Shown here piece by piece: positions 1 to 64,000 of a stretch of DNA of 64,000 nucleotides. Numbering within the stretch: position 1 is the stretch's first letter; every line of letters starts with the position of its first letter. The notes below the pieces were generated by a model that searched no databases, was not told the DNA's origin, and saw nothing but the letters and a program-made list of their open reading frames with translations. A program made the translations under genes and the position numbers. Origin of the DNA: Candidatus Poribacteria bacterium (lineage in GTDB: Bacteria > Poribacteria > WGA-4E > PCPOR2b); the NCBI GenBank assembly GCA_965116925.1, contig OZ220744.1, forward strand, positions 1 to 64,000, read 5' to 3'.

Positions 1-1479
1 GATGCGTGGGACGATGGGACAATGCATCAACCAACGACCGGGGTTAGGCCACTCACTCCGGGGCACCGCCCTGATGATTATCGGATTGCTCAAACCCTAC
101 AGCTTCCAATCACATCGGTTATTGATGACGCCGGACGTTTGACGGAGGATTCCGAGCAGTTTTGTGGCCTTGAAGTTTCCGACGCCGGAAAATTCATTGC
201 CTTTGAATTGGAAAAACGGGGTTACCTAATATCCGCAGAATCTAAGGAGATGCATCAGCCTCACTGTTCGCGGTGTGATATGCCAGTCCTGTTTCGTTCC
301 GTTCAACAATGGGTCTTTTCCTTAGACAGCAATCAATTGAGGGAGCGGGTACTTTGTTCAGATGAACATTTGGCGTACTATGATCCTAAAGATAAAGATT
401 GGATACAACAAACGATTCAAGAGCTACCGCCTCCAACGGTTTCACGTCACAGAGGCTGGGGGACTCCGATACCTCTTTTTCAATGCCAAAAATGTGGACG
501 GGAACTTTCTGACGCTCGAATTGTCAAATCCATCCGTACTCTGGTGAGTCGTCGCGGTGCTGATAGTTGGTTTAAGTTGAATGCGGAGGATCTGTTGCCC
601 CCAAACACCCTATGTCCTAGCTGTGATGGAAAGGAATTTCGGAAAGAATTCACTACCCTTGATGGACGCTTTGCAGTTCTTCTCAACGCAATTAACAATC
701 TTGGTGCCAAGGGAAATGACATTAATTCAGTTAATGTCTACTTTTTTTACCCGAATCAATTTCATAAGTGGTTCGCTCAGTTCGTTTTGACTTCAGCTGC
801 TATCTCCGATGTGGAGCCGTTGAATGTGGATTTGACAGGAGATCGTTCAAATGTCCAATCGGTTGATGTCAACCCAAGCTGGATGGAGGAATATCCAAAG
901 GATGTGCTGCGTTTGTTCTGCATCCAACCCAATTTGGACCCGTCATCAATCGAGGTGCATCTCCAACAGTGTCAACAAGAATACAGTGCCATTCAAGATC
1001 TCTGTGCCACGATATTAGGTCATCTTGAAGGTTTTACCCGTGATCCGGATGAAACCCAGCTCGAACTAATGATGCCGGATACACAGGAGTTATCCACCAC
1101 TGCTAGCGTGCTGCAATCTGTAGATTTCGCCTACCAGCAACGCGACTATTATCAAGCGTGGTGTCTTTTGAGAAACTTTTGCCAATCAGATCTTCAACAG
1201 TTCGTCGATGATTGGTTCAATGCGTCGGAACCAGTACTGGAAAAAAGATCTTGCCAAACAATGCTATTAGGGATTTTGTATGTCTTGGTACAGCGATTTG
1301 CACCAATCATTCCTTTTTTTTCCGAACAAATCTACGCTTCAATCCGAATATGGGTGGATACTGATTCGCCTTCGGATGACACCCGAAGCGAAGATGAGCC
1401 CGAATTGTCGAGCATCTTTTTGAAAAATTGGACTTCCCATGCTAATTTTCCTTACTGTGCTGATGCAGATGTGCATTAA
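1..1479 (+). CDS. ileS: Isoleucyl-tRNA synthetase-like protein, degenerate paralog (5' end lies outside the window)
   Basis: Frame is open from base 1. It is colinear with IleRS: PGHxxDDY, PHCSRC, QW, RxRGWGTPIP, CxxC pairs, GADSWF, FRKE, DVLRL, APIIPFFSEQIY. It lies directly upstream of lspA. Catalytic motifs are altered and KMSKS is absent. Confidence 0.8.
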   Translation, partial: DAWDDGTMHQPTTGVRPLTPGHRPDDYRIAQTLQLPITSVIDDAGRLTEDSEQFCGLEVSDAGKFIAFELEKRGYLISAESKEMHQPHCSRCDMPVLFRSVQQWVFSLDSNQLRERVLCSDEHLAYYDPKDKDWIQQTIQELPPPTVSRHRGWGTPIPLFQCQKCGRELSDARIVKSIRTLVSRRGADSWFKLNAEDLLPPNTLCPSCDGKEFRKEFTTLDGRFAVLLNAINNLGAKGNDINSVNVYFFYPNQFHKWFAQFVLTSAAISDVEPLNVDLTGDRSNVQSVDVNPSWMEEYPKDVLRLFCIQPNLDPSSIEVHLQQCQQEYSAIQDLCATILGHLEGFTRDPDETQLELMMPDTQELSTTASVLQSVDFAYQQRDYYQAWCLLRNFCQSDLQQFVDDWFNASEPVLEKRSCQTMLLGILYVLVQRFAPIIPFFSEQIYASIRIWVDTDSPSDDTRSEDEPELSSIFLKNWTSHANFPYCADADVH

Positions 1480-1508
1480 AGGGGCCGCTAAAGGAAAGGA
1501 TATTTTCA

Positions 1509-2009
1509 ATGCAGAGAAACATACTAAAATTAATTTTACCTATATTTGGTATTACGTTGCCTGTGTTATTACTGGATCAATTCACTAAGTGGTTGATTCA
1601 ACAACATATTCCGCGTCACGGTCAACATGTGATAATTCCGGGGATACTCAATCTACGCCATGACACAAATGACGGTGCTGCGTTTGGGCTGATGCCGGGG
1701 CAAAGTGTACTGCTAGTTATCATCTCAATTGTTGCGATTGGCTTCATTGGCTACTACTACAGACAATTCCGCGAGAGCTTGTGGATGAAAATTGCGCTCA
1801 GTTTTCTGCTTGGGGGTGCACTTGGTAACTTTATAGACCGTGTTCGCTTGGGGGAAGTCACAGATTTTATTCAATTTCGACTGCCCGGTTTCTGGTGGCC
1901 TACTTTCAACGTTGCCGATGTCGCCGTTTGTATCGGTGCCGGGATGTTAATGATTTACCTATTTCAGCATCGAGGAGACTACGATGAAGCGAAACAGATC
2001 GAAAATTAG
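1509..2009 (+). CDS. lspA: Lipoprotein signal peptidase II
   Basis: DQFTK, NDGAAFG, GGALGNFIDR, VTDFI and FNVAD motifs; hydrophobic helices; AGGA-type SD upstream. Confidence 0.96.
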   Translation: MQRNILKLILPIFGITLPVLLLDQFTKWLIQQHIPRHGQHVIIPGILNLRHDTNDGAAFGLMPGQSVLLVIISIVAIGFIGYYYRQFRESLWMKIALSFLLGGALGNFIDRVRLGEVTDFIQFRLPGFWWPTFNVADVAVCIGAGMLMIYLFQHRGDYDEAKQIEN

Positions 2010-2484
2010 GTTGCTTATCATGCTGATGTTAACCGTGATAATTGCGACTCATGCGCTTGCCCAACTTCAGGAAAATCCGGAAGAAGAAGCATCGTCCGCC
2101 CGTCAGCAGGAAGAGGAGGATTACCATGAAAGCACATTACGTCGTTTTGAAATTGTTACGATCATTGCGCTGCCGTTTACAGCGATTCATAGCTATGTAG
2201 GTGTACGGGGTATCCAAATGATTCGACAAAACGAGTTCGCACCGGAACTCTCCACGACAGATTTCAAAGTTATCGGGGCATCTGCGGTGTCGCTCGCGCT
2301 CCTTATCGGTTTCTGGGATTGGCTGCATACGCATGACAAAAATCCTTCAGAAGAATTGATTCCTACTTCGCCACAACCTATAACTCCTCCACGCCGAGCC
2401 CCAATCCAACGTGTCGGGCAGAACGATTGGAACCCCGATGAGCCGCAGGGATTTGTTGTACCGTTCGTTCACATTCGGTTTTGA
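1984..2484 (+). CDS. Hypothetical exported/membrane protein
   Basis: Signal peptide (…THALA), two hydrophobic segments, C-terminal Phe; GGAG SD upstream; overlaps the end of lspA. Confidence 0.7.
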   Translation: MKRNRSKIRLLIMLMLTVIIATHALAQLQENPEEEASSARQQEEEDYHESTLRRFEIVTIIALPFTAIHSYVGVRGIQMIRQNEFAPELSTTDFKVIGASAVSLALLIGFWDWLHTHDKNPSEELIPTSPQPITPPRRAPIQRVGQNDWNPDEPQGFVVPFVHIRF

Positions 2485-2549
2485 TGGGCTTACGCCCCAG
2501 ATTATTTTTGACTTATCGATTCACTTTTTTACATGTCACGTTTCATATT

Positions 2550-3089
2550 ATGGCTGTTTTAGAAATCCAAACCAACGATGCTGTTATCTTACGGCAAAAG
2601 GCTGCTCCTGTCCAAGAAATTAATCCAGATTTACATCCGTTTGTCGAAAATATGTTTGAGACGATGTACGAGGCGCAAGGGATTGGTCTGGCAGCACCAC
2701 AGGTCGGTGTGTCCAAAAGAATCGTCGTCATTGACATCGAAGAACACCAACCGGAGTACCCACGGATTGCGTTGATTAATCCCGTCATTACAATGACCCT
2801 CGGTGAAGAACTGGGCGAAGAAGGCTGCCTAAGTTTGCCCGGGGTACGGGGAATGGTTCGGCGGGCAGCGATTGTGAAGGTAGAAGGACTGCTGCCGAAT
2901 GGGGATAAAATTGAGTTTGACGCTAGCAATCTGATGGCAAGAGTTTTGCAACATGAAATTGACCACCTGAACGGGATTCTGTTTACCGATCTGCTGCGTC
3001 CCGAAGATCAAGAACTGCTTGAACCTCGACCGGAACCATCTGAAAAAAGCGGTGATGAAAATGAAGATTCTCTTCATGGGAACAAGTGA
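2550..3089 (+). CDS. def: Peptide deformylase
   Basis: GIGLAAPQVG, EGCLS and QHEIDHLNG motifs. Start reassigned to the ATG at 2550 (MAVLEI). Confidence 0.96.
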   Translation: MAVLEIQTNDAVILRQKAAPVQEINPDLHPFVENMFETMYEAQGIGLAAPQVGVSKRIVVIDIEEHQPEYPRIALINPVITMTLGEELGEEGCLSLPGVRGMVRRAAIVKVEGLLPNGDKIEFDASNLMARVLQHEIDHLNGILFTDLLRPEDQELLEPRPEPSEKSGDENEDSLHGNK

Positions 3090-4092
3090 GTTTGCGGTTC
3101 CGAGTTTAGAAAAATTGATTGCGGAGGGGTTTGAACTCGTTGGGGTTGTAACACAGCCAGACCGTCCAAGCGGTAGAGGAAAACGGCTTACTCCACCTCC
3201 CATCAAGGTTGTCGCCGCGACTCACAATCTCCCGATTTATCAGCCGGAGCGGGTTCGGCACCGTGAATCTGTTCGTGTGCTTCGAGAACTTCAACCCGAT
3301 GTGATCGTTGTCGTTGCTTTCGGTCAGATTCTTCCGAAATCGGTGCTAGACCAGCCGCCCTATGGCTGTATTAATGTGCATCCTTCGTGCCTCCCAAAAT
3401 ATCGGGGTGCTGCCCCGATTCAATGGGCGCTCATTAACGGCGAGACGGAAACAGGGGTCACAATTATGCTGCTAGATGAAGGAGAAGATACGGGGGATAT
3501 TATTCTGCAAAGCAGTTTGCCCATTGATATTTTGGATGATGCGACTACCCTTTCAGTCCGATTGGCAAATTTGGCACCTTCCCTGTTAATTCAAGCGTTA
3601 GGGCGTATCTCGGATGGTCCGCCACCACATCACCCCCAAGATCATTCCCAAGCAACCCACGCGCCTCGACTCATCAAGGAGATGGGTGTAATTGATTGGA
3701 AGCAGCCGGCAGATCAGATTCGTAATCTGGTGCGTGGCGTTTCGATGTGGCCCGGCGCATATACATGGGTAAAAGCGGACGAGTATCCTACAGATGATGA
3801 CCTCCGCTTAAAAATAACTGCTTGTGCTGTTGTCGACCATCTGAATTCCGCAGAACTTCCTATCGGTACAATTGAGGTTACGTCTAACAAAGAACTCATT
3901 GTCTGTACCGGGACGGGCAGCCCGGATAGAGTCGAAACGGAAAATGATCGCTACGGATTGGGAGGCAGACACTTACGACTAGATCGTGTCCAACCCGCGA
4001 ACAAGAAGGAAATGGACGCTAGTGCCTTTATAAATGGGTATCGGTTAAAAACAGGAGATCAGCTTTTTCGTAAGGAAACGCCAATAGATTAA
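3061..4092 (+). CDS. fmt: Methionyl-tRNA formyltransferase
   Basis: MKILFMGT, VVTQPDRPSGRG, INVHPSCLPKYRGAAPIQW and DTGDI motifs; follows def. Confidence 0.96.
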   Translation: MKILFMGTSEFAVPSLEKLIAEGFELVGVVTQPDRPSGRGKRLTPPPIKVVAATHNLPIYQPERVRHRESVRVLRELQPDVIVVVAFGQILPKSVLDQPPYGCINVHPSCLPKYRGAAPIQWALINGETETGVTIMLLDEGEDTGDIILQSSLPIDILDDATTLSVRLANLAPSLLIQALGRISDGPPPHHPQDHSQATHAPRLIKEMGVIDWKQPADQIRNLVRGVSMWPGAYTWVKADEYPTDDDLRLKITACAVVDHLNSAELPIGTIEVTSNKELIVCTGTGSPDRVETENDRYGLGGRHLRLDRVQPANKKEMDASAFINGYRLKTGDQLFRKETPID

Positions 4093-4102
4093 TAGGTTGA
4101 AC

Positions 4103-5086
4103 ATGCGTCGAAATGCCATATTATTTGCTGTTATTAAAGTTTTAGTGCTTTGTCTCGGAGTGCTTGGTGTTATCGGACTGATTTTCCTCTTTGGGATCAT
4201 CCCACATCAAGTCCGCACCCCAGAAGTTGCTGTGCCCAACTTAATAGGACAAAGTTACGAACAAGCGGTATTGCTTATCACGAGTTCAGGATTGGCAGTC
4301 GATTCTGTGCAAGAAAGAAAACCGAGCCCTGACTTTCCAGAAGGACAAGTTATCGAACAAGAGCCACCGGCGAATTTCAAGATTAAATTGAACAAGCCCA
4401 TTCGACTTACTTTGAGTTCGGGTAGTGAACAGGTTGCGATACCCGATGTTACGGGAAGATTATTGAGCGATGCCGAGATGTTACTCACAGACGTTGGATT
4501 GCGACGGGGAAAGGTTGCAGCAGTCTATACCGATCGGTATCCGGAGGTGCATACTGTCATCGCACAAACCCCTAGAGCGACGACTCTGTACCCGTATGAT
4601 GGCGAGGTTCATTTGCTATTAAGTTTGGGGGTCCGCCCAAAATTATTACGAATGCCTGACCTCAGTCTTATGCCAATTGATAAGGCGCGTCCCTTGCTAG
4701 AATCACACGGACTCCAAATTGGTGAATTGGTGTATAAACCACACCCGGAAATTGATCAAGGTGTGATTATCAATCATCAACCGAGTGTGGGTGAACTACT
4801 TCAGGTTGGGCAAGCGATCAATTTTGATGTCAGCGGATCCCAACGAAAGCAAGAGGACAAGGGAGGCTATCTGCCGATAAAACACACAGTCTCCCCGACC
4901 GGTGCGACTCACAAACGGGTGCGGATTGTCATAGAGGATGAGCGCAAAAAGTTGATTAAGGTTGTTGATGACCGGTATAAGTCCGGTACACTTATTGAGA
5001 AACCGCCGGTCCGTGTTGTGGGTAAAGCAACGATGCGTATCTATGAAGACAACCGACTGGTCGATACACGAGAGTATGATTGGTAA
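4103..5086 (+). CDS. Membrane-anchored protein with three PASTA domains and no kinase domain
   Basis: N-terminal TM helix, then repeats starting VPNLIG, IPDVTG and MPDLSL with G.VI.Q.P motifs. Confidence 0.88.
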   Translation: MRRNAILFAVIKVLVLCLGVLGVIGLIFLFGIIPHQVRTPEVAVPNLIGQSYEQAVLLITSSGLAVDSVQERKPSPDFPEGQVIEQEPPANFKIKLNKPIRLTLSSGSEQVAIPDVTGRLLSDAEMLLTDVGLRRGKVAAVYTDRYPEVHTVIAQTPRATTLYPYDGEVHLLLSLGVRPKLLRMPDLSLMPIDKARPLLESHGLQIGELVYKPHPEIDQGVIINHQPSVGELLQVGQAINFDVSGSQRKQEDKGGYLPIKHTVSPTGATHKRVRIVIEDERKKLIKVVDDRYKSGTLIEKPPVRVVGKATMRIYEDNRLVDTREYDW

Positions 5087-5161
5087 GCGGGACTTAACGC
5101 GACCTTCAAACTGAAATAGGTAGAATTTGCCAAAATTCGATAGGTGCTATGAGGTGAGCAA

Positions 5162-5833
5162 TTGTTAGAGCGAAACATTATGATCGCGCCCTCCATGCTT
5201 GCATCAGACTTTAGCCGAATTGGTGAGGAGGTTTGCCGAGTGGCTGAAGCGGGCGCGGATCTCATCCACCTCGATGTGATGGATGGGCACTTTGTCCCCA
5301 ATTTAACAATGGGGCCTCAATTTATCAAGTCAATCCGGTCCTACACAAATCTTCCCTTTGATGTACACCTGATGATCACTGACCCGCAGACGTATATTGA
5401 TGCTTTCGTTGATGCGGGTGCGGATCTTATCACGGTTCACATTGAGTTGGAGAAACAGTTCCCGACAGTTATCGATCAGATTAAGAACAGTGGTGTCAAG
5501 GTTGGCATAGCCCTGCGACCCAAAACACCTATAGCAGCAGTTGAACCGTATCTTGGTGATATTGACTTGGTTTTGCCAATGAGTGTTGAGCCCGGATTCG
5601 GTGGTCAATCGTTCCAAACGGATACGCTTGACAAGATTGATCAGCTATCGCAGCTAATTCAAACCCGAAAACTGAATGTCGCAATCGAGGTTGATGGCGG
5701 AATCAACCAAGAGACTGCGGCGTTGGTTGGGCGTTGTGGGGCGACAATTTTAGTGGCTGGGACCGCAATTTTCGGGCAAGATGATCTCCGAAGCGCGATC
5801 CACGACTTACGCCAAGCGGCTTCGTCAGGTTAA
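5162..5833 (+). CDS. rpe: Ribulose-phosphate 3-epimerase
   Basis: IAPSMLASDF, HLDVMDGHFVPN, DVHLM, MSVEPGFGGQ and EVDGGI motifs. Confidence 0.97.
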   Translation: MLERNIMIAPSMLASDFSRIGEEVCRVAEAGADLIHLDVMDGHFVPNLTMGPQFIKSIRSYTNLPFDVHLMITDPQTYIDAFVDAGADLITVHIELEKQFPTVIDQIKNSGVKVGIALRPKTPIAAVEPYLGDIDLVLPMSVEPGFGGQSFQTDTLDKIDQLSQLIQTRKLNVAIEVDGGINQETAALVGRCGATILVAGTAIFGQDDLRSAIHDLRQAASSG

Positions 5834-5869
5834 GAGGCAGTTCAGATGGATCAATGAAGGTACACGCTT

Positions 5870-6871
5870 ATGACCCGCAAGTTGAGCCGGAACGTTCCCC
5901 TAGTAAGCCTTTATCCTGATACTCGTATGAAATTGGCATACCCCTTTTTGCTTCTTTGTTGTTTCTATCTCTTCCTCTGCCTATCTTTCCCTGTCCATTC
6001 ACAAAACTTTAATGCTGATAATCTATTGGGCTTTGCACAATCCCTCTTTCGGGAAGGGGACTATCCGAATGCTGTGCATGAATATCAACGTTACCTGTTC
6101 CTTTACCCGGGTACAACCCAAGCAGATTTTGTTCAACTCCATATCGCTGCCTCGTATCAGAATATGGGAAGGTTGGACACAGCAATAGAAGCCTACCAAT
6201 TGCTAATTCAAAACTACCCACAAAGCCCATTTATTGAGCGCGCTCGATCTAATATCGCGCAATGTCAGCTCTTGAGCGGCAATCAAGATGCATCAGTTAC
6301 ATCGTTACGTCAATTCTTATCGGACCATCCGAAAAGCGAGTTAGCACCGCGAGCGCAGTTTATTATTGCAACAATCTATATGAACCAAAAAGATTGGACA
6401 GCTGCAGCGCGAGAGTGGCAGCAGGTGCGGATGAAATACTCGCAAACCCCCTTTGCGGAAATGAGCGATCAACTGATACGCATAGCTCGGCAGTCAGAAT
6501 CGCTCCCGCGTCGATCTCCGAGTACCGCTAGTTTGCTCTCAGTGTTTCTTCCGGGGCTTGGGCAAATCTATAGTGGGCAATATTCTGATGGTATGTATTC
6601 CCTGTTAGTTGTCGGTGCTACTGCTGCAGGGACAGCTCATTACATCGAGCAGAAACGCTACGAGGTTGCGATTCCAGTGGGTATCATCGGGCTATTTTTT
6701 TATATCAACAGTATTTATGATAGCTGGCAGTACGCCAAGGCTTTTAACCACCAGTACGAAGATCAACTCCGAGATAGGCTCCGAAAGCGGATTTCTGAGT
6801 CCGATCTGTTCAGTGCTTCGGATGCACCGCCGCCTGATATGGCATTTCTGTTTTTGGCCACCCGCTTTTAG
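5870..6871 (+). CDS. TPR (BamD/YfiO-like) protein with C-terminal PGLGQ membrane segment
   Basis: Signal peptide (start may be 5927), repeated 'YPxS/T..A' TPR units, then 'LPGLGQIY' and hydrophobic helices. Confidence 0.8.
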   Translation: MTRKLSRNVPLVSLYPDTRMKLAYPFLLLCCFYLFLCLSFPVHSQNFNADNLLGFAQSLFREGDYPNAVHEYQRYLFLYPGTTQADFVQLHIAASYQNMGRLDTAIEAYQLLIQNYPQSPFIERARSNIAQCQLLSGNQDASVTSLRQFLSDHPKSELAPRAQFIIATIYMNQKDWTAAAREWQQVRMKYSQTPFAEMSDQLIRIARQSESLPRRSPSTASLLSVFLPGLGQIYSGQYSDGMYSLLVVGATAAGTAHYIEQKRYEVAIPVGIIGLFFYINSIYDSWQYAKAFNHQYEDQLRDRLRKRISESDLFSASDAPPPDMAFLFLATRF

Positions 6872-6961
6872 GGCCTCCCAAAACCCGGATTGGAGGAGCG
6901 TCCCAATATTTCCCTCCATTCTTTTCTCAACGGCTTTTGCTTAATTTGGGGTAATTTGCTG

Positions 6962-7837
6962 ATGATTTCCTGCTTTTTGATTTCCCTGCTTACCATCGTT
7001 CAGCCCCAATCCGATATGCGTCAGTTTCTCTACGCCGAGCACCTTTTCGACCAAGGTGCTTATCGCTCCGCAATCCTCGAGTACAAGCGGTTACTTTTTT
7101 ATCATCCTGATATACCGAGGGCAGACCTTGCACGCTACCGGATTGGATTGAGTTATTACCATCAAGGTAACCGAGAACTGGCTCGACAGAAATTTGAGGA
7201 AGTTACGCAAAAGTTTCCCAATTCCCCACTTAATCTCCAAGCGCAACTGATGCTCGGCAGAACCTATTTTGATGCTAAAAACTATTCGACCGCCCGATCG
7301 ACTTTTTTTTCTATTGTTAGTGCAGACGGAGGCGGAGAGACAGCGGCGCAGGCACGATACCTACGGGGCTGGTGCTATATCCATGAACGCGCTTGGTTCA
7401 AAGCGATAACAGAGTTCCGAACGATTCAACAATTGCAGCCGGGTACTCCCCTCAGTCAAATCTCTGTGCAGCTAGCCGATGTTACTTATGCAAACACGCC
7501 TTTACCTTTCAAGTCTCCTCGACTGGCTGCGTGGATGTCCACCTTTTTTCCAGGGGCTGGGCAGCTCTATGCCGGCAAGCTAGAAAGTGGATTAATCTCC
7601 GGTGCGGTCCATGCAGCTGTATGTTACCTATTGGTAGATTCGATACTTGACGAGCGTTATGTGGATGCGGTTGGGATCTGTTTGGTAGGTTCGCGCTTTT
7701 ATATGGAGAACCGGGTCAAGGCGAGGGAGTGCACGATTGAACATAACCGGAGACTTGAAGCTGACTTCATCCGTCAATTGAGGCAACAGGTACAGGATAA
7801 CACGCCGCCGGATTTTCAACCGAAACTGCCGGGTTAA
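6962..7837 (+). CDS. Paralogous TPR protein with C-terminal PGAGQ membrane segment
   Basis: Same architecture as the upstream gene (FPGAGQLY). Start is uncertain; the ORF opens at 6890. Confidence 0.78.
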   Translation: MISCFLISLLTIVQPQSDMRQFLYAEHLFDQGAYRSAILEYKRLLFYHPDIPRADLARYRIGLSYYHQGNRELARQKFEEVTQKFPNSPLNLQAQLMLGRTYFDAKNYSTARSTFFSIVSADGGGETAAQARYLRGWCYIHERAWFKAITEFRTIQQLQPGTPLSQISVQLADVTYANTPLPFKSPRLAAWMSTFFPGAGQLYAGKLESGLISGAVHAAVCYLLVDSILDERYVDAVGICLVGSRFYMENRVKARECTIEHNRRLEADFIRQLRQQVQDNTPPDFQPKLPG

Positions 7838-7951
7838 TGCTGTGGGCAGAACTTGGGTAGTTTTATCAAACACAACGGTACTGTAGCCGGCCCATGAACA
7901 ACTTCCCATTCTAATAGATTTGGTCGTGGGCATTTACAACCAAAACTGGTG

Positions 7952-8773
7952 CTATGCGGCGGTTGCAGCACCGGCGAGCACGCGTTCCACTTCTTGTTCC
8001 CAAGTGCCTTCGATCTTGACACCATATTCTTTGAGCCCACCGGTTGCTTCTATACCTGTCAGGTAGGGGCGGGTCGTCCGATTGTCCTCGACTAGCTCCG
8101 GTTGAGCATAATCGGTGTGCAGGAAATGAATCGCCAAGCCGGCGCGCGGTTTGGGGGTGTTGTTGTGACCGGTAGCGTGGGCGGTGCCGTAACAGAAAAA
8201 TGCGACGCCTCCTGCGGGCAGCTCAAGGGATACAGCGCGTTCTTCTGGCGGGTAACATCGGATGTGATGGTCGCTATGAGGATCACGGGAGTGTTCATAC
8301 TGTTCTCGATGAGAGCCAGGGATGACACGGAGGGTTCCGTTGGCGGCTGTTGCGTCATGAAGAGCTGTCCACATGGCCGTGCCGCGCAAGGGGTCGCTAA
8401 TCTTGAAGTAAGCGTTGTCTTGATGCCAATTGGTAGGTGAGCCGGTATTGCCCGGTTTCAGAAAAATCTGATCCAGATGCTCGATGATCCTGTCCCCGAT
8501 GAGTTGCGTTACCACGTTGATGATTTTAGGATCAAACGGCATCGCTCTGAAGAAGTGGCTTTTATGATAAATCGGACAGATCTGGAAGTTGAATTGTGTA
8601 GTTGAGTGTGTTTTTCCGTCACCATCGGTTGCAACGTTCCGCAACAACCCGTCTCGAAACAGGCGGTCGAGTTCAGCCTGCAGTGCTTTTACCTCACGCC
8701 GAGAGAAAAATTCGGGAATGACGAGATACCCCTGCTCCTGAAAGTGGTGGATGTCCTGTTGCGTTAATTCCAT
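7952..8773 (-). CDS. PhyH-family Fe(II)/2-oxoglutarate dioxygenase
   Basis: F.EQGYL, WHQDNAY (HxD), NGTL..IPGSH and distal His (TAHAT). Confidence 0.92.
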   Translation of the reverse strand: MELTQQDIHHFQEQGYLVIPEFFSRREVKALQAELDRLFRDGLLRNVATDGDGKTHSTTQFNFQICPIYHKSHFFRAMPFDPKIINVVTQLIGDRIIEHLDQIFLKPGNTGSPTNWHQDNAYFKISDPLRGTAMWTALHDATAANGTLRVIPGSHREQYEHSRDPHSDHHIRCYPPEERAVSLELPAGGVAFFCYGTAHATGHNNTPKPRAGLAIHFLHTDYAQPELVEDNRTTRPYLTGIEATGGLKEYGVKIEGTWEQEVERVLAGAATAA

Positions 8774-8867
8774 TGTGCCGTCTCCTGCTCATAATTTTAT
8801 GATAGATATAGTAATTGGAAATGCTTTAATTCCGCGCTTGCCTATGTTCTTCAGGTGCTGCTTTCGC

Positions 8868-8896
8868 TTGATGTCTTTCACAAAATGCGCTACAAT
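8868..8896 (+). promoter_or_regulatory. Putative sigma-70 promoter of mtnBDC
   Basis: TTGATG-17 nt-TACAAT. Confidence 0.5.
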
Positions 8897-8924
8897 ATTT
8901 TACCCTGTTCTGTTTTTTTGTCAA
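8897..8924 (-). promoter_or_regulatory. Putative sigma-70 promoter of the PhyH gene
   Basis: TTGACA-16 nt-TAAAAT on the minus strand. Confidence 0.55.
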
Positions 8925-8991
8925 ACGAAAAAACGAAAAATAACCGAAACACCATTTTACATTTTTTAACAAACCATGTAGGAAGAAAGCC

Positions 8992-9648
8992 TTGAATCTA
9001 TCCGAGACCGCCCTTACGGGTTTTGAAAAAGAGATAGACGCACTATGCGAGGTCGGTAATCATTTTCACGCGCGTGGTTGGTCACTCGGTACGAGTAGTA
9101 ATTACAGCGTGGTGACTCGCCGTGAGCCGCTGGAGTTACTCATTACCGCAAGCGGCAAAGATAAAGGCTGCCTATCGCGAGACGATTTTGTACGTGTGGA
9201 TGGCAACGGTTTCCCCATCGTTGTTGAACAGCCGAAAGCATCGGCGGAGACGCTGCTACATATTGCTATCGCTGAACAACCTGATGTTGGATCAGTGATG
9301 CACACACATTCCATCTGGGGCACGCTGCTCTCAGATTTTTATTTTTACGACAGGGGTTTCAGGATTGAAGGCTATGAAATGCTAAAGGGGCTTGCCGGCG
9401 TAACGACCCATGAACATGCTGAGTGGGTGCCGGTCTTTGACAATACACAGGATATTCCCGCGCTAGCCGAACAGATACGCCAATGCTTGAAAGATTCCGA
9501 GTCTCCTATTCAGCACGGATTTTTAATTCGACGGCACGGTCTGTATACATGGGGAGGCGATCTAGATGAAGCGAAACGACACATCGAAATTTTTGAGTTT
9601 CTATTTGAATGCGTCGCTCGGCGTCTGACATTTGCTGGGGCGATGTAG
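8992..9648 (+). CDS. mtnB: Methylthioribulose-1-phosphate dehydratase
   Basis: [43 protein letters not shown] and EFLFE motifs (class II aldolase fold); TTG start. Confidence 0.93.
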
Positions 9649-9677
9649 GTTTCAACAAGCAACCCTTAACTTGAATC

Positions 9678-9722
9678 GTAGGGGCGAGGTTGCCTCGCCC
9701 GATGGGTTGGGACACCCAACCT
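9678..9722 (+). repeat. GTAG-type REP-like palindromic element
   Basis: GTAGGGGCGAGG-TTG-CCTCGCCC followed by a second hairpin GGTTGGG-ACA-CCCAACC. Confidence 0.65.
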
Positions 9723-9739
9723 CAGTAAGGAGGTACATT

Positions 9740-10321
9740 ATGGCTCGCATTCGAGTGCAAGACGAAAACCGAGAAATCACCGATCATCAAGAGATTCGTG
9801 AATTTCTGAAACCGTTCGGCATCTCGTATGAAAAATGGGAGGTCGAGGGTCGCATTGGTTCCGAGGCGACAAACGAAGAAATTTTGGACGCTTATGCCCC
9901 AGAGATCGAACGCCTCAAGGAACAAGGCGGATTTGTGACGGCAGATGTGATTAATGTCACGCCAGAGACGCCCGGCTTAGACGATATGTTGGCAAAGTTT
10001 AACAAGGAACACACGCACAGCGAGGATGAAGTTCGCTTCACTATCAAGGGAAGCGGACTCTTTCACATTCATCCAGATAACGCGCCGGTATTTGCAATCC
10101 AAGTGGAAAGCGGCGATCTGATCAGCGTGCCAACGGGGACCCAGCACTGGTTCGACCTGTGCGATGACCGCACCATCCGCTGCATTCGTCTGTTTGAGGA
10201 TATGTCGGGTTGGACACCGCACTATGTTGACAATCCCGTTCATGAGAATTACACGCCTGTCTGCATGGGACCAGCCTACCTGTCTCCTACTAGCGACATT
10301 GAGCCTGTGGTGCAAGTTTAA
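9740..10321 (+). CDS. mtnD: Acireductone dioxygenase
   Basis: [11 protein letters not shown]...[14 protein letters not shown] cupin metal motif; TAAGGAGG SD before the ATG at 9740. Confidence 0.94.
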
Positions 10322-11061
10322 TGAAATTCTCCGGACGTGGAATCTTGCTCGATATCGAAGGCACAACTTCGTCGGTCAGCTTTGTCTACGATGTGATGTT
10401 CCCTTTCGTCCGCCGCGAATTGGATCAATATCTGTTTGCGAATTGGGATTCGACGGTGTTAAACGAGGTGTGCGATCTGATTGCCAAAGACGCCGGTTAT
10501 GAATCTTTCGTTGCGTGGTGTGGGAGCGAGACTGAGGTGGGCAAACAGCAGCAACTGCTCCGGGCGGAGGTCCTTCGATTGATGGATGGCGATGCCAAAG
10601 CGACGGGACTGAAAGCACTTCAAGGCATAATCTGGCAGTCTGGCTTTGAAAGTGGCGAAATGCAGGCGCACATCTACGATGATGTTCTCCCTGCGATTCA
10701 GGCTTGGAACGACGCTGGGTGCGATGTCCGCATTTTTTCATCTGGGAGCATTGCGGCGCAGAAATTATTTTTCGGGCATACCGCAGTTGGGAATATTCTG
10801 CACCTGTTTCGAGGGCATTACGACACAACCACCGGTCCAAAAAAGGAAGCAGCGAGTTACCAAGCAATCGCCAAAGGCTTTGGTCTGCCGCCCGCACAGA
10901 TTCTCTTTTTAAGCGATGTGCTTGATGAGTTAGAGGCAGCCCGCGCCGCCGGTCTACAAACCGGCTTGTGCAAACGTCCGGGCAATGCGAAAGTTGCGGT
11001 TGGGCACGGTCAGCCAGAGATTACGTCATTCGACCAGATTGAGCTATCGCGTGAGGTCTAA
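10321..11061 (+). CDS. mtnC: Enolase-phosphatase E1 (acireductone synthase)
   Basis: LLDIEGTT, FVYDVMFP, DAKATGLKALQG, SSGSIAAQKLFF and FLSD HAD motifs; start overlaps the mtnD stop. Confidence 0.94.
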   Translation: MKFSGRGILLDIEGTTSSVSFVYDVMFPFVRRELDQYLFANWDSTVLNEVCDLIAKDAGYESFVAWCGSETEVGKQQQLLRAEVLRLMDGDAKATGLKALQGIIWQSGFESGEMQAHIYDDVLPAIQAWNDAGCDVRIFSSGSIAAQKLFFGHTAVGNILHLFRGHYDTTTGPKKEAASYQAIAKGFGLPPAQILFLSDVLDELEAARAAGLQTGLCKRPGNAKVAVGHGQPEITSFDQIELSREV

Positions 11062-11100
11062 AGAACATCATGGCTGTGTCGCTAGGTTGGTTGTTTCTAT

Positions 11101-12270
11101 CTACGAGGTGGCAGCCCTTGCGGCCTCAAACCCCTTAACCGCTGTCTCTAAATCTTCAGTTGTGTGAGATGCAATTACAGAAATCCGCAACCGGCTCGTT
11201 CCTTCCGGTACGGTGGGTGGTCGAATAGCAGGAGCGTATACACCGTGTGCAAGCAGAACTTCAGCGAACCGTGACGCGACCTCCACAGAACCGAGGAGCA
11301 GCGGAAGAATTTGGGTCTGACTCGGTAGCAGTTGGAATCCTCTTTCCAGCAAAGCATTTTTGAGCAGAAGAACGTTGGATGACAACCGTTGGCGTAATTC
11401 AGGGTTGGAACGGATTACGTCAATCGCTGCCGAAGCACCTGCCAAGGTGGCGGGTGGGAGACCTGTCGTGAAAATGAATCCCCGCGCTCGATTTATTAGG
11501 AAATCAATCAAGGCAATGCTGCCGGCGACATATCCCCCCAATCCGCCGATCGCTTTGCTCAACGTTCCCATCTGAATCACGCCACGATTTTCCAATCCGA
11601 AATGTTCAATTGCCCCACCACCGGTTTCCCCTAAAACGCCAAAGCCATGTGCGTCATCAACCATTACGGTTGCGTCGTATTGTTCAGCTAGTTTACAGAT
11701 TTCAGGGAGTGGTGCGATGTCGCCATCCATACTGAAGACGCCATCGGTCACAATAAGCCTGTGTCTAAATTTCATTGATTGTGCGAGTAGCGACTCTAGA
11801 TGCTCGACATCGCAATGCCGATAGATCTGTTTTGTCGCTTGACTGAGGCGGCACCCATCGATAATACTTGCATGATTGAGGGCATCGCTGAGAATCAGAT
11901 CTGCCTCACCTACCAACACAGGGATTGTTCCAATATTCGCTAGATATCCAGAACCGAAAACAAGGGCGGCTTCTGTCCCCTTCGCTTTAGCAATCTTTGC
12001 CTCAAGTTCGGTGTAAAGGTGACAATTGCCTGACATCAGGCGAGAGGCACTGGCACCCGTTCCGTATTTCTGCACAGCTGTGGCAGCAGCTTCAACCACT
12101 ATTGGGTGCACACTCAAGCCGAGGTAGTTGTTTGATCCGAGCAGAATAACCTCGCGTCCATCAAGCAGAGTGCGCCCTGTTGGTGCTGTCATGACGGAAC
12201 GGAGTGATCGCGAAAGCCCAGCTTGATCAAGTTGGGCTAATTCGGATTTCAGCCAGTGCGCTTTAGGCAT
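11101..12270 (-). CDS. bioF: 8-amino-7-oxononanoate synthase
   Basis: SNNYLGL, SGYLAN, DALNHASIIDG, DGVFSMDGD, DDAH, GTLSKA and AIRPPTVP motifs. Confidence 0.9.
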   Translation of the reverse strand: MPKAHWLKSELAQLDQAGLSRSLRSVMTAPTGRTLLDGREVILLGSNNYLGLSVHPIVVEAAATAVQKYGTGASASRLMSGNCHLYTELEAKIAKAKGTEAALVFGSGYLANIGTIPVLVGEADLILSDALNHASIIDGCRLSQATKQIYRHCDVEHLESLLAQSMKFRHRLIVTDGVFSMDGDIAPLPEICKLAEQYDATVMVDDAHGFGVLGETGGGAIEHFGLENRGVIQMGTLSKAIGGLGGYVAGSIALIDFLINRARGFIFTTGLPPATLAGASAAIDVIRSNPELRQRLSSNVLLLKNALLERGFQLLPSQTQILPLLLGSVEVASRFAEVLLAHGVYAPAIRPPTVPEGTSRLRISVIASHTTEDLETAVKGFEAARAATS

Positions 12271-12394
12271 GGGGTGTCAGAGAGATGTGCTATCGATCGC
12301 TCTAAGGGGATGCGTCTCACGGTGTCATACGTGAGACATAAAACGAGATGGGATGTGGTGATTTTAATTGTTCCAAAATGGCATGAAGAATTTG

Positions 12395-13366
12395 TTACGA
12401 CGAACCTGTCAATTTCTGTGTGATATTATCCCAACCGCTAGGTGCTTCTTCAGAAACCTGCGACGGTATCTTATTGGCGTGGATAACAGTGATACCGTAA
12501 TCAAAGACCTCATCAACGGTATATTCGATGGTGTCATAGGTCACTTTTTCGCCCTGTTCTGGCAACCGACCAATAAGTTTGAGTATAAATCCCCCAATCG
12601 TATCGGAGCGATCTTTGGGAATATTTGTAATTAGTGTTGTATTAACAATATCGATCGGTGTTCGTGCATCGAGTGTCCATGAATTGTTCCCTAGTGCTTC
12701 GACATGTAGCGGCTGCCGTTTATGGGAATAGCGAATCTCACCCACAATCTGCTCAAGGAGATCGTCCAAACCTATAAATCCAACACAGCTACCGTGTTCA
12801 TCAATAATGATTGTCACAGGTTCTGTGGCAAGCCGTAATTCTTCAAGTAATTCACCTATCAGCTTTGTTTCTGGGATATAGTATGCAGGCCTGATGAAGG
12901 TATTGAGTTCGTTCGTTCCCTGTGGAGCGTATAAAATGTCCATGATACTCACGATTCCCGTTAACCGGTCAATCCGTTCTTCATAGATTGGAACAAACTG
13001 ATAGTTAGAATGCTGTACCATCGCTTTTGCCTGTTCAATCGGCGTGGCAATATGAACCGCCACCATTTCCGATAAGGGAATCATGATTTCTCTTGCGGTT
13101 GTCTGCGAAAGCGCAAAAATTCCATGCAACATCCGCGCGTCAGCCTCTGAGAAGGCACTGACATTGTCGAGGACAATCTGTTTAATTTGTTCTGCTTTGG
13201 GATCTCCCTTAAGTTTCCGTTTCCTGAATAAGCCGCGTTCCGGTTTAGCTGTAATTGCCGGCGTGGGAAGTGTTTGTTTTGGTCTATCTGCTACAACTAG
13301 TGAATCGGTTGTCTGTTTCGTAGTTTTTGAATCTTTTTTCGTTGACTTAGATCTATTGTTTTTCAA
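12395..13366 (-). CDS. CBS-pair/CorC-HlyC domain protein without transmembrane domain
   Basis: AREIMIP, PAYYIPETK, IIDEHG, DLLEQIVGEI and TIGGFI...GRLP motifs; Lys/Thr-rich N-terminus. Confidence 0.85.
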   Translation of the reverse strand: MKNNRSKSTKKDSKTTKQTTDSLVVADRPKQTLPTPAITAKPERGLFRKRKLKGDPKAEQIKQIVLDNVSAFSEADARMLHGIFALSQTTAREIMIPLSEMVAVHIATPIEQAKAMVQHSNYQFVPIYEERIDRLTGIVSIMDILYAPQGTNELNTFIRPAYYIPETKLIGELLEELRLATEPVTIIIDEHGSCVGFIGLDDLLEQIVGEIRYSHKRQPLHVEALGNNSWTLDARTPIDIVNTTLITNIPKDRSDTIGGFILKLIGRLPEQGEKVTYDTIEYTVDEVFDYGITVIHANKIPSQVSEEAPSGWDNITQKLTGSS

Positions 13367-13457
13367 TTGTATTTCACTCCCATTTTAGATAATTGCAATC
13401 ACTCTATTGAAGAAAATTGTGCAGTATGATTGAGGTTTGGCATACAAAAACAAAATG

Positions 13458-13487
13458 ATTATAGCACATCTCACGAGTGTCTTTCAA
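13458..13487 (-). promoter_or_regulatory. Putative sigma-70 promoter of the CBS gene and bioF
   Basis: TTGAAA-18 nt-TATAAT with extended -10 TG. Confidence 0.5.
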
Positions 13488-13667
13488 TCAAAAACCGTCT
13501 ATCGATTCCAGGGATTTATCCCGAATTCATTTGGATTACACAGGAAATTTACAGAAATTCCAAGTATCCAGTCAACTTAATTTACCGGGTTATTCCCAAT
13601 TCCAACGGAGGATTTCCGACTCTATCAGGGCTTTGAATCACTTTGATGATAAGAACATTTTTTCCGC

Positions 13668-13696
13668 TTGCCAACGATGAAAGAAGGTGCTACAAT
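13668..13696 (+). promoter_or_regulatory. Putative sigma-70 promoter of the oxidoreductase/permease/AKR unit
   Basis: TTGCCA-17 nt-TACAAT with extended -10 TG. Confidence 0.55.
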
Positions 13697-13878
13697 ACAC
13701 ATTTCACATACTATGATAATGCGTGTTTTGATTATTCTCGCTATTACTTAGGGTAATGACCTGCTTAATCCACCGTCGTAAGTTGGTCTGTCCCTATCGA
13801 ATTGATGGTGCGGGTTGTAGGTTTTGCAACGAATCAAGGTATTGATATACGACTCTTCACGCAAAAGGATTTTACAAT

Positions 13879-14856
13879 ATGGTCAATTTCGCAGTTGTAG
13901 GTTTAGGCGTGGGTAGCAGCCGCGCGCGGATGATTAAAAACACAGAAGGTGCCGAACTGAAGTGCGTCGTTGATTTGAATGAAGCTCTTGCCAAACAGAT
14001 CGCTGAAGAGCTGGACACCGAGTGGACACCGAATCTGGATGATGTCTTGGGTCGGAGCGATATCGACTGCGTTATGGTGATGACGCCGAGCGGGACCCAC
14101 GCAGCACTCGGCATCCGCGTAGCACAGGCGGGGAAGCATGTGATTACTACCAAGCCGATGGATGTTTCGACCGAAGCCTGCGATCGCCTCATCGCTGCCT
14201 GTGACGAGGCAGGTGTCAAGCTAGCTGTTGATTATCAAAGCCGCTATGTGGATACCAACTATCGCGTCGCCGAAGCCCTTCAGCGTGGCTGGCTCGGTCA
14301 GCCTATTCTGGGCGAGGTCCGCTTCAAGTGGTTCAGAGCCGACGAGTATTTTGAGCGGAACGGCGGTTGGCGCGGAACGTGGGAGATGGATGGTGGCGGA
14401 TCTCTAGCGAATCAGGGGGCGCATCTGCTAGATCTTATTTCTTGGTTCATGGGCGATTTTGAATCGGTCTACGGTGAGATGGCAATTATGAATCACGACA
14501 TTGAAACCGAAGACATCGGGCTCGCGATTGTGAATTTTAAGAGCGGTGCCAAAGGGGTCGTTGTTGGAACAACAACCTTTCCGACAAGCGTCTATTTCAG
14601 TGCTGAAGTACACGGGACTGAAGGTGGGATTCTGGTTGACGATGTACTTGGTGGGAAGATGCGTGTATTCGGTGAAGGGTTAGAGGGACGGCTCCAACAG
14701 ATTGAGAATCCTATTCACAGTATCATCGAAGATTTTGTTCAGGCTTTTGAGGAAGGTGGAGATCTGAGAGTTGATGGCAGGGAAGGGCGCCGAACCGTTG
14801 CACTGTTGGAGAAAATCTACCAATCAGCCAGAGAAGGAAAAATCCTGAGTGTCTGA
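13879..14856 (+). CDS. Gfo/Idh/MocA-family oxidoreductase
   Basis: AVVGLG, GKHVITTKP and WRGTWEMDGGGSLANQGAHLLD motifs. Confidence 0.92.
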   Translation: MVNFAVVGLGVGSSRARMIKNTEGAELKCVVDLNEALAKQIAEELDTEWTPNLDDVLGRSDIDCVMVMTPSGTHAALGIRVAQAGKHVITTKPMDVSTEACDRLIAACDEAGVKLAVDYQSRYVDTNYRVAEALQRGWLGQPILGEVRFKWFRADEYFERNGGWRGTWEMDGGGSLANQGAHLLDLISWFMGDFESVYGEMAIMNHDIETEDIGLAIVNFKSGAKGVVVGTTTFPTSVYFSAEVHGTEGGILVDDVLGGKMRVFGEGLEGRLQQIENPIHSIIEDFVQAFEEGGDLRVDGREGRRTVALLEKIYQSAREGKILSV

Positions 14857-14906
14857 GGACATACGAAATCTGTTTTTCGGGTCATTTGTCAAAATGGAGA
14901 TTGTGA

Positions 14907-16844
14907 TTGGAAGAAATTAAAACACAGCCGCGGAATAAAGGAGCAACGGGACGCGCTGTCCTAATTGGTCTGGCGCTTGTCGCCTTCAATGCCTATTGGG
15001 TAACAATTACGGAGATGAAATACCGAGCGGAAGCGACTGCACTGCCGATATTCATCTATCCGATCTTTCTCCTGTTCTGGTTGGTCGTGCTCAACAACGG
15101 TATATTGCGACTGTGGCCACGGATTCAATTCTCGATGGGAGAACTCCTCACCATCTACTCGATGATTGTGGTCTCGACCTCGATTGCATCGTATGGGATG
15201 TTGCAAGATCTTTTCGCTATCGCGCTCCATCCCTACCAATTTGCAACCCAAGAGAATGAATGGAAGGAACTCTTTTTCCATTACATCCCGCCTTGGTTTA
15301 CCGCTAGCCCACCCGATGCCATATTAACCGGATACTATGAAGGGGACGCCTCCTTTTACGAGCCTAAGCACTTCAAAGCATGGATGCGTCCTATAATAGT
15401 TTGGACGGTGTTCACACTGGTCTTGCTATTTATGCTCCACTGCATCAACACCCTCGTTCGACGGCAGTGGGTGCATACTGAACGGCTCGCATTTCCAATC
15501 ATCCAGCTGCCTGTAGCGATGGCGCAGTCGTCGCATTTTTTGCGGAATGGTCTACTGTGGGTCGGATTCTCTATCCCTTTCGTCTTGGACCTCATGAACG
15601 GGTTACATGTCCTTTTCCCGTCTGTTCCATACCTTCATCTCAAGCTACATTTTATCGGCAGACAGCTCACTGAGAAGCCTTGGGATGCGATGTCCAATAC
15701 GATGATATCTTTCTATCCGTTCATGATCGGGCTCGGTTTTTTTCTGCCGTTGGACCTCTCGTTTACCTGCTGGTTTTTCTTCCTGATACGCCAGTTCAGC
15801 CGCGTATTAAGTAGCTATCTTGGGTTGGACACGCTCCCCGGTTTTCCCTACTTCTATGAACAGTCTGCCGGTGCATGGATTTGCATGTGCCTCATTGCTA
15901 TTTGGGTGACGCGGAGGCACTTGGCTTTTGCGTTTCGGACAGCATTTTCTGAAAAATCGGCTGCCGATGCTGATGAACCAATGCGCTATCGAACGGCATT
16001 GTTCGGACTAGTTGGCGGATTTCTGTTCATGTTTATTTTCTCTTATCAAGCGGGCATGTCGGTGATAGCGATTCCAGTTTTCTTTGGACTTTATTTTGCT
16101 ATCGCTATCGCTGTTACCCGCTTAAGAGCGGAATTCGGGGCACCCCACGGTATCTTCAACCATCCTGCGGACATGATGGTGACCGCTTTAGGGACGCTGA
16201 CTTGGGGTGGTGGTAGTTTAACCGTAATGAGTTTTTATCAATGGTTCAATCGGAGTTATCGCTCGCACGCGATGCCAAATCAGTTTGAGCCGCTCAAGAT
16301 GGCTGAAGTTGCTCGCATTAACGGTCGTAGATTGATAATTGCGATGATGGTCGGGGCAGCTGTGGCACTCGTCGTTGGAATGTGGACAAACCTAGACATG
16401 ATGTACCGAGACGGTGCATCGGCACGAGTCTCATTCTTCAAGGGTTGGGTCGCCAATACTGCGTGGACCCGATTAGAAAATTGGCTATTTCACCCAATGC
16501 CGCCCGACGTGCCGCGCACTACATTCATGGGCGTTGGTATGGCGATCGTGATAATTCTTCATGTCTTACGAACCCGTTTCTTTTGGTGGCCCCTTCACCC
16601 TGCCGGTTACCCACTTGCCGTTAGTTTTGCTATTGATTACTTCTGGTTTACTTTTCTCATCAGTTGGACAGTGAAAGCCATTATTTTGCGGGTTGGTCAG
16701 GTCAGGGGGTATCAACGCTCCATCCCGTTCTTCTTTGGTTTAATCTTGGGTGACTTTATCACCGGCGGGCTCTGGATGATCTACGGCGTTCTGACACAAC
16801 AGCAGACGTATATGATCTACTTGAATGGCGGAACATGGTATTGA
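14907..16844 (+). CDS. Large polytopic membrane protein (DUF6785/DUF6784-like putative transporter)
   Basis: Many TM helices with RRQW..ERL.FP..QLP, RLRAEFG, WWPLHPAGY and FFGLILGD motifs recalled from this family. Confidence 0.75.
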   Translation: MEEIKTQPRNKGATGRAVLIGLALVAFNAYWVTITEMKYRAEATALPIFIYPIFLLFWLVVLNNGILRLWPRIQFSMGELLTIYSMIVVSTSIASYGMLQDLFAIALHPYQFATQENEWKELFFHYIPPWFTASPPDAILTGYYEGDASFYEPKHFKAWMRPIIVWTVFTLVLLFMLHCINTLVRRQWVHTERLAFPIIQLPVAMAQSSHFLRNGLLWVGFSIPFVLDLMNGLHVLFPSVPYLHLKLHFIGRQLTEKPWDAMSNTMISFYPFMIGLGFFLPLDLSFTCWFFFLIRQFSRVLSSYLGLDTLPGFPYFYEQSAGAWICMCLIAIWVTRRHLAFAFRTAFSEKSAADADEPMRYRTALFGLVGGFLFMFIFSYQAGMSVIAIPVFFGLYFAIAIAVTRLRAEFGAPHGIFNHPADMMVTALGTLTWGGGSLTVMSFYQWFNRSYRSHAMPNQFEPLKMAEVARINGRRLIIAMMVGAAVALVVGMWTNLDMMYRDGASARVSFFKGWVANTAWTRLENWLFHPMPPDVPRTTFMGVGMAIVIILHVLRTRFFWWPLHPAGYPLAVSFAIDYFWFTFLISWTVKAIILRVGQVRGYQRSIPFFFGLILGDFITGGLWMIYGVLTQQQTYMIYLNGGTWY

Positions 16845-16884
16845 AATATAGATCGCAAAAAATTCAACAGAGGGAGATAGAATT

Positions 16885-17868
16885 GTGGAATATGTGAACT
16901 TTGGAACCGCCGGTGTCCAAGTGAGCCGGCTGGCTTTTGGCTTAGGTTTCAGAGGGCAGCCCGATGAAGCAGAAGCCCAGAGAGTCATCGAGCACGCTTT
17001 TGAACTTGGAATTAACCTCATTGATTGTGCAAATTGGTACGGTCCAATGGATGATCGAGCCAATCAGGGGCGTTCAGAGGTGATTCTGGGCAAGGCACTC
17101 AAAGGTAAGCGGGATAACGTTGTGATTACCACGAAGGTCGCCGCCCCCACAGGATCAGGTCCGAACGATGAAGGCTTATCGAGATATCACATCATGCGCG
17201 AAGTGGAGCGATCGCTCAAGCGATTGGACACAGACCATGTCGATGTCTATCTAGTCCATCGCTTCGATGAATTAACGCCACTTGAGGAGACAATACGGGC
17301 GTTAGACGATATCGTTCGTGCGGGGAAGGCGCGTTACGTCGGGTGCTGCAACTATGCAGCGTGGCAAGTTTGCAAATCTCTCTGGATTGCGGACAAGCGC
17401 AACGTAGCACCGTATATGTGCGTCCAAAATCTATACAATCTACTAAATCGTCAGATGGAAGGTGAGATGTTTAGTATGGTAAGAGATATGGGATTGGGTG
17501 CGATGGCGTTTAGTCCGTTGGCAGTCGGTCTTGTCAGTGGGGCATATTCACCGGATCGCCCACCACCATCGGGAACTCTTTTCGCGGGACGTAAGGACGA
17601 TTTTGCCCGAATGATGGATGAACGTTCCGCGCAGGTTATAACAACCGTTAGGCAGCTCGCTGATGAGTTGGGGAAAACACCCGCTCAACTGGCTATAGCT
17701 TGGGTGCTTTCACATCCAGAAATCACAGTCGCTATCAGCGGTGCCGATACAATCGAACACCTGAACGATAATATTGGTGCTGTCGGTTGGACACTTGATG
17801 ATTCTGTCCGAGAAAAACTGGATGCTGTTTCCGAATCATTCGTCGGACGGCCCCAAGGAAGTTTCTAG
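16885..17868 (+). CDS. Aldo/keto reductase
   Basis: G..VSRL, D.A..Y, SE..LG, TK, SLKRLDTD, GKARYVG and AQLAIAW motifs. Confidence 0.93.
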   Translation: MEYVNFGTAGVQVSRLAFGLGFRGQPDEAEAQRVIEHAFELGINLIDCANWYGPMDDRANQGRSEVILGKALKGKRDNVVITTKVAAPTGSGPNDEGLSRYHIMREVERSLKRLDTDHVDVYLVHRFDELTPLEETIRALDDIVRAGKARYVGCCNYAAWQVCKSLWIADKRNVAPYMCVQNLYNLLNRQMEGEMFSMVRDMGLGAMAFSPLAVGLVSGAYSPDRPPPSGTLFAGRKDDFARMMDERSAQVITTVRQLADELGKTPAQLAIAWVLSHPEITVAISGADTIEHLNDNIGAVGWTLDDSVREKLDAVSESFVGRPQGSF

Positions 17869-17917
17869 CGTATCTCAAGTTGAGAAAAAATAGCTTCAAA
17901 ACTTGAGACACGCTAGA
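17864..17917. repeat. Inverted repeat between convergent genes (bidirectional terminator or mini-MITE)
   Basis: Arms TCTAGCGTATCTCAAGTT and AACTTGAGACACGCTAGA are complementary at 17 of 18 positions, with an 18-nt spacer. Confidence 0.7.
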
Positions 17918-17937
17918 CGCTTTTTCCTATTTGCAAG

Positions 17938-18840
17938 CTAAAACCCACGCTTCATCTTGCCCCAGGTGACGGTGAGTTTGCCAGCCGGGTCAACCGATAG
18001 CGAGTTTTTGACATTTTTGGTAATTTCGTCCGGACTGAGTGTCCGGTCGTAAACACGATAGATAGCGATGGAACAGTTACAGGTGCGCTGCTGTTCAATA
18101 CGGGCGGAAGTAAATATACCGTGCTGTAGCATTTGGTGCGCTGGATCCCACTCCACCTCAGTTGGAGTGTTGGAAACCTCGGTGCCATCTCGGTAGATTT
18201 TTATACTTTCGCCGCTTTTGAAGGCGATGTGCACCCAGTGCCACTCCTTCTGCCCGATGTTCAGCTTGTTTTTTCGTTTTGCTAAGTCTTGGCGATGTTG
18301 CACGACGTTCTGGGCGATGCTTATGTTTTGGAATATCCCACTACCGTTAGCATCTAACCAGACCCGAACAATCTGATCCCTCGGTGCCCCGGCATTCCAG
18401 CCATCTTTGATGGGAGCCCAGGGCCCAGTCTGGAGCCCAAAGACTTGGTGCTCCTCCAAAAAGAGGGGACCATTTATTCGCATAAGGAGCCCGACGGTAA
18501 AATCTTGAAGATGGATGGTAGGTGCATTTTTATCTTCCTCGTCGTTAGCAAAAACTTCCTTGGACTGAGTTGCGGTATACCAAGCAGCATCGTCCGACTT
18601 AACGCCAATTGCAGGGATTTCAATGGTGCCGTGTTCAAGGTTCGGCTTGCCAAACCCTTTTTTTACTTGGCCACCAGCTGTACCAGCGTTCCGCCACACA
18701 CCGTCGTTTTTCTGCTGGTGTGTTTCTACAGGATTAAAGTAGAGCACGGGGTCCCTGACTGGGCTCGCGGCAAACGCTATGGACGAGATGAGGACTGCGA
18801 TCAGGACCGTACTCAGAATAGCACTGTTAGATATTTTCAT
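17938..18840 (-). CDS. Secreted LamG-like jellyroll protein with C-terminal TWG tail
   Basis: Signal peptide (AFA), 'EWHWVHI', 'IYRDG', 'RVYDRTLSPDEI'; ends SVDPAGKLTVTWGKMKRGF. Confidence 0.8.
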   Translation of the reverse strand: MKISNSAILSTVLIAVLISSIAFAASPVRDPVLYFNPVETHQQKNDGVWRNAGTAGGQVKKGFGKPNLEHGTIEIPAIGVKSDDAAWYTATQSKEVFANDEEDKNAPTIHLQDFTVGLLMRINGPLFLEEHQVFGLQTGPWAPIKDGWNAGAPRDQIVRVWLDANGSGIFQNISIAQNVVQHRQDLAKRKNKLNIGQKEWHWVHIAFKSGESIKIYRDGTEVSNTPTEVEWDPAHQMLQHGIFTSARIEQQRTCNCSIAIYRVYDRTLSPDEITKNVKNSLSVDPAGKLTVTWGKMKRGF

Positions 18841-18968
18841 TTTGATCTATTCCTGATGGATTAGATGAGAGTCTGATATCTCCTGTTTATAAATCAATCA
18901 TTTAATCGAACAGGTATTGAAACATTGGTGAAGAGTTTGGAGATAATCTGTACGGGAAAATCTCCAAA

Positions 18969-19850
18969 CTAAAATCCACGCTTCATCTTGCCCCAAGTGA
19001 TGGCGAGTTTGCCAGCCGGGTCAACCGACAGCGAGTTTCTCACATTTTTGCTGATTTCATCTGGGGTGAGCACCCGGTCGTAGACTCGGTAGATAGCGAT
19101 GGAACAGTTACAGGTCCGCTGCTGCACCTCAAAATTAGAGGTGAATATGCCGTGAAGATTCAGATTGTGCGCCGGATCCCACTTAACTTCTGTTGGATTG
19201 GAGGCGGCCTCTGTGCCATCGAGGTAGGTGGTCACACTCACACCACTTTCAAAGGCAATATGAATCCAATGCCACTCGTTTTCTCCAAGCTTCAGCTTAT
19301 TTCGCCTGTTTGAAAAGTCGTGACGGGCTTGTATAACATTTTGGGCGATACTTACGTTTTGGACAATGCCTTTGCCGGCGACATCCAACCATATCCGAAC
19401 AACCTGCTCATGTGCCCGAGGCGGTATTTTCCCCTCGGTTTGGATGCCTATAATGATGTTTTCCTCTGCGAAATATGGACCGTTGACTCGCATAAGGAGC
19501 CCAATGGTGAAACTTTCGAGATTCAGAACTGGTGCTTTGCGGTCTTCCGCCTCGTTGGCGAAAACTGTCTTAGACCGAGTTGCGGTATACCAGGCGGCAT
19601 CGTCCGCCTTAAGACCGATTGATGGAATTTCAATGGGACCCATTTCAAGGACTGGTTTGGCTTCGCCCTTGCTAATTTCTCCGCCAGCGGTGCCGGCATT
19701 CTTCCAAGCGTTGTCGCCCTTGGCTTGCCGAGTTTCTAAAGGGTTGAAGTAAAGCACTGGTCTCTTCACCGGGCTCGCGGCAAGTGCTATGGAGGATGTC
19801 AGCACCATGATAAGCGCGAGGGTGAGGATAGTTCTGTTAGACGTTTTCAT
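18969..19850 (-). CDS. Secreted LamG-like jellyroll protein, tandem paralog
   Basis: Colinear with 17938..18840; ends SVDPAGKLAITWGKMKRGF. Confidence 0.8.
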   Translation of the reverse strand: MKTSNRTILTLALIMVLTSSIALAASPVKRPVLYFNPLETRQAKGDNAWKNAGTAGGEISKGEAKPVLEMGPIEIPSIGLKADDAAWYTATRSKTVFANEAEDRKAPVLNLESFTIGLLMRVNGPYFAEENIIIGIQTEGKIPPRAHEQVVRIWLDVAGKGIVQNVSIAQNVIQARHDFSNRRNKLKLGENEWHWIHIAFESGVSVTTYLDGTEAASNPTEVKWDPAHNLNLHGIFTSNFEVQQRTCNCSIAIYRVYDRVLTPDEISKNVRNSLSVDPAGKLAITWGKMKRGF

Positions 19851-20034
19851 ATTGATGCACTCCTTCTGCGTTCTGGTAGAGGAGAGTTTTATGCTCTCCC
19901 TGTTGAGCTACTGATAGCTTGTGCAATTCTGGTTGCCAAATCCCCACAATAAGACCTGAGAATCCTTATAAAAGTTTAACAAAAAATCACTCGATTGTCT
20001 ACAAAAATAAGCAATAGTACTGAGGTAACATCAG

Positions 20035-21219
20035 ATGGTCAATTTACATAACAGATGGATTTCCTTTTTCCTTATCGTGATTTGCCTGAATCTGTGCAGC
20101 TTCTCCCTCTATTCGGAGTCTGAATTTCAGACGCATCTCCAGAAGGCAGATCTGTACGCGAGTCAACGCGAATTTTTCAAAGCGGTTGAACATCTCTCGG
20201 AGGCGATCAAGATTCGTCCGCGAGAGGTTGAAGTATACGCTCAATTTGCAATTGTCTGCAGCAGACTGGGCTGGATTGATAAGGCAGTTGAATATTACGC
20301 AATTGCGCTGCAACTCGATCCCGACTCACCAAGTGCACAATACGGCTTAAAGGTGCTCGGACACTACCAGATCGGCTTAATCTATGCGAGGAAGGGGGCA
20401 TTTGAAAAAGCGAAAACCCAATATCAACTTGCCATCGAATTGGATCCGGAGCTCTCCCTGCCACATTTCCAACTCGGCTACCTCTTGACCCAACAAGGGA
20501 AGTTTGAGGAAGCCGTTCCCTTTTACCAAAAAGCGATAGCACTTTATCCAAATCACACAGGTGCCTACTATCAACTGGCGAATGCCTATTTCCGGATGGG
20601 CAAACAGGAGGAAGGGAAACGTCAGTTGGAAAAGTTTCGGGAGATTAAGGCGAAGGAACGGTTTAATCTTGCAGAGCAATCGCTGAAGGAGGGAGAAATT
20701 GACGACGCGCTAACAGCGTTTCAGCGAGCACTGGATATGGATGCCACCTTCGCGCCGGCTTATGCACGACTCAGCACCATTGCGCTCCAACAGAATGATT
20801 TGGAAACCGCAGCGGAATATCTCCAACAAGCACTTGAGATCAGACCCAATTTTGCTGCAGGTCACTATCAATTGGGCAGTATCTATCACAAACAGGGTGA
20901 AGTTGAGAAAGCAATTGAATCGTTTGAGACCGCTCTCCAACTTCGCCCAAATTTTGCCCCGGCTTGTAATACACTCGCTTGGCTCTATGCCGAGAGCGAA
21001 AAAAACATAGGTGACGCGATTACACTTGCGAGAAAGGCTATTGAGTTAAAGCCAACCGCTTCCTACTGGGACACCCTCGCATACGCTCTTTATAAAGCGC
21101 GAAGATACAAGGAAGCCGCCGAAGCTATTGCCACGGCACTTGACTTACAACCCAATGATCCGGACTATGTAGCACGCCAGAAATTAATCCAAAAAGCAAT
21201 CGCCGAACAGAAGAAATGA
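20035..21219 (+). CDS. Exported tetratricopeptide-repeat protein
   Basis: Signal-like N-terminus; many 'A..L.P....A.Y.LG' TPR units; 'YWDTLAYALY'. Confidence 0.9.
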   Translation: MVNLHNRWISFFLIVICLNLCSFSLYSESEFQTHLQKADLYASQREFFKAVEHLSEAIKIRPREVEVYAQFAIVCSRLGWIDKAVEYYAIALQLDPDSPSAQYGLKVLGHYQIGLIYARKGAFEKAKTQYQLAIELDPELSLPHFQLGYLLTQQGKFEEAVPFYQKAIALYPNHTGAYYQLANAYFRMGKQEEGKRQLEKFREIKAKERFNLAEQSLKEGEIDDALTAFQRALDMDATFAPAYARLSTIALQQNDLETAAEYLQQALEIRPNFAAGHYQLGSIYHKQGEVEKAIESFETALQLRPNFAPACNTLAWLYAESEKNIGDAITLARKAIELKPTASYWDTLAYALYKARRYKEAAEAIATALDLQPNDPDYVARQKLIQKAIAEQKK

Positions 21220-22940
21220 GGAAAAGCAGAATGGAAGGAAGGTTACTTTACGCAATACGCAATACGCAATACACATTACGTTTCGTCCATCACATTTCAC
21301 GTTTCACGTTTCACGTTCTCCTCATCTTACTATTTGTGCCTTTAACTCTCGCAGCCCAAACACTAACCTTCACCGACGTGACCGCAGAAGCCGGCATCGG
21401 TTTTAAGCATACAAACGGCAGGAGCGGTGAATTTTATTTTGTCGAACAGCTCGGCTCAGGAGCAGCATTTTTTGATTACGATCACGATGGAGATCTTGAT
21501 ATCTACTTCGTCAACGGAGCGGATCTGCCCGGTTTTCAACCGGAGAAGCCACCAACAAATCGCCTCTATCAAAATGATGGGGACGGGACCTTCACTGATG
21601 TGACAGAATTTGCCGGGGTGGGAGACAAAAGTTACGGTGTTGGCTGCTGTGTCGGGGATTATGACAACGATGGACATCTTGACCTGTATGTAACCAATTT
21701 TGGAAAGAATCGTCTCTATCGCAACAACGGAGATGGTACTTTCACCGATGTGGCAGACCGAGCCAATGTTGCAGATGGGCGTTGGGGGGCTTCTTGCGCC
21801 TTTGCAGACTATGATAATGATGGACATCTTGATCTCTATGTGACCAACTATATTCAGTACCAACTGGATAAAAACAAAATCTGCGAGAATAAGGGGGTAC
21901 GCACCTATTGCAACCCGCAGGAATACGTGGGCGAGGCGGATATCCTCTATCGAAGCAATGGCGACGGAACATATACGGAAGTCACCCAAGCAGCGGGCGT
22001 TTACCAATCGCGAAGCAGAGGGCTTGGAATCGTCTGGGGTGATTACGACAGCGATGGCTATATTGACCTCTATGTGGCGAACGACACGAATGAGAACCAC
22101 CTGTTTCACAATAACGGCGATGGATCATTCTCCGACATGGCTTTTTTTGCAGGCGTTGCGTTGAACGAAAACGGCGAGATGGGGAGCGGCATGGGCGTTG
22201 ACTTTGGGGATTATAACAATGATGGTCGCTTGGATATTATGGTTACTAATTTTCAGGACGAAGTGGCAACCCTATACCATAATGATGGAGATGGTTTTTT
22301 CTCTGACGCTTCTTATATTTCTGGCACAGGCGAAAGCACCTACCCATCTTTGGGGTGGGGTGTCTGTTTCTTCGACTATGATAACGACGGTGCCAAGGAT
22401 ATATTTATCGCCAACGGACATATCTTCGGCAATGTTGAGAAGTTCACCCCTGAAACAACTTACGCGCAGGTCAATCACCTTTTCAGGAATCTAGGGGGCG
22501 GAGTTTTTCAAGAGGTTACAGCCAATGTCGGACTCGATCTATCCCAAAAAGCACCCAGTCGGGGGGCTGCATTCGGAGATTATGATAATGATGGTGACGT
22601 AGATATATTAGTCACCAACAGCGATGGAAAGCCACAACTGCTCAGGAACGATGGCGGAAATCGGAACAATTGGGTGAAAGTGCACATCCGTGGAACTACA
22701 AGTAACCGGGCGGGGATCGGTGCGCGGGTCGAAGTCATTACCGAGGACGTTTCACAGATGGCTGAAGTCAAAAGTGGTTCCGGTTACCTTTGCCAAAATG
22801 CACTCGCTCTGCATTTCGGTTTAGGGGATCATACGGTCATTGATAAAATCATCGCAACGTTTCCAAGTGGATATGTTTATACAATGGAAACGGTTCCAGT
22901 CAATCAAATTATTGAAATTACAGAACCCAACGGGAAGTGA
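21216..22940 (+). CDS. CRTAC1/ASPIC-UnbV family FG-GAP repeat protein
   Basis: Seven DYDNDG.LD-type repeats, N.GDGTF.DVT motifs, and C-terminal 'IGARV…SGSGY…LHFGLG'. Its ATG overlaps the TPR gene stop (ATGA). Confidence 0.9.
   Translation: MRKSRMEGRLLYAIRNTQYTLRFVHHISRFTFHVLLILLFVPLTLAAQTLTFTDVTAEAGIGFKHTNGRSGEFYFVEQLGSGAAFFDYDHDGDLDIYFVNGADLPGFQPEKPPTNRLYQNDGDGTFTDVTEFAGVGDKSYGVGCCVGDYDNDGHLDLYVTNFGKNRLYRNNGDGTFTDVADRANVADGRWGASCAFADYDNDGHLDLYVTNYIQYQLDKNKICENKGVRTYCNPQEYVGEADILYRSNGDGTYTEVTQAAGVYQSRSRGLGIVWGDYDSDGYIDLYVANDTNENHLFHNNGDGSFSDMAFFAGVALNENGEMGSGMGVDFGDYNNDGRLDIMVTNFQDEVATLYHNDGDGFFSDASYISGTGESTYPSLGWGVCFFDYDNDGAKDIFIANGHIFGNVEKFTPETTYAQVNHLFRNLGGGVFQEVTANVGLDLSQKAPSRGAAFGDYDNDGDVDILVTNSDGKPQLLRNDGGNRNNWVKVHIRGTTSNRAGIGARVEVITEDVSQMAEVKSGSGYLCQNALALHFGLGDHTVIDKIIATFPSGYVYTMETVPVNQIIEITEPNGK
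21249..21315 (+). repeat. Two heptamer tandem arrays, (TACGCAA)3 and (TTTCACG)3
   Basis: Read directly at 21249-21269 and 21295-21315, within the signal-peptide n-region. Confidence 0.85.
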
Positions 22941-22953
22941 CATCAAAAAATGG

Positions 22954-22982
22954 TTGCAATAATTTGTGAAAAATGCTAATAT
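22954..22982 (+). promoter_or_regulatory. Putative sigma-70 promoter of the LamG gene
   Basis: TTGCAA-17 nt-TAATAT with extended -10 TG. Confidence 0.5.
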
Positions 22983-23073
22983 TAGATACTAGACGAAGCG
23001 GCAGTGTGCCGCCAAATTCTTGATTCTGCTGGAACGACTCAGCATCGACTCGTAAATATCAGGAGGTTCACGA

Positions 23074-23973
23074 ATGAACACGGTGTTAAAATCGACCTTG
23101 GTGTGTGTCAGTCTTGTCGCTCTTGGGCTGATCTTCACGCATTCAGGGTATACAAAAATTGAGCTTGCAGACGAGGACATCGTAGGAATCTGGCTCTTTG
23201 ATGAGGCAGATGGCGCTGCAATCGTTGATGCAAGTGGCCACCACGCAGACGGTACAATCAATAACATCACCGCAGGTGGTGTAACCAGAGAACCAGGTAA
23301 ATTTGGAGGGGCGCTTAAATTCCCCCATGTAGATGGGGAAATGAATAACGTTACCATCCCGAATCCACAGAACTACAACGCCTTTGACGAGTTTACCATA
23401 TCCTTGTGGGTTAAGGCACAATCTACTCCCAACTTGAATCAACGTATGTTTTCAAACGAATCGTTTCCGGGCGGAGATGGAAGCCGAAATATCGTCTGGG
23501 AGCTGAACTTCGGCGCAGGAGAGACAGCGCGTATTGTTTTCGGTGCCGATGGATGTTGCAAGTGGGCTGATGCTCCAGCACCACGCGACCTGCTAACGGA
23601 TGACGTGTGGCATCATGTCGTTGGGCTATGGAAACAACCGTCTTTGCTCGTCTATACCGATGGCAGAAAAGGACTGGAGAAATGTTTCGATGGGGACAGC
23701 CCAAACGGTGACGACCCGTGTAACGCACTGCCAGACCTCAAGGCAGCCGGAGATCCATTCATCATTGGTACCCGTCCGAATGATACCGGTAATTTTAACG
23801 GGCTCATGGACGATGTCGCGCTGCTCGATCGTGCATTGAGTGAAGACGAAATTCGGACCATCATGGACGATGGACTTGAGGCAGGTGCACTTGCTGTTAG
23901 CCCGAAAGGCAAAGCTACCACAACTTGGGGTGCCATCAAGAGTCGAAATACTCGAACGAATTTTAGCAGGTAG
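23074..23973 (+). CDS. Secreted LamG domain protein with C-terminal TWG tail
   Basis: AGGAGG SD; signal peptide; 'VGIWLFDE', 'GKFGGAL.F', 'FTISLWVK', 'WHHVVG', 'G.MDDV…DRALSEDEI'; tail AVSPKGKATTTWGAIKS. Confidence 0.88.
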   Translation: MNTVLKSTLVCVSLVALGLIFTHSGYTKIELADEDIVGIWLFDEADGAAIVDASGHHADGTINNITAGGVTREPGKFGGALKFPHVDGEMNNVTIPNPQNYNAFDEFTISLWVKAQSTPNLNQRMFSNESFPGGDGSRNIVWELNFGAGETARIVFGADGCCKWADAPAPRDLLTDDVWHHVVGLWKQPSLLVYTDGRKGLEKCFDGDSPNGDDPCNALPDLKAAGDPFIIGTRPNDTGNFNGLMDDVALLDRALSEDEIRTIMDDGLEAGALAVSPKGKATTTWGAIKSRNTRTNFSR

Positions 23974-24002
23974 TACTCCGTTAATTTTTTTCAATCAACT
24001 CA

Positions 24003-24037
24003 AACCTTGCGAGGGTTTCAAAAACCTTCGCAAGGTT
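24003..24037. terminator. Hairpin downstream of the LamG gene (terminator or REP-like)
   Basis: AACCTTGCGAGGGTTT-CAA-AAACCTTCGCAAGGTT: 16-bp stem with one G-U pair. Confidence 0.55.
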
Positions 24038-24208
24038 GCTTATCTATTTATCTAACCACTTCCCACCTTCCGAACCTCACCCGTCTGAACCACCCGCCGC
24101 TTGAAGTGACCGTATGCTTCTTAGTCCCGATTTATCGGGGTTTCTGAATCCCGGTCTCGTATCGGGGTAAAGTTGGTTGCCAAGCGAACCCCAAAAAGGA
24201 AATAAAAT

Positions 24209-24982
24209 ATGCGAACGCTGGATTTGTGTGTCCGATATTTTCAGGACAGCACCCCTGTAGAGGTGCCATGTCGCGAGGAAAATTTCATCCGACGCGAAAT
24301 CACGATGCCGCTGCCTGTTGAACAAACTGCGTTTGTGTTAGTTGATGTCTGGAACGTACATTTCATTGAGAGTTGGATCGAACGCGCAAAGGATGTAACC
24401 GTCAACGCAATCGTTCCTGCACTCAACGCGGCGCGTGAGGCGGGTTTGACAATTGTGCATGCCCCCTGCCCGGAAGTTGCCGGACAATTTTCTCAACTTG
24501 GTCGGCATACCCCTCCCGAAGTCCAGTCTCCACCCGACTGGCCTCCGCCGGAATTCCGGAGTCGGACCGGCGAATACGCTGCCTACCGGGGACCGCGCAA
24601 TCAGCCGCCGAGTATTGGCATCCATTGGGACAGCCTTGCTGACAAATTGGGAATGTCCCCAGCAATCGAAGTGCAGGACGAGGACTTTGTAATCGCAACG
24701 GGGGAACAACTGCATGAACTCTCGAAGGAGCGAGGCATCTTACACCTGCTCTATGTCGGTTTTGCGGCCAACTGGTGCGTAGTTGGTCGTGACTACGGCA
24801 TCCGTGCGATGACTCGGCGAGGGTACAACATCATTCTCCTCCGTGATGCAACTACAGGTGTGGAGTTCCCAGATACGCTTGACCAGCTTTTCACCACCGA
24901 AATTACGATTCGAGAGGTTGAGCAGCAGTGTGGCTTCACTGCATCGAATGAGGACTTCTTTGCGGCGTGCCGTGCCGTATAA
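24209..24982 (+). CDS. Isochorismatase-family cysteine hydrolase
   Basis: TAFVLVDVW, GFAANWCV and GY..ILLRDAT motifs. Confidence 0.82.
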   Translation: MRTLDLCVRYFQDSTPVEVPCREENFIRREITMPLPVEQTAFVLVDVWNVHFIESWIERAKDVTVNAIVPALNAAREAGLTIVHAPCPEVAGQFSQLGRHTPPEVQSPPDWPPPEFRSRTGEYAAYRGPRNQPPSIGIHWDSLADKLGMSPAIEVQDEDFVIATGEQLHELSKERGILHLLYVGFAANWCVVGRDYGIRAMTRRGYNIILLRDATTGVEFPDTLDQLFTTEITIREVEQQCGFTASNEDFFAACRAV

Positions 24983-25028
24983 CACTGCTTGAGAGGCAAA
25001 ATCAGAAAATCTTCAACGGGAGAACTAT

Positions 25029-26123
25029 ATGAAAAAAGTACGCATTGGCGTTATTGGGTGTGGGGCAATTGCTCAGGTCCATCATCTACCCAATCTTAAA
25101 GCACTTCAGGACGAATTTGAGGTGCCTATCGTCTGCGATGTGTCGCAGGGTGCTGCAGCGTATGTTGCCGAGACCTTCAATATCCCGCGCTACGTAACGG
25201 ATTATCGCGAGCTCCTCGCATCCGATGTAGACGCGGTGCTGCTCTGCCACTCTGATCCAAAGACAAGAGTCGCCGTGGCAGCGTTCAATGCAGGCAAGCA
25301 TGTCTTCATTGAGAAACCGATCTGTTTTTCCATTCAAGAGGCAGACGCTATCGGTGCTGCGTGTCAGGCGTCGGGTAAGGTTGGGCAAGCGGGGTACATG
25401 AAAGTGCACGATCCCGCATTTGAGTTGGCAAAAAGCGAAGTTGATACGATGGACGATATCCGGTTCGTTCAGGCGAATCACTTGCACTGCGGTAACGACC
25501 TTCATCTCCAAAACTTCCGAATCAAGCGATTTGATGACATTCCACCAGACGCGATGGTTGAAGCGGGTGAGGATGGAGCGAAAGCGCGCCACGATGCTAT
25601 CGGAGACATATCTGGTGAGGCTGGGAGTGCCTTTTCTACGCTCTCAGGCAGCGGCATCCATGACCTCTACGGTTTCCGCGCCATGCTTGGTGTGCCGGAG
25701 GCGGTGGCTAGTACGGAGTTGTGGAACGGTGGACGGGGTATCACTACGATTCTTGAATATCCAAACGAGGTCCGTCTCGTTTATACATGGGCAGCCATTC
25801 CGGGCTTGTGGGATTTCAAGGAAACGCTAGAGGTTTACGGCGACACCAAGCGCGTGATTGTCAAATATCCCACCGGATTTTCACGCGGTATCCTTTCTAC
25901 CGTCACAGTACATGAGATTGAAGCGGATGGCACAACGGTTCTCAAAGAGCCGGCGATAGTGTGGGAGAGTGCTTTCAGCCGTGAAATCCGCCACTTCCAC
26001 GCCTGCATCACCGAGGGAATCCCCTGTCGTACATCGGTGGTCGATGCTCGTAACGACATTGCGCTTATTATCAACATCGTTAAGTCCTACACCGAACACG
26101 CACGAATTCCGAGTGAGTGGTAG
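25029..26123 (+). CDS. Gfo/Idh/MocA-family oxidoreductase
   Basis: IGVIGCGAIA, GKHVFIEKP and GIHDL motifs. Confidence 0.9.
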   Translation: MKKVRIGVIGCGAIAQVHHLPNLKALQDEFEVPIVCDVSQGAAAYVAETFNIPRYVTDYRELLASDVDAVLLCHSDPKTRVAVAAFNAGKHVFIEKPICFSIQEADAIGAACQASGKVGQAGYMKVHDPAFELAKSEVDTMDDIRFVQANHLHCGNDLHLQNFRIKRFDDIPPDAMVEAGEDGAKARHDAIGDISGEAGSAFSTLSGSGIHDLYGFRAMLGVPEAVASTELWNGGRGITTILEYPNEVRLVYTWAAIPGLWDFKETLEVYGDTKRVIVKYPTGFSRGILSTVTVHEIEADGTTVLKEPAIVWESAFSREIRHFHACITEGIPCRTSVVDARNDIALIINIVKSYTEHARIPSEW

Positions 26124-26166
26124 GGTTGCAGCGGGTTAGGCCAAACTCCAAGAACAATTTCTATCA

Positions 26167-27357
26167 ATGAAAATTACGGATCTAAAATGCACCGTCTTGG
26201 GTAGCAACCTTGTGATTCGCATAACAACCGACAAGGGAATCAGTGGGCTAGGGGAGGTGGCAGCTCCTAAACACTACCTGAAACCTCATATTATGTTTTA
26301 CAAGGATTTCATAGTCGGAGAAGATCCCACGGACGTAGAACGGGTCATGATGCGAATCCGCAAAGGCGGCAGCTTTAAGCCGTGGGGCTGTGCAGTGAGT
26401 ACCATAGAAATGGCACTCTGGGATATTGCCGGCAAAGCAGCGGGCGTTCCGGTCTACAAGCTACTGGGAGGTAAAATCCGGGATAAAGTTCGGGTCTATA
26501 ACGGTGCGGTCAGATTTCCAATGAACGGAAATTCCCCGGAAGCCTACGCTGCAAACATGAAAAAGATGAAAGCCTCGCCCGAAGGTTTTACCATTATTAA
26601 GCAGGGGATCGCGTTTCATAGCGGAATGCCAAATCAGGTGCCGGACTACTTCTACGGTGAAGTCCAGGCAGGGCGTTTTGCAAGGAACAGCGGGGTCTTG
26701 ACTGAGCGCGGGTTGAAATATACGATTGATTGTGTCGCGGCGATGAAGGAGGTCTTAGGTGATGAGGTCGGGCTGGCTTTGGACTGTGGACCTGGATTGA
26801 CAGTTCCCGACGCGATTAGGCTGGCGAAAGCTTTGGAACCGTTAAACGTGATGTGGCTCGAAGATATGATCACCGGCGACTATGTGCCGTACGTATTGGC
26901 GGATCTTTACCGAGACGTGACGCAAAGCACATCGACACCGATCCACACCGGCGAACAGATCTACCTCCGACAGAACTTCAAAGATTTAATCGAGAAGCGG
27001 GCTGTGGATGTAATCGGTCCTGATCCAGGTGACATCGGCGGGATTGCAGAACTGAAATGGGTGGCGGAATATGCAGACCTGCACGGCATTCTTATGGCAC
27101 CCCACGGTATATTCATTGGACTCATCGGTCTTGCTGCCCTCGTTCAGGTGTCGGCGACATTGCCCCAAAATTATATCGCTTTCGAGTATACGGTCGGAAA
27201 CCCCAAGTGGTGGTATGATATAGTCGAAGGGCTGCCAAATCCTATCGTCGAAGATGGGTTCATCACGGTTTGGGACACGCCCGGCATGGGTGTCGAGTTC
27301 AACGAGGAGGCCACAAGGCAGTATCTCCCTGAAGGCGACGAGGACTTTTTCGATTAA
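26167..27357 (+). CDS. Mandelate racemase/muconate lactonizing enzyme family protein, copy 1
   Basis: EMALWDIAGK, PVYKLLGG, metal ligands (LDC, WLED, TGE), PD, GGIAE, APH and PGMGVE. Confidence 0.92.
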   Translation: MKITDLKCTVLGSNLVIRITTDKGISGLGEVAAPKHYLKPHIMFYKDFIVGEDPTDVERVMMRIRKGGSFKPWGCAVSTIEMALWDIAGKAAGVPVYKLLGGKIRDKVRVYNGAVRFPMNGNSPEAYAANMKKMKASPEGFTIIKQGIAFHSGMPNQVPDYFYGEVQAGRFARNSGVLTERGLKYTIDCVAAMKEVLGDEVGLALDCGPGLTVPDAIRLAKALEPLNVMWLEDMITGDYVPYVLADLYRDVTQSTSTPIHTGEQIYLRQNFKDLIEKRAVDVIGPDPGDIGGIAELKWVAEYADLHGILMAPHGIFIGLIGLAALVQVSATLPQNYIAFEYTVGNPKWWYDIVEGLPNPIVEDGFITVWDTPGMGVEFNEEATRQYLPEGDEDFFD

Positions 27358-27359
27358 GT

Positions 27360-27417
27360 TTTCACGTCCCGATACATCGGGATCCTCGGAACGGGATTTT
27401 ACGCATCACGTTTCACG
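27360..27417 (+). repeat. CCCGAT/ATCGGG palindrome embedded among heptamer repeats
   Basis: TTTCACG, TCCCGAT-AC-ATCGGGA, then TTTTACG-CATCACG-TTTCACG. Confidence 0.65.
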
Positions 27418-27493
27418 TTATCAACAATTACAAACTAACACCATCAGTTTATAGGGGTAAGGTTATACCAAATCCAAAGGATAACTTATATCA

Positions 27494-28684
27494 ATGAAGA
27501 TTACGGATTTAAAATGCACTGTCTTAGGTTCCAACCCTGTGGTTCGCATAACAACCGACGAAGGAATCAGCGGGTTGGGAGAGGTGGAGGCTAGTAAACA
27601 CTACCTGAAACCTCATATTATGTTTTACAAGGACTTCATAGTCGGGGAAGATCCCACGGACGTGGAACGAGTGATGATGCGGATCCGCAAAGGCGGTAGC
27701 TTTAAGCCGTGGGGCAGCTCAGTAAGTGCGATAGAGATGGCACTTTGGGACATCGCCGGCAAAGCAGCGGGGGTTCCGGTCTACAAGTTACTGGGCGGTA
27801 AAATCCGGGATAAAGTTCGGGTCTATAATGGTGCGGTCAGGTATCCGATGGACGGAGATACGCCAGAAGCCCACGCTGAAAATATGAAAAGGATGAAAGC
27901 CTCCCCCGAAGGATTCACCATTATTAAGCAGGGGATCGCGTTTCATAGCGGAATGCCAAATCGGCCGGACTACTTCTACGGTGAAGTCCAACCGGGGCGT
28001 TTTGCAAGGACGAGTGGTGTCTTGACTGAGCGTGGGCTGAACTATACGATTGATTGTATTCAGGCAATGAAGGAGGCTTTGGGAGATGAGGTCGGTTTGG
28101 CTTTGGACTGTGGTCCTGGGTTGACAGTTCCTGATGCACTTAAACTTGCAAAGGCTGTGGAGCCGTTAAACGTGATGTGGCTTGAAGACATGATCACCGG
28201 CGACTATGTGCCGTACGTTTTAGCAGACCTCTATCGAGACGTAACGCAAAACACATCGACACCAATTCACACCGGCGAACAGATCTACCTCCGACAGAAC
28301 TTCAAAGATCTAATCGAGAAACGAGCCGTGGATGTAATCGGTCCCGACCCATGTGACATCGGCGGCATCGCGGAGTTGAAGTGGGTTGCAGAATACGCAG
28401 ACCTGCACGGCATTCTTATGGCGCCCCACGGGGTACTTGATGGACTTATCGGTCTTGCCGCGCTCGTTCAGGTGTCGGCGACCTTGCCCCAGAATTATAT
28501 CGCTTTTGAGTATCCGACCGGAAACCCCGCGTGGTGGTACGATATCGTCGAAGGACTGCCAGATCCCATTGTCGAAGATGGATTCATCACGGTTTGGGAC
28601 ACGCCCGGTATGGGAGTCGAACTCAACGAAGAAGCCACAAAGCAGTATCTCCCTGAAGGTGACGAAGACTTTTTCGATAATTAG
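27494..28684 (+). CDS. Mandelate racemase/muconate lactonizing enzyme family protein, copy 2
   Basis: Near-identical tandem paralog of 26167..27357. Confidence 0.92.
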   Translation: MKITDLKCTVLGSNPVVRITTDEGISGLGEVEASKHYLKPHIMFYKDFIVGEDPTDVERVMMRIRKGGSFKPWGSSVSAIEMALWDIAGKAAGVPVYKLLGGKIRDKVRVYNGAVRYPMDGDTPEAHAENMKRMKASPEGFTIIKQGIAFHSGMPNRPDYFYGEVQPGRFARTSGVLTERGLNYTIDCIQAMKEALGDEVGLALDCGPGLTVPDALKLAKAVEPLNVMWLEDMITGDYVPYVLADLYRDVTQNTSTPIHTGEQIYLRQNFKDLIEKRAVDVIGPDPCDIGGIAELKWVAEYADLHGILMAPHGVLDGLIGLAALVQVSATLPQNYIAFEYPTGNPAWWYDIVEGLPDPIVEDGFITVWDTPGMGVELNEEATKQYLPEGDEDFFDN

Positions 28685-28694
28685 AGGAACGGAT

Positions 28695-29753
28695 ATGGCG
28701 AAAATTAGATTGGGTGTCATCGGTGCCGGTGGCATTGTGTGTCGGCTGCATCTTCCCGCCCTCGTTGCCGGGGAGGATTTTGAGGTTGCCGTGCTTGGGG
28801 GCAGGCGAGAACATCGACTCAAGCATCAGTGTGAGCAATTCAACATCCCCCGCTGGACGCAAGACTACGATTCGATTATCGCAGACGACTCGCTTGATGC
28901 TATTTTGGTTGGTACGCCGCACCCGCTCCATGTGTCTTGGGGAGTCAAAGCGCTGGATTCAGGGAAGCATGTCCTGATGCAGAAACCGCTGTGCGGTGAG
29001 ATGGACGAAGCCAATCAATTTGTGGAGGCGACAGAAAGAAATCACTTGACCGTGATGTGTCTTCCTCACGTCAGTGCATCCATCGGCAAGGCGCGTCAGT
29101 TGTTAGCGGAAGGCGCGATTGGCAGAGTTTCGGGGGCGCGGTTCCGAAGCAGTCACGGCGGTCCCGAAATCTACTACGCAGAGATTAAAGACATTTTCGG
29201 TGAGAAAGATGATGATCTCTGGTTCTTTGATGCCAAACGGGCGAGCGTCGGGGCACTCTTTGATATGGGTGTCTACGCTGTCTCCGGATTGGTCACAATG
29301 CTAGGGACGTTTAAGCGTGTCACCGGTTTCGCAACCACTTTCGATAAACCGACCGAGTTGGAGGATGTGGCGACGCTCGTTCTCGAAATGGAATCAGGGG
29401 GCATCGTCACCGCTGAAACAAGCTGGTGTGATCCCGCCCGGACGTGGGGTGCAAGCATTCACGGCACAGCGGGAAAACTTACGTTGCCGGGGGAGGATGG
29501 GGCTGCGTTGAGTCAATGGACGCCGACATCTTACACCCGCGAGACAGCACCTGTAGATTTGAAAGCGATTGATTGTTCAGACGCTGATCTTGGCGATATG
29601 CACACGCATTTCGCAGAATGTATCCGTGATGGCAAGCAGCCACCGCTGTCGCACGTTTATGCAGCGCGTCATGTTACTGAGATTTTATTGGCTGGTATGG
29701 CCTCCGCTCGGACCGGCAGGGTAGTCGAATTGATTACCAGGGCAGATTCATGA
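28695..29753 (+). CDS. Gfo/Idh/MocA-family oxidoreductase
   Basis: Start reassigned to 28695 (MAKIRLGVIGAG, GAGG SD); GKHVLMQKP and GALFDMGVY motifs. Confidence 0.9.
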   Translation: MAKIRLGVIGAGGIVCRLHLPALVAGEDFEVAVLGGRREHRLKHQCEQFNIPRWTQDYDSIIADDSLDAILVGTPHPLHVSWGVKALDSGKHVLMQKPLCGEMDEANQFVEATERNHLTVMCLPHVSASIGKARQLLAEGAIGRVSGARFRSSHGGPEIYYAEIKDIFGEKDDDLWFFDAKRASVGALFDMGVYAVSGLVTMLGTFKRVTGFATTFDKPTELEDVATLVLEMESGGIVTAETSWCDPARTWGASIHGTAGKLTLPGEDGAALSQWTPTSYTRETAPVDLKAIDCSDADLGDMHTHFAECIRDGKQPPLSHVYAARHVTEILLAGMASARTGRVVELITRADS

Positions 29754-29770
29754 AACATAAGAGGTAGATT

Positions 29771-30148
29771 ATGAAACTTGCAGATTATTTTGACTTTCAG
29801 GCACCAAACGACATCCGACTGAAGGGAACTCGTGTCGGCATTGAACGGATTCTCTACGACTATATTCATCGCGGCTGGTCGCCGGAGCAGATTGAAGAAA
29901 CCTATCGCCACGCCTTAACACTAGAACAGGTCTACGCAACAATCACCTATTACTTGCACAATAAGGAGGAGATTAGTCAGTATCTGACCGAGTGGATCGA
30001 ACACGGAAACCGGATGCGGACTGAACAGGCAAAGAATCCGGATCCAACAACACTCAGATTACGTGAAATTCGCAAACAATACGGAAACGTACGTAACTAT
30101 TTTGAAGCCCAAAAACACCATGAACGCCCGCAAATACCTTCTCGATGA
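29771..30148 (+). CDS. DUF433-family putative antitoxin
   Basis: IRLKGTRVGIE…G.SPEQI…LTLEQVYATITYY signature. Confidence 0.85.
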   Translation: MKLADYFDFQAPNDIRLKGTRVGIERILYDYIHRGWSPEQIEETYRHALTLEQVYATITYYLHNKEEISQYLTEWIEHGNRMRTEQAKNPDPTTLRLREIRKQYGNVRNYFEAQKHHERPQIPSR

Positions 30149-30488
30149 GCATGTGCCCCCCCGCTTAAAGATGGCGGTGCACCAACACAGACCTGAAATC
30201 ATTGTCTGGTGCATCGGTGATCCCGGTACGCCCTCACGCGGTACGCTTGACCCGGATATTCTACTCTGGTGCGAGGCGAACGGGTTCTCGTTGGTAACGG
30301 AAAATCGGGGGTCAATGCCTATTCACCTCCGAGACCATCTTGCAGCGGGACACCATGTGCCAACCATCTTCATCTTGAATGACGAGATGTCAATAGGGCA
30401 AACAGCAGAGGAACTGGTGCTAATATCGGTAGCGGCACAACCAGACGAATATGCCGATATGATCAGATTTCTTCCTATCAGTTCTTGA
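30120..30488 (+). CDS. DUF5615 PIN-like putative toxin
   Basis: YLLDEHV, GTLDPDILLWC, LVTENR..M..H motifs; overlaps the DUF433 gene. Confidence 0.82.
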   Translation: MNARKYLLDEHVPPRLKMAVHQHRPEIIVWCIGDPGTPSRGTLDPDILLWCEANGFSLVTENRGSMPIHLRDHLAAGHHVPTIFILNDEMSIGQTAEELVLISVAAQPDEYADMIRFLPISS

Positions 30489-30752
30489 CGATTGTGGCAA
30501 ATTCACAACCACTGCGTCTCCTTGCACGTTTCCAAAAGATTCGCCACTGTTTCCTGCGCTTCAATTCGTCCACCTTTGAAGACAATGATGGAAAGTTCCG
30601 GTTTCCCGCGAATGATATACAACCGCTGTGTAAGTTCTATTTGTAAGACGTAAAATGAATTGAGGATCTCAACGTAGTCGTTCAGCACTCACTGGCGTTA
30701 TCTCTTAACAGAACGGTTACTCTCAACATTTCTTAGTTGAAAGGAGTTTCAC

Positions 30753-31616
30753 ATGCTAACCCAAGAACAGATCGACTTTTACAATGAAAATGGTTATCTC
30801 GGTGTCGAAAATGTGCTTTCGGTGGAGGAGGTTGCTGATCTGCGCCGTGCCACAGATGAGTTTGTTGAAAAGTCCCGTGAGGTCACTGAACATACCGATG
30901 TGTTTGACCTTGAACCGGGGCATACCCCAGCAAACCCGCGTGTGCGTCGAATCAAGAATCCCGTCTTACACCATATTGTCTATGAGCGGACGCTACACCA
31001 TAACCGCATCCTTGACATCGTTGAACAGTTGATTGGTCCCGGCGTGAGCCATAATGGTCACAAACTCAACATGAAATACCCCGAATTTGGCAGTCCCGTT
31101 GAATGGCATCAGGATTGGGCGTTCTACCCTTATACCAACGATGACCTGCTGGCAGTAGGTGTAGCGATTGACGATATGTCGCTAGAAAATGGTTGTCTGA
31201 TGGTTGTGCCCGGCTCCCATAAGGGACCGACCTATGACCATCACCAAGATGGAGTCTTCGTCGGTGCGGTAACGGATCCCAACTTCAATGCGGATAACGC
31301 CGTCCCTGTGCAAGTCAAAGCCGGCGGCATCTCGATTCACCATGTCCGTACGCTGCACGGTTCCGCCCCCAATAGTTCCAGCAACCCTCGCCGTCTGTTG
31401 TTGCTTCAGTATTGCGCCCTCGACGCTTGGCCCATACATAGTGGGGATTGGAACGTTTTCAAATCCTTCGCGCTGCGTGGAGAACCCACGAATCAACCAC
31501 GTGTCGTTTCCACTCCTGTCCGCATTCCTCAACCGTCTTCCGACCGAACGGGGTCAATCTACGAGGTGCAAACGCTTCTCGAAAATCCCATCTTTGCACA
31601 GAAGAAAGTCAAATAA
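30753..31616 (+). CDS. PhyH-family Fe(II)/2-oxoglutarate dioxygenase
   Basis: FYNENGYL, WHQDWAF, ENGCL.VVPGSH and HGSAPN motifs. Confidence 0.92.
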   Translation: MLTQEQIDFYNENGYLGVENVLSVEEVADLRRATDEFVEKSREVTEHTDVFDLEPGHTPANPRVRRIKNPVLHHIVYERTLHHNRILDIVEQLIGPGVSHNGHKLNMKYPEFGSPVEWHQDWAFYPYTNDDLLAVGVAIDDMSLENGCLMVVPGSHKGPTYDHHQDGVFVGAVTDPNFNADNAVPVQVKAGGISIHHVRTLHGSAPNSSSNPRRLLLLQYCALDAWPIHSGDWNVFKSFALRGEPTNQPRVVSTPVRIPQPSSDRTGSIYEVQTLLENPIFAQKKVK

Positions 31617-31676
31617 ACAACGCCCTCTCTTAGAGAAGGTGATAAGTCGAGACAGAGAACTCAAGGAGATGATCTC

Positions 31677-32468
31677 ATGGGGAACGGTATTGTGAGGGAT
31701 AGGTTCTGGATCTGGGGGCACCATGCCGGTAGCCACAATGATCACTGGGGATTGACCGCTACTTCACGGATGACGCCAGCAGAAGGTGCTTTCTATCTTA
31801 ACGTGCCCAACATGATATTGGTGCGTTATCATGATTTGCCGCAACCGCCGTATGAACAGTACGCACTGGCGTTGCGGTCGTTGAAACAGGTCGTATGGTC
31901 TATCGTTGGGGCAGGTGGTGCCACGGAGCATTACGAGGTGGAAGCAGCCCGCAATCTGGCGGAAAAATTCCCGAATTTTACCGGCGTGATGATGGATGAT
32001 TTCTTCAGTGACCCTGCAACCGGTAAGGTCGCTGTCCATGATGTCGAATCGCTGGATGCCATTCAAAAACAGTTGACCGTAGTGGATCGGAAGTTAGATC
32101 TGTGGGTTGTTCTCTACAACCATCAGCTCGAACACCCCGTCGGTCCGCATCTGGAAACTTGCGATGTTGTCACCTTCTGGACGTGGACTGCCGACCAATT
32201 GGTGGATCTGGAGAAAAACTTCCAGCGTGCCGAAGAACTTGCTCTATCACCCCGCAAAATACTCGGCTGCTACATGTACGATTACGGTAGTCGCAAACCG
32301 ATGCCGGTTGACTTGATGCGACATCAGTGTGAACTCGGTCTGCAATGGCTCTGTGACGGTCGTATTGATGGGATGATCTTTCTCGCCAGTTGTATCTGCG
32401 ATTTGGAATTAGAAGCCGTCGAGTGGACGCGAGGATGGATTCAGGAAGTCGGCGATACGCCACTCTGA
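31677..32468 (+). CDS. Hypothetical protein (possible glycoside-hydrolase-like TIM barrel)
   Basis: Good SD (AAGGAG); alternating beta/alpha pattern with GVMMDDFF and aromatic-rich strands. The fold is inferred. Confidence 0.6.
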   Translation: MGNGIVRDRFWIWGHHAGSHNDHWGLTATSRMTPAEGAFYLNVPNMILVRYHDLPQPPYEQYALALRSLKQVVWSIVGAGGATEHYEVEAARNLAEKFPNFTGVMMDDFFSDPATGKVAVHDVESLDAIQKQLTVVDRKLDLWVVLYNHQLEHPVGPHLETCDVVTFWTWTADQLVDLEKNFQRAEELALSPRKILGCYMYDYGSRKPMPVDLMRHQCELGLQWLCDGRIDGMIFLASCICDLELEAVEWTRGWIQEVGDTPL

Positions 32469-32516
32469 TACATAATACCCCAAGTTGCTAGTCACTCAAA
32501 ATCCATTGACTCTCTC

Positions 32517-32539
32517 GTAGGGGCGGGGTTCCCCCGCCC
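32517..32539 (+). repeat. GTAG-type REP-like palindrome
   Basis: GTAG-GGGCGGGG-TTC-CCCCGCCC. Confidence 0.65.
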
Positions 32540-32556
32540 GTCAAGCACCCTACCTT

Positions 32557-32624
32557 TCGCTCCAGAGGAGCGATATGTCTATAGAACGGTGATAGGATTA
32601 ATCCCTGCGCTCCAGAGGAGCGCA
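32557..32624. repeat. Two palindromic direct repeats CGCTCCAGAGGAGCG
   Basis: Copies at 32558-32572 and 32608-32622, 50 bp apart, each followed by similar ATGT.TA.AG sequence. Confidence 0.7.
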
Positions 32625-32672
32625 ATGTGTACAGCAAAAGCCAATCATCATACCTCTAAATCGTGATGGGGC

Positions 32673-33899
32673 TTGGTACAAAGGATAGATACAGGCATCA
32701 TGATAGAAGCCGCTCAGAATGTAACCGATTTTTATGAGAAGAGTTCCTTCACTTCTGGACTGCAAGAGGCGATTGATGCCCTCCCCAAGAGTGGAGGGCT
32801 TGTCTGGGTACCACCGGGGGTTTATACCCTACATCGCCATGTACGGCTGCGCTCCAACGTCACTATCCGTGGTGCGGGGCAATCCAGTCGCATCGTCCGT
32901 GCGCCGGAGATTTCTTCCCCACTTATGAACGAAGCCCAAGCGGGTGAGACTTCCGTTCACGTTGAAAACGGATCGGAATTTACCGTTGGCATGGAAGTCA
33001 GTGTGTTCGACAAGGCACAACACGGTTGGTACGCCACACACGCTTTCATTGTGGACATCAACGAAAACCGGCTCCATCTGGATCGACCTATCAATCGTCC
33101 CTGCCATCCAGAGCGGAATGGTGGGGTAGCTCACGCTTTTTCGGCATTTGTGGGTTGGGAAGAGCGCGGGTGTGAATTGGAATCACTCTGCATTGATGGG
33201 AGTAATGCAAACGGTCAGAGTGTTTTTGTCGACTTTACCGTGTCTGCCATACATCTAGTGCGGACGGTAGATGCCCGTGTGAGGGGATGCGTCGTACAGC
33301 ATTGGCTCGCGGACGGTGTAAGCGTTCAGGGAGGAGTTGGAGCGATTGTCAGCGACTGCCTCGCCGAAGGCTGTCTGGGACACGGTTTCCACCCCGGCAC
33401 CTCCGTCCAGCACAGTCTCTGGACAAACAACATCGGGCGGGATAATGGTCGCGATGGACTCTATTTCTGTATGAACGTCCGCCATTCCGTTGTCAGCGAA
33501 AGCACCTTTTACGGCAACCACCGGCACGGCATCGGCGGTCTAGCCGACGGCGGCGATCAATACAACATCGTTGCCAACAACACCTGTGTGGACAATGCCC
33601 ATCACGGCATCGAAGCCTCTCGTGGCAGAGATAACACTATCAACAGCAATATCTGCTTGAACAACTCACAGGAGGAACCGGGCAAATATAGTGGAATTGC
33701 CCTGATAGATGTCAGCGAGATGACGGTCACCGGCAATAGATGTCTCGACGATCAGGACACACAAACGCAAGCCTACGGGGTTGAAGAAGGTGGGACAAGC
33801 GATAAGAACCTCATCGTTGCCAACCATTGTCAGGGAAATCTCGTGGGCGGTGTGATCACTGTCGGTGCTGATACAAAATCTGCGGACAACCTTGAATAG
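32673..33899 (+). CDS. Right-handed parallel beta-helix (pectate-lyase-like) protein
   Basis: 'LQEAIDAL...GG.V.VPPG.Y' cap and repeated N...N...G(I) helix rungs; no signal peptide; start may be 32700. Confidence 0.82.
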   Translation: MVQRIDTGIMIEAAQNVTDFYEKSSFTSGLQEAIDALPKSGGLVWVPPGVYTLHRHVRLRSNVTIRGAGQSSRIVRAPEISSPLMNEAQAGETSVHVENGSEFTVGMEVSVFDKAQHGWYATHAFIVDINENRLHLDRPINRPCHPERNGGVAHAFSAFVGWEERGCELESLCIDGSNANGQSVFVDFTVSAIHLVRTVDARVRGCVVQHWLADGVSVQGGVGAIVSDCLAEGCLGHGFHPGTSVQHSLWTNNIGRDNGRDGLYFCMNVRHSVVSESTFYGNHRHGIGGLADGGDQYNIVANNTCVDNAHHGIEASRGRDNTINSNICLNNSQEEPGKYSGIALIDVSEMTVTGNRCLDDQDTQTQAYGVEEGGTSDKNLIVANHCQGNLVGGVITVGADTKSADNLE

Positions 33900-33915
33900 A
33901 ACTGATCTACCTTCC

Positions 33916-33941
33916 GTAGGCGGGGCATCTTGCCCCGCCTA
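33916..33941. terminator. GTAG-initiated hairpin between convergent genes
   Basis: TAGGCGGGGCA-TCT-TGCCCCGCCTA, a perfect 11-bp stem. Confidence 0.65.
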
Positions 33942-34012
33942 TTCGCCCTTTGTTAAAACCTCAGCTTCTGTTGCACTGGTACAAAATACCCCCACCATCC
34001 AAAAAAATCCTG

Positions 34013-34666
34013 CTATTCCGGTTCATTCTCCGCCGCCCGCGGTGCGAGTTCATTCCACACTTCGCCAAACTCATAAACCTTCTTGTACATCGTGTAGACC
34101 CCTTCCCACATCGCTTTCCGTGCCTCAACGGCAGCGGGATTATCCCCATTAGCGTGAAGTTCCTTGAGTTTAGCCCCCATCTCTTTTTGTGCACGGGCAC
34201 AGGCTTGCGCTGCCTCCGCAAGGCTTTCAGCAACCTCAACATGGTGGTCAATCAGTTCTTCAATCGGTTTGTTTGGGTCCTCATCTAGGTCGTAGGCGTT
34301 GGGCGATGCGAACCGATGCGGCAGCCGTTCTCCGTCCTCTGTCCGTGGGGTATGGGTCGGATGGATGTGTGGTGTCACCGAGAGGTACATGATCATCGGT
34401 TCATCCCCGATTACGCGTACTCGGTGGACCTCGTCGGCTAGGGCAACGCACATTTGACCGGGCCCCAGTTTCTCAACCCCATCACCAATCTCGAAAATAA
34501 CCCGTCCTTCAAGGATGAGAAAAATTTCATGTCCCAAGTCGTGGCTGTGAATATCGGCGACTGAACCGGGCTCCATCCGCAAAAAACGGGAGCGGATCTG
34601 TGGCGTAACCAATACATTACGAATGTCCTCGTCGTTATGATAATCGTAGATAGCAAAACTCATCAT
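34013..34666 (-). CDS. Cupin domain protein with helical C-terminal domain
   Basis: HSHDLGHEIF..LEG…PG……DEVH cupin motifs; GGAGG SD. Confidence 0.85.
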   Translation of the reverse strand: MMSFAIYDYHNDEDIRNVLVTPQIRSRFLRMEPGSVADIHSHDLGHEIFLILEGRVIFEIGDGVEKLGPGQMCVALADEVHRVRVIGDEPMIMYLSVTPHIHPTHTPRTEDGERLPHRFASPNAYDLDEDPNKPIEELIDHHVEVAESLAEAAQACARAQKEMGAKLKELHANGDNPAAVEARKAMWEGVYTMYKKVYEFGEVWNELAPRAAENEPE

Positions 34667-34741
34667 TTTCCTCCAATTTTCAATATCGGTTGATAGTAAC
34701 GGGTTTTCTAAATAATCAGAAAAATCCTTTGATCTCGTTCA

Positions 34742-34769
34742 AGTGTATCAAATTTCGCTGAAAAGTCAA
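34742..34769 (-). promoter_or_regulatory. Putative sigma-70 promoter of the cupin gene
   Basis: TTGACT-16 nt-TACACT with extended -10 TG. Confidence 0.5.
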
Positions 34770-34809
34770 ATGCTAAAACGTAGTCTCTATGCTTTGAAGG
34801 TTTTTTGTA

Positions 34810-34838
34810 TTGACCAGCGTTCCTCAATTACGTATAAT
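34810..34838 (+). promoter_or_regulatory. Near-consensus sigma-70 promoter
   Basis: TTGACC-17 nt-TATAAT. Confidence 0.7.
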
Positions 34839-34891
34839 GGATTGACCATTGATTGTTAATGACAATAGGTAATCCAAAAGGAGAATCAGCG

Positions 34892-35944
34892 ATGGCAGAA
34901 AAGAGATACCGAGTCGGCGTAGTGGGGCTATCGGGAATCGGGGCAAATCGTTTGGAAGCGGATTCAGAAGCGGTGCTGAACACCCCGATGCCGGGTTCGC
35001 ATGTCGCATCTTATGCAGCACTCCCACACACAGATCTGGTTGCGGTGTGCGATCTGAAAACAGAGTTGTTTGACCAGTTTAAGGAACGATGGGGTGATGT
35101 GCTTCCTGATGTACAGACCTATACAGACTACCGTGAGATGCTTGAAAAAGAGAGCCTCGACCTCCTCAGCGTTGTCACCTCCGACAACCGCCACACCGAT
35201 ATTGTGGTTGACGCAGCAAACGCGGGAATAAAGGGGATAGCCTGCGAAAAACCGCTTGCCACAACGGTTGACGACTGCAATCGCATGATCGCTGCGTGCG
35301 AAGCGAACGGTGTGCCAATTTCGATTGACCACACCCGAAGATGGTGGCCCGCCTATCATCGCGCCCGCAAGGCGATCCGAGAAGGGGCAATCGGTGGTGT
35401 GCGCCGCATTGTGGCACACATGGGCGGTCCCCGAGCCATGCTGTTCCGCAACGGTACGCACCTGATTGACGGTGTCTGCTTCTTTGCTGAATCTGAACCG
35501 GAGTGGGTGTTTGCAGAATTAGATGAGGGCTTTGAAGACTACTTTTCCTACCGTGGCGATGGCGGACGTAGCCCGGCTGGCGACCCCGGTGGCAGTGGAT
35601 ATGTTCATTTCAAGAATGGTGTCCGGGCACTCGTTAACGCATCGAAGGGGCAAGCGAGCGGTTTCTGTCTTGAGATCATTGGTGAGGAAGGACGTTTGGA
35701 TGTAGAAAATACAGTGACTTTGTCGACCGGTGCCAGTAGATCTGAGCTGCTCGACCTACCGCCACACATGATAACTGGTATCCCCGCCTACATCGAAGAG
35801 CTCATTGGAGTGATAGAGAACGGTGGCGAACTACTCTCTCCTGCGTCGGAAGCGAAGAAAGTGGTCGAGATCATTGTCGGATTCCTCAAGTCGCAAGAGC
35901 GCGGGAATGTGCGTGTAGACCTGCCACTACCGCCGGGAAATTGA
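34892..35944 (+). CDS. Gfo/Idh/MocA-family oxidoreductase
   Basis: VGVVGLSG, CEKPLA and NGTHLID motifs; start reassigned to 34892 after AAGGAG. Confidence 0.9.
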   Translation: MAEKRYRVGVVGLSGIGANRLEADSEAVLNTPMPGSHVASYAALPHTDLVAVCDLKTELFDQFKERWGDVLPDVQTYTDYREMLEKESLDLLSVVTSDNRHTDIVVDAANAGIKGIACEKPLATTVDDCNRMIAACEANGVPISIDHTRRWWPAYHRARKAIREGAIGGVRRIVAHMGGPRAMLFRNGTHLIDGVCFFAESEPEWVFAELDEGFEDYFSYRGDGGRSPAGDPGGSGYVHFKNGVRALVNASKGQASGFCLEIIGEEGRLDVENTVTLSTGASRSELLDLPPHMITGIPAYIEELIGVIENGGELLSPASEAKKVVEIIVGFLKSQERGNVRVDLPLPPGN

Positions 35945-35985
35945 TACCGTATCCAATAGTTAGATGATTTGTCAAGAGGTGGAAT

Positions 35986-36744
35986 ATGCACATTCAGTAT
36001 ACAGACCTACCCGAACCAAAATCGCTGCTCGAAGGGACGACCCTTGAATACGCGACACAAGATCAGGACTGTCGTTCTCTTGAGCGGTTCGCTATCCGTA
36101 CCCTCAATGCAGGGATGCGTACTCCAAAGATTATTGATGAATCGCGTGAATCATTTTGGATTATAATCAGTGGGGAAGGGACGATGGCGCGTGGCAACGA
36201 AACCACCCGAATCCGACCACGAGATCTGATCATCACGCCGCCGGGAGTGCCCCATTCGCTTACCGCCGGGGATACACCCGTCAAATGGTTTGACGTTGCG
36301 TTCCATTCCGTCACTTGGGAGATTGCTGCGGAGGCGTTGGGAGATGGTATTGGAGATCCACATGGCGACCATGTTCACGGCAAGCCGTCACTGGTCCGAG
36401 GTGAAGAGCTGCCGCCACAAGAGGGGGATTCTTGCTACCGGTATCCGCACGCTCGACCGCATTCAACGTTAGATCATTGGGATCAGAATAGCAGTGAGCC
36501 CGGAGCGCGTGCCGCCAACCATGTCCACGACAGCCACGAGGAGTTCTGGTATATCCACGAAGGTTCAGGGCATGTCGAACAAAACGGGCAGATCTTTGAG
36601 GTTTCAGCGGGAGATCTTATCGGACATGCGCCGGGCGTCCATCATACGCTCATCGCTGAAAAGGAACCGATCCGTTGGTACTGCTTCTGTATGAATCGCT
36701 GGCTGATGCCGCTTGTCAAAGACGCGCTTGTTGATGAGGCGTAA
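35986..36744 (+). CDS. Bicupin protein
   Basis: Two cupin repeats (ESFWIIISGEG…PPGVPH; HVHDSHEEFWYIHEGSG…APGVHH). Confidence 0.85.
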   Translation: MHIQYTDLPEPKSLLEGTTLEYATQDQDCRSLERFAIRTLNAGMRTPKIIDESRESFWIIISGEGTMARGNETTRIRPRDLIITPPGVPHSLTAGDTPVKWFDVAFHSVTWEIAAEALGDGIGDPHGDHVHGKPSLVRGEELPPQEGDSCYRYPHARPHSTLDHWDQNSSEPGARAANHVHDSHEEFWYIHEGSGHVEQNGQIFEVSAGDLIGHAPGVHHTLIAEKEPIRWYCFCMNRWLMPLVKDALVDEA

Positions 36745-36805
36745 CCGGACTGGATAATCTCTCACAATCCAAGATGAAGCTCCCCTGTATTTGAAAGAAG
36801 GCTAA

Positions 36806-39493
36806 ATGAATGAGCTTACCAAAATTCTAGCAACGATCCAACGTCCGTTTCAGCAGGAAATTCGGAGCGGTTGCAAAGACAGTGTGGTGATTAACGGCTT
36901 AGGTGCCTATGTCCAACTCTGGGTTAGGAATGCCGAAAAGTTGACGCTTAATCCCACTGAAAAGCAGATGTTGGCTTCGCTTGTGAATCTGTTTTCAGAT
37001 TATGGGGCGTTATCGCCGACGAAGCGTCGGGAGGCCGTGGAAACCGCTATCGAACAGATTGAAGGGATAGAATCAGGAAATCAGAAGGCATCGCCGACTA
37101 AAAAACCTGCGGCAACAGCGGGAGCAGACGATCTTCCTCTGTTTCAATCATCGCCTAGCCAATCGTCAAAGGCACCTGCTCCTCCGGTGGAACGCGCCGG
37201 GAAGGGTAAAAGTCAACAAACGCTTTTTCCTGCCACCCCAGAGGGCAGTGGAACGCCAGAGACGATTAAACCGTCCTCTTCAAATTTCACAGTCCAGCCC
37301 GATTCATCGGAATCTCAAATTTCACATGATGATCCACAATCTGCCCCCCCAGCAAAGGTAGAGATTAAAGATGTCCCTATCTCAACCGATCCGGTGTCGC
37401 TGGAATTCTTGGAAACGGAAATCCAATATGCCAGTGGAATCGGACCGCGTCGAGCAGCGAGACTGATAGCAGAACTCAATATCCGTACTATTCGCGATCT
37501 GCTGGAATACTACCCGCGCGACTATCTCGATCGAGGGCATTTCCGGTCAATTTATGACGTAGGACGTACCGGCGAATACGAAACGATTCAAGGCGTAGTG
37601 GTCAATCAAAGTGAATTCACGCCGAATCGCAAGGGAGCAAAGTCCGTCGGCAAGATTGCTGTCTATGACCAAGCCGGCGTGGCGCAGCTGGTCAACTTTG
37701 GACGTCGTGTCGGCTATCTCAAGAACCTACTGAAAGTCGGCACACCTGTTGTCGTGAGCGGCAAATTTACCCGCCGCAACAACGAAATCCAAACCACCGA
37801 TTTTGATTTTGAGGTACTTGAAGCGGAGGACGCAGATCTTATCCATACGGGTAGGATCGTACCTAAGTACGCGCTGACAGCGAAGTTGACCCAACGGATG
37901 CTTCGCCAGTGGACCAAGACAGTCGTAGACGGGTATGCCGAGGGATATCCAGAGATTTTGCCGCTCGACATCCGACAACGAAATCAATTGATAGATCGGT
38001 GCACGGCGATCCAAGAGGTGCACTTCCCCTCATCCGAGGGGTATAAAGATGCAGCGCGAAGGCGGTTGGCGTTCGATGAGTTTTTCCTTCTAGAATTGGG
38101 ACTTGAACTGAAAAAAGAACGCTGGAAAGCGGAGGAGAAAGGAATTGCTTTCCAAGTCGAAGGTGAGCTGTTAGATCGGTTTATTGAGGCGTTGCCCTTC
38201 CAACTGACCGCCGCGCAGAAACGGGTGATTGAAGATATTAAATTGGATATGGCGAACGGTCAGGCGATGAATCGATTGCTTCAAGGAGATGTCGGATCCG
38301 GAAAAACAATCGTTGGAGCAGTCGCGCTGTTGTGCGCGATTCAGAGCGGGTATCAGGGGGCACTGATGGTGCCCACAGAAATCCTTGCCGAACAGCATAC
38401 CTACAACCTGTCGGAATTGCTTGAACCGCTGGGCTTGAAAGTCGTCCTACTCAAAAGCGATCTTTCCAAAACAGAGCGTGACGAAGCCCTCGCTGCTATT
38501 GCTGATGGTTCGGCTCACGTCGTTGTCGGGACGCACGCCCTAATCCAAGAGGGTGTCGAGTTTCATCAGCTTGGGCTCGTAATCATTGATGAGCAACACC
38601 GATTCGGTGTGATGCAACGTGCGACACTCCGTGATAAAGGGACAACTCCGGATGTCTTGGTTATGACGGCGACCCCCATCCCGCGGACCCTCGCCCTGAC
38701 AATTTATGGCGACCTCAATGTGTCCGTGATTGACGAAATGCCGCCGGGGCGTCAGAAGATAACGACAAGATGGGTGAAGGAAAAGGATCGCGAAAAACTG
38801 TACGCGCAGATAGAGAAGGAGGTCCAACGTGGGCGACAGGCGTACATCGTTTATCCACTTGTTGAGGAGTCAGAAAAGTTAGAGGAAATTAAGGCGGCAA
38901 CGGAGATGGCAGACCACTTTCAGACGAATGTGTTTCCGCATCTACGAGTCGGGTTGTTACATGGACGGATGCGATCGGTGGAGAAGCAGGACGTGATGGG
39001 GTGCTTCAAAAATAAGGAGATCGATATTCTGGTGTCTACCACCGTCATCGAAGTTGGGATTGACATACCCAATGCCTCGCTCATGGTAATTGAAAACGCA
39101 GAGCGATTTGGACTGTCGCAAATGCACCAGTTACGGGGCCGTGTCGGACGCGGCAGACATAAATCCTCCTGTCATCTGATTAGTGGACCAATGACCGACG
39201 ATGGGGTGCGCCGAGTCAGGGCGATGACGCGAACTAACGATGGCTTTGAGCTTGCGGAGGCAGATTTGGAAATCCGAGGACCTGGTGAATTTTTTGGAAC
39301 TCGTCAATCCGGGCTTCCAGACTTCAAAATCGCTAATATCCTCAAAGATGCGTCATTGCTTGAGATCGCTAAGTCGGAGGCAAATCGGCTCGCTAAGGCG
39401 GATCCAAGTCTGAGCCAACCCGTGCATCAGGTGTTGAAAGAGGTGTTACAGACACAGTGGCGTGGACATTTGAAAATGGCATCAATCGGTTGA
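36806..39493 (+). CDS. recG: ATP-dependent DNA helicase RecG
   Basis: RLAFDE, LLQGDVGSGKT, PTEILAEQH, DEQHRFG, MTATPIPRTL, QLRGRVGR and GTRQSG motifs; long N-terminal extension. Confidence 0.97.
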   Translation: MNELTKILATIQRPFQQEIRSGCKDSVVINGLGAYVQLWVRNAEKLTLNPTEKQMLASLVNLFSDYGALSPTKRREAVETAIEQIEGIESGNQKASPTKKPAATAGADDLPLFQSSPSQSSKAPAPPVERAGKGKSQQTLFPATPEGSGTPETIKPSSSNFTVQPDSSESQISHDDPQSAPPAKVEIKDVPISTDPVSLEFLETEIQYASGIGPRRAARLIAELNIRTIRDLLEYYPRDYLDRGHFRSIYDVGRTGEYETIQGVVVNQSEFTPNRKGAKSVGKIAVYDQAGVAQLVNFGRRVGYLKNLLKVGTPVVVSGKFTRRNNEIQTTDFDFEVLEAEDADLIHTGRIVPKYALTAKLTQRMLRQWTKTVVDGYAEGYPEILPLDIRQRNQLIDRCTAIQEVHFPSSEGYKDAARRRLAFDEFFLLELGLELKKERWKAEEKGIAFQVEGELLDRFIEALPFQLTAAQKRVIEDIKLDMANGQAMNRLLQGDVGSGKTIVGAVALLCAIQSGYQGALMVPTEILAEQHTYNLSELLEPLGLKVVLLKSDLSKTERDEALAAIADGSAHVVVGTHALIQEGVEFHQLGLVIIDEQHRFGVMQRATLRDKGTTPDVLVMTATPIPRTLALTIYGDLNVSVIDEMPPGRQKITTRWVKEKDREKLYAQIEKEVQRGRQAYIVYPLVEESEKLEEIKAATEMADHFQTNVFPHLRVGLLHGRMRSVEKQDVMGCFKNKEIDILVSTTVIEVGIDIPNASLMVIENAERFGLSQMHQLRGRVGRGRHKSSCHLISGPMTDDGVRRVRAMTRTNDGFELAEADLEIRGPGEFFGTRQSGLPDFKIANILKDASLLEIAKSEANRLAKADPSLSQPVHQVLKEVLQTQWRGHLKMASIG

Positions 39494-39511
39494 TTGAAAG
39501 GAGTCGATAAA

Positions 39512-39697
39512 ATGTTAATGACTTATACTGCAAAATATACAAAAATAGATTCCGGGTATATGGGACAATTAGTCGAATGGCCCGAAGTAATCACCGAAGG
39601 AAGCACTTTGGAAGATTGCCGAGGAATGCTTCAAGATGCACTGCGCGAAATGATAATGGCATATCATCAGCAGAACCAAGAGATCCCGGTTGGATAA
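39512..39697 (+). CDS. HicB-family antitoxin-like small protein
   Basis: YTAKY…GYMG..VEWPEVITEG.TLEDCR.ML.DAL…EIP; AAGGAG SD. Confidence 0.8.
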   Translation: MLMTYTAKYTKIDSGYMGQLVEWPEVITEGSTLEDCRGMLQDALREMIMAYHQQNQEIPVG

Positions 39698-39763
39698 CTG
39701 TTAATCAATTGTGCAAACAAGCTGGATTGAAACTGAATTTCTGATATTGAAAGGACTGAATTT

Positions 39764-41158
39764 ATGGCAGAAAACGAAGATACAAATGTAGAGAGGCACT
39801 CTGAAGATCCCTATGCGCTGCGAAGCGAATATATTCAAGAACCTCCCGTCGGTTTTTGGAATACGGTCAAGTTTCTCGGACCGGGGTTAATCTTAGTTGG
39901 TTCCGTGGTTGGGTCAGGCGAAATTATTCTGACGACAACGCTCGGCGCGACGGTCGGTTTTGTAATGCTCTGGTGGATGCTGCTTAGTTGCTGGGGTAAG
40001 AGTATTGTGCAGGCGGAACTCGGACGTTACGCTGTCTCATCGGGCAGTACCGCTCTCGCTGCGTTCAACGACATCCCCGGCAAGTTTCCCTTTTTCCGCA
40101 GCAAAATGTCTTGGTTTATTTTGCTATGGTTTTTGCAACAGATTCCCGGTCTCATGGGCGGTGGTGGAATTTATGGGGGCGCGGGACAGGCGTTGAGCAT
40201 GATGATGCCGTTTATGGATTCCAGATATTGGACAATTATTGTTGCTGTAGTGACGGCAGTGCTAATTCTGAGCGGCACCTATCGTTTCCTCGAAAAGCTG
40301 CTAACCTTTATGGTTGTGACCTTCACTTTTATTACGCTGGTATGTGCGGTCCTGTTGCAATTCACAGAGTATGCTATCACATGGGCGGACGTGGGAGCTG
40401 GACTGAGGTTTGATTTTCCCACCTTCGCAATCGCAGCCGCATTGGCGGCTTATGGAGGCACCGGGGTCAATGCCGGTGAGTCGATGGCGTACACCTACTG
40501 GTGCACTGAAAAGGGCTATGCCCGTTTCACCGGACCGACCGATGACAGCGAAGGTTGGGTAAACCGGGCGCGTGGCTGGATTCGCGTTATGCAGACCGAT
40601 GTGGTTCTGACGCTAATTGTCCTGACTTTTGCGACGATTCCTTTTTACATGCTGGGTGCCGGTGTCCTGAACCGTATGGGGCAGATGCCCGATGGGTTGG
40701 ATACGCTCAGCATTCTGTCTAATATGTACACACAGACGTTAGGTCAATGGGCGTGGTGGCTGTTCATGTTCGGAGGATTCTTTGTCCTCTTTTCAACGGT
40801 GGTTTCAGGGCTTGGCGGTGGCTCACGAATGATCGCCGATGTAATGGGTGTTATCGGTGTGATTGACCCCAACGACTACGAAAAGAGAGTCCGTGTGCGA
40901 CGTATCTGGGCAGTAGCTGCACCAGCCATCCAGTCGTTGTGCTATTTCTTTATTAAGAATCCGGTCTGGATGCTTACTATCAGTGGCACGATTGGGGCGA
41001 TGATGATGCCGCTCGTTGCGGGCAATACAATCTACCTGCGATATTTCCGCACAGACCGCCGCATCGCACCGGGAGGGAAGTCCGACGCAGTGCTTTGGAT
41101 CTGCTTCCTTGCCATGATCGGACTTGCAATCTATGCCATCTATCTTCGATTTGCCTAG
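39764..41158 (+). CDS. Nramp-superfamily (atypical) secondary transporter
   Basis: LGPGLIL.GS.VGSGE, ELGRY, Y.YWC.EKGYAR and about 11 TM helices; lacks the DPGN motif of MntH. Confidence 0.8.
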   Translation: MAENEDTNVERHSEDPYALRSEYIQEPPVGFWNTVKFLGPGLILVGSVVGSGEIILTTTLGATVGFVMLWWMLLSCWGKSIVQAELGRYAVSSGSTALAAFNDIPGKFPFFRSKMSWFILLWFLQQIPGLMGGGGIYGGAGQALSMMMPFMDSRYWTIIVAVVTAVLILSGTYRFLEKLLTFMVVTFTFITLVCAVLLQFTEYAITWADVGAGLRFDFPTFAIAAALAAYGGTGVNAGESMAYTYWCTEKGYARFTGPTDDSEGWVNRARGWIRVMQTDVVLTLIVLTFATIPFYMLGAGVLNRMGQMPDGLDTLSILSNMYTQTLGQWAWWLFMFGGFFVLFSTVVSGLGGGSRMIADVMGVIGVIDPNDYEKRVRVRRIWAVAAPAIQSLCYFFIKNPVWMLTISGTIGAMMMPLVAGNTIYLRYFRTDRRIAPGGKSDAVLWICFLAMIGLAIYAIYLRFA

Positions 41159-41163
41159 ACTTC

Positions 41164-41191
41164 GTAGGGAACCCAGATCCGCGTTCCCTAC
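41164..41191. repeat. GTAG…CTAC REP-like palindrome
   Basis: GTAGGGAAC-N10-GTTCCCTAC. Confidence 0.65.
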
Positions 41192-41210
41192 TATGAAAGG
41201 AATGAAATTG

Positions 41211-41942
41211 ATGCTCACCCCCGAAGAAAAGCAATCCTACGAGGAGAACGGTTTTATTCTAAAAAAAGCCCTCGCTTCACCTGAAGATATAGAAAAAATC
41301 CGTGAAGAGATCGAAGACATTCACAATCGCATGGCGGAACAACCGGTTGAGGACGTTGGTCTCTCATGGGAAGAGTTCGATGACCCCACCCTGCCCCCAC
41401 GCCTCAAGCAGCTGATGCACAGTGAGGTGATAAGCCCGACCCTGAACAAAATCTTGCGATCAGATACAATGTTGGACATTATTGAACAGATGATTGGTCC
41501 CGATGTTTCACTGTATCACAGCAAGCTGCTCCCCAAAGATGCCAAAGATGGCACGGCGATTCCGTGGCATCAGGATTATGCCTATTGGAATCGGGACGAT
41601 AACCGTCCGCTGATGGTGAATTGCCAACTCGCAATTGATGCCACAACTCGGGAGAACGGCTGCATCCAATTTGTCCCCGGCAGCCATACGTGGGGTTTGC
41701 AGGAACATCAACGACGTCAACAAACATTTGGCGTATTTTTGCCGGGACACTACCATGAACGTGAGGATGCTGTCCAAGTGGAGATGGAACCGGGGGATGG
41801 GGTCTTTTTCAACGCGCTGATTATTCACGGCTCTGCCGCCAACACCTCTGGCCTACCTCGACGAATGAACACCTTCGCTTATAACGTCACAGGCAACGGG
41901 TTGATGCAGTGTCGGCAGGCGTTACGCGGTAAACCGCTGTGA
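41211..41942 (+). CDS. PhyH-family Fe(II)/2-oxoglutarate dioxygenase
   Basis: YEENGFI, PWHQDYAY, ENGCI.FVPGSH and IHGSAAN motifs; start reassigned to MLTPEE. Confidence 0.92.
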   Translation: MLTPEEKQSYEENGFILKKALASPEDIEKIREEIEDIHNRMAEQPVEDVGLSWEEFDDPTLPPRLKQLMHSEVISPTLNKILRSDTMLDIIEQMIGPDVSLYHSKLLPKDAKDGTAIPWHQDYAYWNRDDNRPLMVNCQLAIDATTRENGCIQFVPGSHTWGLQEHQRRQQTFGVFLPGHYHEREDAVQVEMEPGDGVFFNALIIHGSAANTSGLPRRMNTFAYNVTGNGLMQCRQALRGKPL

Positions 41943-41997
41943 TACGTGCAACACGATGGGGCGTTTTTCTGTTTGGATACGAAAGTAGGTACATAAC

Positions 41998-43989
41998 ATG
42001 GCTTCTAAGAAAACTGTTGCTTACAACGAACTGCTAGATTCTAACGATCTCACAATTTACGATCTGGAAACCCATTCATCCGGTCCTGAGGGCAGTCTGC
42101 CACTCACGCCGGAGATGCTGCTCAATTTGCCGAGCGGGGATGTCTTCGCATGGAGTCATAATGCGGGTATGGGATGGGCACCCGGTGAACTCAATCGGAG
42201 AGAGTTCCTCATCCTGAGCACACAAGGAGGTATCCGCGCGCCGGATGGGAGTCCAATCGCGCTTGGCTACCACACCGGGCATTGGGAGGTTGGCTTGTTG
42301 ATGCAGGCTGCCGCCGAGGAATTTAAAGAGCTAGGCATGATCCCGTTTGCCGGATTCTGTTCGGATCCATGTGATGGACGTACACAGGGCACCCCCGGTA
42401 TGATGGACAGCCTCGCCTACCGTAACGACGCCGCAATAGTTTTCCGGCGGCTCATTCGGTCAATGCCGACGCGCAAAGGGGTGATGATGGTTGCGACCTG
42501 TGACAAAGGGTTACCTGCCACGATGATTGCAATCGCTGCGATGCGCGATCTGCCGTGCGTATTAGTCCCCGGTGGGGTGACATTACCGCCGACCGAAGGT
42601 GAGGATGCGGGCATGATTCAGTCCATCGGTGCCCGTTTTGCACACGGGGAGATCTCCTTGGAGGATGCTTCTGACTTCGGGTGCAAAGCGTGTGCAAGTC
42701 CGGGGGGCGGATGCCAATTTCTTGGAACTGCTGGAACATCGCAGGTCGTTGGCGAGGCGCTAGGGATGACGCTGCCGCATTCAGGGCTTGCACCATCCGG
42801 TCAACCAATCTGGTCAGATATGGCAAAGCGGTCCGCCCGTGCCTTGGTCAACCTCGACGCAAAGGGTATCAAGATGAGTGATATTTTGACAGATGAAGCG
42901 GTGCGGAATGCGATGGTTGTCCACGCCGCCTGCGGAGGTTCGACCAACCTACTCCTGCATATCCCTGCCATCGCCCATGCAGCAAAACTCAGTCGTCCAA
43001 CCGTCGAAGATTGGATGGAGATTAATTGGCAAGTGCCTCGCCTTGTTGATGTCTTACCCAATGGGCCTGTCGGTCATCCAACTGTTCAGCTCTTTCTAGC
43101 GGGGGGTGTGCCTGAAGTGATGCTGCATTTGCGGGAGTTAGGTCTGTTGAACGAAGACGTACTCACCGCTTCAGGCGAACCCCTTGGGCGAAACCTCGAT
43201 TGGTGGGAGAAATCGGAACGTCGGCAGCGTGTCCGAGATCTATTGATGGAACGAGATGGAGTTGATCCGGACGATGTGATTATGACCCCAGAAGCCGCAA
43301 AGGCGCGTGGGTTGACTAGCACGGTCACCTTTCCGCGTGGTAATCTCGCGCCGGAGGGTTCCGTCATCAAAAGCACTGCGATCGATCCTAGCGTTGTTGA
43401 TGAAGATGGCGTGTATCGAATGACCGGGCGTGCCCGTGTCTTTGTCCGTGAGCGCGACGCGATTCGGGCACTCAAAAGCAGTGAGGACGACCAGATTAAG
43501 CCGGGCGAGGTCATGGTGCTTTGCTCCCGCGGTCCTATGGGTTCTGGTATGGAGGAAGTCTACCAGATTACTGCCGCGCTCAAACACCTTTCGTTCGGCA
43601 AGCACGTCGCCCTAATCACCGATGCGCGATTCTCCGGTGTCTCTACCGGCGCGTGCATCGGACATGTCGGACCAGAAGCGTTGTCAGGCGGACCTATTGG
43701 CAAGTTGATTGACGGCGATCAGATCCAGATTCGTGTTGATCGGAATCGGCTTGAAGGGAGCATTGATTTGGTCGGTCATGGAGACCGAATTTTCGGTGTT
43801 GAGGCTGGTACGCAGGTCTTAGCCGAGAGGTCGCCACGTCCGGACCTCGCCCCTGATGACCTGCTACCGGACGATACGCGTCTGTGGGCGGCGCTCCAGA
43901 GTGTCGGTGGCGGAACATGGGGCGGCTGCGTCTACGATGTAGATGCAATTATTGAAACACTTGAAGCCGGTATAAAGCGTGAAACGTAA
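41998..43989 (+). CDS. YjhG/YagF-family (IlvD/Edd superfamily) sugar-acid dehydratase, D-xylonate dehydratase-like
   Basis: [58 protein letters not shown] and GTWGGCVYD motifs. Confidence 0.9.
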
Positions 43990-44019
43990 AACGTAAGAGG
44001 AATTCAGACCTTAATTAAC

Positions 44020-44080
44020 AGAAAGGAGCCCGCAGATCCTACCTCAACTATTTTTTGGTAGGATCTGCGGGATTACTATG
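44020..44080 (+). promoter_or_regulatory. Shine-Dalgarno separated from the start codon by a perfect hairpin
   Basis: AGAAAGGAG (44020-44028), stem CCCGCAGATCCTACC/GGTAGGATCTGCGGG (44029-44071), 6 nt, ATG (44078). Confidence 0.6.
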
Positions 44081-45184
44081 ATAGCACACACGAATCTCGT
44101 CGGTTCTCGTAAGGAAGAACTAGATACGCCGGCGCTCCTGATTGATTTGCCGACAATGGAGCGCAACATTGACCGCATGGCGTCTACCATTATTCACGAA
44201 GCCGGGGTCAATTGGCGCCCCCATACAAAAGGGATGAAAAGCCCCGCACTCGCCCATAAACTCCTTGATGCAGGTGCCATCGGTGTTACCTGCGCCAAAC
44301 TCGGTGAAGCGGAGGTTATGGCTGCTGGTGGTGTGAAGGACATCCTCATTGCTAACCAGATTGTTGGATCGCAGAAGGTTGCTCGTTTGGTCAATTTACG
44401 AAAACATGCGGATGTCATGGTCGCTGTTGACTGCGAAGAGCACGTAGAAGCCATTGACCGCGCAGCCCGTGAGAAGGGGGTGCGTATTCGCCTCGTCATT
44501 GAGATTAATACGGGTATGGATCGAGCTGGCGTAGATCCTGGAGAACCAGCACTCGCTCTGGCTCGTAAGATCCACGGTAGGGAAGGGGTACAGCTTGCGG
44601 GTCTCTTTACATGGGAGTCGATTGCGCTCCGTATTGAAGATCCAGAGGAGAAAAAGCGGATCGTTGACGATGCGCTGACCTCCGTTACGGACACCGCACA
44701 GAAATGCCGAAACGAAGGGATGCCTATCGACGTCATCAGTTGTGGCGGAACGGGAACTTACTGGATCAGTGCTTTTCAGCCGGGTATCACGGAAATTCAG
44801 GCAGGGGGTGGAATCTTCTGTGACGTTATCTACCGCTATCAGTATGGTGTTGAACACCCGTATGCCCTTACAGTTCTCGCCACAGTTACGAGTCGTCCCG
44901 CCCCCACGCGGATTATCTGCGATGCCGGGAGAAAGACTATGAGTGTGGGCGCAGCAGATCCAGATCCCATCGGAATTTCGGACGTAGAATCGGTGGGGAT
45001 GTCAGCGGAACACGGGACGGTGAAACTCACTAAGCCGAGCGAAACGCCGCGTGTCGGAGACAAAATCGAGTTTGTTATCGGCTACTCAGATGTTACCGTC
45101 GCGCTACACGACGAAATCTACGGTATCCGCGAGGGTGTCGTCGAAACAGTTTGGCCCCTTCTCGGACGTGGACGACTGCAATAG
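44078..45184 (+). CDS. DSD1/D-threonine-aldolase family PLP-dependent enzyme (alanine-racemase fold)
   Basis: LDTPALLID, WRPHTK, TCAKLGEAEVM, GGTGTY, DAGRKT and SAEHG motifs. Confidence 0.88.
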   Translation: MIAHTNLVGSRKEELDTPALLIDLPTMERNIDRMASTIIHEAGVNWRPHTKGMKSPALAHKLLDAGAIGVTCAKLGEAEVMAAGGVKDILIANQIVGSQKVARLVNLRKHADVMVAVDCEEHVEAIDRAAREKGVRIRLVIEINTGMDRAGVDPGEPALALARKIHGREGVQLAGLFTWESIALRIEDPEEKKRIVDDALTSVTDTAQKCRNEGMPIDVISCGGTGTYWISAFQPGITEIQAGGGIFCDVIYRYQYGVEHPYALTVLATVTSRPAPTRIICDAGRKTMSVGAADPDPIGISDVESVGMSAEHGTVKLTKPSETPRVGDKIEFVIGYSDVTVALHDEIYGIREGVVETVWPLLGRGRLQ

Positions 45185-45243
45185 GAAAAACGTGAAGGAT
45201 TTGAGGTGCATATTTGTAAGTATTTTACAAAAAAATCGTTTTC

Positions 45244-45843
45244 TCAGGCGTATCTGTCAAACGGCGACTGTTCGTTGATCAGCATGATAGATTGTCCATC
45301 AGCAACGATACGATAGGTGCGACTGAGAAACGGTTGCCCCTCCAAATGAAGGAGTGCCTCCGGCAAATCTTTCGGGCGTTTAAGCCCCCACCACAGCAGA
45401 TCGCGTCGGCTTTCTAAACCGCTGCGCTGCAAGAGCTGTCCCAAACCTTGACCTTTGAGCGTCAAGCCTTCTCTGATGGTTTGTGAGATTCGATCTGGCA
45501 CAATGATTGAGGTCGCGTAAGCGTGGATGATTGGCTGATGCGCGTCCTTTTGCCCCGTTTGCAGCATCACTTGACGAGCAACAATTTCTGTTCCTTTTTC
45601 AGCGTCGAGCCAAATATGATCTGTCGGTAGAGTTTGCATCTCTTGGTGGAGCAGCACAACTTCGACCGGAGAAAATGTATAGGCTTCGATGAACCGTGTC
45701 ACTGTGCCATCGATGACCAATAGTGCCCGCTGAAACGGCGTCAATTGACTCAAGTTCATTTCCTCTAAGTCCGACGGTTTTGCAAACTGGGCGACAAAGA
45801 GATCCTTCATCCGTTTCTTAGAAATGTGAGTTTGCTCTTTCAT
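45244..45843 (-). CDS. Chorismate pyruvate-lyase-like protein (UbiC/Rv2949c/DUF98 type)
   Basis: R.LL..DGTVT..IEAY, RQVML, YA.S.I, LG.LL, SRTYRI and LINE motifs; start reassigned to the ATG just after the Kelch gene stop. Confidence 0.78.
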   Translation of the reverse strand: MKEQTHISKKRMKDLFVAQFAKPSDLEEMNLSQLTPFQRALLVIDGTVTRFIEAYTFSPVEVVLLHQEMQTLPTDHIWLDAEKGTEIVARQVMLQTGQKDAHQPIIHAYATSIIVPDRISQTIREGLTLKGQGLGQLLQRSGLESRRDLLWWGLKRPKDLPEALLHLEGQPFLSRTYRIVADGQSIMLINEQSPFDRYA

Positions 45844-45844
45844 C

Positions 45845-46885
45845 TCATTCAACGTCACTGTTTGAATCTCCTCGCTTGATTTGCCCCCACAGTACTGGCA
45901 GCTTTTCTTTTCCTTCGACATGCAAGGTGCCGGTATCAAATTCTTCCATAGCAGGGAGAATGGCTGGGCCTAGCCCTTCTGCAACCCCACCAACGGCATA
46001 GATCTTATTGTCCACAACACCCGCTCCCAAGAACACTCTTGCCGTTGGCATATCCGTTTCCTGCAACCATGTATCACTCGCGGGATCATACCTCTCAACC
46101 GTGGACAGACCCGGACCTTGTATGACGGCAGCACCACCAATCGCGTAGATCTGTTTTCCAACCACGCCGGTTACTAGCGCACTCCTTTTGCTTGGCATAT
46201 TTGCCTTTGGTGTCCAAGTTTCCGTCGTGGGGTCGTATTCTTCAACGGTTGCAAGCACGGGACCTTGCACGTTAGACGTGCCGCCGAACAGATAGATTTT
46301 TCCATTCACAGTTGCCGCAGACATTCCTGACCGAGGATTTGGCATATCAACTTTTTGATCCCACTTGTCAGTCGCTGGATCATATACCTCGACAACCGGT
46401 AGCACAGGACCGAAGTTTGTTGCGATGCCACCGATGGCATAGATTTTTCCGTCCACAACAGCAGTTGCGAAAAACACTCGTGCCGTGGGCATATCCGCTT
46501 TCTGCGTCCACCTATCGGTTGCCGGATCATATTCTTCTACGGTCGAAAGCGCAGGGGCTTGATTATTCCAGCCACCGATGGCATATATCTTTCCATTAAC
46601 AGCCGTAGTCACAACTCCTGCGCGTGCGGCTGGCATATCTGCTTTCTGCGCCCATGTATCAGTCGCTGGCGTGTAGGTATCGACCCTTGCAATCGGTTCG
46701 GCGAGCATACCACCTATAACATAAACCAGTTCACCAGCTGCGCTCACCGAGAAAAAGAGTCTTGGAAAAGGCATGTCGGTCTTTTTTGACCATTCTCCCT
46801 CCGCCGCAAGGCTGACCGAAGGGATTGCCAACAGTCCATTTAGTACTAATCCAAGTCCAAGTGCCCAAAACAAAAAACGTTTCAT
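45845..46885 (-). CDS. Secreted Kelch-repeat beta-propeller with C-terminal WG tail
   Basis: Signal peptide; six units of KIYAIGG…VE.YDPATD.W..K.DMP..R; tail HVEGKEKLPVLWGQIKR. Confidence 0.92.
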   Translation of the reverse strand: MKRFLFWALGLGLVLNGLLAIPSVSLAAEGEWSKKTDMPFPRLFFSVSAAGELVYVIGGMLAEPIARVDTYTPATDTWAQKADMPAARAGVVTTAVNGKIYAIGGWNNQAPALSTVEEYDPATDRWTQKADMPTARVFFATAVVDGKIYAIGGIATNFGPVLPVVEVYDPATDKWDQKVDMPNPRSGMSAATVNGKIYLFGGTSNVQGPVLATVEEYDPTTETWTPKANMPSKRSALVTGVVGKQIYAIGGAAVIQGPGLSTVERYDPASDTWLQETDMPTARVFLGAGVVDNKIYAVGGVAEGLGPAILPAMEEFDTGTLHVEGKEKLPVLWGQIKRGDSNSDVE

Positions 46886-46933
46886 CAAGAAACTCCTTCC
46901 TTCCCTATTCGTTGTTCAGCCCCAGCGGTTGCT

Positions 46934-49243
46934 TTACGGATTCCACCAATACGTCATCTTTCCGACAACTGTTGATTCTGAGAGACCAATACTCCCGCTA
47001 TCCTCATCATAAACTTGGTTAAACACGAAGTAAAAGTCGCTACCTGGCCGGTAGATATAGTTGAGCAGGAAATTGGTTGAAACCACATCGTCTGCGCTAT
47101 TCCACTGTGCGAACAGTTTTGCAAAGAGGCGAGTAGAGAAGGAGTAGACCATCCGGCTTGCCACCAAATTTGCATTGAAAGATCCCGCAGGGAGTTCGAC
47201 TCGCTCAAATTGATACTGCGTTTCTACCACAAACCGTCCGCTCGGTTTGAAGCTGGCGTCAATCTCGAAACCCCGTCGGGTCCCGTCAAAGAAATTACCA
47301 GCATTCACGCCAAACTGTCCGGCAAACATCCCGCTTTGTGCAGTTTCGACCATTACGCGGAACCAATTAAATTCATATTCGTCAACGGGGATAACGATAT
47401 CATCGTATATATCAAAATCTTCGTTGAGATGCTCCGCTGTACGTGTGACTTGAAGCGTAATCCGTTCACCGTTGTCAAGTTCAATCCGACTACCGAGTGT
47501 GAGATCGCGGGTTGCCAATTCATTGTCCTGAGTGAGAACATAGTCTATCTCTGGCCCCACCTGAATTTCGCGAATGCTGAATTTACGAGGTCGAGGTGTG
47601 TACTCCATTTGACTGCGGAATCGACGGCTTCCTTGGTGTCGAACGTACCCAACTTCTGGGTTGAAATTGTCACCGGTATCGGTGTATCCAGCCGACAGGT
47701 CAAAGAGATCATCCTGCCAATTGGAGCCAATATACCACGCATCATTACCTCCGATATCTGCTTCGTCCTCTGAATCCGCTGTTCGTGCCCAGAACCCACG
47801 AATTTCCATTCTGTCCGCTGGACGATACGAGAAATCAAGCCCACCGGCGCGGTTGTAGTTTTCTGAATCCTGCTTGTTAATAGCAATCAACCCAACACGA
47901 GAGCCACTGAAAAGATCTCGCGTCATCCTTAGCACAGCGTAGTTAGTGCGTGGCACATCGACAATTTCATCGGGATCGGTAATTGATTCATCCGTGTGAA
48001 ATTCGTTGGTGAACACATTGAGCAATCCTACGCCGTAGGCCCCCATTTTTCCCGTAATCTTGCCACCTCCCATGATTGGAATAGGGTGTCCATCTTGGAT
48101 ACCGATGCGACGACTGTAGAAAAGGAGTAGCGGCGGTGGACGACGAAAGCTAGGACGCGGAACGCCGAAATCGAAGAGACTTGCCCCCTCCAAGAAGAAC
48201 GGACGCTTCTCAGGAAAGAACAGACTGAAGCGGGTCAGGTTGACCTGTTCTTCGTCCGCTTCAACCTGTGCAAAATCTGTGTTAAACGTCAAATCAGCAA
48301 TGAGATTCGTAGTCAGTCCGTACTTGAGATCTAAACCAACTTCAAATTCCCCATCCGTCTGATCATCCTCTTCGATTCGACTCACACCGGGTAAAACATA
48401 AGGCAAAAACTCAATCTGTCTTTTCGGCTTGATTCCCTCTATGCCTACCAGACTTCCCATGTAGGCGGTGCGATATTTCGCGCGACCACCATACGACGAG
48501 GGGACCGGTGCCCATGTGCCTTCCTCATTGGTTCGGCGGATACCACGCGACAAATTCAGCCCCCACGTCATATCTTCGCTCTCTTTGAAACGGAGTTGAC
48601 CGAAGGGGATAGAAATTTCTGAGGTCCAGCGATCAGAATGAATTTGACTTTGACAATCTACTACCGCGTCCCAATCCCTGTTGAAACTATCGCCGCTATT
48701 GCTTATTGCGGTATCCTGTACCGCTCCCAACGCATTAACGCGGAACGCGACGCCGCTCCGTTTATCGTTATAGGTGTCGAGAATGAGAAAAACGTAGTCG
48801 TTTTCATGCAACTCGCGCGCGTCGCGGCGCATGTCATTGGCAACTATTTTGGAAACGTCTGAATCAAAACAGGTGAAGCCGAAGTAGACGTTCTCTTCAT
48901 CATAGAGAACGCGAACTTCAGTCGGTAGGGTCATCGGATCACCCGCATCCGGTTCGACTTGGCTAAACTGTCCGACAGGTTTGGCTTCTTGCCAGTCCGG
49001 CTCATTGAAATCGCCGTCAATCTCGATGCTACTAAAAGTCCGGTACGCCTCCGCCTGATATTCAGTAGCGTTTTGGGAGGCGCTGACCATAAGGGGCGTT
49101 AAAGCAAGCAAATACGCAAATAAACAGATGAGCCAATAGATTTGGTAAGGTGCTTTTCTCGAAAAGAGGGTACCTCTCTGTGATTCACAATCCATAGACA
49201 TCTTTCCTTTCGTTTTCGGATAGCTCGAATGTGCATCAAACAT
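46934..49243 (-). CDS. CBM9-like sugar-binding domain plus DUF5916-type (probable outer-membrane) protein
   Basis: IEIDG..NE..W, W..EI.IPF..LRF, NTDFAQVEAD..VNLTRF.LFFPEKRPFFLEG, FYSRRIG; C-terminus of amphipathic strands. Start is uncertain. Confidence 0.82.
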   Translation of the reverse strand: MFDAHSSYPKTKGKMSMDCESQRGTLFSRKAPYQIYWLICLFAYLLALTPLMVSASQNATEYQAEAYRTFSSIEIDGDFNEPDWQEAKPVGQFSQVEPDAGDPMTLPTEVRVLYDEENVYFGFTCFDSDVSKIVANDMRRDARELHENDYVFLILDTYNDKRSGVAFRVNALGAVQDTAISNSGDSFNRDWDAVVDCQSQIHSDRWTSEISIPFGQLRFKESEDMTWGLNLSRGIRRTNEEGTWAPVPSSYGGRAKYRTAYMGSLVGIEGIKPKRQIEFLPYVLPGVSRIEEDDQTDGEFEVGLDLKYGLTTNLIADLTFNTDFAQVEADEEQVNLTRFSLFFPEKRPFFLEGASLFDFGVPRPSFRRPPPLLLFYSRRIGIQDGHPIPIMGGGKITGKMGAYGVGLLNVFTNEFHTDESITDPDEIVDVPRTNYAVLRMTRDLFSGSRVGLIAINKQDSENYNRAGGLDFSYRPADRMEIRGFWARTADSEDEADIGGNDAWYIGSNWQDDLFDLSAGYTDTGDNFNPEVGYVRHQGSRRFRSQMEYTPRPRKFSIREIQVGPEIDYVLTQDNELATRDLTLGSRIELDNGERITLQVTRTAEHLNEDFDIYDDIVIPVDEYEFNWFRVMVETAQSGMFAGQFGVNAGNFFDGTRRGFEIDASFKPSGRFVVETQYQFERVELPAGSFNANLVASRMVYSFSTRLFAKLFAQWNSADDVVSTNFLLNYIYRPGSDFYFVFNQVYDEDSGSIGLSESTVVGKMTYWWNP

Positions 49244-49270
49244 TCGAGAATGATGGTTCTGGTGGCGAAA

Positions 49271-50713
49271 TTACTCCCCTTGTAGATGTTGGATTAACAT
49301 ATTTCGTGTTACTGGTTGGTCAAAGAACATCAGGTAGATTTGGAGGGTGCCGCTCCGGTCAGAGACAAATGCGAGTTTTTGCCCGTCTGGCGAAAAGGCA
49401 GGTTGTACTGAGACACCGATGCCGTTGGTGATGCGTCGTTCATTGGTCCCATCTATATCCATCAGATAGATCTCAATGTCATCCATCCGCCCGGAGACGA
49501 AGGCAATGGTTTTTCCATCAGGGGCAATCACCGGGCTGTAGCAGTCGTAAGGGTTGGGATTCAGATGTTTTTCATCACTGCCATCAACATTGATGGTGTA
49601 GATTTGATGAAGCGGCTTGCTACGACCGGGGGCGACGCGACGCGGGCCGGTGCCTTCTGGTCCCGCAGACACAAATGCGAGCCGTTCTCCATCCGGAAAA
49701 AAGGTTGAGCTGCCTTCGTCTGCCTCACTATCAGTAATGGGGATAGGGACGATTATGCTTCCCCTCATGTTTTCCAGATCAACGTCGTTCAAATCTAGGA
49801 GGTATAGGTCTAAGGTTCTATTCCTACTTGCCTCATAAACCACACGCTTCCACCCCTCCCTTAATCCACCCGCTAGCGGGGGGAAAAGGGGGGTTGATGG
49901 TGCACGGACACCCAATCCAAGTGGTAGCAGTTCGTGTGTTACTTCTCTATCGAGGTGAGTGGCATAAATACCCGCGTAGACCGGCGTTGTTCCATCGCTC
50001 TGGAGGACAATATGGATTTCGCCTGCACTTTTTGGTTCGCGGCTGTGCACTATATACCGTGAATCACCCAAAAATCTCGGAGTATCTTCATTAAAATCCG
50101 GTGTGAACGTTATCTGTCGGAGATTGCTTCCATTCACATCCATCAGATAGATTTCACTGTTACCCAAGCGGGACGATGCAAAGGCGATCTGTTTGCCATC
50201 GAGGGAGAAGTTCGGGGAGTAGTTATCTGGATTGCCCTTTGTGATCTGAGTCACTTGATAAGCATCACTGACCAGTCCTGCGACCTGTTGTATCACCGCG
50301 CTATCCGATGTAGAATGGACAATCGCGCGCAGTTGATTGACCCCCTCCTTGCGAACCCCCAATCTCAGATAAATCTTCGCTAGCTGCAGTCGTGCCATCG
50401 CGCGATCTTCGGGCTGGGCAACGTATAATCGAATTGCAGCTTTGAACTGGGGAATCGCGCGATCGTAGTTTTCCAGTGCTTCATGTGCCTGTGCCATCAA
50501 GATCCGGGCTTTCGGGTTCCGGTCGTCGGCTGCGATGACCTGCGTAAGCAAGGGAACTGCTTCATCATGTCTACCTGAACGGATTAGCTCCTCACTCTGT
50601 CGGAGGGATTCGTCTGTTCCATCGCAGCCGATGACGAATAGGGAGGATAGCAAAGTGCAACATAGTGTGTGAAATATGATGCGTGATGCGTAATGCGTAA
50701 AACGAAAGATCGT
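49271..50713 (-). CDS. Lipoprotein with N-terminal TPRs and TolB-like (PD40) beta-propeller
   Basis: Lipobox VIGC, TPRs, repeated P.FSPDG..IAF.S…IY.M..DG. The ORF track starts at 50653; the frame stays open to an ACG at 50713 preceded by AGGAGG. Confidence 0.82.
   Translation of the reverse strand, partial: TIFRFTHYASRIIFHTLCCTLLSSLFVIGCDGTDESLRQSEELIRSGRHDEAVPLLTQVIAADDRNPKARILMAQAHEALENYDRAIPQFKAAIRLYVAQPEDRAMARLQLAKIYLRLGVRKEGVNQLRAIVHSTSDSAVIQQVAGLVSDAYQVTQITKGNPDNYSPNFSLDGKQIAFASSRLGNSEIYLMDVNGSNLRQITFTPDFNEDTPRFLGDSRYIVHSREPKSAGEIHIVLQSDGTTPVYAGIYATHLDREVTHELLPLGLGVRAPSTPLFPPLAGGLREGWKRVVYEASRNRTLDLYLLDLNDVDLENMRGSIIVPIPITDSEADEGSSTFFPDGERLAFVSAGPEGTGPRRVAPGRSKPLHQIYTINVDGSDEKHLNPNPYDCYSPVIAPDGKTIAFVSGRMDDIEIYLMDIDGTNERRITNGIGVSVQPAFSPDGQKLAFVSDRSGTLQIYLMFFDQPVTRNMLIQHLQGE
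50670..50704. repeat. Degenerate heptamer array
   Basis: TGAAATA-TGATGCG-TGATGCG-TAATGCG-TAAAACG. Confidence 0.7.
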
Positions 50714-50818
50714 CTGCTTTGCCTCCTTCCTCTGAAGAGGTAGTCAAGGTGAGGTTGAGGATGATATTTAACCCAAACGCCTCCAGATGCTTCTTTGACG
50801 CATTTGTGCTGAATTTGT

Positions 50819-52033
50819 TTATTCGTGTCTGAGGGCTTCAATCGGGGATAACTTCGCTGCTTTCCATGCCGGATACGCCCCAAAGAAAACGCCGATCCAC
50901 GCCGCAACGAAAAACGCTACCGCCGTATACATCGGTGAAATGATCGTCCGCCATCCCCAGATTGATGGCACCATTTTTGACCCGAATATCCCAACGCCAA
51001 TGCCAATCAGCCCCCCAAGAATCGACAACGTCATTGCCTCAATCAGAAATTGGATTAGGATGTCATGACGTTTGGCACCGACCGCCTTCCGCAAACCTAT
51101 CTCCCGCGTCCGTTCCGTCACCGATACCAACATGATATTCATAATCCCAATCCCACCGACGATCAGGGACACAATTGCGATGCCCATAATCATGTAGGTG
51201 AACGTCTGCCCCGATTCTTCCAAAGTCTCAAGGAACTCCGTTTGATTCCGCACGTTAAAATCGAGTTGCTTGTTAGCAGGGAGTTTGTGCTGTTTCCGCA
51301 AGAGATCCTCAATTTCAGCTTGGGCTGGCTCCATTGCCTCACTACTGATCGCTTGTGCGTTGATACTTGATAGATGATCCCTGCCAAAAACTCGTTTCAT
51401 TGCCGTTGATACCGGAATAAAGACTTGGTCATCCGGATTTCGCCAACCGCTCGCCCCTTTTTCCTTCATGATGCCAAGCACCCGGAAGTTAAGTCCCCGA
51501 ATTTTGACCGTCTTGCCAATCGGATCTATCCCCTCGCCGAACAGTTCATCAACGACTGTCTTGCCCAACGTGCATACCCGCCGCCGAGTCCGCACATCGT
51601 TCTCGGTGAAGAACGCGCCTTTCTCGACAGGGAAATTTGCTGTTACCTGATACTCCGGCGTTGTACCGACAATCGTCGTATTGTGGTTTTTGTTCCCGTG
51701 CTTGATCTGTGTGCGTGAGGATACCTCCGGTGTAACTAAGAGAATGTTTTGGGCGCGTTCCCTCAACACCATAGCATCTTCGTACTTCAGGCTCTGGCGA
51801 TCCTGCCCCGAACTGCGTCCACGAAAACGACTCTGACCCGGACGGACGGCGAGGATATTCGCTCCGAGCGTCTGGATGCGCTCCGTGATGTCCGCTTTTG
51901 CCCCCTCACCGATTGAGGTGGTGGTCATAATCGCTCCCACGCCGATAATGACACCAAGCATCGTCAACGCCGATCGAAGTTTGTTTGCTAATAAACTGCG
52001 TAGCGCGTTTGCTAAACTTTCGAGCGTTCCCAT
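50819..52033 (-). CDS. MacB/FtsX-family ABC transporter permease
   Basis: NKLRSALTMLGVIIGV, GGIGIMNIMLVSVTERTREIGLRKAVGA and PAWKAAKLSPIEALRHE motifs. Confidence 0.95.
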   Translation of the reverse strand: MGTLESLANALRSLLANKLRSALTMLGVIIGVGAIMTTTSIGEGAKADITERIQTLGANILAVRPGQSRFRGRSSGQDRQSLKYEDAMVLRERAQNILLVTPEVSSRTQIKHGNKNHNTTIVGTTPEYQVTANFPVEKGAFFTENDVRTRRRVCTLGKTVVDELFGEGIDPIGKTVKIRGLNFRVLGIMKEKGASGWRNPDDQVFIPVSTAMKRVFGRDHLSSINAQAISSEAMEPAQAEIEDLLRKQHKLPANKQLDFNVRNQTEFLETLEESGQTFTYMIMGIAIVSLIVGGIGIMNIMLVSVTERTREIGLRKAVGAKRHDILIQFLIEAMTLSILGGLIGIGVGIFGSKMVPSIWGWRTIISPMYTAVAFFVAAWIGVFFGAYPAWKAAKLSPIEALRHE

Positions 52034-52055
52034 CTATACGATTCCTCCCTTACTG

Positions 52056-54110
52056 TTACCGGCCTCCTCTTCCGCCACCGGCACTTCGCTGCATCCGTCT
52101 CATTGTCGAAGCCGGATTGCCCATCATACGTCTGAATCGTTCCATGTCTCCACCGCCTCTGCGCTCGAAACCACCCACAGCGACTGCCTGTCCTTCGCTT
52201 AAACCAGAGATGATCTCTGTCCTATCAAAACTGCTCACGCCAGCTTCAATAGGTTGTGGACGTCCCGGCTGACCATCCTCGCCGATGACACGGACCATTT
52301 TTCGGTTCCCGAAAGACAAAATCGCTTCATTCGGGAGAACTAGTATATTCCGTTTATTCGTGGCGGCGATTTCGACAGTCGCATTCATCCCCGGCTTCAA
52401 GAACGGGGTATCCGTCTCTTCGGACGGGGTTTCCTCACGCGCAGCTTCTTGCGTCCCTGCGTCACCGAAGAAGCTGTCTGCCATAGCCATCCACGGATCA
52501 GGTGCTTCTGTAGGATCGGCAGCCGCTGCATTCTCGTTGGAGATTTCGGTAGTCTCTGATGGTGTCGCTTCATCCTGTCGCTGCCGACGCATCTGTCGAA
52601 AACGTTCTCGCTGCTCCGGCGTAAATTCGCCCCGACTCTCACCTTGGGGGAAACCGCCACCACCGCGATCCGTGAATCCACCGCCTCTCCCCCAACGCCC
52701 TCGGCCCCTTGGACGCGTATTTGTAATTTCGGTGATAACTTTGAATGTCGTTACGTTTTGAACCACCTGCCCTTGTGGTGCAATGCGAAGTACCTGCCCT
52801 TGCAGCGGCTGGTCCGGGTAGGCTTCGACGGTGATGGTCACAGATTGACCGACTTTCACCTTGCCGATATCGGTTTCGTCAACCTCCGTTGCCACATAAA
52901 CCTTTTCGAGATCCGCCATCGTTGCGAGCACCTGCCCTTCGGACGAGACAGAGCCGCCTCTACCTCCCCCGCCAAAGCTGGAGACTATTACCTGTCCTTC
53001 CTCCACCCTTTTTTCTAGAATCGTTCCGGAGATGGGCGCACGAATAACCGTATCGTCATAGCTTTCTTTTGCAAGTTGCAAAGCACTCTCGCTGCGCATG
53101 AATTGTGCCCGGGAACTTTCAAGATCTTTTTCCTTCAGATCGATCTGCTTTTGGTTGGCAAGTGCCAACTCCAAAGCATCCTTGGCTTGTGTGACACGAA
53201 GCTGCTGAATCTCTATCTCCATATCCCGATACTTCTCTTTCTCAATCTGTTCTTTCGCTGCGCCAATGGCGAACGCGGCTTTCTTAATCTCAGCTTCTGA
53301 GAGTTTTAATTCCGCTTCACTTGCCGGTTGTACCACTAGCTTGGCTTGCTCCACAGCCGAGTCGTATTGCGCTTGTGCTGAGTTACGCTGCGTTTCAGCA
53401 GCGTCGAGATCTGATTTTGAGATATATTTCTCCTCGAAAAGTTTCTGTTTTCGCTCATATTCCTTTTTGGCAAGGTCAAAGTTGGCTTTTGCCTGAGTTA
53501 CGCTAGCCTCTGCACGCTTCTTTTCCTCCTCTCGCACCGTTTTAGATGTTAGAAGATCGTATCGCAACTTTGCCATGTCGTGGCTATTTTCTGCATCTTC
53601 TAATTGGCGTTTATTGGTTATTTTTTCAATCCGTATCTGTTCTCTGAGTTGTTCCAACTGTTTTTCTGCCTCAGCTAACTTTTCTTCCGCTTGTTGGATC
53701 TGAATCTTAGTTTGTTCCTTTTGCAATTCGATATTAATCTCCGATTGGTCAAGGCGTGCTTGAGAGGCGTTAAAGTCCGCTTTTGCCTGCTCCAGATCCG
53801 CTGCAACATAGGTGGTTTCGATACGCGCAATAACGGCGTCTTGTTCCACATAATCCCCTTCTTCAACGGTGATTTCTAAAATTTTACCGCTGGCTTTGGA
53901 GCTTACTTCAACAATGTTAAGCGGCTCAATGGTCCCGGTGGCGTCAATTGTCACCTCAATATTGCCCCGCTCAACCATAGCGGTCTTGATTTCGGGTGCG
54001 CTGTTGGCTTCCTCCCTGGTTGCCTTGGCGCGCTGAATCCACAGCAGCACACCGCCGGATATCAGGACCACGACAGTAAGTGCTATGACAATGATCCATC
54101 TTCTTTGCAT
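52056..54110 (-). CDS. MacA-like periplasmic adaptor (membrane fusion protein) with long coiled coil
   Basis: N-terminal TM, V.SK.SG.I....VEEGD.V, IRAPISG, VDETDIGKV..GQ, LKPGM.A and GL.EG motifs. Confidence 0.9.
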   Translation of the reverse strand: MQRRWIIVIALTVVVLISGGVLLWIQRAKATREEANSAPEIKTAMVERGNIEVTIDATGTIEPLNIVEVSSKASGKILEITVEEGDYVEQDAVIARIETTYVAADLEQAKADFNASQARLDQSEINIELQKEQTKIQIQQAEEKLAEAEKQLEQLREQIRIEKITNKRQLEDAENSHDMAKLRYDLLTSKTVREEEKKRAEASVTQAKANFDLAKKEYERKQKLFEEKYISKSDLDAAETQRNSAQAQYDSAVEQAKLVVQPASEAELKLSEAEIKKAAFAIGAAKEQIEKEKYRDMEIEIQQLRVTQAKDALELALANQKQIDLKEKDLESSRAQFMRSESALQLAKESYDDTVIRAPISGTILEKRVEEGQVIVSSFGGGGRGGSVSSEGQVLATMADLEKVYVATEVDETDIGKVKVGQSVTITVEAYPDQPLQGQVLRIAPQGQVVQNVTTFKVITEITNTRPRGRGRWGRGGGFTDRGGGGFPQGESRGEFTPEQRERFRQMRRQRQDEATPSETTEISNENAAAADPTEAPDPWMAMADSFFGDAGTQEAAREETPSEETDTPFLKPGMNATVEIAATNKRNILVLPNEAILSFGNRKMVRVIGEDGQPGRPQPIEAGVSSFDRTEIISGLSEGQAVAVGGFERRGGGDMERFRRMMGNPASTMRRMQRSAGGGRGGR

Positions 54111-54191
54111 CGACTATCCTCCTTTGTTGCCAAGACAGAGATCTGGGGAGAATGGACGAATCCATATCTCCCCTTGTTCCTAGGTTATGAG

Positions 54192-54674
54192 TTAGCGGCC
54201 TCTGCCGCCGCCACCCCCTCTACCACCACCGCGATTCATCATCTGCCCCCTCCGCTTCTGGGCGAGTTCGTCAAGTTTGGTTATCTGCTCTTCGGTCAAA
54301 ACTGTTTTCAAATCTGCCTGAAACCCACTGCCAATCTTCCCGAAGGCTTCGCGTAGTGCGCTGCGATCCTCGGATTCACGAGCTTCTTTGAGAGTTTTCT
54401 GCAGATTATCACGATGTTTCTGATAAACTGGACGGGCTTTGATGAGTGTTTCATCATCGACCTTGAGAGAAAATGTGAGGTCTATCCACGAGTTGTCAAT
54501 AATTGAGGTGGGATTAAAGGCACGCATTCCGCCTCCACCACGTCTTTCGCCTCCACCACCACCGCGCATTCCGCCGCGGTCTGGACGTTGGGCTTGGGTA
54601 ACTTGATTGGTCAGGAAAACGGTAATTGCTGCCATTGCGAGAATCGCTGTGAGTACGAACCATCTGCGTTTCAT
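54192..54674 (-). CDS. Small exported helical protein (Spy/CpxP-like) with RGG-rich ends
   Basis: Signal peptide, 'VLTEEQ' LTxxQ motif, Gly/Arg tracts; AAGGAG SD. Confidence 0.65.
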   Translation of the reverse strand: MKRRWFVLTAILAMAAITVFLTNQVTQAQRPDRGGMRGGGGGERRGGGGMRAFNPTSIIDNSWIDLTFSLKVDDETLIKARPVYQKHRDNLQKTLKEARESEDRSALREAFGKIGSGFQADLKTVLTEEQITKLDELAQKRRGQMMNRGGGRGGGGGRGR

Positions 54675-54943
54675 GGTAAAATCTCCTTCTTTTTTATCAA
54701 ATGAATGTTGGATTAGTGCCGAACCACGGAGTTATTATCAATAATATGTAGGTTTCGGCTATAATCTTGTGTCTCTGCTCCTTTGGGCAGATAAGTTTGG
54801 ATTAAGTTCGCACTTTTTTAAGAAAAATGAATTGGGGTACTATCAACCCAGTTCGGTGAACGAGGAGGGGAGTGAGCGAGGGAGCATGGAGGCGAGTGAA
54901 AACACACGTTCACACGCTTCCTTACATACCCACTACCTCTTGC

Positions 54944-56983
54944 TCATTCTATAGGTCGCCAACGAATTGCTTGGACACGCGGCATATACTGAAAGCCCTC
55001 CGGTGTCGCGGGACCTTCGCTGCCCCAGTTGCGCTCCGATCGCTCACCGACAAGTGTAAGAATCATCCCCGGTTTGCCATCTGCCAGATGGGGTGGTAAA
55101 ACGCAGCTACCAGAGTACCCCGGATACGAAGGCGTTGCGGTCATGAAATACAATTCGTCGCGCCAAGTTCGTCCTTCATCGCAGCTCACCTTCGCTCGCT
55201 CGCCACCGCGATATGTTGGCCCACGGTGCGTATAAAGAAAGACAACCCGCCCGTCCGGCAACTGTACGCCACCGCCGTGCATCTCTTCTAGCAGAAACGT
55301 CGCCGGACGCTGACTATGCCACGTCCGTCCACTATCATCCGACTCAGCCAGCGTGACGCGCTTCGTGTAGGAGGAGAGATTGCGAGCACCTTGAAACCGC
55401 TGCCACAAACGCCACGGACCTTCATTGCGAAACGGACGTTGTAAATCATTAGGCGGTACCCGCGGATTGTTACGGCAGAAGGCGAGTAGTTTTCCTGACT
55501 GTAATTCAAGAATTTGCGGCTCACCCCCCGGACAGATTGGTGAACCAGCCGACCATGTCGTGCCGCCATCGGTTGAGCGGAACGCATGTACGGTAAGTGG
55601 ACCCGCTGCCGTCTGAGAGCTGATAATGCCGACCGGTATAATCAGCGATTCATCGTGTAACTGTTCAATCCCCCCGACCTGCGGATGTTCGGAGGACTCA
55701 ATTTTGCCGAGCGGCTGCCATGTCCTCCCCTGATCGCTTGATCGCGATACTTGCAACATTTCGCCATCGGATTCCACCGCTAGGAACGTCCCGTCGCGCA
55801 ATACAGTGTTGACCGTCTTAGTCGTCTGTAGATTGTCCCAAGCTCGTCCACCATCACCGGTACGCATCACCGTGTGTCCATCGCTCATCTGCGCGTGGAT
55901 TTCGTCGTCGTCGGTAACAATCAACGTCGCTTGCGTGTCAGCGTACCAGTTCCGGTCGTTGGTCCACGGCAGCACACTCCGTTCAGCTGGTATTTCGTGC
56001 ACGGCACTGCGTTTCGTGTACACCACGCCCTGATAGGTTTCCTCGAAAACCGGATAGTTGACGAAGATGTAATCCTCCGGGCTGATCTGCTCTCCGTTTC
56101 CTGCGATAAGTCGAGCGCGGAACTCACCGATTAACGGGAAATCCAACGAGAGTCTACGTTCGATTCGACTAGGTGGGATGGGGTCCGTAAGCGTGTGGGT
56201 AAAGATTACGCGCCCTCCGACAAGCTCTCTGACCTCCAACGTGATCGGTTCGTTGACCGTCTCGGCTGCATGATTATATGTTGTCAGAGATAGTTTGAGC
56301 GGTCCGTCATTGAGGTGAATTAGCGAGCTGTCCCGCCGTCCCTGACGGGGTCGAGCTCCGGGGCATCCAGCAACCGCTGCCTCGACGTTTCGGCGTGTTT
56401 CAAACTCGGTTGCCTGTGGTCCCCGCTCCAACTGTGCGGCATCGAACCAAACGACCTCTCCCGGTTTATCTGCCGTAACCTTGAAGTCGACGACAGCGCG
56501 CTTTTCAAGTTCGTCCGTGCAGCAGGTAAATGAAAAACGCTGCCATTCCGTTGAAAGTGGCATGGCATAACTGAGCGAATCGGGGGACTGTGTAAAGTCT
56601 ACAGGACGCGTCCACAATCCCATCTCAAGTTTTGCCGATGCCTCATCGCTCCGTGCATAAACCGAAATGGTATATGGCCTACAGGGCACGATACCTACCA
56701 TCGGTGAAAGCAGATGCCCTACAGCGGTGCTGCCATTTACCGCCGTTTCATGAGGAGTAACCTCTGTCTCAACCCGCGCTGCACGTTCACCATCAACCGT
56801 CTCGTCCATAGCTACACTACGCGGCGGCACCTGCGGCACCTGAGTTATCCCTATTTCGTCGGGATTCAGATCGAGGTGCAGCTGTAAGGTCAATTCATTT
56901 TGTGTATCTCCCCAATTTGTCGGTACGGTATCACCTAAGTCGAGTTCAAAACTGGCGTTGGGTAGCAGATTTTTCGAGGGCAT
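54944..56983 (-). CDS. Sialidase-like BNR/Asp-box protein with N-terminal CBM4/9-like domain
   Basis: NLLPNASFE, YTISVYA, WQRFSF and WFDAAQLE motifs, then five Asp-boxes (TGDGGRAW, SSDQGRTW, STDGGTTW, SDDSGRTW, SCDEGRTW). Confidence 0.8.
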   Translation of the reverse strand: MPSKNLLPNASFELDLGDTVPTNWGDTQNELTLQLHLDLNPDEIGITQVPQVPPRSVAMDETVDGERAARVETEVTPHETAVNGSTAVGHLLSPMVGIVPCRPYTISVYARSDEASAKLEMGLWTRPVDFTQSPDSLSYAMPLSTEWQRFSFTCCTDELEKRAVVDFKVTADKPGEVVWFDAAQLERGPQATEFETRRNVEAAVAGCPGARPRQGRRDSSLIHLNDGPLKLSLTTYNHAAETVNEPITLEVRELVGGRVIFTHTLTDPIPPSRIERRLSLDFPLIGEFRARLIAGNGEQISPEDYIFVNYPVFEETYQGVVYTKRSAVHEIPAERSVLPWTNDRNWYADTQATLIVTDDDEIHAQMSDGHTVMRTGDGGRAWDNLQTTKTVNTVLRDGTFLAVESDGEMLQVSRSSDQGRTWQPLGKIESSEHPQVGGIEQLHDESLIIPVGIISSQTAAGPLTVHAFRSTDGGTTWSAGSPICPGGEPQILELQSGKLLAFCRNNPRVPPNDLQRPFRNEGPWRLWQRFQGARNLSSYTKRVTLAESDDSGRTWHSQRPATFLLEEMHGGGVQLPDGRVVFLYTHRGPTYRGGERAKVSCDEGRTWRDELYFMTATPSYPGYSGSCVLPPHLADGKPGMILTLVGERSERNWGSEGPATPEGFQYMPRVQAIRWRPIE

Positions 56984-57033
56984 ATATAGAGGGCCTCGCG
57001 TTTGGAATGGCAGCGTTTCCGTCTATTGCGTGT

Positions 57034-59646
57034 TTAACCTGCGGCGAGTGCATCTTCCGCAGCCGGATCCGGCACTGTGAATGTGAGTTCATCATTTTTT
57101 GCCGCAATCAGCAAATGATCCCCATCACGTACCTCGTTTTGGATAACCTGCATCGCTAGCGGATCAATGATGCGCTGCTGAATGACTCGTTTAAGGGGGC
57201 GTGCACCGTAGGCAGGGTCATAGCCTTCTTCGATAAGGAGATCCACCGCCGCATCCGTCATCTCAATCGAGATCTTTCGTTTAGCGAGCAACTGACGCAC
57301 GTTACCAAGCTGAATTTCTGCAATTTGACGGATGTGTTCGGTTTCTAGACGATGGAAAAACACCACTTCGTCAATCCGGTTCAGAAACTCCGGACGGAAA
57401 TGCTCACGAAGCGCAAAGGTCACCCGCTCACGCATCACTTGGTCATCCGTGATATTCAGAATCGAGTCGCTGCCGATGTTGCTGGTCATGATGATGACCG
57501 TGTTGCGAAAATCAACGGTGCGACCTTGACCGTCGGTGAGCCGACCATCATCGAGCACCTGCAGGAAGACGTTGAACACCTCCGGGTGTGCTTTCTCAAT
57601 TTCGTCGAGCAGCACAACACTGTAGGGACGGCGTCGGATAGCTTCGGTCAACTGACCGCCCTCGTCGTACCCCACATATCCCGGCGGTGCGCCGATTAAG
57701 CGTGCTACAGTGTGCTGTTCCTGGTACTCGCTCATGTCAATCCGCACCATGTTCTGCTCATCATCGAACAGGAATTCCGCCAACGCACGCGCAAGTTCGG
57801 TTTTCCCCACACCCGTCGGTCCTAAAAAAATAAACGAACCGATCGGACGATTCGGGTCTTGTAAGCCAGAACGACTTCGTCTCACCGCCCGCGCCACCGC
57901 TTCAACGGGACCGTCCTGCCCGACGATTCTGTTATGCAGCCGTTTTTCCATCTGCACCAGTTTTTCGATCTCACCTTCTAGCAGTTTACTCGCCGGAATT
58001 CCTGTCCACTTACTGATAATGGCGGCGATGTCTTCGGAATCTACCTCTTCCTTTAGCAGGGCACCATCGCCCTGAAGTTGTACAAGTGCCGCTTCGGCGT
58101 CAGCAAGATCATTCTCTAACTGACGGAGATGACCATAGCGGAGTTCGGCAGCTCGCTGTAAATCGGTCTGACGCTCTGCTTCCTCAATTTGCAGATTGAC
58201 TTGGTCAATCTGCTCGCGGATACCACGTACCTTCTCGATTGCACTTGTCTCAGCTTGCCAACGGACGGACAACTGCGTGCTTTTCTCTTCAAGATTGGCA
58301 AGTTGCTCTTCAATTTTTGCCAGCCGTTCTTTGCTCCCTGCGTCCTTCTCCTTTTTCAAGGCTTCTCGCTCGATCTGCAGCTGCATGACCTCTCGATCAA
58401 CGGTGTCCAATTCTGCCGGTTTGCTATCAATCTCGGTGCGGAGTCGGCTCGCTGCTTCGTCTACAAGGTCAATTGCCTTGTCCGGCAGAAAACGATCGCT
58501 GATATAGCGGTGGCTCAAGGTTGCAGCGGAGATCACTGCGCTATCGGTGATACGGACGCCGTGATGTACCTCGTACCGCTCTTTGAGACTACGCAGGATG
58601 CTGATGGTATCCTCAACGGAGGGTTCATCAATATAAACCGGTTGGAACCGGCGTTCAAGTGCCGCATCTTTTTCGATATGCTTACGGTATTCGTCGAGCG
58701 TGGTTGCACCGATGGCGTGGAGTTCACCGCGCGCTAGCATCGGCTTGAGCATGTTGGACGCATCCATCGCACCTTCGGCTGCCCCCGCGCCGACGAGGGT
58801 GTGCATTTCGTCAATAAAAAGAAGAATCTGTCCGTCGGCACTCTGAATCTCTTGTAGCACTGCCTTCAGACGTTCCTCAAATTCACCACGATATTTTGCG
58901 CCGGCGACCAACGCGCCGAGGTCAAGCGCAACAAGCCTTTTCTCTTTCAGACCGAGTGGAACATCACCCCGCACGATGCGTTGTGCAAGTCCCTCGACGA
59001 CAGCGGTTTTACCAACACCCGGCTCACCGATGAGTACCGGATTGTTTTTTGTGCGCCGGTTCAGAATCTGGATCGTGCGCCGAATCTCTTCGTCCCGACC
59101 AATCACGGGATCTAGCTTCCCTTTACGGGCTTCCTGCGCCAGGTCACGACCGTATTTGACCAACGCCTCATACTGGTCTTCGGGTGTCGGGCTGCTGACC
59201 CGTTGGGAGCCGCGAATACCCATTAAGGCATCCATGATGCTCTGTTCGTTCACGCCAAAGATGGCTAACAGTTCGCGGACTGTAGATGTCTTCGCCTGTA
59301 CCATCGCTAGCAGAATATGTTCGGTGGACGTGTAGTCGTCCTTCATCTTATCGACGATTGCCTCTGCCGCGTCGAGAATACTAACTATGTCCCGATCCAT
59401 TCCAACTTGAACCGATGCACCTGTGGCGCGTGGCATGCGATCCAACGTCTCATCGATCCGCTGTTCCAGCGTATCGGTATCCACACCAATCCGTTTGAGA
59501 ACAGATGGAACGACACCGCCTTCTTGCTCAACTAGCACCTTGAGCAGATGTTCCGGTTTGACCGCCGGATGGTTGTACTTCTGTGCCAAATTCTGCGCTT
59601 CTAGAAGTGCCTCTTGACCCTTTTGTGTAAATTTGTCAATGCGCAT
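57034..59646 (-). CDS. clpB: Chaperone ClpB
   Basis: Two AAA+ modules ([17 protein letters not shown]), a long middle coiled coil, [11 protein letters not shown] and GARPL. Confidence 0.98.
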
Positions 59647-59697
59647 AATAATTCCTCCTGATGTGTATTGCGTGAAATATCAATCATAACTAAGTCA

Positions 59698-59714
59698 CGC
59701 AAATGACATGCCAA
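59698..59714 (-). promoter_or_regulatory. Sigma-54 (-24/-12) promoter of clpB
   Basis: Minus strand reads TTGGCATGTCATTTGCG, with exact GG-N10-GC spacing, about 50 bp upstream of the ATG. Confidence 0.7.
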
Positions 59715-59888
59715 AGCAATTCTACTTCGCTCCAATTACGCTACAAACGCACATCAAGCATCTTTGAGCAAATTTTTCGGTCGATATAAACGAAAGTCTG
59801 CTCATCTGCACTATGTCAAATTGGCACACTCATAATTTATACTTTGTCAAGACAACACTTTCTGAGTTTCAAAGTCCGACCTAGGATC

Positions 59889-61175
<1,287 letters not shown>

Positions 61176-61257
61176 TTAAGCGACATCAAATTCAGTCGGA
61201 AAAACAGACTTACGTTTGTCCCAACAAAGGTGAGCGTTAAGATGAAATCAAACTGTT

Positions 61258-62043
61258 TTATGATGACAGCACCTGTTTTTCAAGTCGCCAGTTCAAAACT
61301 CCAAAAAGCGTTGCGGATAGAATTAGGTGATAGAGTACCATCCACACCCAAACCGGTACAATGCCAATGGCAATGTAGGTGTCAGACTTTACGATCGCAA
61401 CTAGCACACACAACGGACTCAGCACCTGCAGCAATTCTAGTAAGATAGTCGGGATACCCACCAACGGTGTCAATGCAGGCATGATAAGTGGAATCAAACT
61501 CAATAACAGCACAACGGCATAACTCCGCCCCATTGCGCGATTCGGGTGTCCCAGCAAGGTAAAACATGCGCCAATAAAAAAAAAGGCGGTAAATCCGGCG
61601 ATAAGTACCAATCCACACTGAAGGAGTTGATGAATCCCCAATCCGCCCGTGTAAACTGATACGCCAAAGAGTGGAATCGTCAACCCAATACACCATAATA
61701 ACCCTAAAACCGCTCCCATCAGTTTGCCAAGCAGAAACTTTCGATGACCGAGGGGTGTGAGATTGAGTAAGTCCCAATTCGATCTGTGTCGTTCAATCTG
61801 AAAAGATTCAACGGCTTGCAGTGGGACAACCAAGCCAAGTAAGAGGCAAAAAAAGAGTGGTATGAGGAGAGCGTAAATACTTTCGCCGACCAGAATTTGT
61901 GGTCGCCCACGGCTTAACGCGAATTGCTCAAACGCTGTGGCAAGTAGCGCGAAAGCAAGAGTGCATAGAATAATAAACTGTGTGCGGCGATACTTTGGTT
62001 GATGCGCGTAACAACGCAGCTCTTTAAGGATTAGGGGGTTCAT
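61258..62043 (-). CDS. ABC-2-type transporter permease-like membrane protein
   Basis: MNPLILKELR start, 'ER....WDLL.LTPL......GKL' motif and about six TM helices. Confidence 0.72.
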   Translation of the reverse strand: MNPLILKELRCYAHQPKYRRTQFIILCTLAFALLATAFEQFALSRGRPQILVGESIYALLIPLFFCLLLGLVVPLQAVESFQIERHRSNWDLLNLTPLGHRKFLLGKLMGAVLGLLWCIGLTIPLFGVSVYTGGLGIHQLLQCGLVLIAGFTAFFFIGACFTLLGHPNRAMGRSYAVVLLLSLIPLIMPALTPLVGIPTILLELLQVLSPLCVLVAIVKSDTYIAIGIVPVWVWMVLYHLILSATLFGVLNWRLEKQVLSS

Positions 62044-62273
62044 ATCTTTATCGCAGATTCCACGGAGTCTCGAAAGTGCTGTATCCTGGTCACGATTTGA
62101 CTGATGGCAATAATTATAACCGATTCGCATCCCATGAGCAAGGTTAAGCTGTCGGTCTGCCAAAAATGCTTGAACATTACGAGTGGATGTGTTAATCTAT
62201 TGACATATTGTTGCCTTGGCGCAACTTGTTTTCACAACGATTATGCCCAAAAATTGATAGGAGATGAACTCAG

Positions 62274-63236
62274 ATGAAAAAGTGTGTTTCTCGGACACTA
62301 CAGATGCTACCAGTGATACTTGTTCTCATCGTGGTTTTGCTCAGTCCCCTTCATGCGAATTACAACGGCGAATGCTGGGTTGTTAGCGGCGGGGATACAG
62401 TCTATAAACTTAATGCAGATGGTCTGGCGGATCCAACGATTATACCCGGCCTCACTCAGGCACAAGCTGCCGTGGTTAATCCTCAAAACGGTGTTGTTTG
62501 GATCGCTGTCTCTGCTGCGAATGCGGTTTTCCGATTTGATCCGACAACCAACGCATTCGCCCAACTTCCGCCAATAGAGCGTCCACACTCCGTCTCAGTT
62601 AACCCAACCGACGGAACCGTTTGGATTGGTGGAATTAATACGGTCCAGAAGTTTTCAGCCGACGGCAGTCAGGTGCTTGCGACGATTACTGGTGTGCACG
62701 AACCAACAGTTGCAGTCAATAGCACTGACGGTAGCTGCTGGGTCACAGATTCCCGCGGAACGATTGCTCGGTATAGTGCAGCCGGCGCAGCCGCTGCGAC
62801 CTCTCCGGTAAAACTGAAAGAACCCAAGTATGTCAGTGTCAATTCCACATCTGGCAATGCGTGGGTGACAGATCCACACGGCAATGTCATTGTCAAATTG
62901 AGCCCAAGCGGCCAAGAATTGCTGAGAGTTACCGACCTCAAACTGCCTAGCTCCCCGAGTGTCAACCAGCGGGATGGCAATCTGTGGGTTGTTGCCGACG
63001 GCAATACCCTTGTCAAATTGTCTGCGAATGGGCAAAAATTGCTGGAAGTACCTGCCGGGATGGCAGTTCTTTCTATTTGTGCCAGCTCCCAAGATGGCAG
63101 CGTTTGGGTCGCAGATCAGTTTGGATCAACCTTTCAAGGTGGTGTCAGTAAGTTTTCTGCCGATGGGCAGCAGTTGTTTGAAAATCCGATACCACAGCCC
63201 TCTTTTGTCTCCGTTGGAAATTGGGCGGGGCAATAA
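62274..63236 (+). CDS. Secreted NHL/Vgb-like beta-propeller repeat protein
   Basis: Signal peptide; repeats of P..V.VN..DG..WV.D….V.K.S..G. Confidence 0.8.
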   Translation: MKKCVSRTLQMLPVILVLIVVLLSPLHANYNGECWVVSGGDTVYKLNADGLADPTIIPGLTQAQAAVVNPQNGVVWIAVSAANAVFRFDPTTNAFAQLPPIERPHSVSVNPTDGTVWIGGINTVQKFSADGSQVLATITGVHEPTVAVNSTDGSCWVTDSRGTIARYSAAGAAAATSPVKLKEPKYVSVNSTSGNAWVTDPHGNVIVKLSPSGQELLRVTDLKLPSSPSVNQRDGNLWVVADGNTLVKLSANGQKLLEVPAGMAVLSICASSQDGSVWVADQFGSTFQGGVSKFSADGQQLFENPIPQPSFVSVGNWAGQ

Positions 63237-63367
63237 CACATGTAGGGAAAATGGGTAATAGCACTGCCTATCTGCTCACTGGCTCGTGTTTTATCCGAAA
63301 TCGTTGATTCTCTCAATTTGTTTCCTAACTAATCCCGATTTATTCGGAATAAAAAAGGGGGGTTCGT

Positions 63368-64000
63368 ATGAACAGATTTCGCTTCCTTCTTGCCCTGATG
63401 CTGTGCTTTATTGCATTTCATACGCAAGCACAACAGGCACCGCTGCCAGACTTTGAGGTGGACAGCACAAGTTTTGTGTTTTCCAACCCATCTCCGCTTG
63501 AGGGGGAGGAGATCACGATTTCTATCATTGTTAAAAACGTGGGGCAGGTCGCTCCGACCATGAATGAAGATCTTATCGTCAATCTTTACGAAGGTGCCCC
63601 GGATACAACGCCCCTACAGATTATGTGTAGAGATGTGATTTTGGGGTTGGGAGTTGGCGAATCGAAAAGCGTTAAAACGCAATGGCGACCACCGCCCGGG
63701 ACAACGGAAGTGTATGCTGTCGTTAATCCAGCGGGGGACGATAAAGAGATTCAGGAAGCCAACCGCAGCAATAACATCGCTCACACTTCGATTACTGCTA
63801 CACGACGCACGTTTCCCAAGGCAACTCCCAACCAGATCCAAAACGCAATACAAAGAGGGGTGGAGTGGGTAAGAGCCCAACAGGGTAAACATAACCGCAC
63901 CTGCTTACAGTGCGGTTCCGAGAATCAACTTATCTCAATCTGTGTCATCTGCGGCGCGACACTCAAAGGGTTGCCTGAAGATCTTATACCCGGTCCAGCG
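63368..64000 (+). CDS. Secreted CARDB-domain protein (runs off the window end)
   Basis: Translated by hand: MNRFRFLLALMLCFIAFHTQA signal, LPDFEV…ITISIIVKNVG…VYAVVNP…I.EANRSNN (CARDB), then AIQRGVEWV and CLQC…CVIC. No stop before base 64000. Confidence 0.75.
   Translation, partial: MNRFRFLLALMLCFIAFHTQAQQAPLPDFEVDSTSFVFSNPSPLEGEEITISIIVKNVGQVAPTMNEDLIVNLYEGAPDTTPLQIMCRDVILGLGVGESKSVKTQWRPPPGTTEVYAVVNPAGDDKEIQEANRSNNIAHTSITATRRTFPKATPNQIQNAIQRGVEWVRAQQGKHNRTCLQCGSENQLISICVICGATLKGLPEDLIPGPA

Follow-up and report, generated by a model that had tools for sequence, protein, structure and literature searches.

The window analysed comprises the first 64,000 nt of contig OZ220744.1 (Candidatus Poribacteria bacterium, assembly GCA_965116925.1), and all features described in it lie on the + strand. 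Positions 1–1479 hold an ORF of 492 codons plus a stop, open at its 5' end, which is the 3' part of an IleRS1-like gene that has lost its catalytic motifs. After a gap of 30 nt it is followed by lspA (signal peptidase II, 1509–2009), a membrane-like ORF of 166 aa without a Pfam match (1984–2484), def (2481–3089), and a putative fmt (3019–4092), named from its sequence features and synteny. These genes form a conserved operon. Across the phylum the slot proC-yggT-X-lspA-def-fmt recurs as a housekeeping operon, with X being the dead IleRS1-like gene, and synteny with lspA was kept in 21 of the 22 loci examined. An Rfam search of both contig ends detected neither a leader nor a riboswitch (E <= 0.1), and promoter-like and terminator-like sites occurred at or below shuffle expectation. 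In metagenome pattern scans, the first 32 bases of the window gave 0 matches and the first 20 bases gave 2, both unrelated. DNA contigs of two sequencing runs (X1 and X2) extend 112 letters beyond window position 1.

The 5' part of the gene (294 codons; L004:4118-4999, equal to G000:C1:6470495-6471376, where G000 is the genome under study) was recovered outside the window, at the opposite end of the contig. Both parts are on one single 6.47-Mb contig, and the gene spans its linearisation point. One base is left over where the two halves meet in this assembly, which puts them in different frames: compared with orthologs, among them one of 95% identity, 5 nt are missing from the junction. Of 6.47 million positions, the frame break hits exactly the one at which the contig was linearised; this suggests an assembly artefact, and the 5-nt gap is probably one, as judged from these sequence comparisons.

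The Pfam search of the window part detected tRNA-synt_1 (PF00133, 40 bits) and Anticodon_1 (PF08264, 37 bits), both above gathering scores. The full-length, 95%-identical ortholog scored 114.6 and 34.4 bits, respectively, and this pair of domains places the protein in the class I aaRS superfamily. Against TIGR00392 (ileS; equivalog cut-off 621.4 bits), the window part scored 158.5 bits and the full-length ortholog 278.9 bits, both under the cut-off. The match of the window ORF was colinear over model positions 325–791, which bears out the at least 492 codons colinear with IleRS described in the initial annotation. Among PDB entries the ortholog matched IleRS1 chains best; it was colinear with the solved IleRS1 8c9e over residues 24–771 (E = 6e-63), compared with 2e-29 for the IleRS2 8c9d. 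In the tree, the paralogs formed one clade (SH-aLRT 100), separate from the Poribacterial IleRS2 and nested within the IleRS1 group (SH-aLRT 98; quick search, LG+G4, long branches), so that phylogeny and colinearity both assign the protein to the IleRS1 subtype. ESM Atlas returned only generic class I synthetase clusters (0.93–0.94).

Like IleRS1 (Priestia megaterium 8c9e; S. aureus 1ffy), the protein has the typical domain order over ~750 colinear residues, the CP-domain zinc clusters, the slot before lspA and a tree position inside the IleRS1 group. Unlike IleRS1, it lacks HIGH, WDxHG, the Thr-rich peptide with the editing His, DWCISRQR, DVWFDSG, DQxRGWF, KMSKS and the C-terminal zinc-binding domain. 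Motifs were called by aligning the 95%-identical full-length ortholog residue by residue to 8c9e, and by a MAFFT alignment with canonical IleRS. In the window, PPTVSRHRGWG replaces DWCISRQRxWG (430–462, with PPTVSRHR at 430–453), LDGRFAVL replaces (M)DVWFDSG (658–681), and FYPNQFHKWF replaces EGSDQxRGWF, a strand of the Ile/adenylate pocket (745–774). Both alignments agree with the initial annotation on each of these substitutions, the last of which it had given against EGSDQHRGWF. The KMSKS loop, which it had reported missing at about 805–890, is represented by a motif-free remnant, ~9 residues shorter, at 820–870 (LTGDRSNVQS). In the 5' half, HIGH is lost, with KLDM at the HMGH columns in G000 and G005, and it was missing from all 29 paralog rows covering the position. 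WDxHG is lost as well, the Thr-rich editing peptide WTTTPWT has become WLQDLWY, and the editing His is gone (VH to RP). All motifs were lost in 19/19 aligned paralogs (families f1, f2 and f4) and in the two G000 halves, and likewise in 10/10 further paralog rows (f5–f9) wherever the rows span the motif.

Several structural elements were retained. The second Cys pair of zinc cluster 1, HCSRC, lies at 262–276, with its partner WCPKC in the 5' half. Zinc cluster 2 (484–624) consists of CQKC (484–495) and CPSC (613–624), and its four Cys are invariant among 20 family members; over the family alignment, the eight Cys of the two clusters show no or almost no variation. An editing-domain remnant, PGHRPDDY, is found at 58–81; the PGH His does not vary within the family, and f1 still has the Asp that f2 has lost. 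The Cys pairs and the PGHxxDD Asp had thus been read correctly for this genome. The anticodon-domain helices, also said to remain, do so only as a fold (Anticodon_1, 892–1476), without the conserved residues of RNTxRF and KDxLY. The protein stops after Anticodon_1 without a match to PF06827, the C-terminal zinc-binding domain that canonical IleRS1 relatives do have, in agreement with the zinc finger noted as absent.

A complete working ileS elsewhere in the genome, as had been predicted, was found at G000:C1:822371-825730 (694 bits, against the TIGR00392 cut-off of 621.4). It is of the IleRS2 type, with a GVHH motif, a DUF5915 type-2 C-terminus and complete editing motifs of its own. According to the excerpts of Zanki et al. 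(2022), bacteria use either ileS1 or ileS2, except Bacilli with two active enzymes. The Poribacterial genome resembles the Bacillaceae ileS1 + ileS2 pairs in those excerpts in carrying IleRS1-type and IleRS2-type genes together. It differs in that both Bacillaceae enzymes are described there as active with complementary roles, whereas the Poribacterial IleRS1 copy is dead and IleRS2 is the sole synthetase.

These motif data bear on the trans-editing deacylase suggested in the initial annotation, in which CP1 would still act in trans to hydrolyse mischarged Val-tRNA-Ile or a different ester. The CP1 domain is kept with a dN/dS of about 0.2, its PGH His is invariant, the editing Asp is present in most f1 copies, and a family-specific FPxSxGLEEFG is conserved at the CP1 start. 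Against this, WTTTPWT is WLQDLWY or similar in 19/19 paralogs and the editing His has disappeared; the Asp is missing from f2, where the site reads LSY, and from G041, G045 and G046, twelve canonical CP1 positions are gone, and the working IleRS2 retains a full set of editing motifs. Because the Thr-rich peptide and the His are missing, we consider trans-editing very unlikely, and this part of the initial annotation is not supported.

Orthologs with an open frame were present in 137 of 151 Poribacteria genomes and in 35 of 41 relatives; they are intact, 730–1011 codons long, in families down to 23–30% identity. The dN/dS of the dead copy was about 0.19 (0.15–0.21 over 12 pairs); the working IleRS had 0.035–0.063 (about 0.05) and lspA 0.06–0.125. 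Bootstrap intervals for the dead copy remained < 0.31, and pairs from f2 and f4 had values of 0.13–0.19. By domain it was < 0.35 in every long domain and highest in the anticodon domain; in the Rossmann N-half it was 0.07–0.13 in 5/8 pairs (the more distant ones) and 0.23–0.30 in the three closest. The gene was cleanly lost in two lineages, family f3 (0/10) and genus g5 (0/4), and is therefore dispensable there.

Some of these data would suit a decaying pseudogene, that is, a functionless remnant whose frame is open by chance or after recent inactivation: every catalytic motif is gone, dN/dS is roughly four times as high as in the working IleRS, two lineages have deleted the gene cleanly, and in the G000 assembly the junction breaks the frame. 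The orthologs largely refute this reading, and we regard it as extremely improbable. Open frames of 730–1011 codons persist at such low identity, dN/dS stays at 0.13–0.23 with bootstrap upper bounds < 0.31, 60 columns including the eight zinc-binding Cys are invariant among the 20 members, and the frame break coincides with the linearisation point, which indicates an artefact. The grounds that the initial annotation had named for abandoning a repurposed paralog, frameshifted orthologs, a dN/dS near 1 or a single ileS, were not found: orthologs were intact, dN/dS was about 0.19 in every domain, and a second ileS was present. Its central claim, a synthetase paralog without aminoacylation motifs in the ileS-lspA position, therefore stands.

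The tight operon raises a further alternative, a cis role in which the frame is kept only for expression of lspA-def-fmt, by translational coupling or internal signals. The 30-nt gap to lspA, the lack of any + strand terminator-like site between the two genes, and the phylum-wide adjacency would agree with it. However, it is the amino-acid sequence that is constrained, over the full length of 788 codons; proC-yggT-lspA-def-fmt is still intact in the lineages without the gene, and promoter-like sites are at chance level. We judge a purely cis role to be highly improbable, little more credible than a pseudogene.

Only 31 of the 130 IleRS1-invariant columns were kept in the paralogs. The family has 13 family-specific conserved positions and 3 re-fixed ones, and these few positions give no new site from which a function could be read. 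Synthetase-derived proteins with other tasks are known; HisZ, for example, acts as a regulatory subunit whose partner is known. We also weighed a different catalyst, either an atypical synthetase or an SbzA-like aminoacyl-tRNA-dependent transferase with a remodelled pocket. In the excerpts of Hu et al. (2019, PMC6331615), SbzA is an IleRS homologue that moves Ile from Ile-tRNA onto altemicidin, which indicates that an IleRS homologue can be recruited for such a transfer; as an IleRS-derived paralog whose job lies outside translation, it resembles the Poribacterial protein. In the more distant pairs, moreover, no region is under stronger constraint than the Rossmann N-half. By that description, which is the basis of our comparison with SbzA, SbzA keeps HIGH and KMSKS in slightly changed form, has its nearest relative in the Thermus (type 2) IleRS, charges tRNA weakly and sits in a biosynthetic cluster (PMC6331615); the Poribacterial protein is IleRS1-like, lacks the motifs and lies in a housekeeping operon. 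Its pocket residues also vary between families (WD/WN/WE/WQ, with DQ kept only in g1), and the 3 re-fixed and 13 newly conserved positions form no obvious catalytic set. Another catalytic activity is thus unlikely, though less so than the alternatives above. As far as the excerpts of PMC9437257 describe them, LeuRS-I of Sulfolobaceae and HisZ are likewise duplicated synthetases kept beyond standard charging; LeuRS-I differs in that it still makes leucyl-adenylate.

The paralogs share a single ancient origin by descent from IleRS1, have lost all catalytic signatures and evolve under purifying selection. It is likely, in our view, that the protein is a conserved non-catalytic IleRS1 relic in the ancestral slot, kept for a binding role, with IleRS2 charging tRNA-Ile. 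The gene would be the remnant of the ancestral bacterial-type IleRS1 of Poribacteria, still in the proC-yggT-ileS-lspA slot, and charging would have passed to the separate IleRS2-type enzyme. The IleRS1 copy has lost its Ile/ATP activation site (HIGH, WDxHG, DQxRGWF, KMSKS), its transfer-site motifs and its editing site, so that neither aminoacylation nor proofreading should be possible, and in this order the C-terminal zinc-binding domain as well. It is nonetheless kept across the phylum by purifying selection, at full length and presumably as a folded protein of several domains that binds zinc, and since it is kept without catalytic sites, it presumably functions by binding something. The small share of IleRS1 columns kept and the near absence of new conserved residues fit a putative folded, zinc-binding, non-catalytic protein.

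Non-catalytic binding of RNA or tRNA through the retained synthetase body is a possible but doubtful role, and binding to a protein instead is roughly equally probable. The loss of the C-terminal anticodon-reading domain and of the RNTxRF and KDxLY positions counts against canonical tRNA binding. Family f2 carries a basic Lys/Ser/Thr-rich N-terminal extension in 5/5 copies, and such basic extensions bind RNA in eukaryotic synthetases. The g1 protein is strongly acidic (pI 4.7, net charge -45), and net charge and pI did not separate the paralog from the working enzyme. On origin, we tentatively suggest a single conversion of the displaced IleRS1, in the common ancestor of Poribacteria, to a protein that has no catalytic function but is selected for a new one and has been kept since; most plausibly it would bind RNA/tRNA, or serve as an adaptor for translation or for the maturation of envelope proteins.

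Within the literature collection that we searched, no paper linked Poribacteria with IleRS and none described such a dead IleRS1. According to the excerpts of Brkic et al., no natural IleRS1 departs from HXGH, and IleRS1 GXHH mutants yield no product. A phylum-wide IleRS1 with every catalytic signature erased, under purifying selection beside a GVHH IleRS2 (the mupirocin-hyper-resistant type), contrasts with the view of IleRS1 as intolerant of HIGH changes in those excerpts. With > 130 genomes and two clean losses, it offers a natural case in which to study the use of a 90-kDa synthetase body without catalysis, and it helps to date gene displacement among synthetases. Such genes carry the annotation 'isoleucyl-tRNA synthetase' or 'class I tRNA ligase family protein', by which metabolic reconstructions and phylogenies built on marker genes could be misled.

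Two contigs from the RNA libraries X5 and X6 (98.8% identical, 9–10 kb) cover nt 1–2100 and may be DNA carry-over. Motif-poor IleRS1-like proteins were also present in Bacillota and Armatimonadota MAGs, a hint that displaced IleRS1 has met the same fate repeatedly. If this holds in other phyla, dead IleRS1 would be a recurrent class of bacterial pseudo-synthetase.

The 64-kb window opens at the start of a single 6,471,377-base contig, and frame +1 is open from its first base for 492 codons (1-1479, + strand, stop codon at 1477-1479). The product matched Pfam tRNA-synt_1 and Anticodon_1, and its top NCBIfam model was TIGR00392 (ileS), covering positions 325-791 with 158.5 bits, far short of the curated cut-off of 621.4. 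When the whole genome was searched for the family, IleRS model positions 11-303 mapped to the extreme end of the same contig, in a 294-codon ORF that runs off the contig end (L004:4118-4999 in the extracted locus, G000:C1:6470495-6471376 on the contig). Since both pieces are colinear with the model, the gene straddles the point at which a circular contig was linearised. One surplus base at the contig end means that the halves would be out of frame if joined unchanged. The ortholog in the relative G005, 95% identical, reads ...PDISE-QR-DAWDDG... and carries five extra bases (AACGC) exactly at the break. We favoured an end-trimming artefact as the cause of the 5 missing nucleotides because the break coincides with the assembler's circle cut, 1 position in 6.47 million; a true deletion at that spot is far less likely. 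DNA contigs from two runs extend 112 letters beyond window position 1. The full-length protein was not found in the protein collection at 100% identity. With the linearisation inside the gene (window 1 / G000:C1:6471377), gene callers will output two partial proteins.

The G005 ortholog (P0121, 788 aa) aligned with Priestia megaterium IleRS1 (8c9e) over residues 24-771 (E = 6e-63), and type-2 IleRS structures matched it far more weakly. Motifs were called from this alignment together with a MAFFT alignment with canonical enzymes. The results showed that all catalytic signatures were gone: HMGH (the HIGH motif) is KLDM, PGWDxHGLP is PHWDYYTxA, the editing peptide WTTTPWT is WLQDLWY, VH with the editing His is RP, DWCISRQR is PPTVSRHR, DVWFDSG is DGRFAVL, EGSDQxRGWF is FYPNQFHKWF, and the KMSKS loop is a motif-less stretch about nine residues shorter. 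No C-terminal zinc-finger domain was present; two four-Cys clusters and PGHxxDD were kept. What the initial annotation had described within the window (the motif losses, the missing C-terminal zinc finger, the retained Cys clusters and PGHxxDD) was correct throughout, and recovery of the 5' part added HIGH and the Thr-rich editing peptide to the losses. We then took the 130 columns in which 45 motif-complete IleRS1 representatives show conservation of 90% or more, and scored them in 26 paralogs; 31 were kept and 83 lost. The lost columns include the contacts to isoleucine and adenylate, twelve positions in CP1, RNTxRF and KDxLY of the anticodon domain, and the C-terminal Cys. Only 3 positions were re-fixed to a different residue and 13 were newly conserved, among them FPxSxGLEEFG at the CP1 start and several residues near the second zinc cluster.

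The window protein had matches in single, uninterrupted frames of 735-896 codons in 35/41 related genomes, which are not independent samples: 19/19 in the genus of the source genome (g1), 23/24 in its family (f1), 6/6 in f2, 5/5 in f4 and 0/5 in f3. A profile of 20 members (A1), to which family members scored at least 218 bits and IleRS2 cross-matches at most 165 bits, matched 137/151 genomes across the phylum at E <= 1e-40 (f1 21/25, f2 100/100, f4 4/4, f5 5/5, f6 2/2, f7 1/1, f8 2/2, f9 1/1, f3 0/10), with two contig-edge fragments among the 137. By a simple pairwise method (a Nei-Gojobori script), dN/dS was 0.15-0.21 for 12 pairs with the source genome (bootstrap 95% upper bounds < 0.31), 0.035-0.063 for the working IleRS in the same pairs and 0.06-0.125 for lspA; pairs within f2 and f4, some of them saturated, gave 0.13-0.19. 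By domain, the values were 0.07-0.30 (Rossmann N-half), 0.19-0.25 (CP1), 0.12-0.19 (Rossmann C-half) and 0.20-0.33 (anticodon domain); only the estimate for the KMSKS remnant (65 codons) was noisy. A decaying pseudogene, for which the initial annotation had expected frameshifted orthologs or dN/dS near 1, is made very unlikely by the open ortholog frames across the phylum and the low dN/dS.

A complete ileS elsewhere in the genome, as had been predicted, was located outside the window at G000:C1:822371-825730 (L005:2372-5731). The 1119-aa product scored 694 bits with TIGR00392, above the cut-off. Its C-terminal domain is of type 2 (DUF5915), its editing motifs are intact, and GVHH and EMHKS stand in place of HIGH and KMSKS, respectively. 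The whole-genome family search returned no further IleRS-level match. GVHH occurred in 5/5 aligned Poribacterial IleRS2 sequences. Brkic et al. describe GXHH as a natural variant conferring mupirocin hyper-resistance on IleRS2, report it from no natural IleRS1, and state that IleRS1 mutants with GXHH yield no product. One order holds two long IleRS2 forms, which are sister clades in the tree (relatives G025-G040 vs G000-G024): one of ~1050-1100 aa with KMSKS (~968 bits with TIGR00392; f2, f4 and genus g8 of f3), the other of ~1122-1173 aa with EMHKS (~690 bits; f1 and genus g10 of f3). Within g1 (L046-L057), synonymous divergence of IleRS2 was out of step with that of the paralog and lspA (G000-G005, 0.44 vs 0.125 and 0.136; G000-G022, 0.67 vs 1.52), which may reflect recombination or ileS2 transfer within the family, or codon-usage constraint.

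The paralog lies 30 nt 5' of lspA (Pfam Peptidase_A8, 2.7e-43), which is followed by a 166-aa ORF without a Pfam match, def and fmt. The slot proC-yggT-X-lspA-TM166-(def)-fmt, with the paralog as X, is conserved, lspA being immediately 3' and proC 5' in 21/22 loci each. Five genomes of the gene-less lineages (f3 and g5) have the operon proC-yggT-lspA-TM166-def-fmt, and tblastn with either gene half found no trace there (E <= 0.01). The 166-aa ORF (1984-2484, +) has a hydrophobic N-terminal segment, overlaps the lspA end and the def start, and is conserved in position in 19/22 loci across the phylum. The 58-nt spacer that separates yggT from the paralog's start contains the perfect palindrome ATTCAGAATTTCTGAAT (L004:4065-4090; G000:C1:6470442-6470467), which had no Rfam match.

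The catalytic motifs were missing from paralogs of all sampled families, with f5-f9 representing further orders and classes. In the f8 copy (943 aa), WIGTPWT persists and the C-terminus is longer. A tree of 50 rows was built with IQ-TREE (quick search, LG+G4), with ValRS as the outgroup. The 16 Poribacterial paralogs, without exception, grouped with two metagenome proteins in a single clade (SH-aLRT 100), nested in the IleRS1 group (98) and separate from the clade of Poribacterial IleRS2 (100); long branches and flagged compositional heterogeneity make deeper placement unsure. In the simplest history suggested by these sequences, the ancestral IleRS1 would have remained in its ancestral slot while IleRS2 functionally displaced it, catalysis would have been lost before the phylum radiated, and the gene would then have been retained, with two or more deletions later on.

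Pocket residues vary from family to family and thus reveal no ligand site shared by all. Aminoacylation is disfavoured by this variation and by the lost isoleucine and adenylate contacts, and the trans-editing role raised in the initial annotation fares no better, given the variable pocket and the loss of the editing peptide and the CP1 positions. An SbzA-like transferase is also disfavoured: SbzA keeps HIGH and KMSKS and sits in a biosynthetic cluster (PMC6331615), whereas the paralog has neither motif. The fold and zinc sites are the main things preserved by selection, a pattern that marks a protein as a binder or scaffold. Appendages of eukaryotic synthetases bind RNA, and by analogy a basic, Lys/Ser/Thr-rich N-terminal extension of 35-55 aa in 5/5 f2 copies (L026-L030), absent in f1 and f4, suggests such binding. 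The canonical tRNA-binding mode is weakened by loss of the anticodon-reading parts and because the g1 protein is acidic (pI 4.7), and for this reason we settled on a non-catalytic binding protein as the predicted role. An RNA or tRNA partner is slightly favoured, though only tentatively, and a protein partner is about as likely. On sequence grounds we file the gene as a putative IleRS1-derived pseudo-synthetase, within the class I superfamily and IleRS1 lineage by descent and outside the IleRS enzyme family by predicted function.

According to Zanki et al., bacteria employ either ileS1 or ileS2, and Bacillaceae retain two active enzymes. The IleRS paralogs described in other roles are mupirocin-resistance enzymes and SbzA (review PMC9437257; PMC6331615), and the review lists LeuRS-I and HisZ as paralogs of other families outside standard charging. 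Our literature search turned up no description of a dead IleRS1 and no work on IleRS in Poribacteria; databases label such proteins 'isoleucyl-tRNA synthetase' or 'class I tRNA ligase family protein [Candidatus Poribacteria bacterium]'. We examined the best 148 representatives that the family profile matched in a library of 1.84 billion proteins. The 14 highest-scoring ones (503 to 1172 bits) lacked the motifs without exception, and some lower-scoring matches, such as P0136, also belong to the family. Further down were scattered IleRS1-like proteins of 900-980 aa without HIGH and/or KMSKS that keep GWDxHG, DQxRGWF and the C-terminal zinc finger (P0141, P0146, P0154, P0155, P0163, P0164, P0182 and P0206). 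Those with a named source belong to Bacillota and Armatimonadota MAGs. In the tree these proteins form separate clades, and they may be cases in which IleRS1 was disabled or repurposed independently.

Follow-up and report, generated by a model that had tools for sequence, protein, structure and literature searches.

The T9SS CTD system is best known from genomes that bear GldN. In published accounts of this system, a single translocon is described as handling several signals by way of cognate barrels, with PorP/SprF-type shuttles for type B and type C CTDs (PMC12618676, PMC10202324), and in Flavobacterium the T9SS motor is described as required for release of cargo from the translocon (PMC10994853). 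The latter account also places a helix at the periplasmic side of PorV, with the C-terminal helix of SkpA touching this barrel (PMC10994853), and PorA is described as having a CTD (PMC7712824). Here, we report a C-terminal tail of exported Poribacteria proteins, the TWG tail, and suggest that it forms a helix that is recognised by a protein and serves targeting or docking in a motor-less T9SS, a reading for and against which we find the case evenly balanced. Such a system would have SprA, barrels of the PorV family, peptidases resembling PorU and cargo with CTDs, would lack GldN and GldM, and would be present in Poribacteria and neighbouring FCB phyla.

Results

The window, a stretch of 64,000 nucleotides from a Candidatus Poribacteria genome, contains four tail genes:

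17938..18840, minus strand: P0001, exported LamG-like protein of 300 aa with signal peptide and TWG tail; Laminin_G_3 match above cut-off
17947..17997, minus strand: TWG tail of P0001 (residues 282-298); core retained in 14/14 cluster members listed
18969..19850, minus strand: P0002, exported LamG-like protein of 293 aa, tandem paralogue of P0001; passes the Laminin_G_3 cut-off
18978..19028, minus strand: TWG tail of P0002; core retained in 12/14 cluster members listed
23074..23973, plus strand: P0003, exported LamG protein of 299 aa, in the genome's 25-member LamG group; passes the Laminin_G_3 cut-off
23893..23943, plus strand: TWG tail of P0003, with 9 more residues after it; core retained in 13/14 cluster members listed
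45845..46885, minus strand: P0004, exported six-repeat Kelch propeller of 346 aa, in an 8-member Kelch group; Kelch match
45872..45922, minus strand: TWG tail of P0004, followed by 8 more residues; matrix match

The original prediction was that four signal-peptide proteins, three LamG-like and one Kelch, end in the same motif. All four quoted tails were found at their genes and the fold identities were confirmed, genes 17938, 18969 and 23074 passing the Laminin_G_3 cut-off and gene 45845 encoding a Kelch protein. By itself, the window is weak evidence, with two of the tail genes being tandem paralogues and only two folds represented. Related copies of the window genes are covered by contigs from four RNA libraries, contigs which show neither transcription nor its level.

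Genome-wide, the TWG-tail family consists of ~128 exported proteins, including LamG, Kelch and TolB-like propeller proteins among others. A tail matrix was started from C-terminal matches and then iterated without any restriction on position; it recovers 125 ORFs, the identical set being obtained at all thresholds from 8 to 15 bits. Trp lies ≤20 aa from the C-terminus in 122 of the 125 matrix ORFs compared with 6488 of the 47714 Trp scanned, a C-terminal enrichment far beyond chance. A signal-peptide-like N-terminus, called by a hydrophobicity rule and not by SignalP, is observed in 116 of 123 tail proteins (≥150 aa) and in 1017 of 4421 other genes. No TM segment is present, the best 15-aa hydropathy within the last 30 aa having a median of 0.45 and a maximum of 1.54 over the 125 tails. 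The carriers, which have mostly ligand-binding folds and some of which are already lipoproteins, fall into 14 unrelated similarity groups, the largest holding 75 of the 125. Tail proteins are small, with a 5-95% range of 255-364 aa against 393-1622 aa for CTD proteins. Most free tails stop 4-8 residues past Trp; internal and tandem copies, up to four-fold tandem, also exist, with 2-4 copies per protein in 9 of 150 matches. Thus, the tail is enriched at C-termini, is not equally frequent in cytoplasmic proteins and is not part of a single fold or known sorting domain, and the earlier claims of fold-independence, C-terminal position, signal-peptide co-occurrence and absence of a TM helix all stood.

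Pfam and NCBIfam models, TIGR04183 and PF18962 included, gave no match for the tails of the four proteins or for 60 tail fragments, the CTD model matching C-termini separate from the tail. No description of the tail was found in openly readable full-text articles or in the Pfam and NCBIfam entries. An ESM Atlas search with the tail returned three unnamed clusters, below 0.9. The suggestion that the tail is not a described domain therefore agrees with Pfam, NCBIfam and the literature searched.

The tail is present in all 61 Poribacteria genomes searched, at 12-163 copies each. The core, [ST]-W-G-x-[ILV]-K, also ends exported proteins of Eisenbacteria, Krumholzibacteria, Latescibacterota, Zixibacteria, KSB1, Calditrichota and non-Bacteroidia Bacteroidota, the Poribacteria form being this core plus about five extra residues (PxGKL). 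Outside Poribacteria, 67 of 74 tail proteins have signal peptides by a more lenient rule, and among the carriers are proteins with beta-helix and Chlamydia-PMP repeats, as are usual at cell surfaces. In Latescibacterota, the strict tail pattern is detected in 36 of 71 genomes and SprA in 70 of 71. Homology of the Poribacteria and other tail forms rests on the 6-7 residue core plus the preceding V-E; a search for one body family bearing both forms gave no more than a weak CBM9-like similarity (E about 0.01) and one non-tail BLAST match. Viral contigs gave 0 matches to one strict tail pattern. Matches in G066, G156 and G183 and one of two in G197 were left out of the counts as chance, as was L017, a 12-codon ORF. 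L050 and L113, which belong to other families, were likewise left out; an L050 paralogue lacks the tail.

The genome under study encodes a SprA-like ORF, PorV-family barrels, two C25+CTD proteins and 71 CTD matches, with no match to GldN or GldM. The SprA match scores 62 bits against a curated cut-off of 200; the ORF that contains it, of ~2180 codons, nevertheless shows homology to 19 further SprA proteins. SprA is present in 52 of 54 genomes chosen for carrying the tail, with no match in two draft genomes (G048, G273). GldN was detected in 0 of 51 tail genomes, the same search being positive in 37 of 151 Bacteroidota, and GldM was not found in four tail genomes while present in the control G100. 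In a mostly unresolved tree of PorV-like sequences (29 rows, six genomes), no tail-specific PorV paralogue appeared, and a search for a receptor beside sprA at 21 loci returned lptF/G-like genes, an M28-type peptidase and housekeeping genes, names assigned by sequence reading.

In Ignavibacteria-type genomes, the tail is carried by one conserved Fn3 protein of ~135 aa, in which a terminal helix is predicted at residues 117-128. The tail is the best-conserved part of this protein across classes, suggesting a protein partner. In a sample of 151 Bacteroidota, the Fn3-tail protein is found in 55 of 83 SprA+/GldN- genomes and in 0 of 31 SprA- and 0 of 37 GldN+ genomes; no tail protein was found in 27 SprA+/GldN- genomes. 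The 31 SprA- genomes are all small (1.8-2.8 Mb among those listed) and probably one clade, and the 37 GldN+ genomes are probably one class. The Bacteroidota profile represents few independent events, which counts against the docking reading. As SprA+ Bacteroidota and Latescibacterota without a tail match occur, a motor-less system can exist without a detected tail. Neighbours of the Fn3-tail gene are housekeeping genes, which we take to be Maf, MATE, SpoIID-like and similar, with neither a receptor candidate nor a cognate barrel gene alongside. Longer fusions of the protein (12 matches) add only Fn3 repeats, and no solved structure matches it by sequence. A role as Plug substitute was rejected, Plug occurring together with the Fn3-tail protein in G145 and G057.

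In 13 of the 67 CTD proteins of this genome, the tail adjoins the T9SS type A CTD at its N-terminal side. In all 13 the Trp position lies exactly 11 residues ahead of N-[YF]-PNP, the remaining 54 proteins scoring below -12. Trp is retained in 2 of the 13 fused tails compared with 126 of 128 free tails. A metagenome search, with a fusion pattern that specified neither Trp nor the upstream part, detected 62 distinct complete tail-CTD fusions having W (29), L (27) or F (6) at the Trp position, with V-[EQ]-P-x-x-K-like text preceding in nearly all. The fixed register against the CTD, combined with the tracking of SprA+/GldN- genomes, points to a variant T9SS and not to the wholly separate export system originally proposed. 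Against docking, an AlphaFold2 model of tail plus CTD does not pack the tail on the CTD, the tail being modelled as disordered (pLDDT 42-54) beside a confident CTD. A tail and a CTD on one protein would also be redundant if both were export signals, a further point against docking. Tail genes lie near CTD genes in 7 of 42 clusters, no excess over chance (null 4.8, P=0.2).

At 1.967-1.977 Mb of this genome (G000), five TolB-like paralogues, 54-83% identical, all carry the tail; three run on into a CTD and two end at the tail. Two free L-type tails belong to CTD-less paralogues of fused genes which, with the single group holding 75 carriers, lends some support to the tail being a functionless vestige, a linker left by CTD loss and spread by duplication. 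We consider this exceedingly improbable, as no CTD remnant occurs downstream of any of the 125 tail genes, Trp is stricter in free than in fused tails, and the tail is kept on 14 unrelated groups here, throughout the 61 genomes of the phylum and, nearly unchanged, on a single-copy gene across classes.

The tail occupies the position where type A CTDs are described as being cut (PMC10202324), fused tails here mostly read K-R immediately ahead of the CTD, and the genome has the two C25+CTD proteins. The tail might therefore be the recognition and cleavage site of a PorU-like C25 transpeptidase, at which the protein is cut and joined to glycolipid. This appears quite improbable, however, since 54 of 67 CTD proteins are without the tail, free tails leave little past Trp to remove and a folded CTD is needed in described T9SS sorting; the internal and four-fold tandem copies, which persist, argue against a single clipping site.

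The main rival to docking on the T9SS is a non-covalent envelope anchor, with the tail acting as a basic, Trp-bearing amphipathic helix in a membrane leaflet or binding LPS or a surface lattice. Tail-only proteins would be held in the periplasm and tail-CTD proteins would use the tail outside after CTD removal, cleavage leaving the pre-CTD tail terminal; the T9SS link would then be partly shared ancestry. The helix predicted in the Fn3-tail protein is consistent with this, as are the amphipathic, basic tails outside Poribacteria (hydrophobic moment 0.49, random C-termini giving 0.27; net charge +2), the internal copies and arrays of 2-4, since the 9 multi-copy matches suit an avidity anchor, and the similar ends of L050 and L113, arising in unrelated proteins by chance or convergence. 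In contrast, Poribacteria tails are barely above random ends in amphipathicity (0.31 vs 0.27), some carriers are lipoproteins already, and no tail was detected in the Bacteroidota genomes that lack SprA or carry GldN. T-W-G and K are also near-invariant across phyla, more than lipid binding usually needs, and sequence varies among targeting helices of the MinD and FtsA type. Anchoring is thus somewhat unlikely.

The predominance of ligand-binding folds among carriers, the lack of a gene-level link to T9SS loci and the SprA-positive clades without detected tail would suit docking on a non-T9SS envelope protein, such as a nutrient-uptake barrel or periplasmic scaffold, positioning lectin-like and propeller binding proteins. 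This is unlikely, as the exact CTD register in 13 genome and 62 metagenome proteins and the absence from SprA-negative relatives are left unexplained.

Discussion

If the tail is a docking element of a motor-less T9SS, Sec-type signal peptides, recognised here from sequence, would take tail proteins to the periplasm. There the flexible tail is modelled to fold to a short helix with W and I/L, outside Poribacteria also F/Y, on one face. A conserved envelope protein, most likely SprA or a PorV-family barrel, would bind it, so that small single-domain proteins lacking a CTD may still be exported, or else retained at the translocon or on the surface. In this scheme, the single-copy Fn3-plus-tail protein would represent the dedicated ligand in its ancestral form, and tens to hundreds of binding proteins would have acquired the tail by grafting in Poribacteria, Eisenbacteria, Krumholzibacteria and Latescibacterota; Poribacteria would have added the PxGKL residues and also placed the tail ahead of the CTD, where Trp is relaxed. 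A broader proposal, possible but doubtful, is that the TWG helix represents a fourth type of T9SS signal, one that needs no CTD, and is a hallmark of an ancestral motor-less T9SS in at least eight FCB-associated lineages. On this proposal, the Fn3-TWG protein would be a core component that has so far escaped recognition and that sits in the binding site of the signal, and Poribacteria would route >100 lectins and propellers per genome through that site to the sponge-facing surface.

Tail genomes with SprA, PorV, PorU-like peptidases and CTD cargo but no GldN/GldM match raise the question of cargo release without a motor, and the tail and single-copy Fn3-tail protein provide a first specific handle on how a motor-less T9SS works. 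With them, the question also shifts away from Poribacteria, which are uncultured, to lineages of which some members are in culture. In a major sponge symbiont, the tail groups ~2.5% of the genes (128/5225 predicted) into a single class targeted to the envelope, and the motif could join annotation pipelines.

Among described systems, the T9SS type A CTD (TIGR04183 / PF18962 Por_Secre_tail; FlgD_ig PF13860; PorV shuttle) resembles the tail in being C-terminal, fold-independent and accompanied by a Sec signal peptide, occurs in the same genomes and directly follows the tail in the 13 fused proteins. It is, however, a 70-90 aa Ig-like beta-sandwich, whereas the tail is about 17 aa (core 7), is predicted to be helical or disordered, may lie internally or in tandem and was not found in the sampled GldN-bearing genomes. 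Type B and C CTDs are folded and about 100 aa or more, no type B/C model matched the tail, and they have cognate barrels whereas tail genes are without an adjoining barrel gene. LPXTG, PEP-CTERM, GlyGly-CTERM and MYXO-CTERM are likewise short motifs of many unrelated exported proteins with lineage-wise expansion; unlike these tripartite signals, the tail has no transmembrane helix or cytoplasmic basic cluster and no NCBIfam match. MinD, FtsA and PBP5/DacA have C-terminal amphipathic membrane-targeting helices, similarly short, basic and ending a soluble domain, whereas the tail is sequence-specific and common to unrelated folds, its Poribacteria form being hardly amphipathic. For the Fn3-tail protein, the model is provided by the small T9SS accessories Plug, PorA and SkpA, as translocon-bound, single-copy, non-enzymatic proteins.

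The TWG tail in the host genome

A common C-terminal tail had been predicted on four exported window proteins, and all four genes (17938, 18969, 23074 and 45845) were borne out in place with their listed tails, three bodies being assigned by Pfam to Laminin_G_3 and one to Kelch, as the original prediction had it. No NCBIfam model scored above its cut-off against the four proteins and none spans the tail. For three of them, the proteins grouped at 90% identity carry the label Candidatus Poribacteria. In the host genome (G000), a single 6.47-Mb contig with a completeness of 99%, a loose tail pattern gave 80 matches among 24,762 ORFs, 67 lying at most 10 aa from the end. The proposed C-terminal position was upheld by an iterated matrix run with no position filter, which selected 125 ORFs, with a clear gap to background; in 122 of them the Trp is no more than 20 aa from the C-terminus. 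The consensus is [LF]-[SA]-V-x-P-x-G-K-x-x-T-x-W-G-x-[LI]-K, the protein usually ending 7-8 residues past the Trp. A Trp-independent scan added four free tails, those lacking a T9SS type A C-terminal domain (CTD), two of them with Leu, and 0 of 4137 internal windows reached threshold in the control.

The predicted tie to signal peptides also held, a signal-peptide-like N-terminus being observed in 116/123 carriers compared with 1017/4421 remaining genes. Likewise, the tail is independent of fold, as carrier bodies compared by BLAST without it form 14 unrelated groups (75, 25, 8, 4, 3, 2 and eight singletons). Pfam recognised PD40 propeller, LamG, Kelch, 3-keto-disaccharide hydrolase, DUF3108-like, CBM9-like and cohesin plus PKD domains among body representatives and assigned no family to several others. 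A strict DNA pattern detected 12-163 copies per genome in 61/61 genomes of the phylum (reversed control, 0-3).

Other window genes were noted in passing. A TPR protein is followed by one with FG-GAP-like repeats, by sequence reading of CRTAC1/ASPIC-UnbV type (20035-22940); a gene resembling the latter adjoins the sprA-like ORF (L126:12329-14050). Enolase-superfamily paralogues, two in tandem and of 396 aa each, occupy 26167-28684. Just upstream of the Kelch gene, 46934-50653 encodes a 769-aa outer-membrane-type protein with C-terminus YWWNP and a tail-less TPR and TolB-like lipoprotein.

Range across phyla

On sequence grounds, the tail is not specific to Poribacteria. The pattern T-W-G-x-[IVM]-K-x-x-[FY]-R-stop matched at least 121 stretches of the GTDB collection. 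Among the matches listed, 80 have titles and 60 of these name a taxon, 58/60 being FCB-type lineages: Ignavibacteria 16, Eisenbacteria 15, Bacteroidota 8, Kapaibacteria or Chlorobi 6, 'Fibrobacteraceae' 4, Latescibacterota 3, Krumholzibacteria 2, Zixibacteria 2, Calditrichaceae 1 and KSB1 1; 67 of 74 closed ORFs among them have a signal-peptide-like start. Among 151 sampled genomes of the phylum to which a betaproteobacterial record belongs, 4 genomes matched, in chance-like contexts.

Two modes are observed. Eisenbacteria, Krumholzibacteria and similar genomes mostly hold 4-45 copies, on proteins unrelated to one another; the tail of Ignavibacteria, Kapaibacteria, KSB1 and Calditrichota belongs to one (rarely two) conserved protein of ~135 aa, consisting of a signal peptide, an Fn3-like domain and the end S-S-V-K-R-T-W-G-S-I-K-A-M-F-R:

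L244:1501-1896, small Fn3 protein of genome G145
L006, L032, L039 and L257, loci of further examples

It has 3926 relatives at E<=0.001, the named ones all hypothetical or plainly mis-named, and no match among Pfam, NCBIfam or PDB sequences. The predicted model is an Fn3 sandwich with a terminal helix at 117-128 (pLDDT about 72), and the Fn3 domain resembles one in many long proteins of the same genomes. Zixibacteria carry one small tail protein with a body unlike the Ignavibacteria type (L003, L014), suggesting that the tail, rather than the body, is what is kept.

The Latescibacterota form, A-V-E-S-x-T-W-G-R-I-K-A-T-F, can be aligned to that of Poribacteria given five inserted residues, and the Poribacteria and other forms are taken as homologous from their sequences, though the common core is short. 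That core is C-terminal at 38/40 sites in G000. A mixed tail profile gave 523 matches at E<=0.001 among 1.84 billion representatives; of the best 150 of the 523, 148 have their last core no more than 10 aa from the C-terminus, and 9 have 2-4 tail copies, in tandem or following duplicated domains. An unnamed NTF2-like family (P0273, P0299, P0310, P0316, P0394, P0397) bears 2-4 copies of TWG, arranged in tandem or placed behind every duplicated domain, several members having lipoprotein signals. Three Latescibacterota genomes (G038, G300 and G261; L379-L381) contain tandem arrays of 5-7 near-identical ~300-aa tail genes; the families are unnamed, and the arrays resemble those of Poribacteria but have different bodies. 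A Bacteroidia membrane protein with the same C-terminal core, encoded directly after a PorX-like regulator and tsaE (L050:2000-2530), was dropped as convergence, its paralogue lacking the core.

Matches to family models were absent for 60 tail fragments, and full-text searches of the literature found no description of the tail. This analysis newly brings in how widely the tail occurs among phyla, its single-copy carrier, its tie to GldN-less T9SS, the relaxed Trp of fused forms and the tandem copies.

Association with a motor-less T9SS

G000 encodes a SprA-like ORF, at least four PorV-family proteins, two C25+CTD proteins and 71 CTD matches, with no match to GldN or GldM. SprA, PorV-family barrels, PorU-like proteins and CTD cargo likewise occur in many FCB lineages (G000, the small-protein genomes G145 and G057, the Latescibacterota genome G038 and others searched), and none of these SprA-bearing genomes matched GldN or GldM. 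About 8-15 PorV/FadL-like barrel genes are present in G000, including, on contig C1:

843236, barrel gene
885765, barrel gene
919253, barrel gene
1861896, barrel gene
2908668, barrel gene
3014869, barrel gene
6324622, barrel gene
87417, barrel gene

Several directly adjoin a gene for a protein with a divergent CTD, which suggests dedicated cargo-shuttle pairs. Across 21 loci (L305-L315 among them), sprA is transcribed divergently from lptF/lptG-like genes in 11 and followed by an M28-type peptidase gene in 5.

Phylogenetic profiling against candidate machinery, the check proposed originally, supported the association. In 151 Bacteroidota genomes, SprA is present in 120 and GldN in 37, every GldN genome also having SprA. 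Tail proteins were detected in 36 genomes by pattern, in 19 further ones by HMM with the tail confirmed and in one probable case (G173), all within the 83 SprA-positive, GldN-negative genomes; as kin are not independent, this profile amounts to about three evolutionary events and Fisher values overstate it. None was found in the 31 SprA-negative genomes (pattern on 31, HMM on 20), in the 37 GldN-positive genomes (pattern on 37, HMM on 13) or in 27 SprA-positive, GldN-negative genomes, a laxer threshold on five of these giving the same result. Latescibacterota have a tail match in only 36/71 genomes compared with SprA in 70, and two draft genomes have tails with no SprA match. A fair statement is that the tail is nearly always found with SprA, is not found with the motor and is dispensable for SprA. 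A dock independent of T9SS is improbable. The small Fn3 protein may be a core component of the motor-less T9SS.

The tail in front of the CTD

One of the 125 matrix ORFs runs on into a CTD. Among 67 CTD proteins of G000 with room to score, 13 have the motif before the CTD, the Trp position lying exactly 11 residues before N-[YF]-PNP, and the remaining 54 score far lower. The fused bodies are TolB-like, FG-GAP, TIG/BNR, subtilase and LDL-receptor-repeat. Within one cluster of five paralogues, three have the CTD and two lack it. Clustering of tail genes with CTD genes was not found in G000. A PorU site would be a decidedly improbable role for the tail. Trp is kept in 126/128 free tails compared with 2/13 fused tails. 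A metagenome pattern whose sole fixed parts were G-x-[IV]-K-R and the beginning of the CTD matched 84 stretches, 62 distinct complete fragments having W (29), L (27) or F (6) at the Trp position. That the tail is a vestige is scarcely credible.

AlphaFold2 (63-row alignment) folded the CTD with confidence and left the tail disordered beside it, so that the tail is, in this model, no part of the CTD fold; its predicted conformation is helix or disorder. Most tail-less CTD proteins of G000 carry one of two conserved pre-CTD modules (e.g. C1:394028-396709), one helical and ending L-E-Q-L-L, the other beta-rich, which may be alternative anchors.

Proposed role

The tail would be recognised by a protein: T-W-G and K hardly vary from phylum to phylum, and in a single-copy gene no other stretch is conserved as well as the tail. 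Gene neighbourhoods, fusions and trees yielded no receptor candidates. Attachment to lipid or LPS, with the tail as anchor, is rather unlikely. Preferred over these four alternatives, with an even chance of being correct, is a docking or targeting element on a variant translocon. Distinct signals pair with distinct barrels in Flavobacterium (PMC12618676), shuttle-bound cargo is released there by the motor (PMC10994853), and the T9SS signals given in a 2023 review are type A, B and C CTDs (PMC10202324); taken with the distribution, the fixed abutment and the conservation of the tail, this comparison favours a docking or targeting role.
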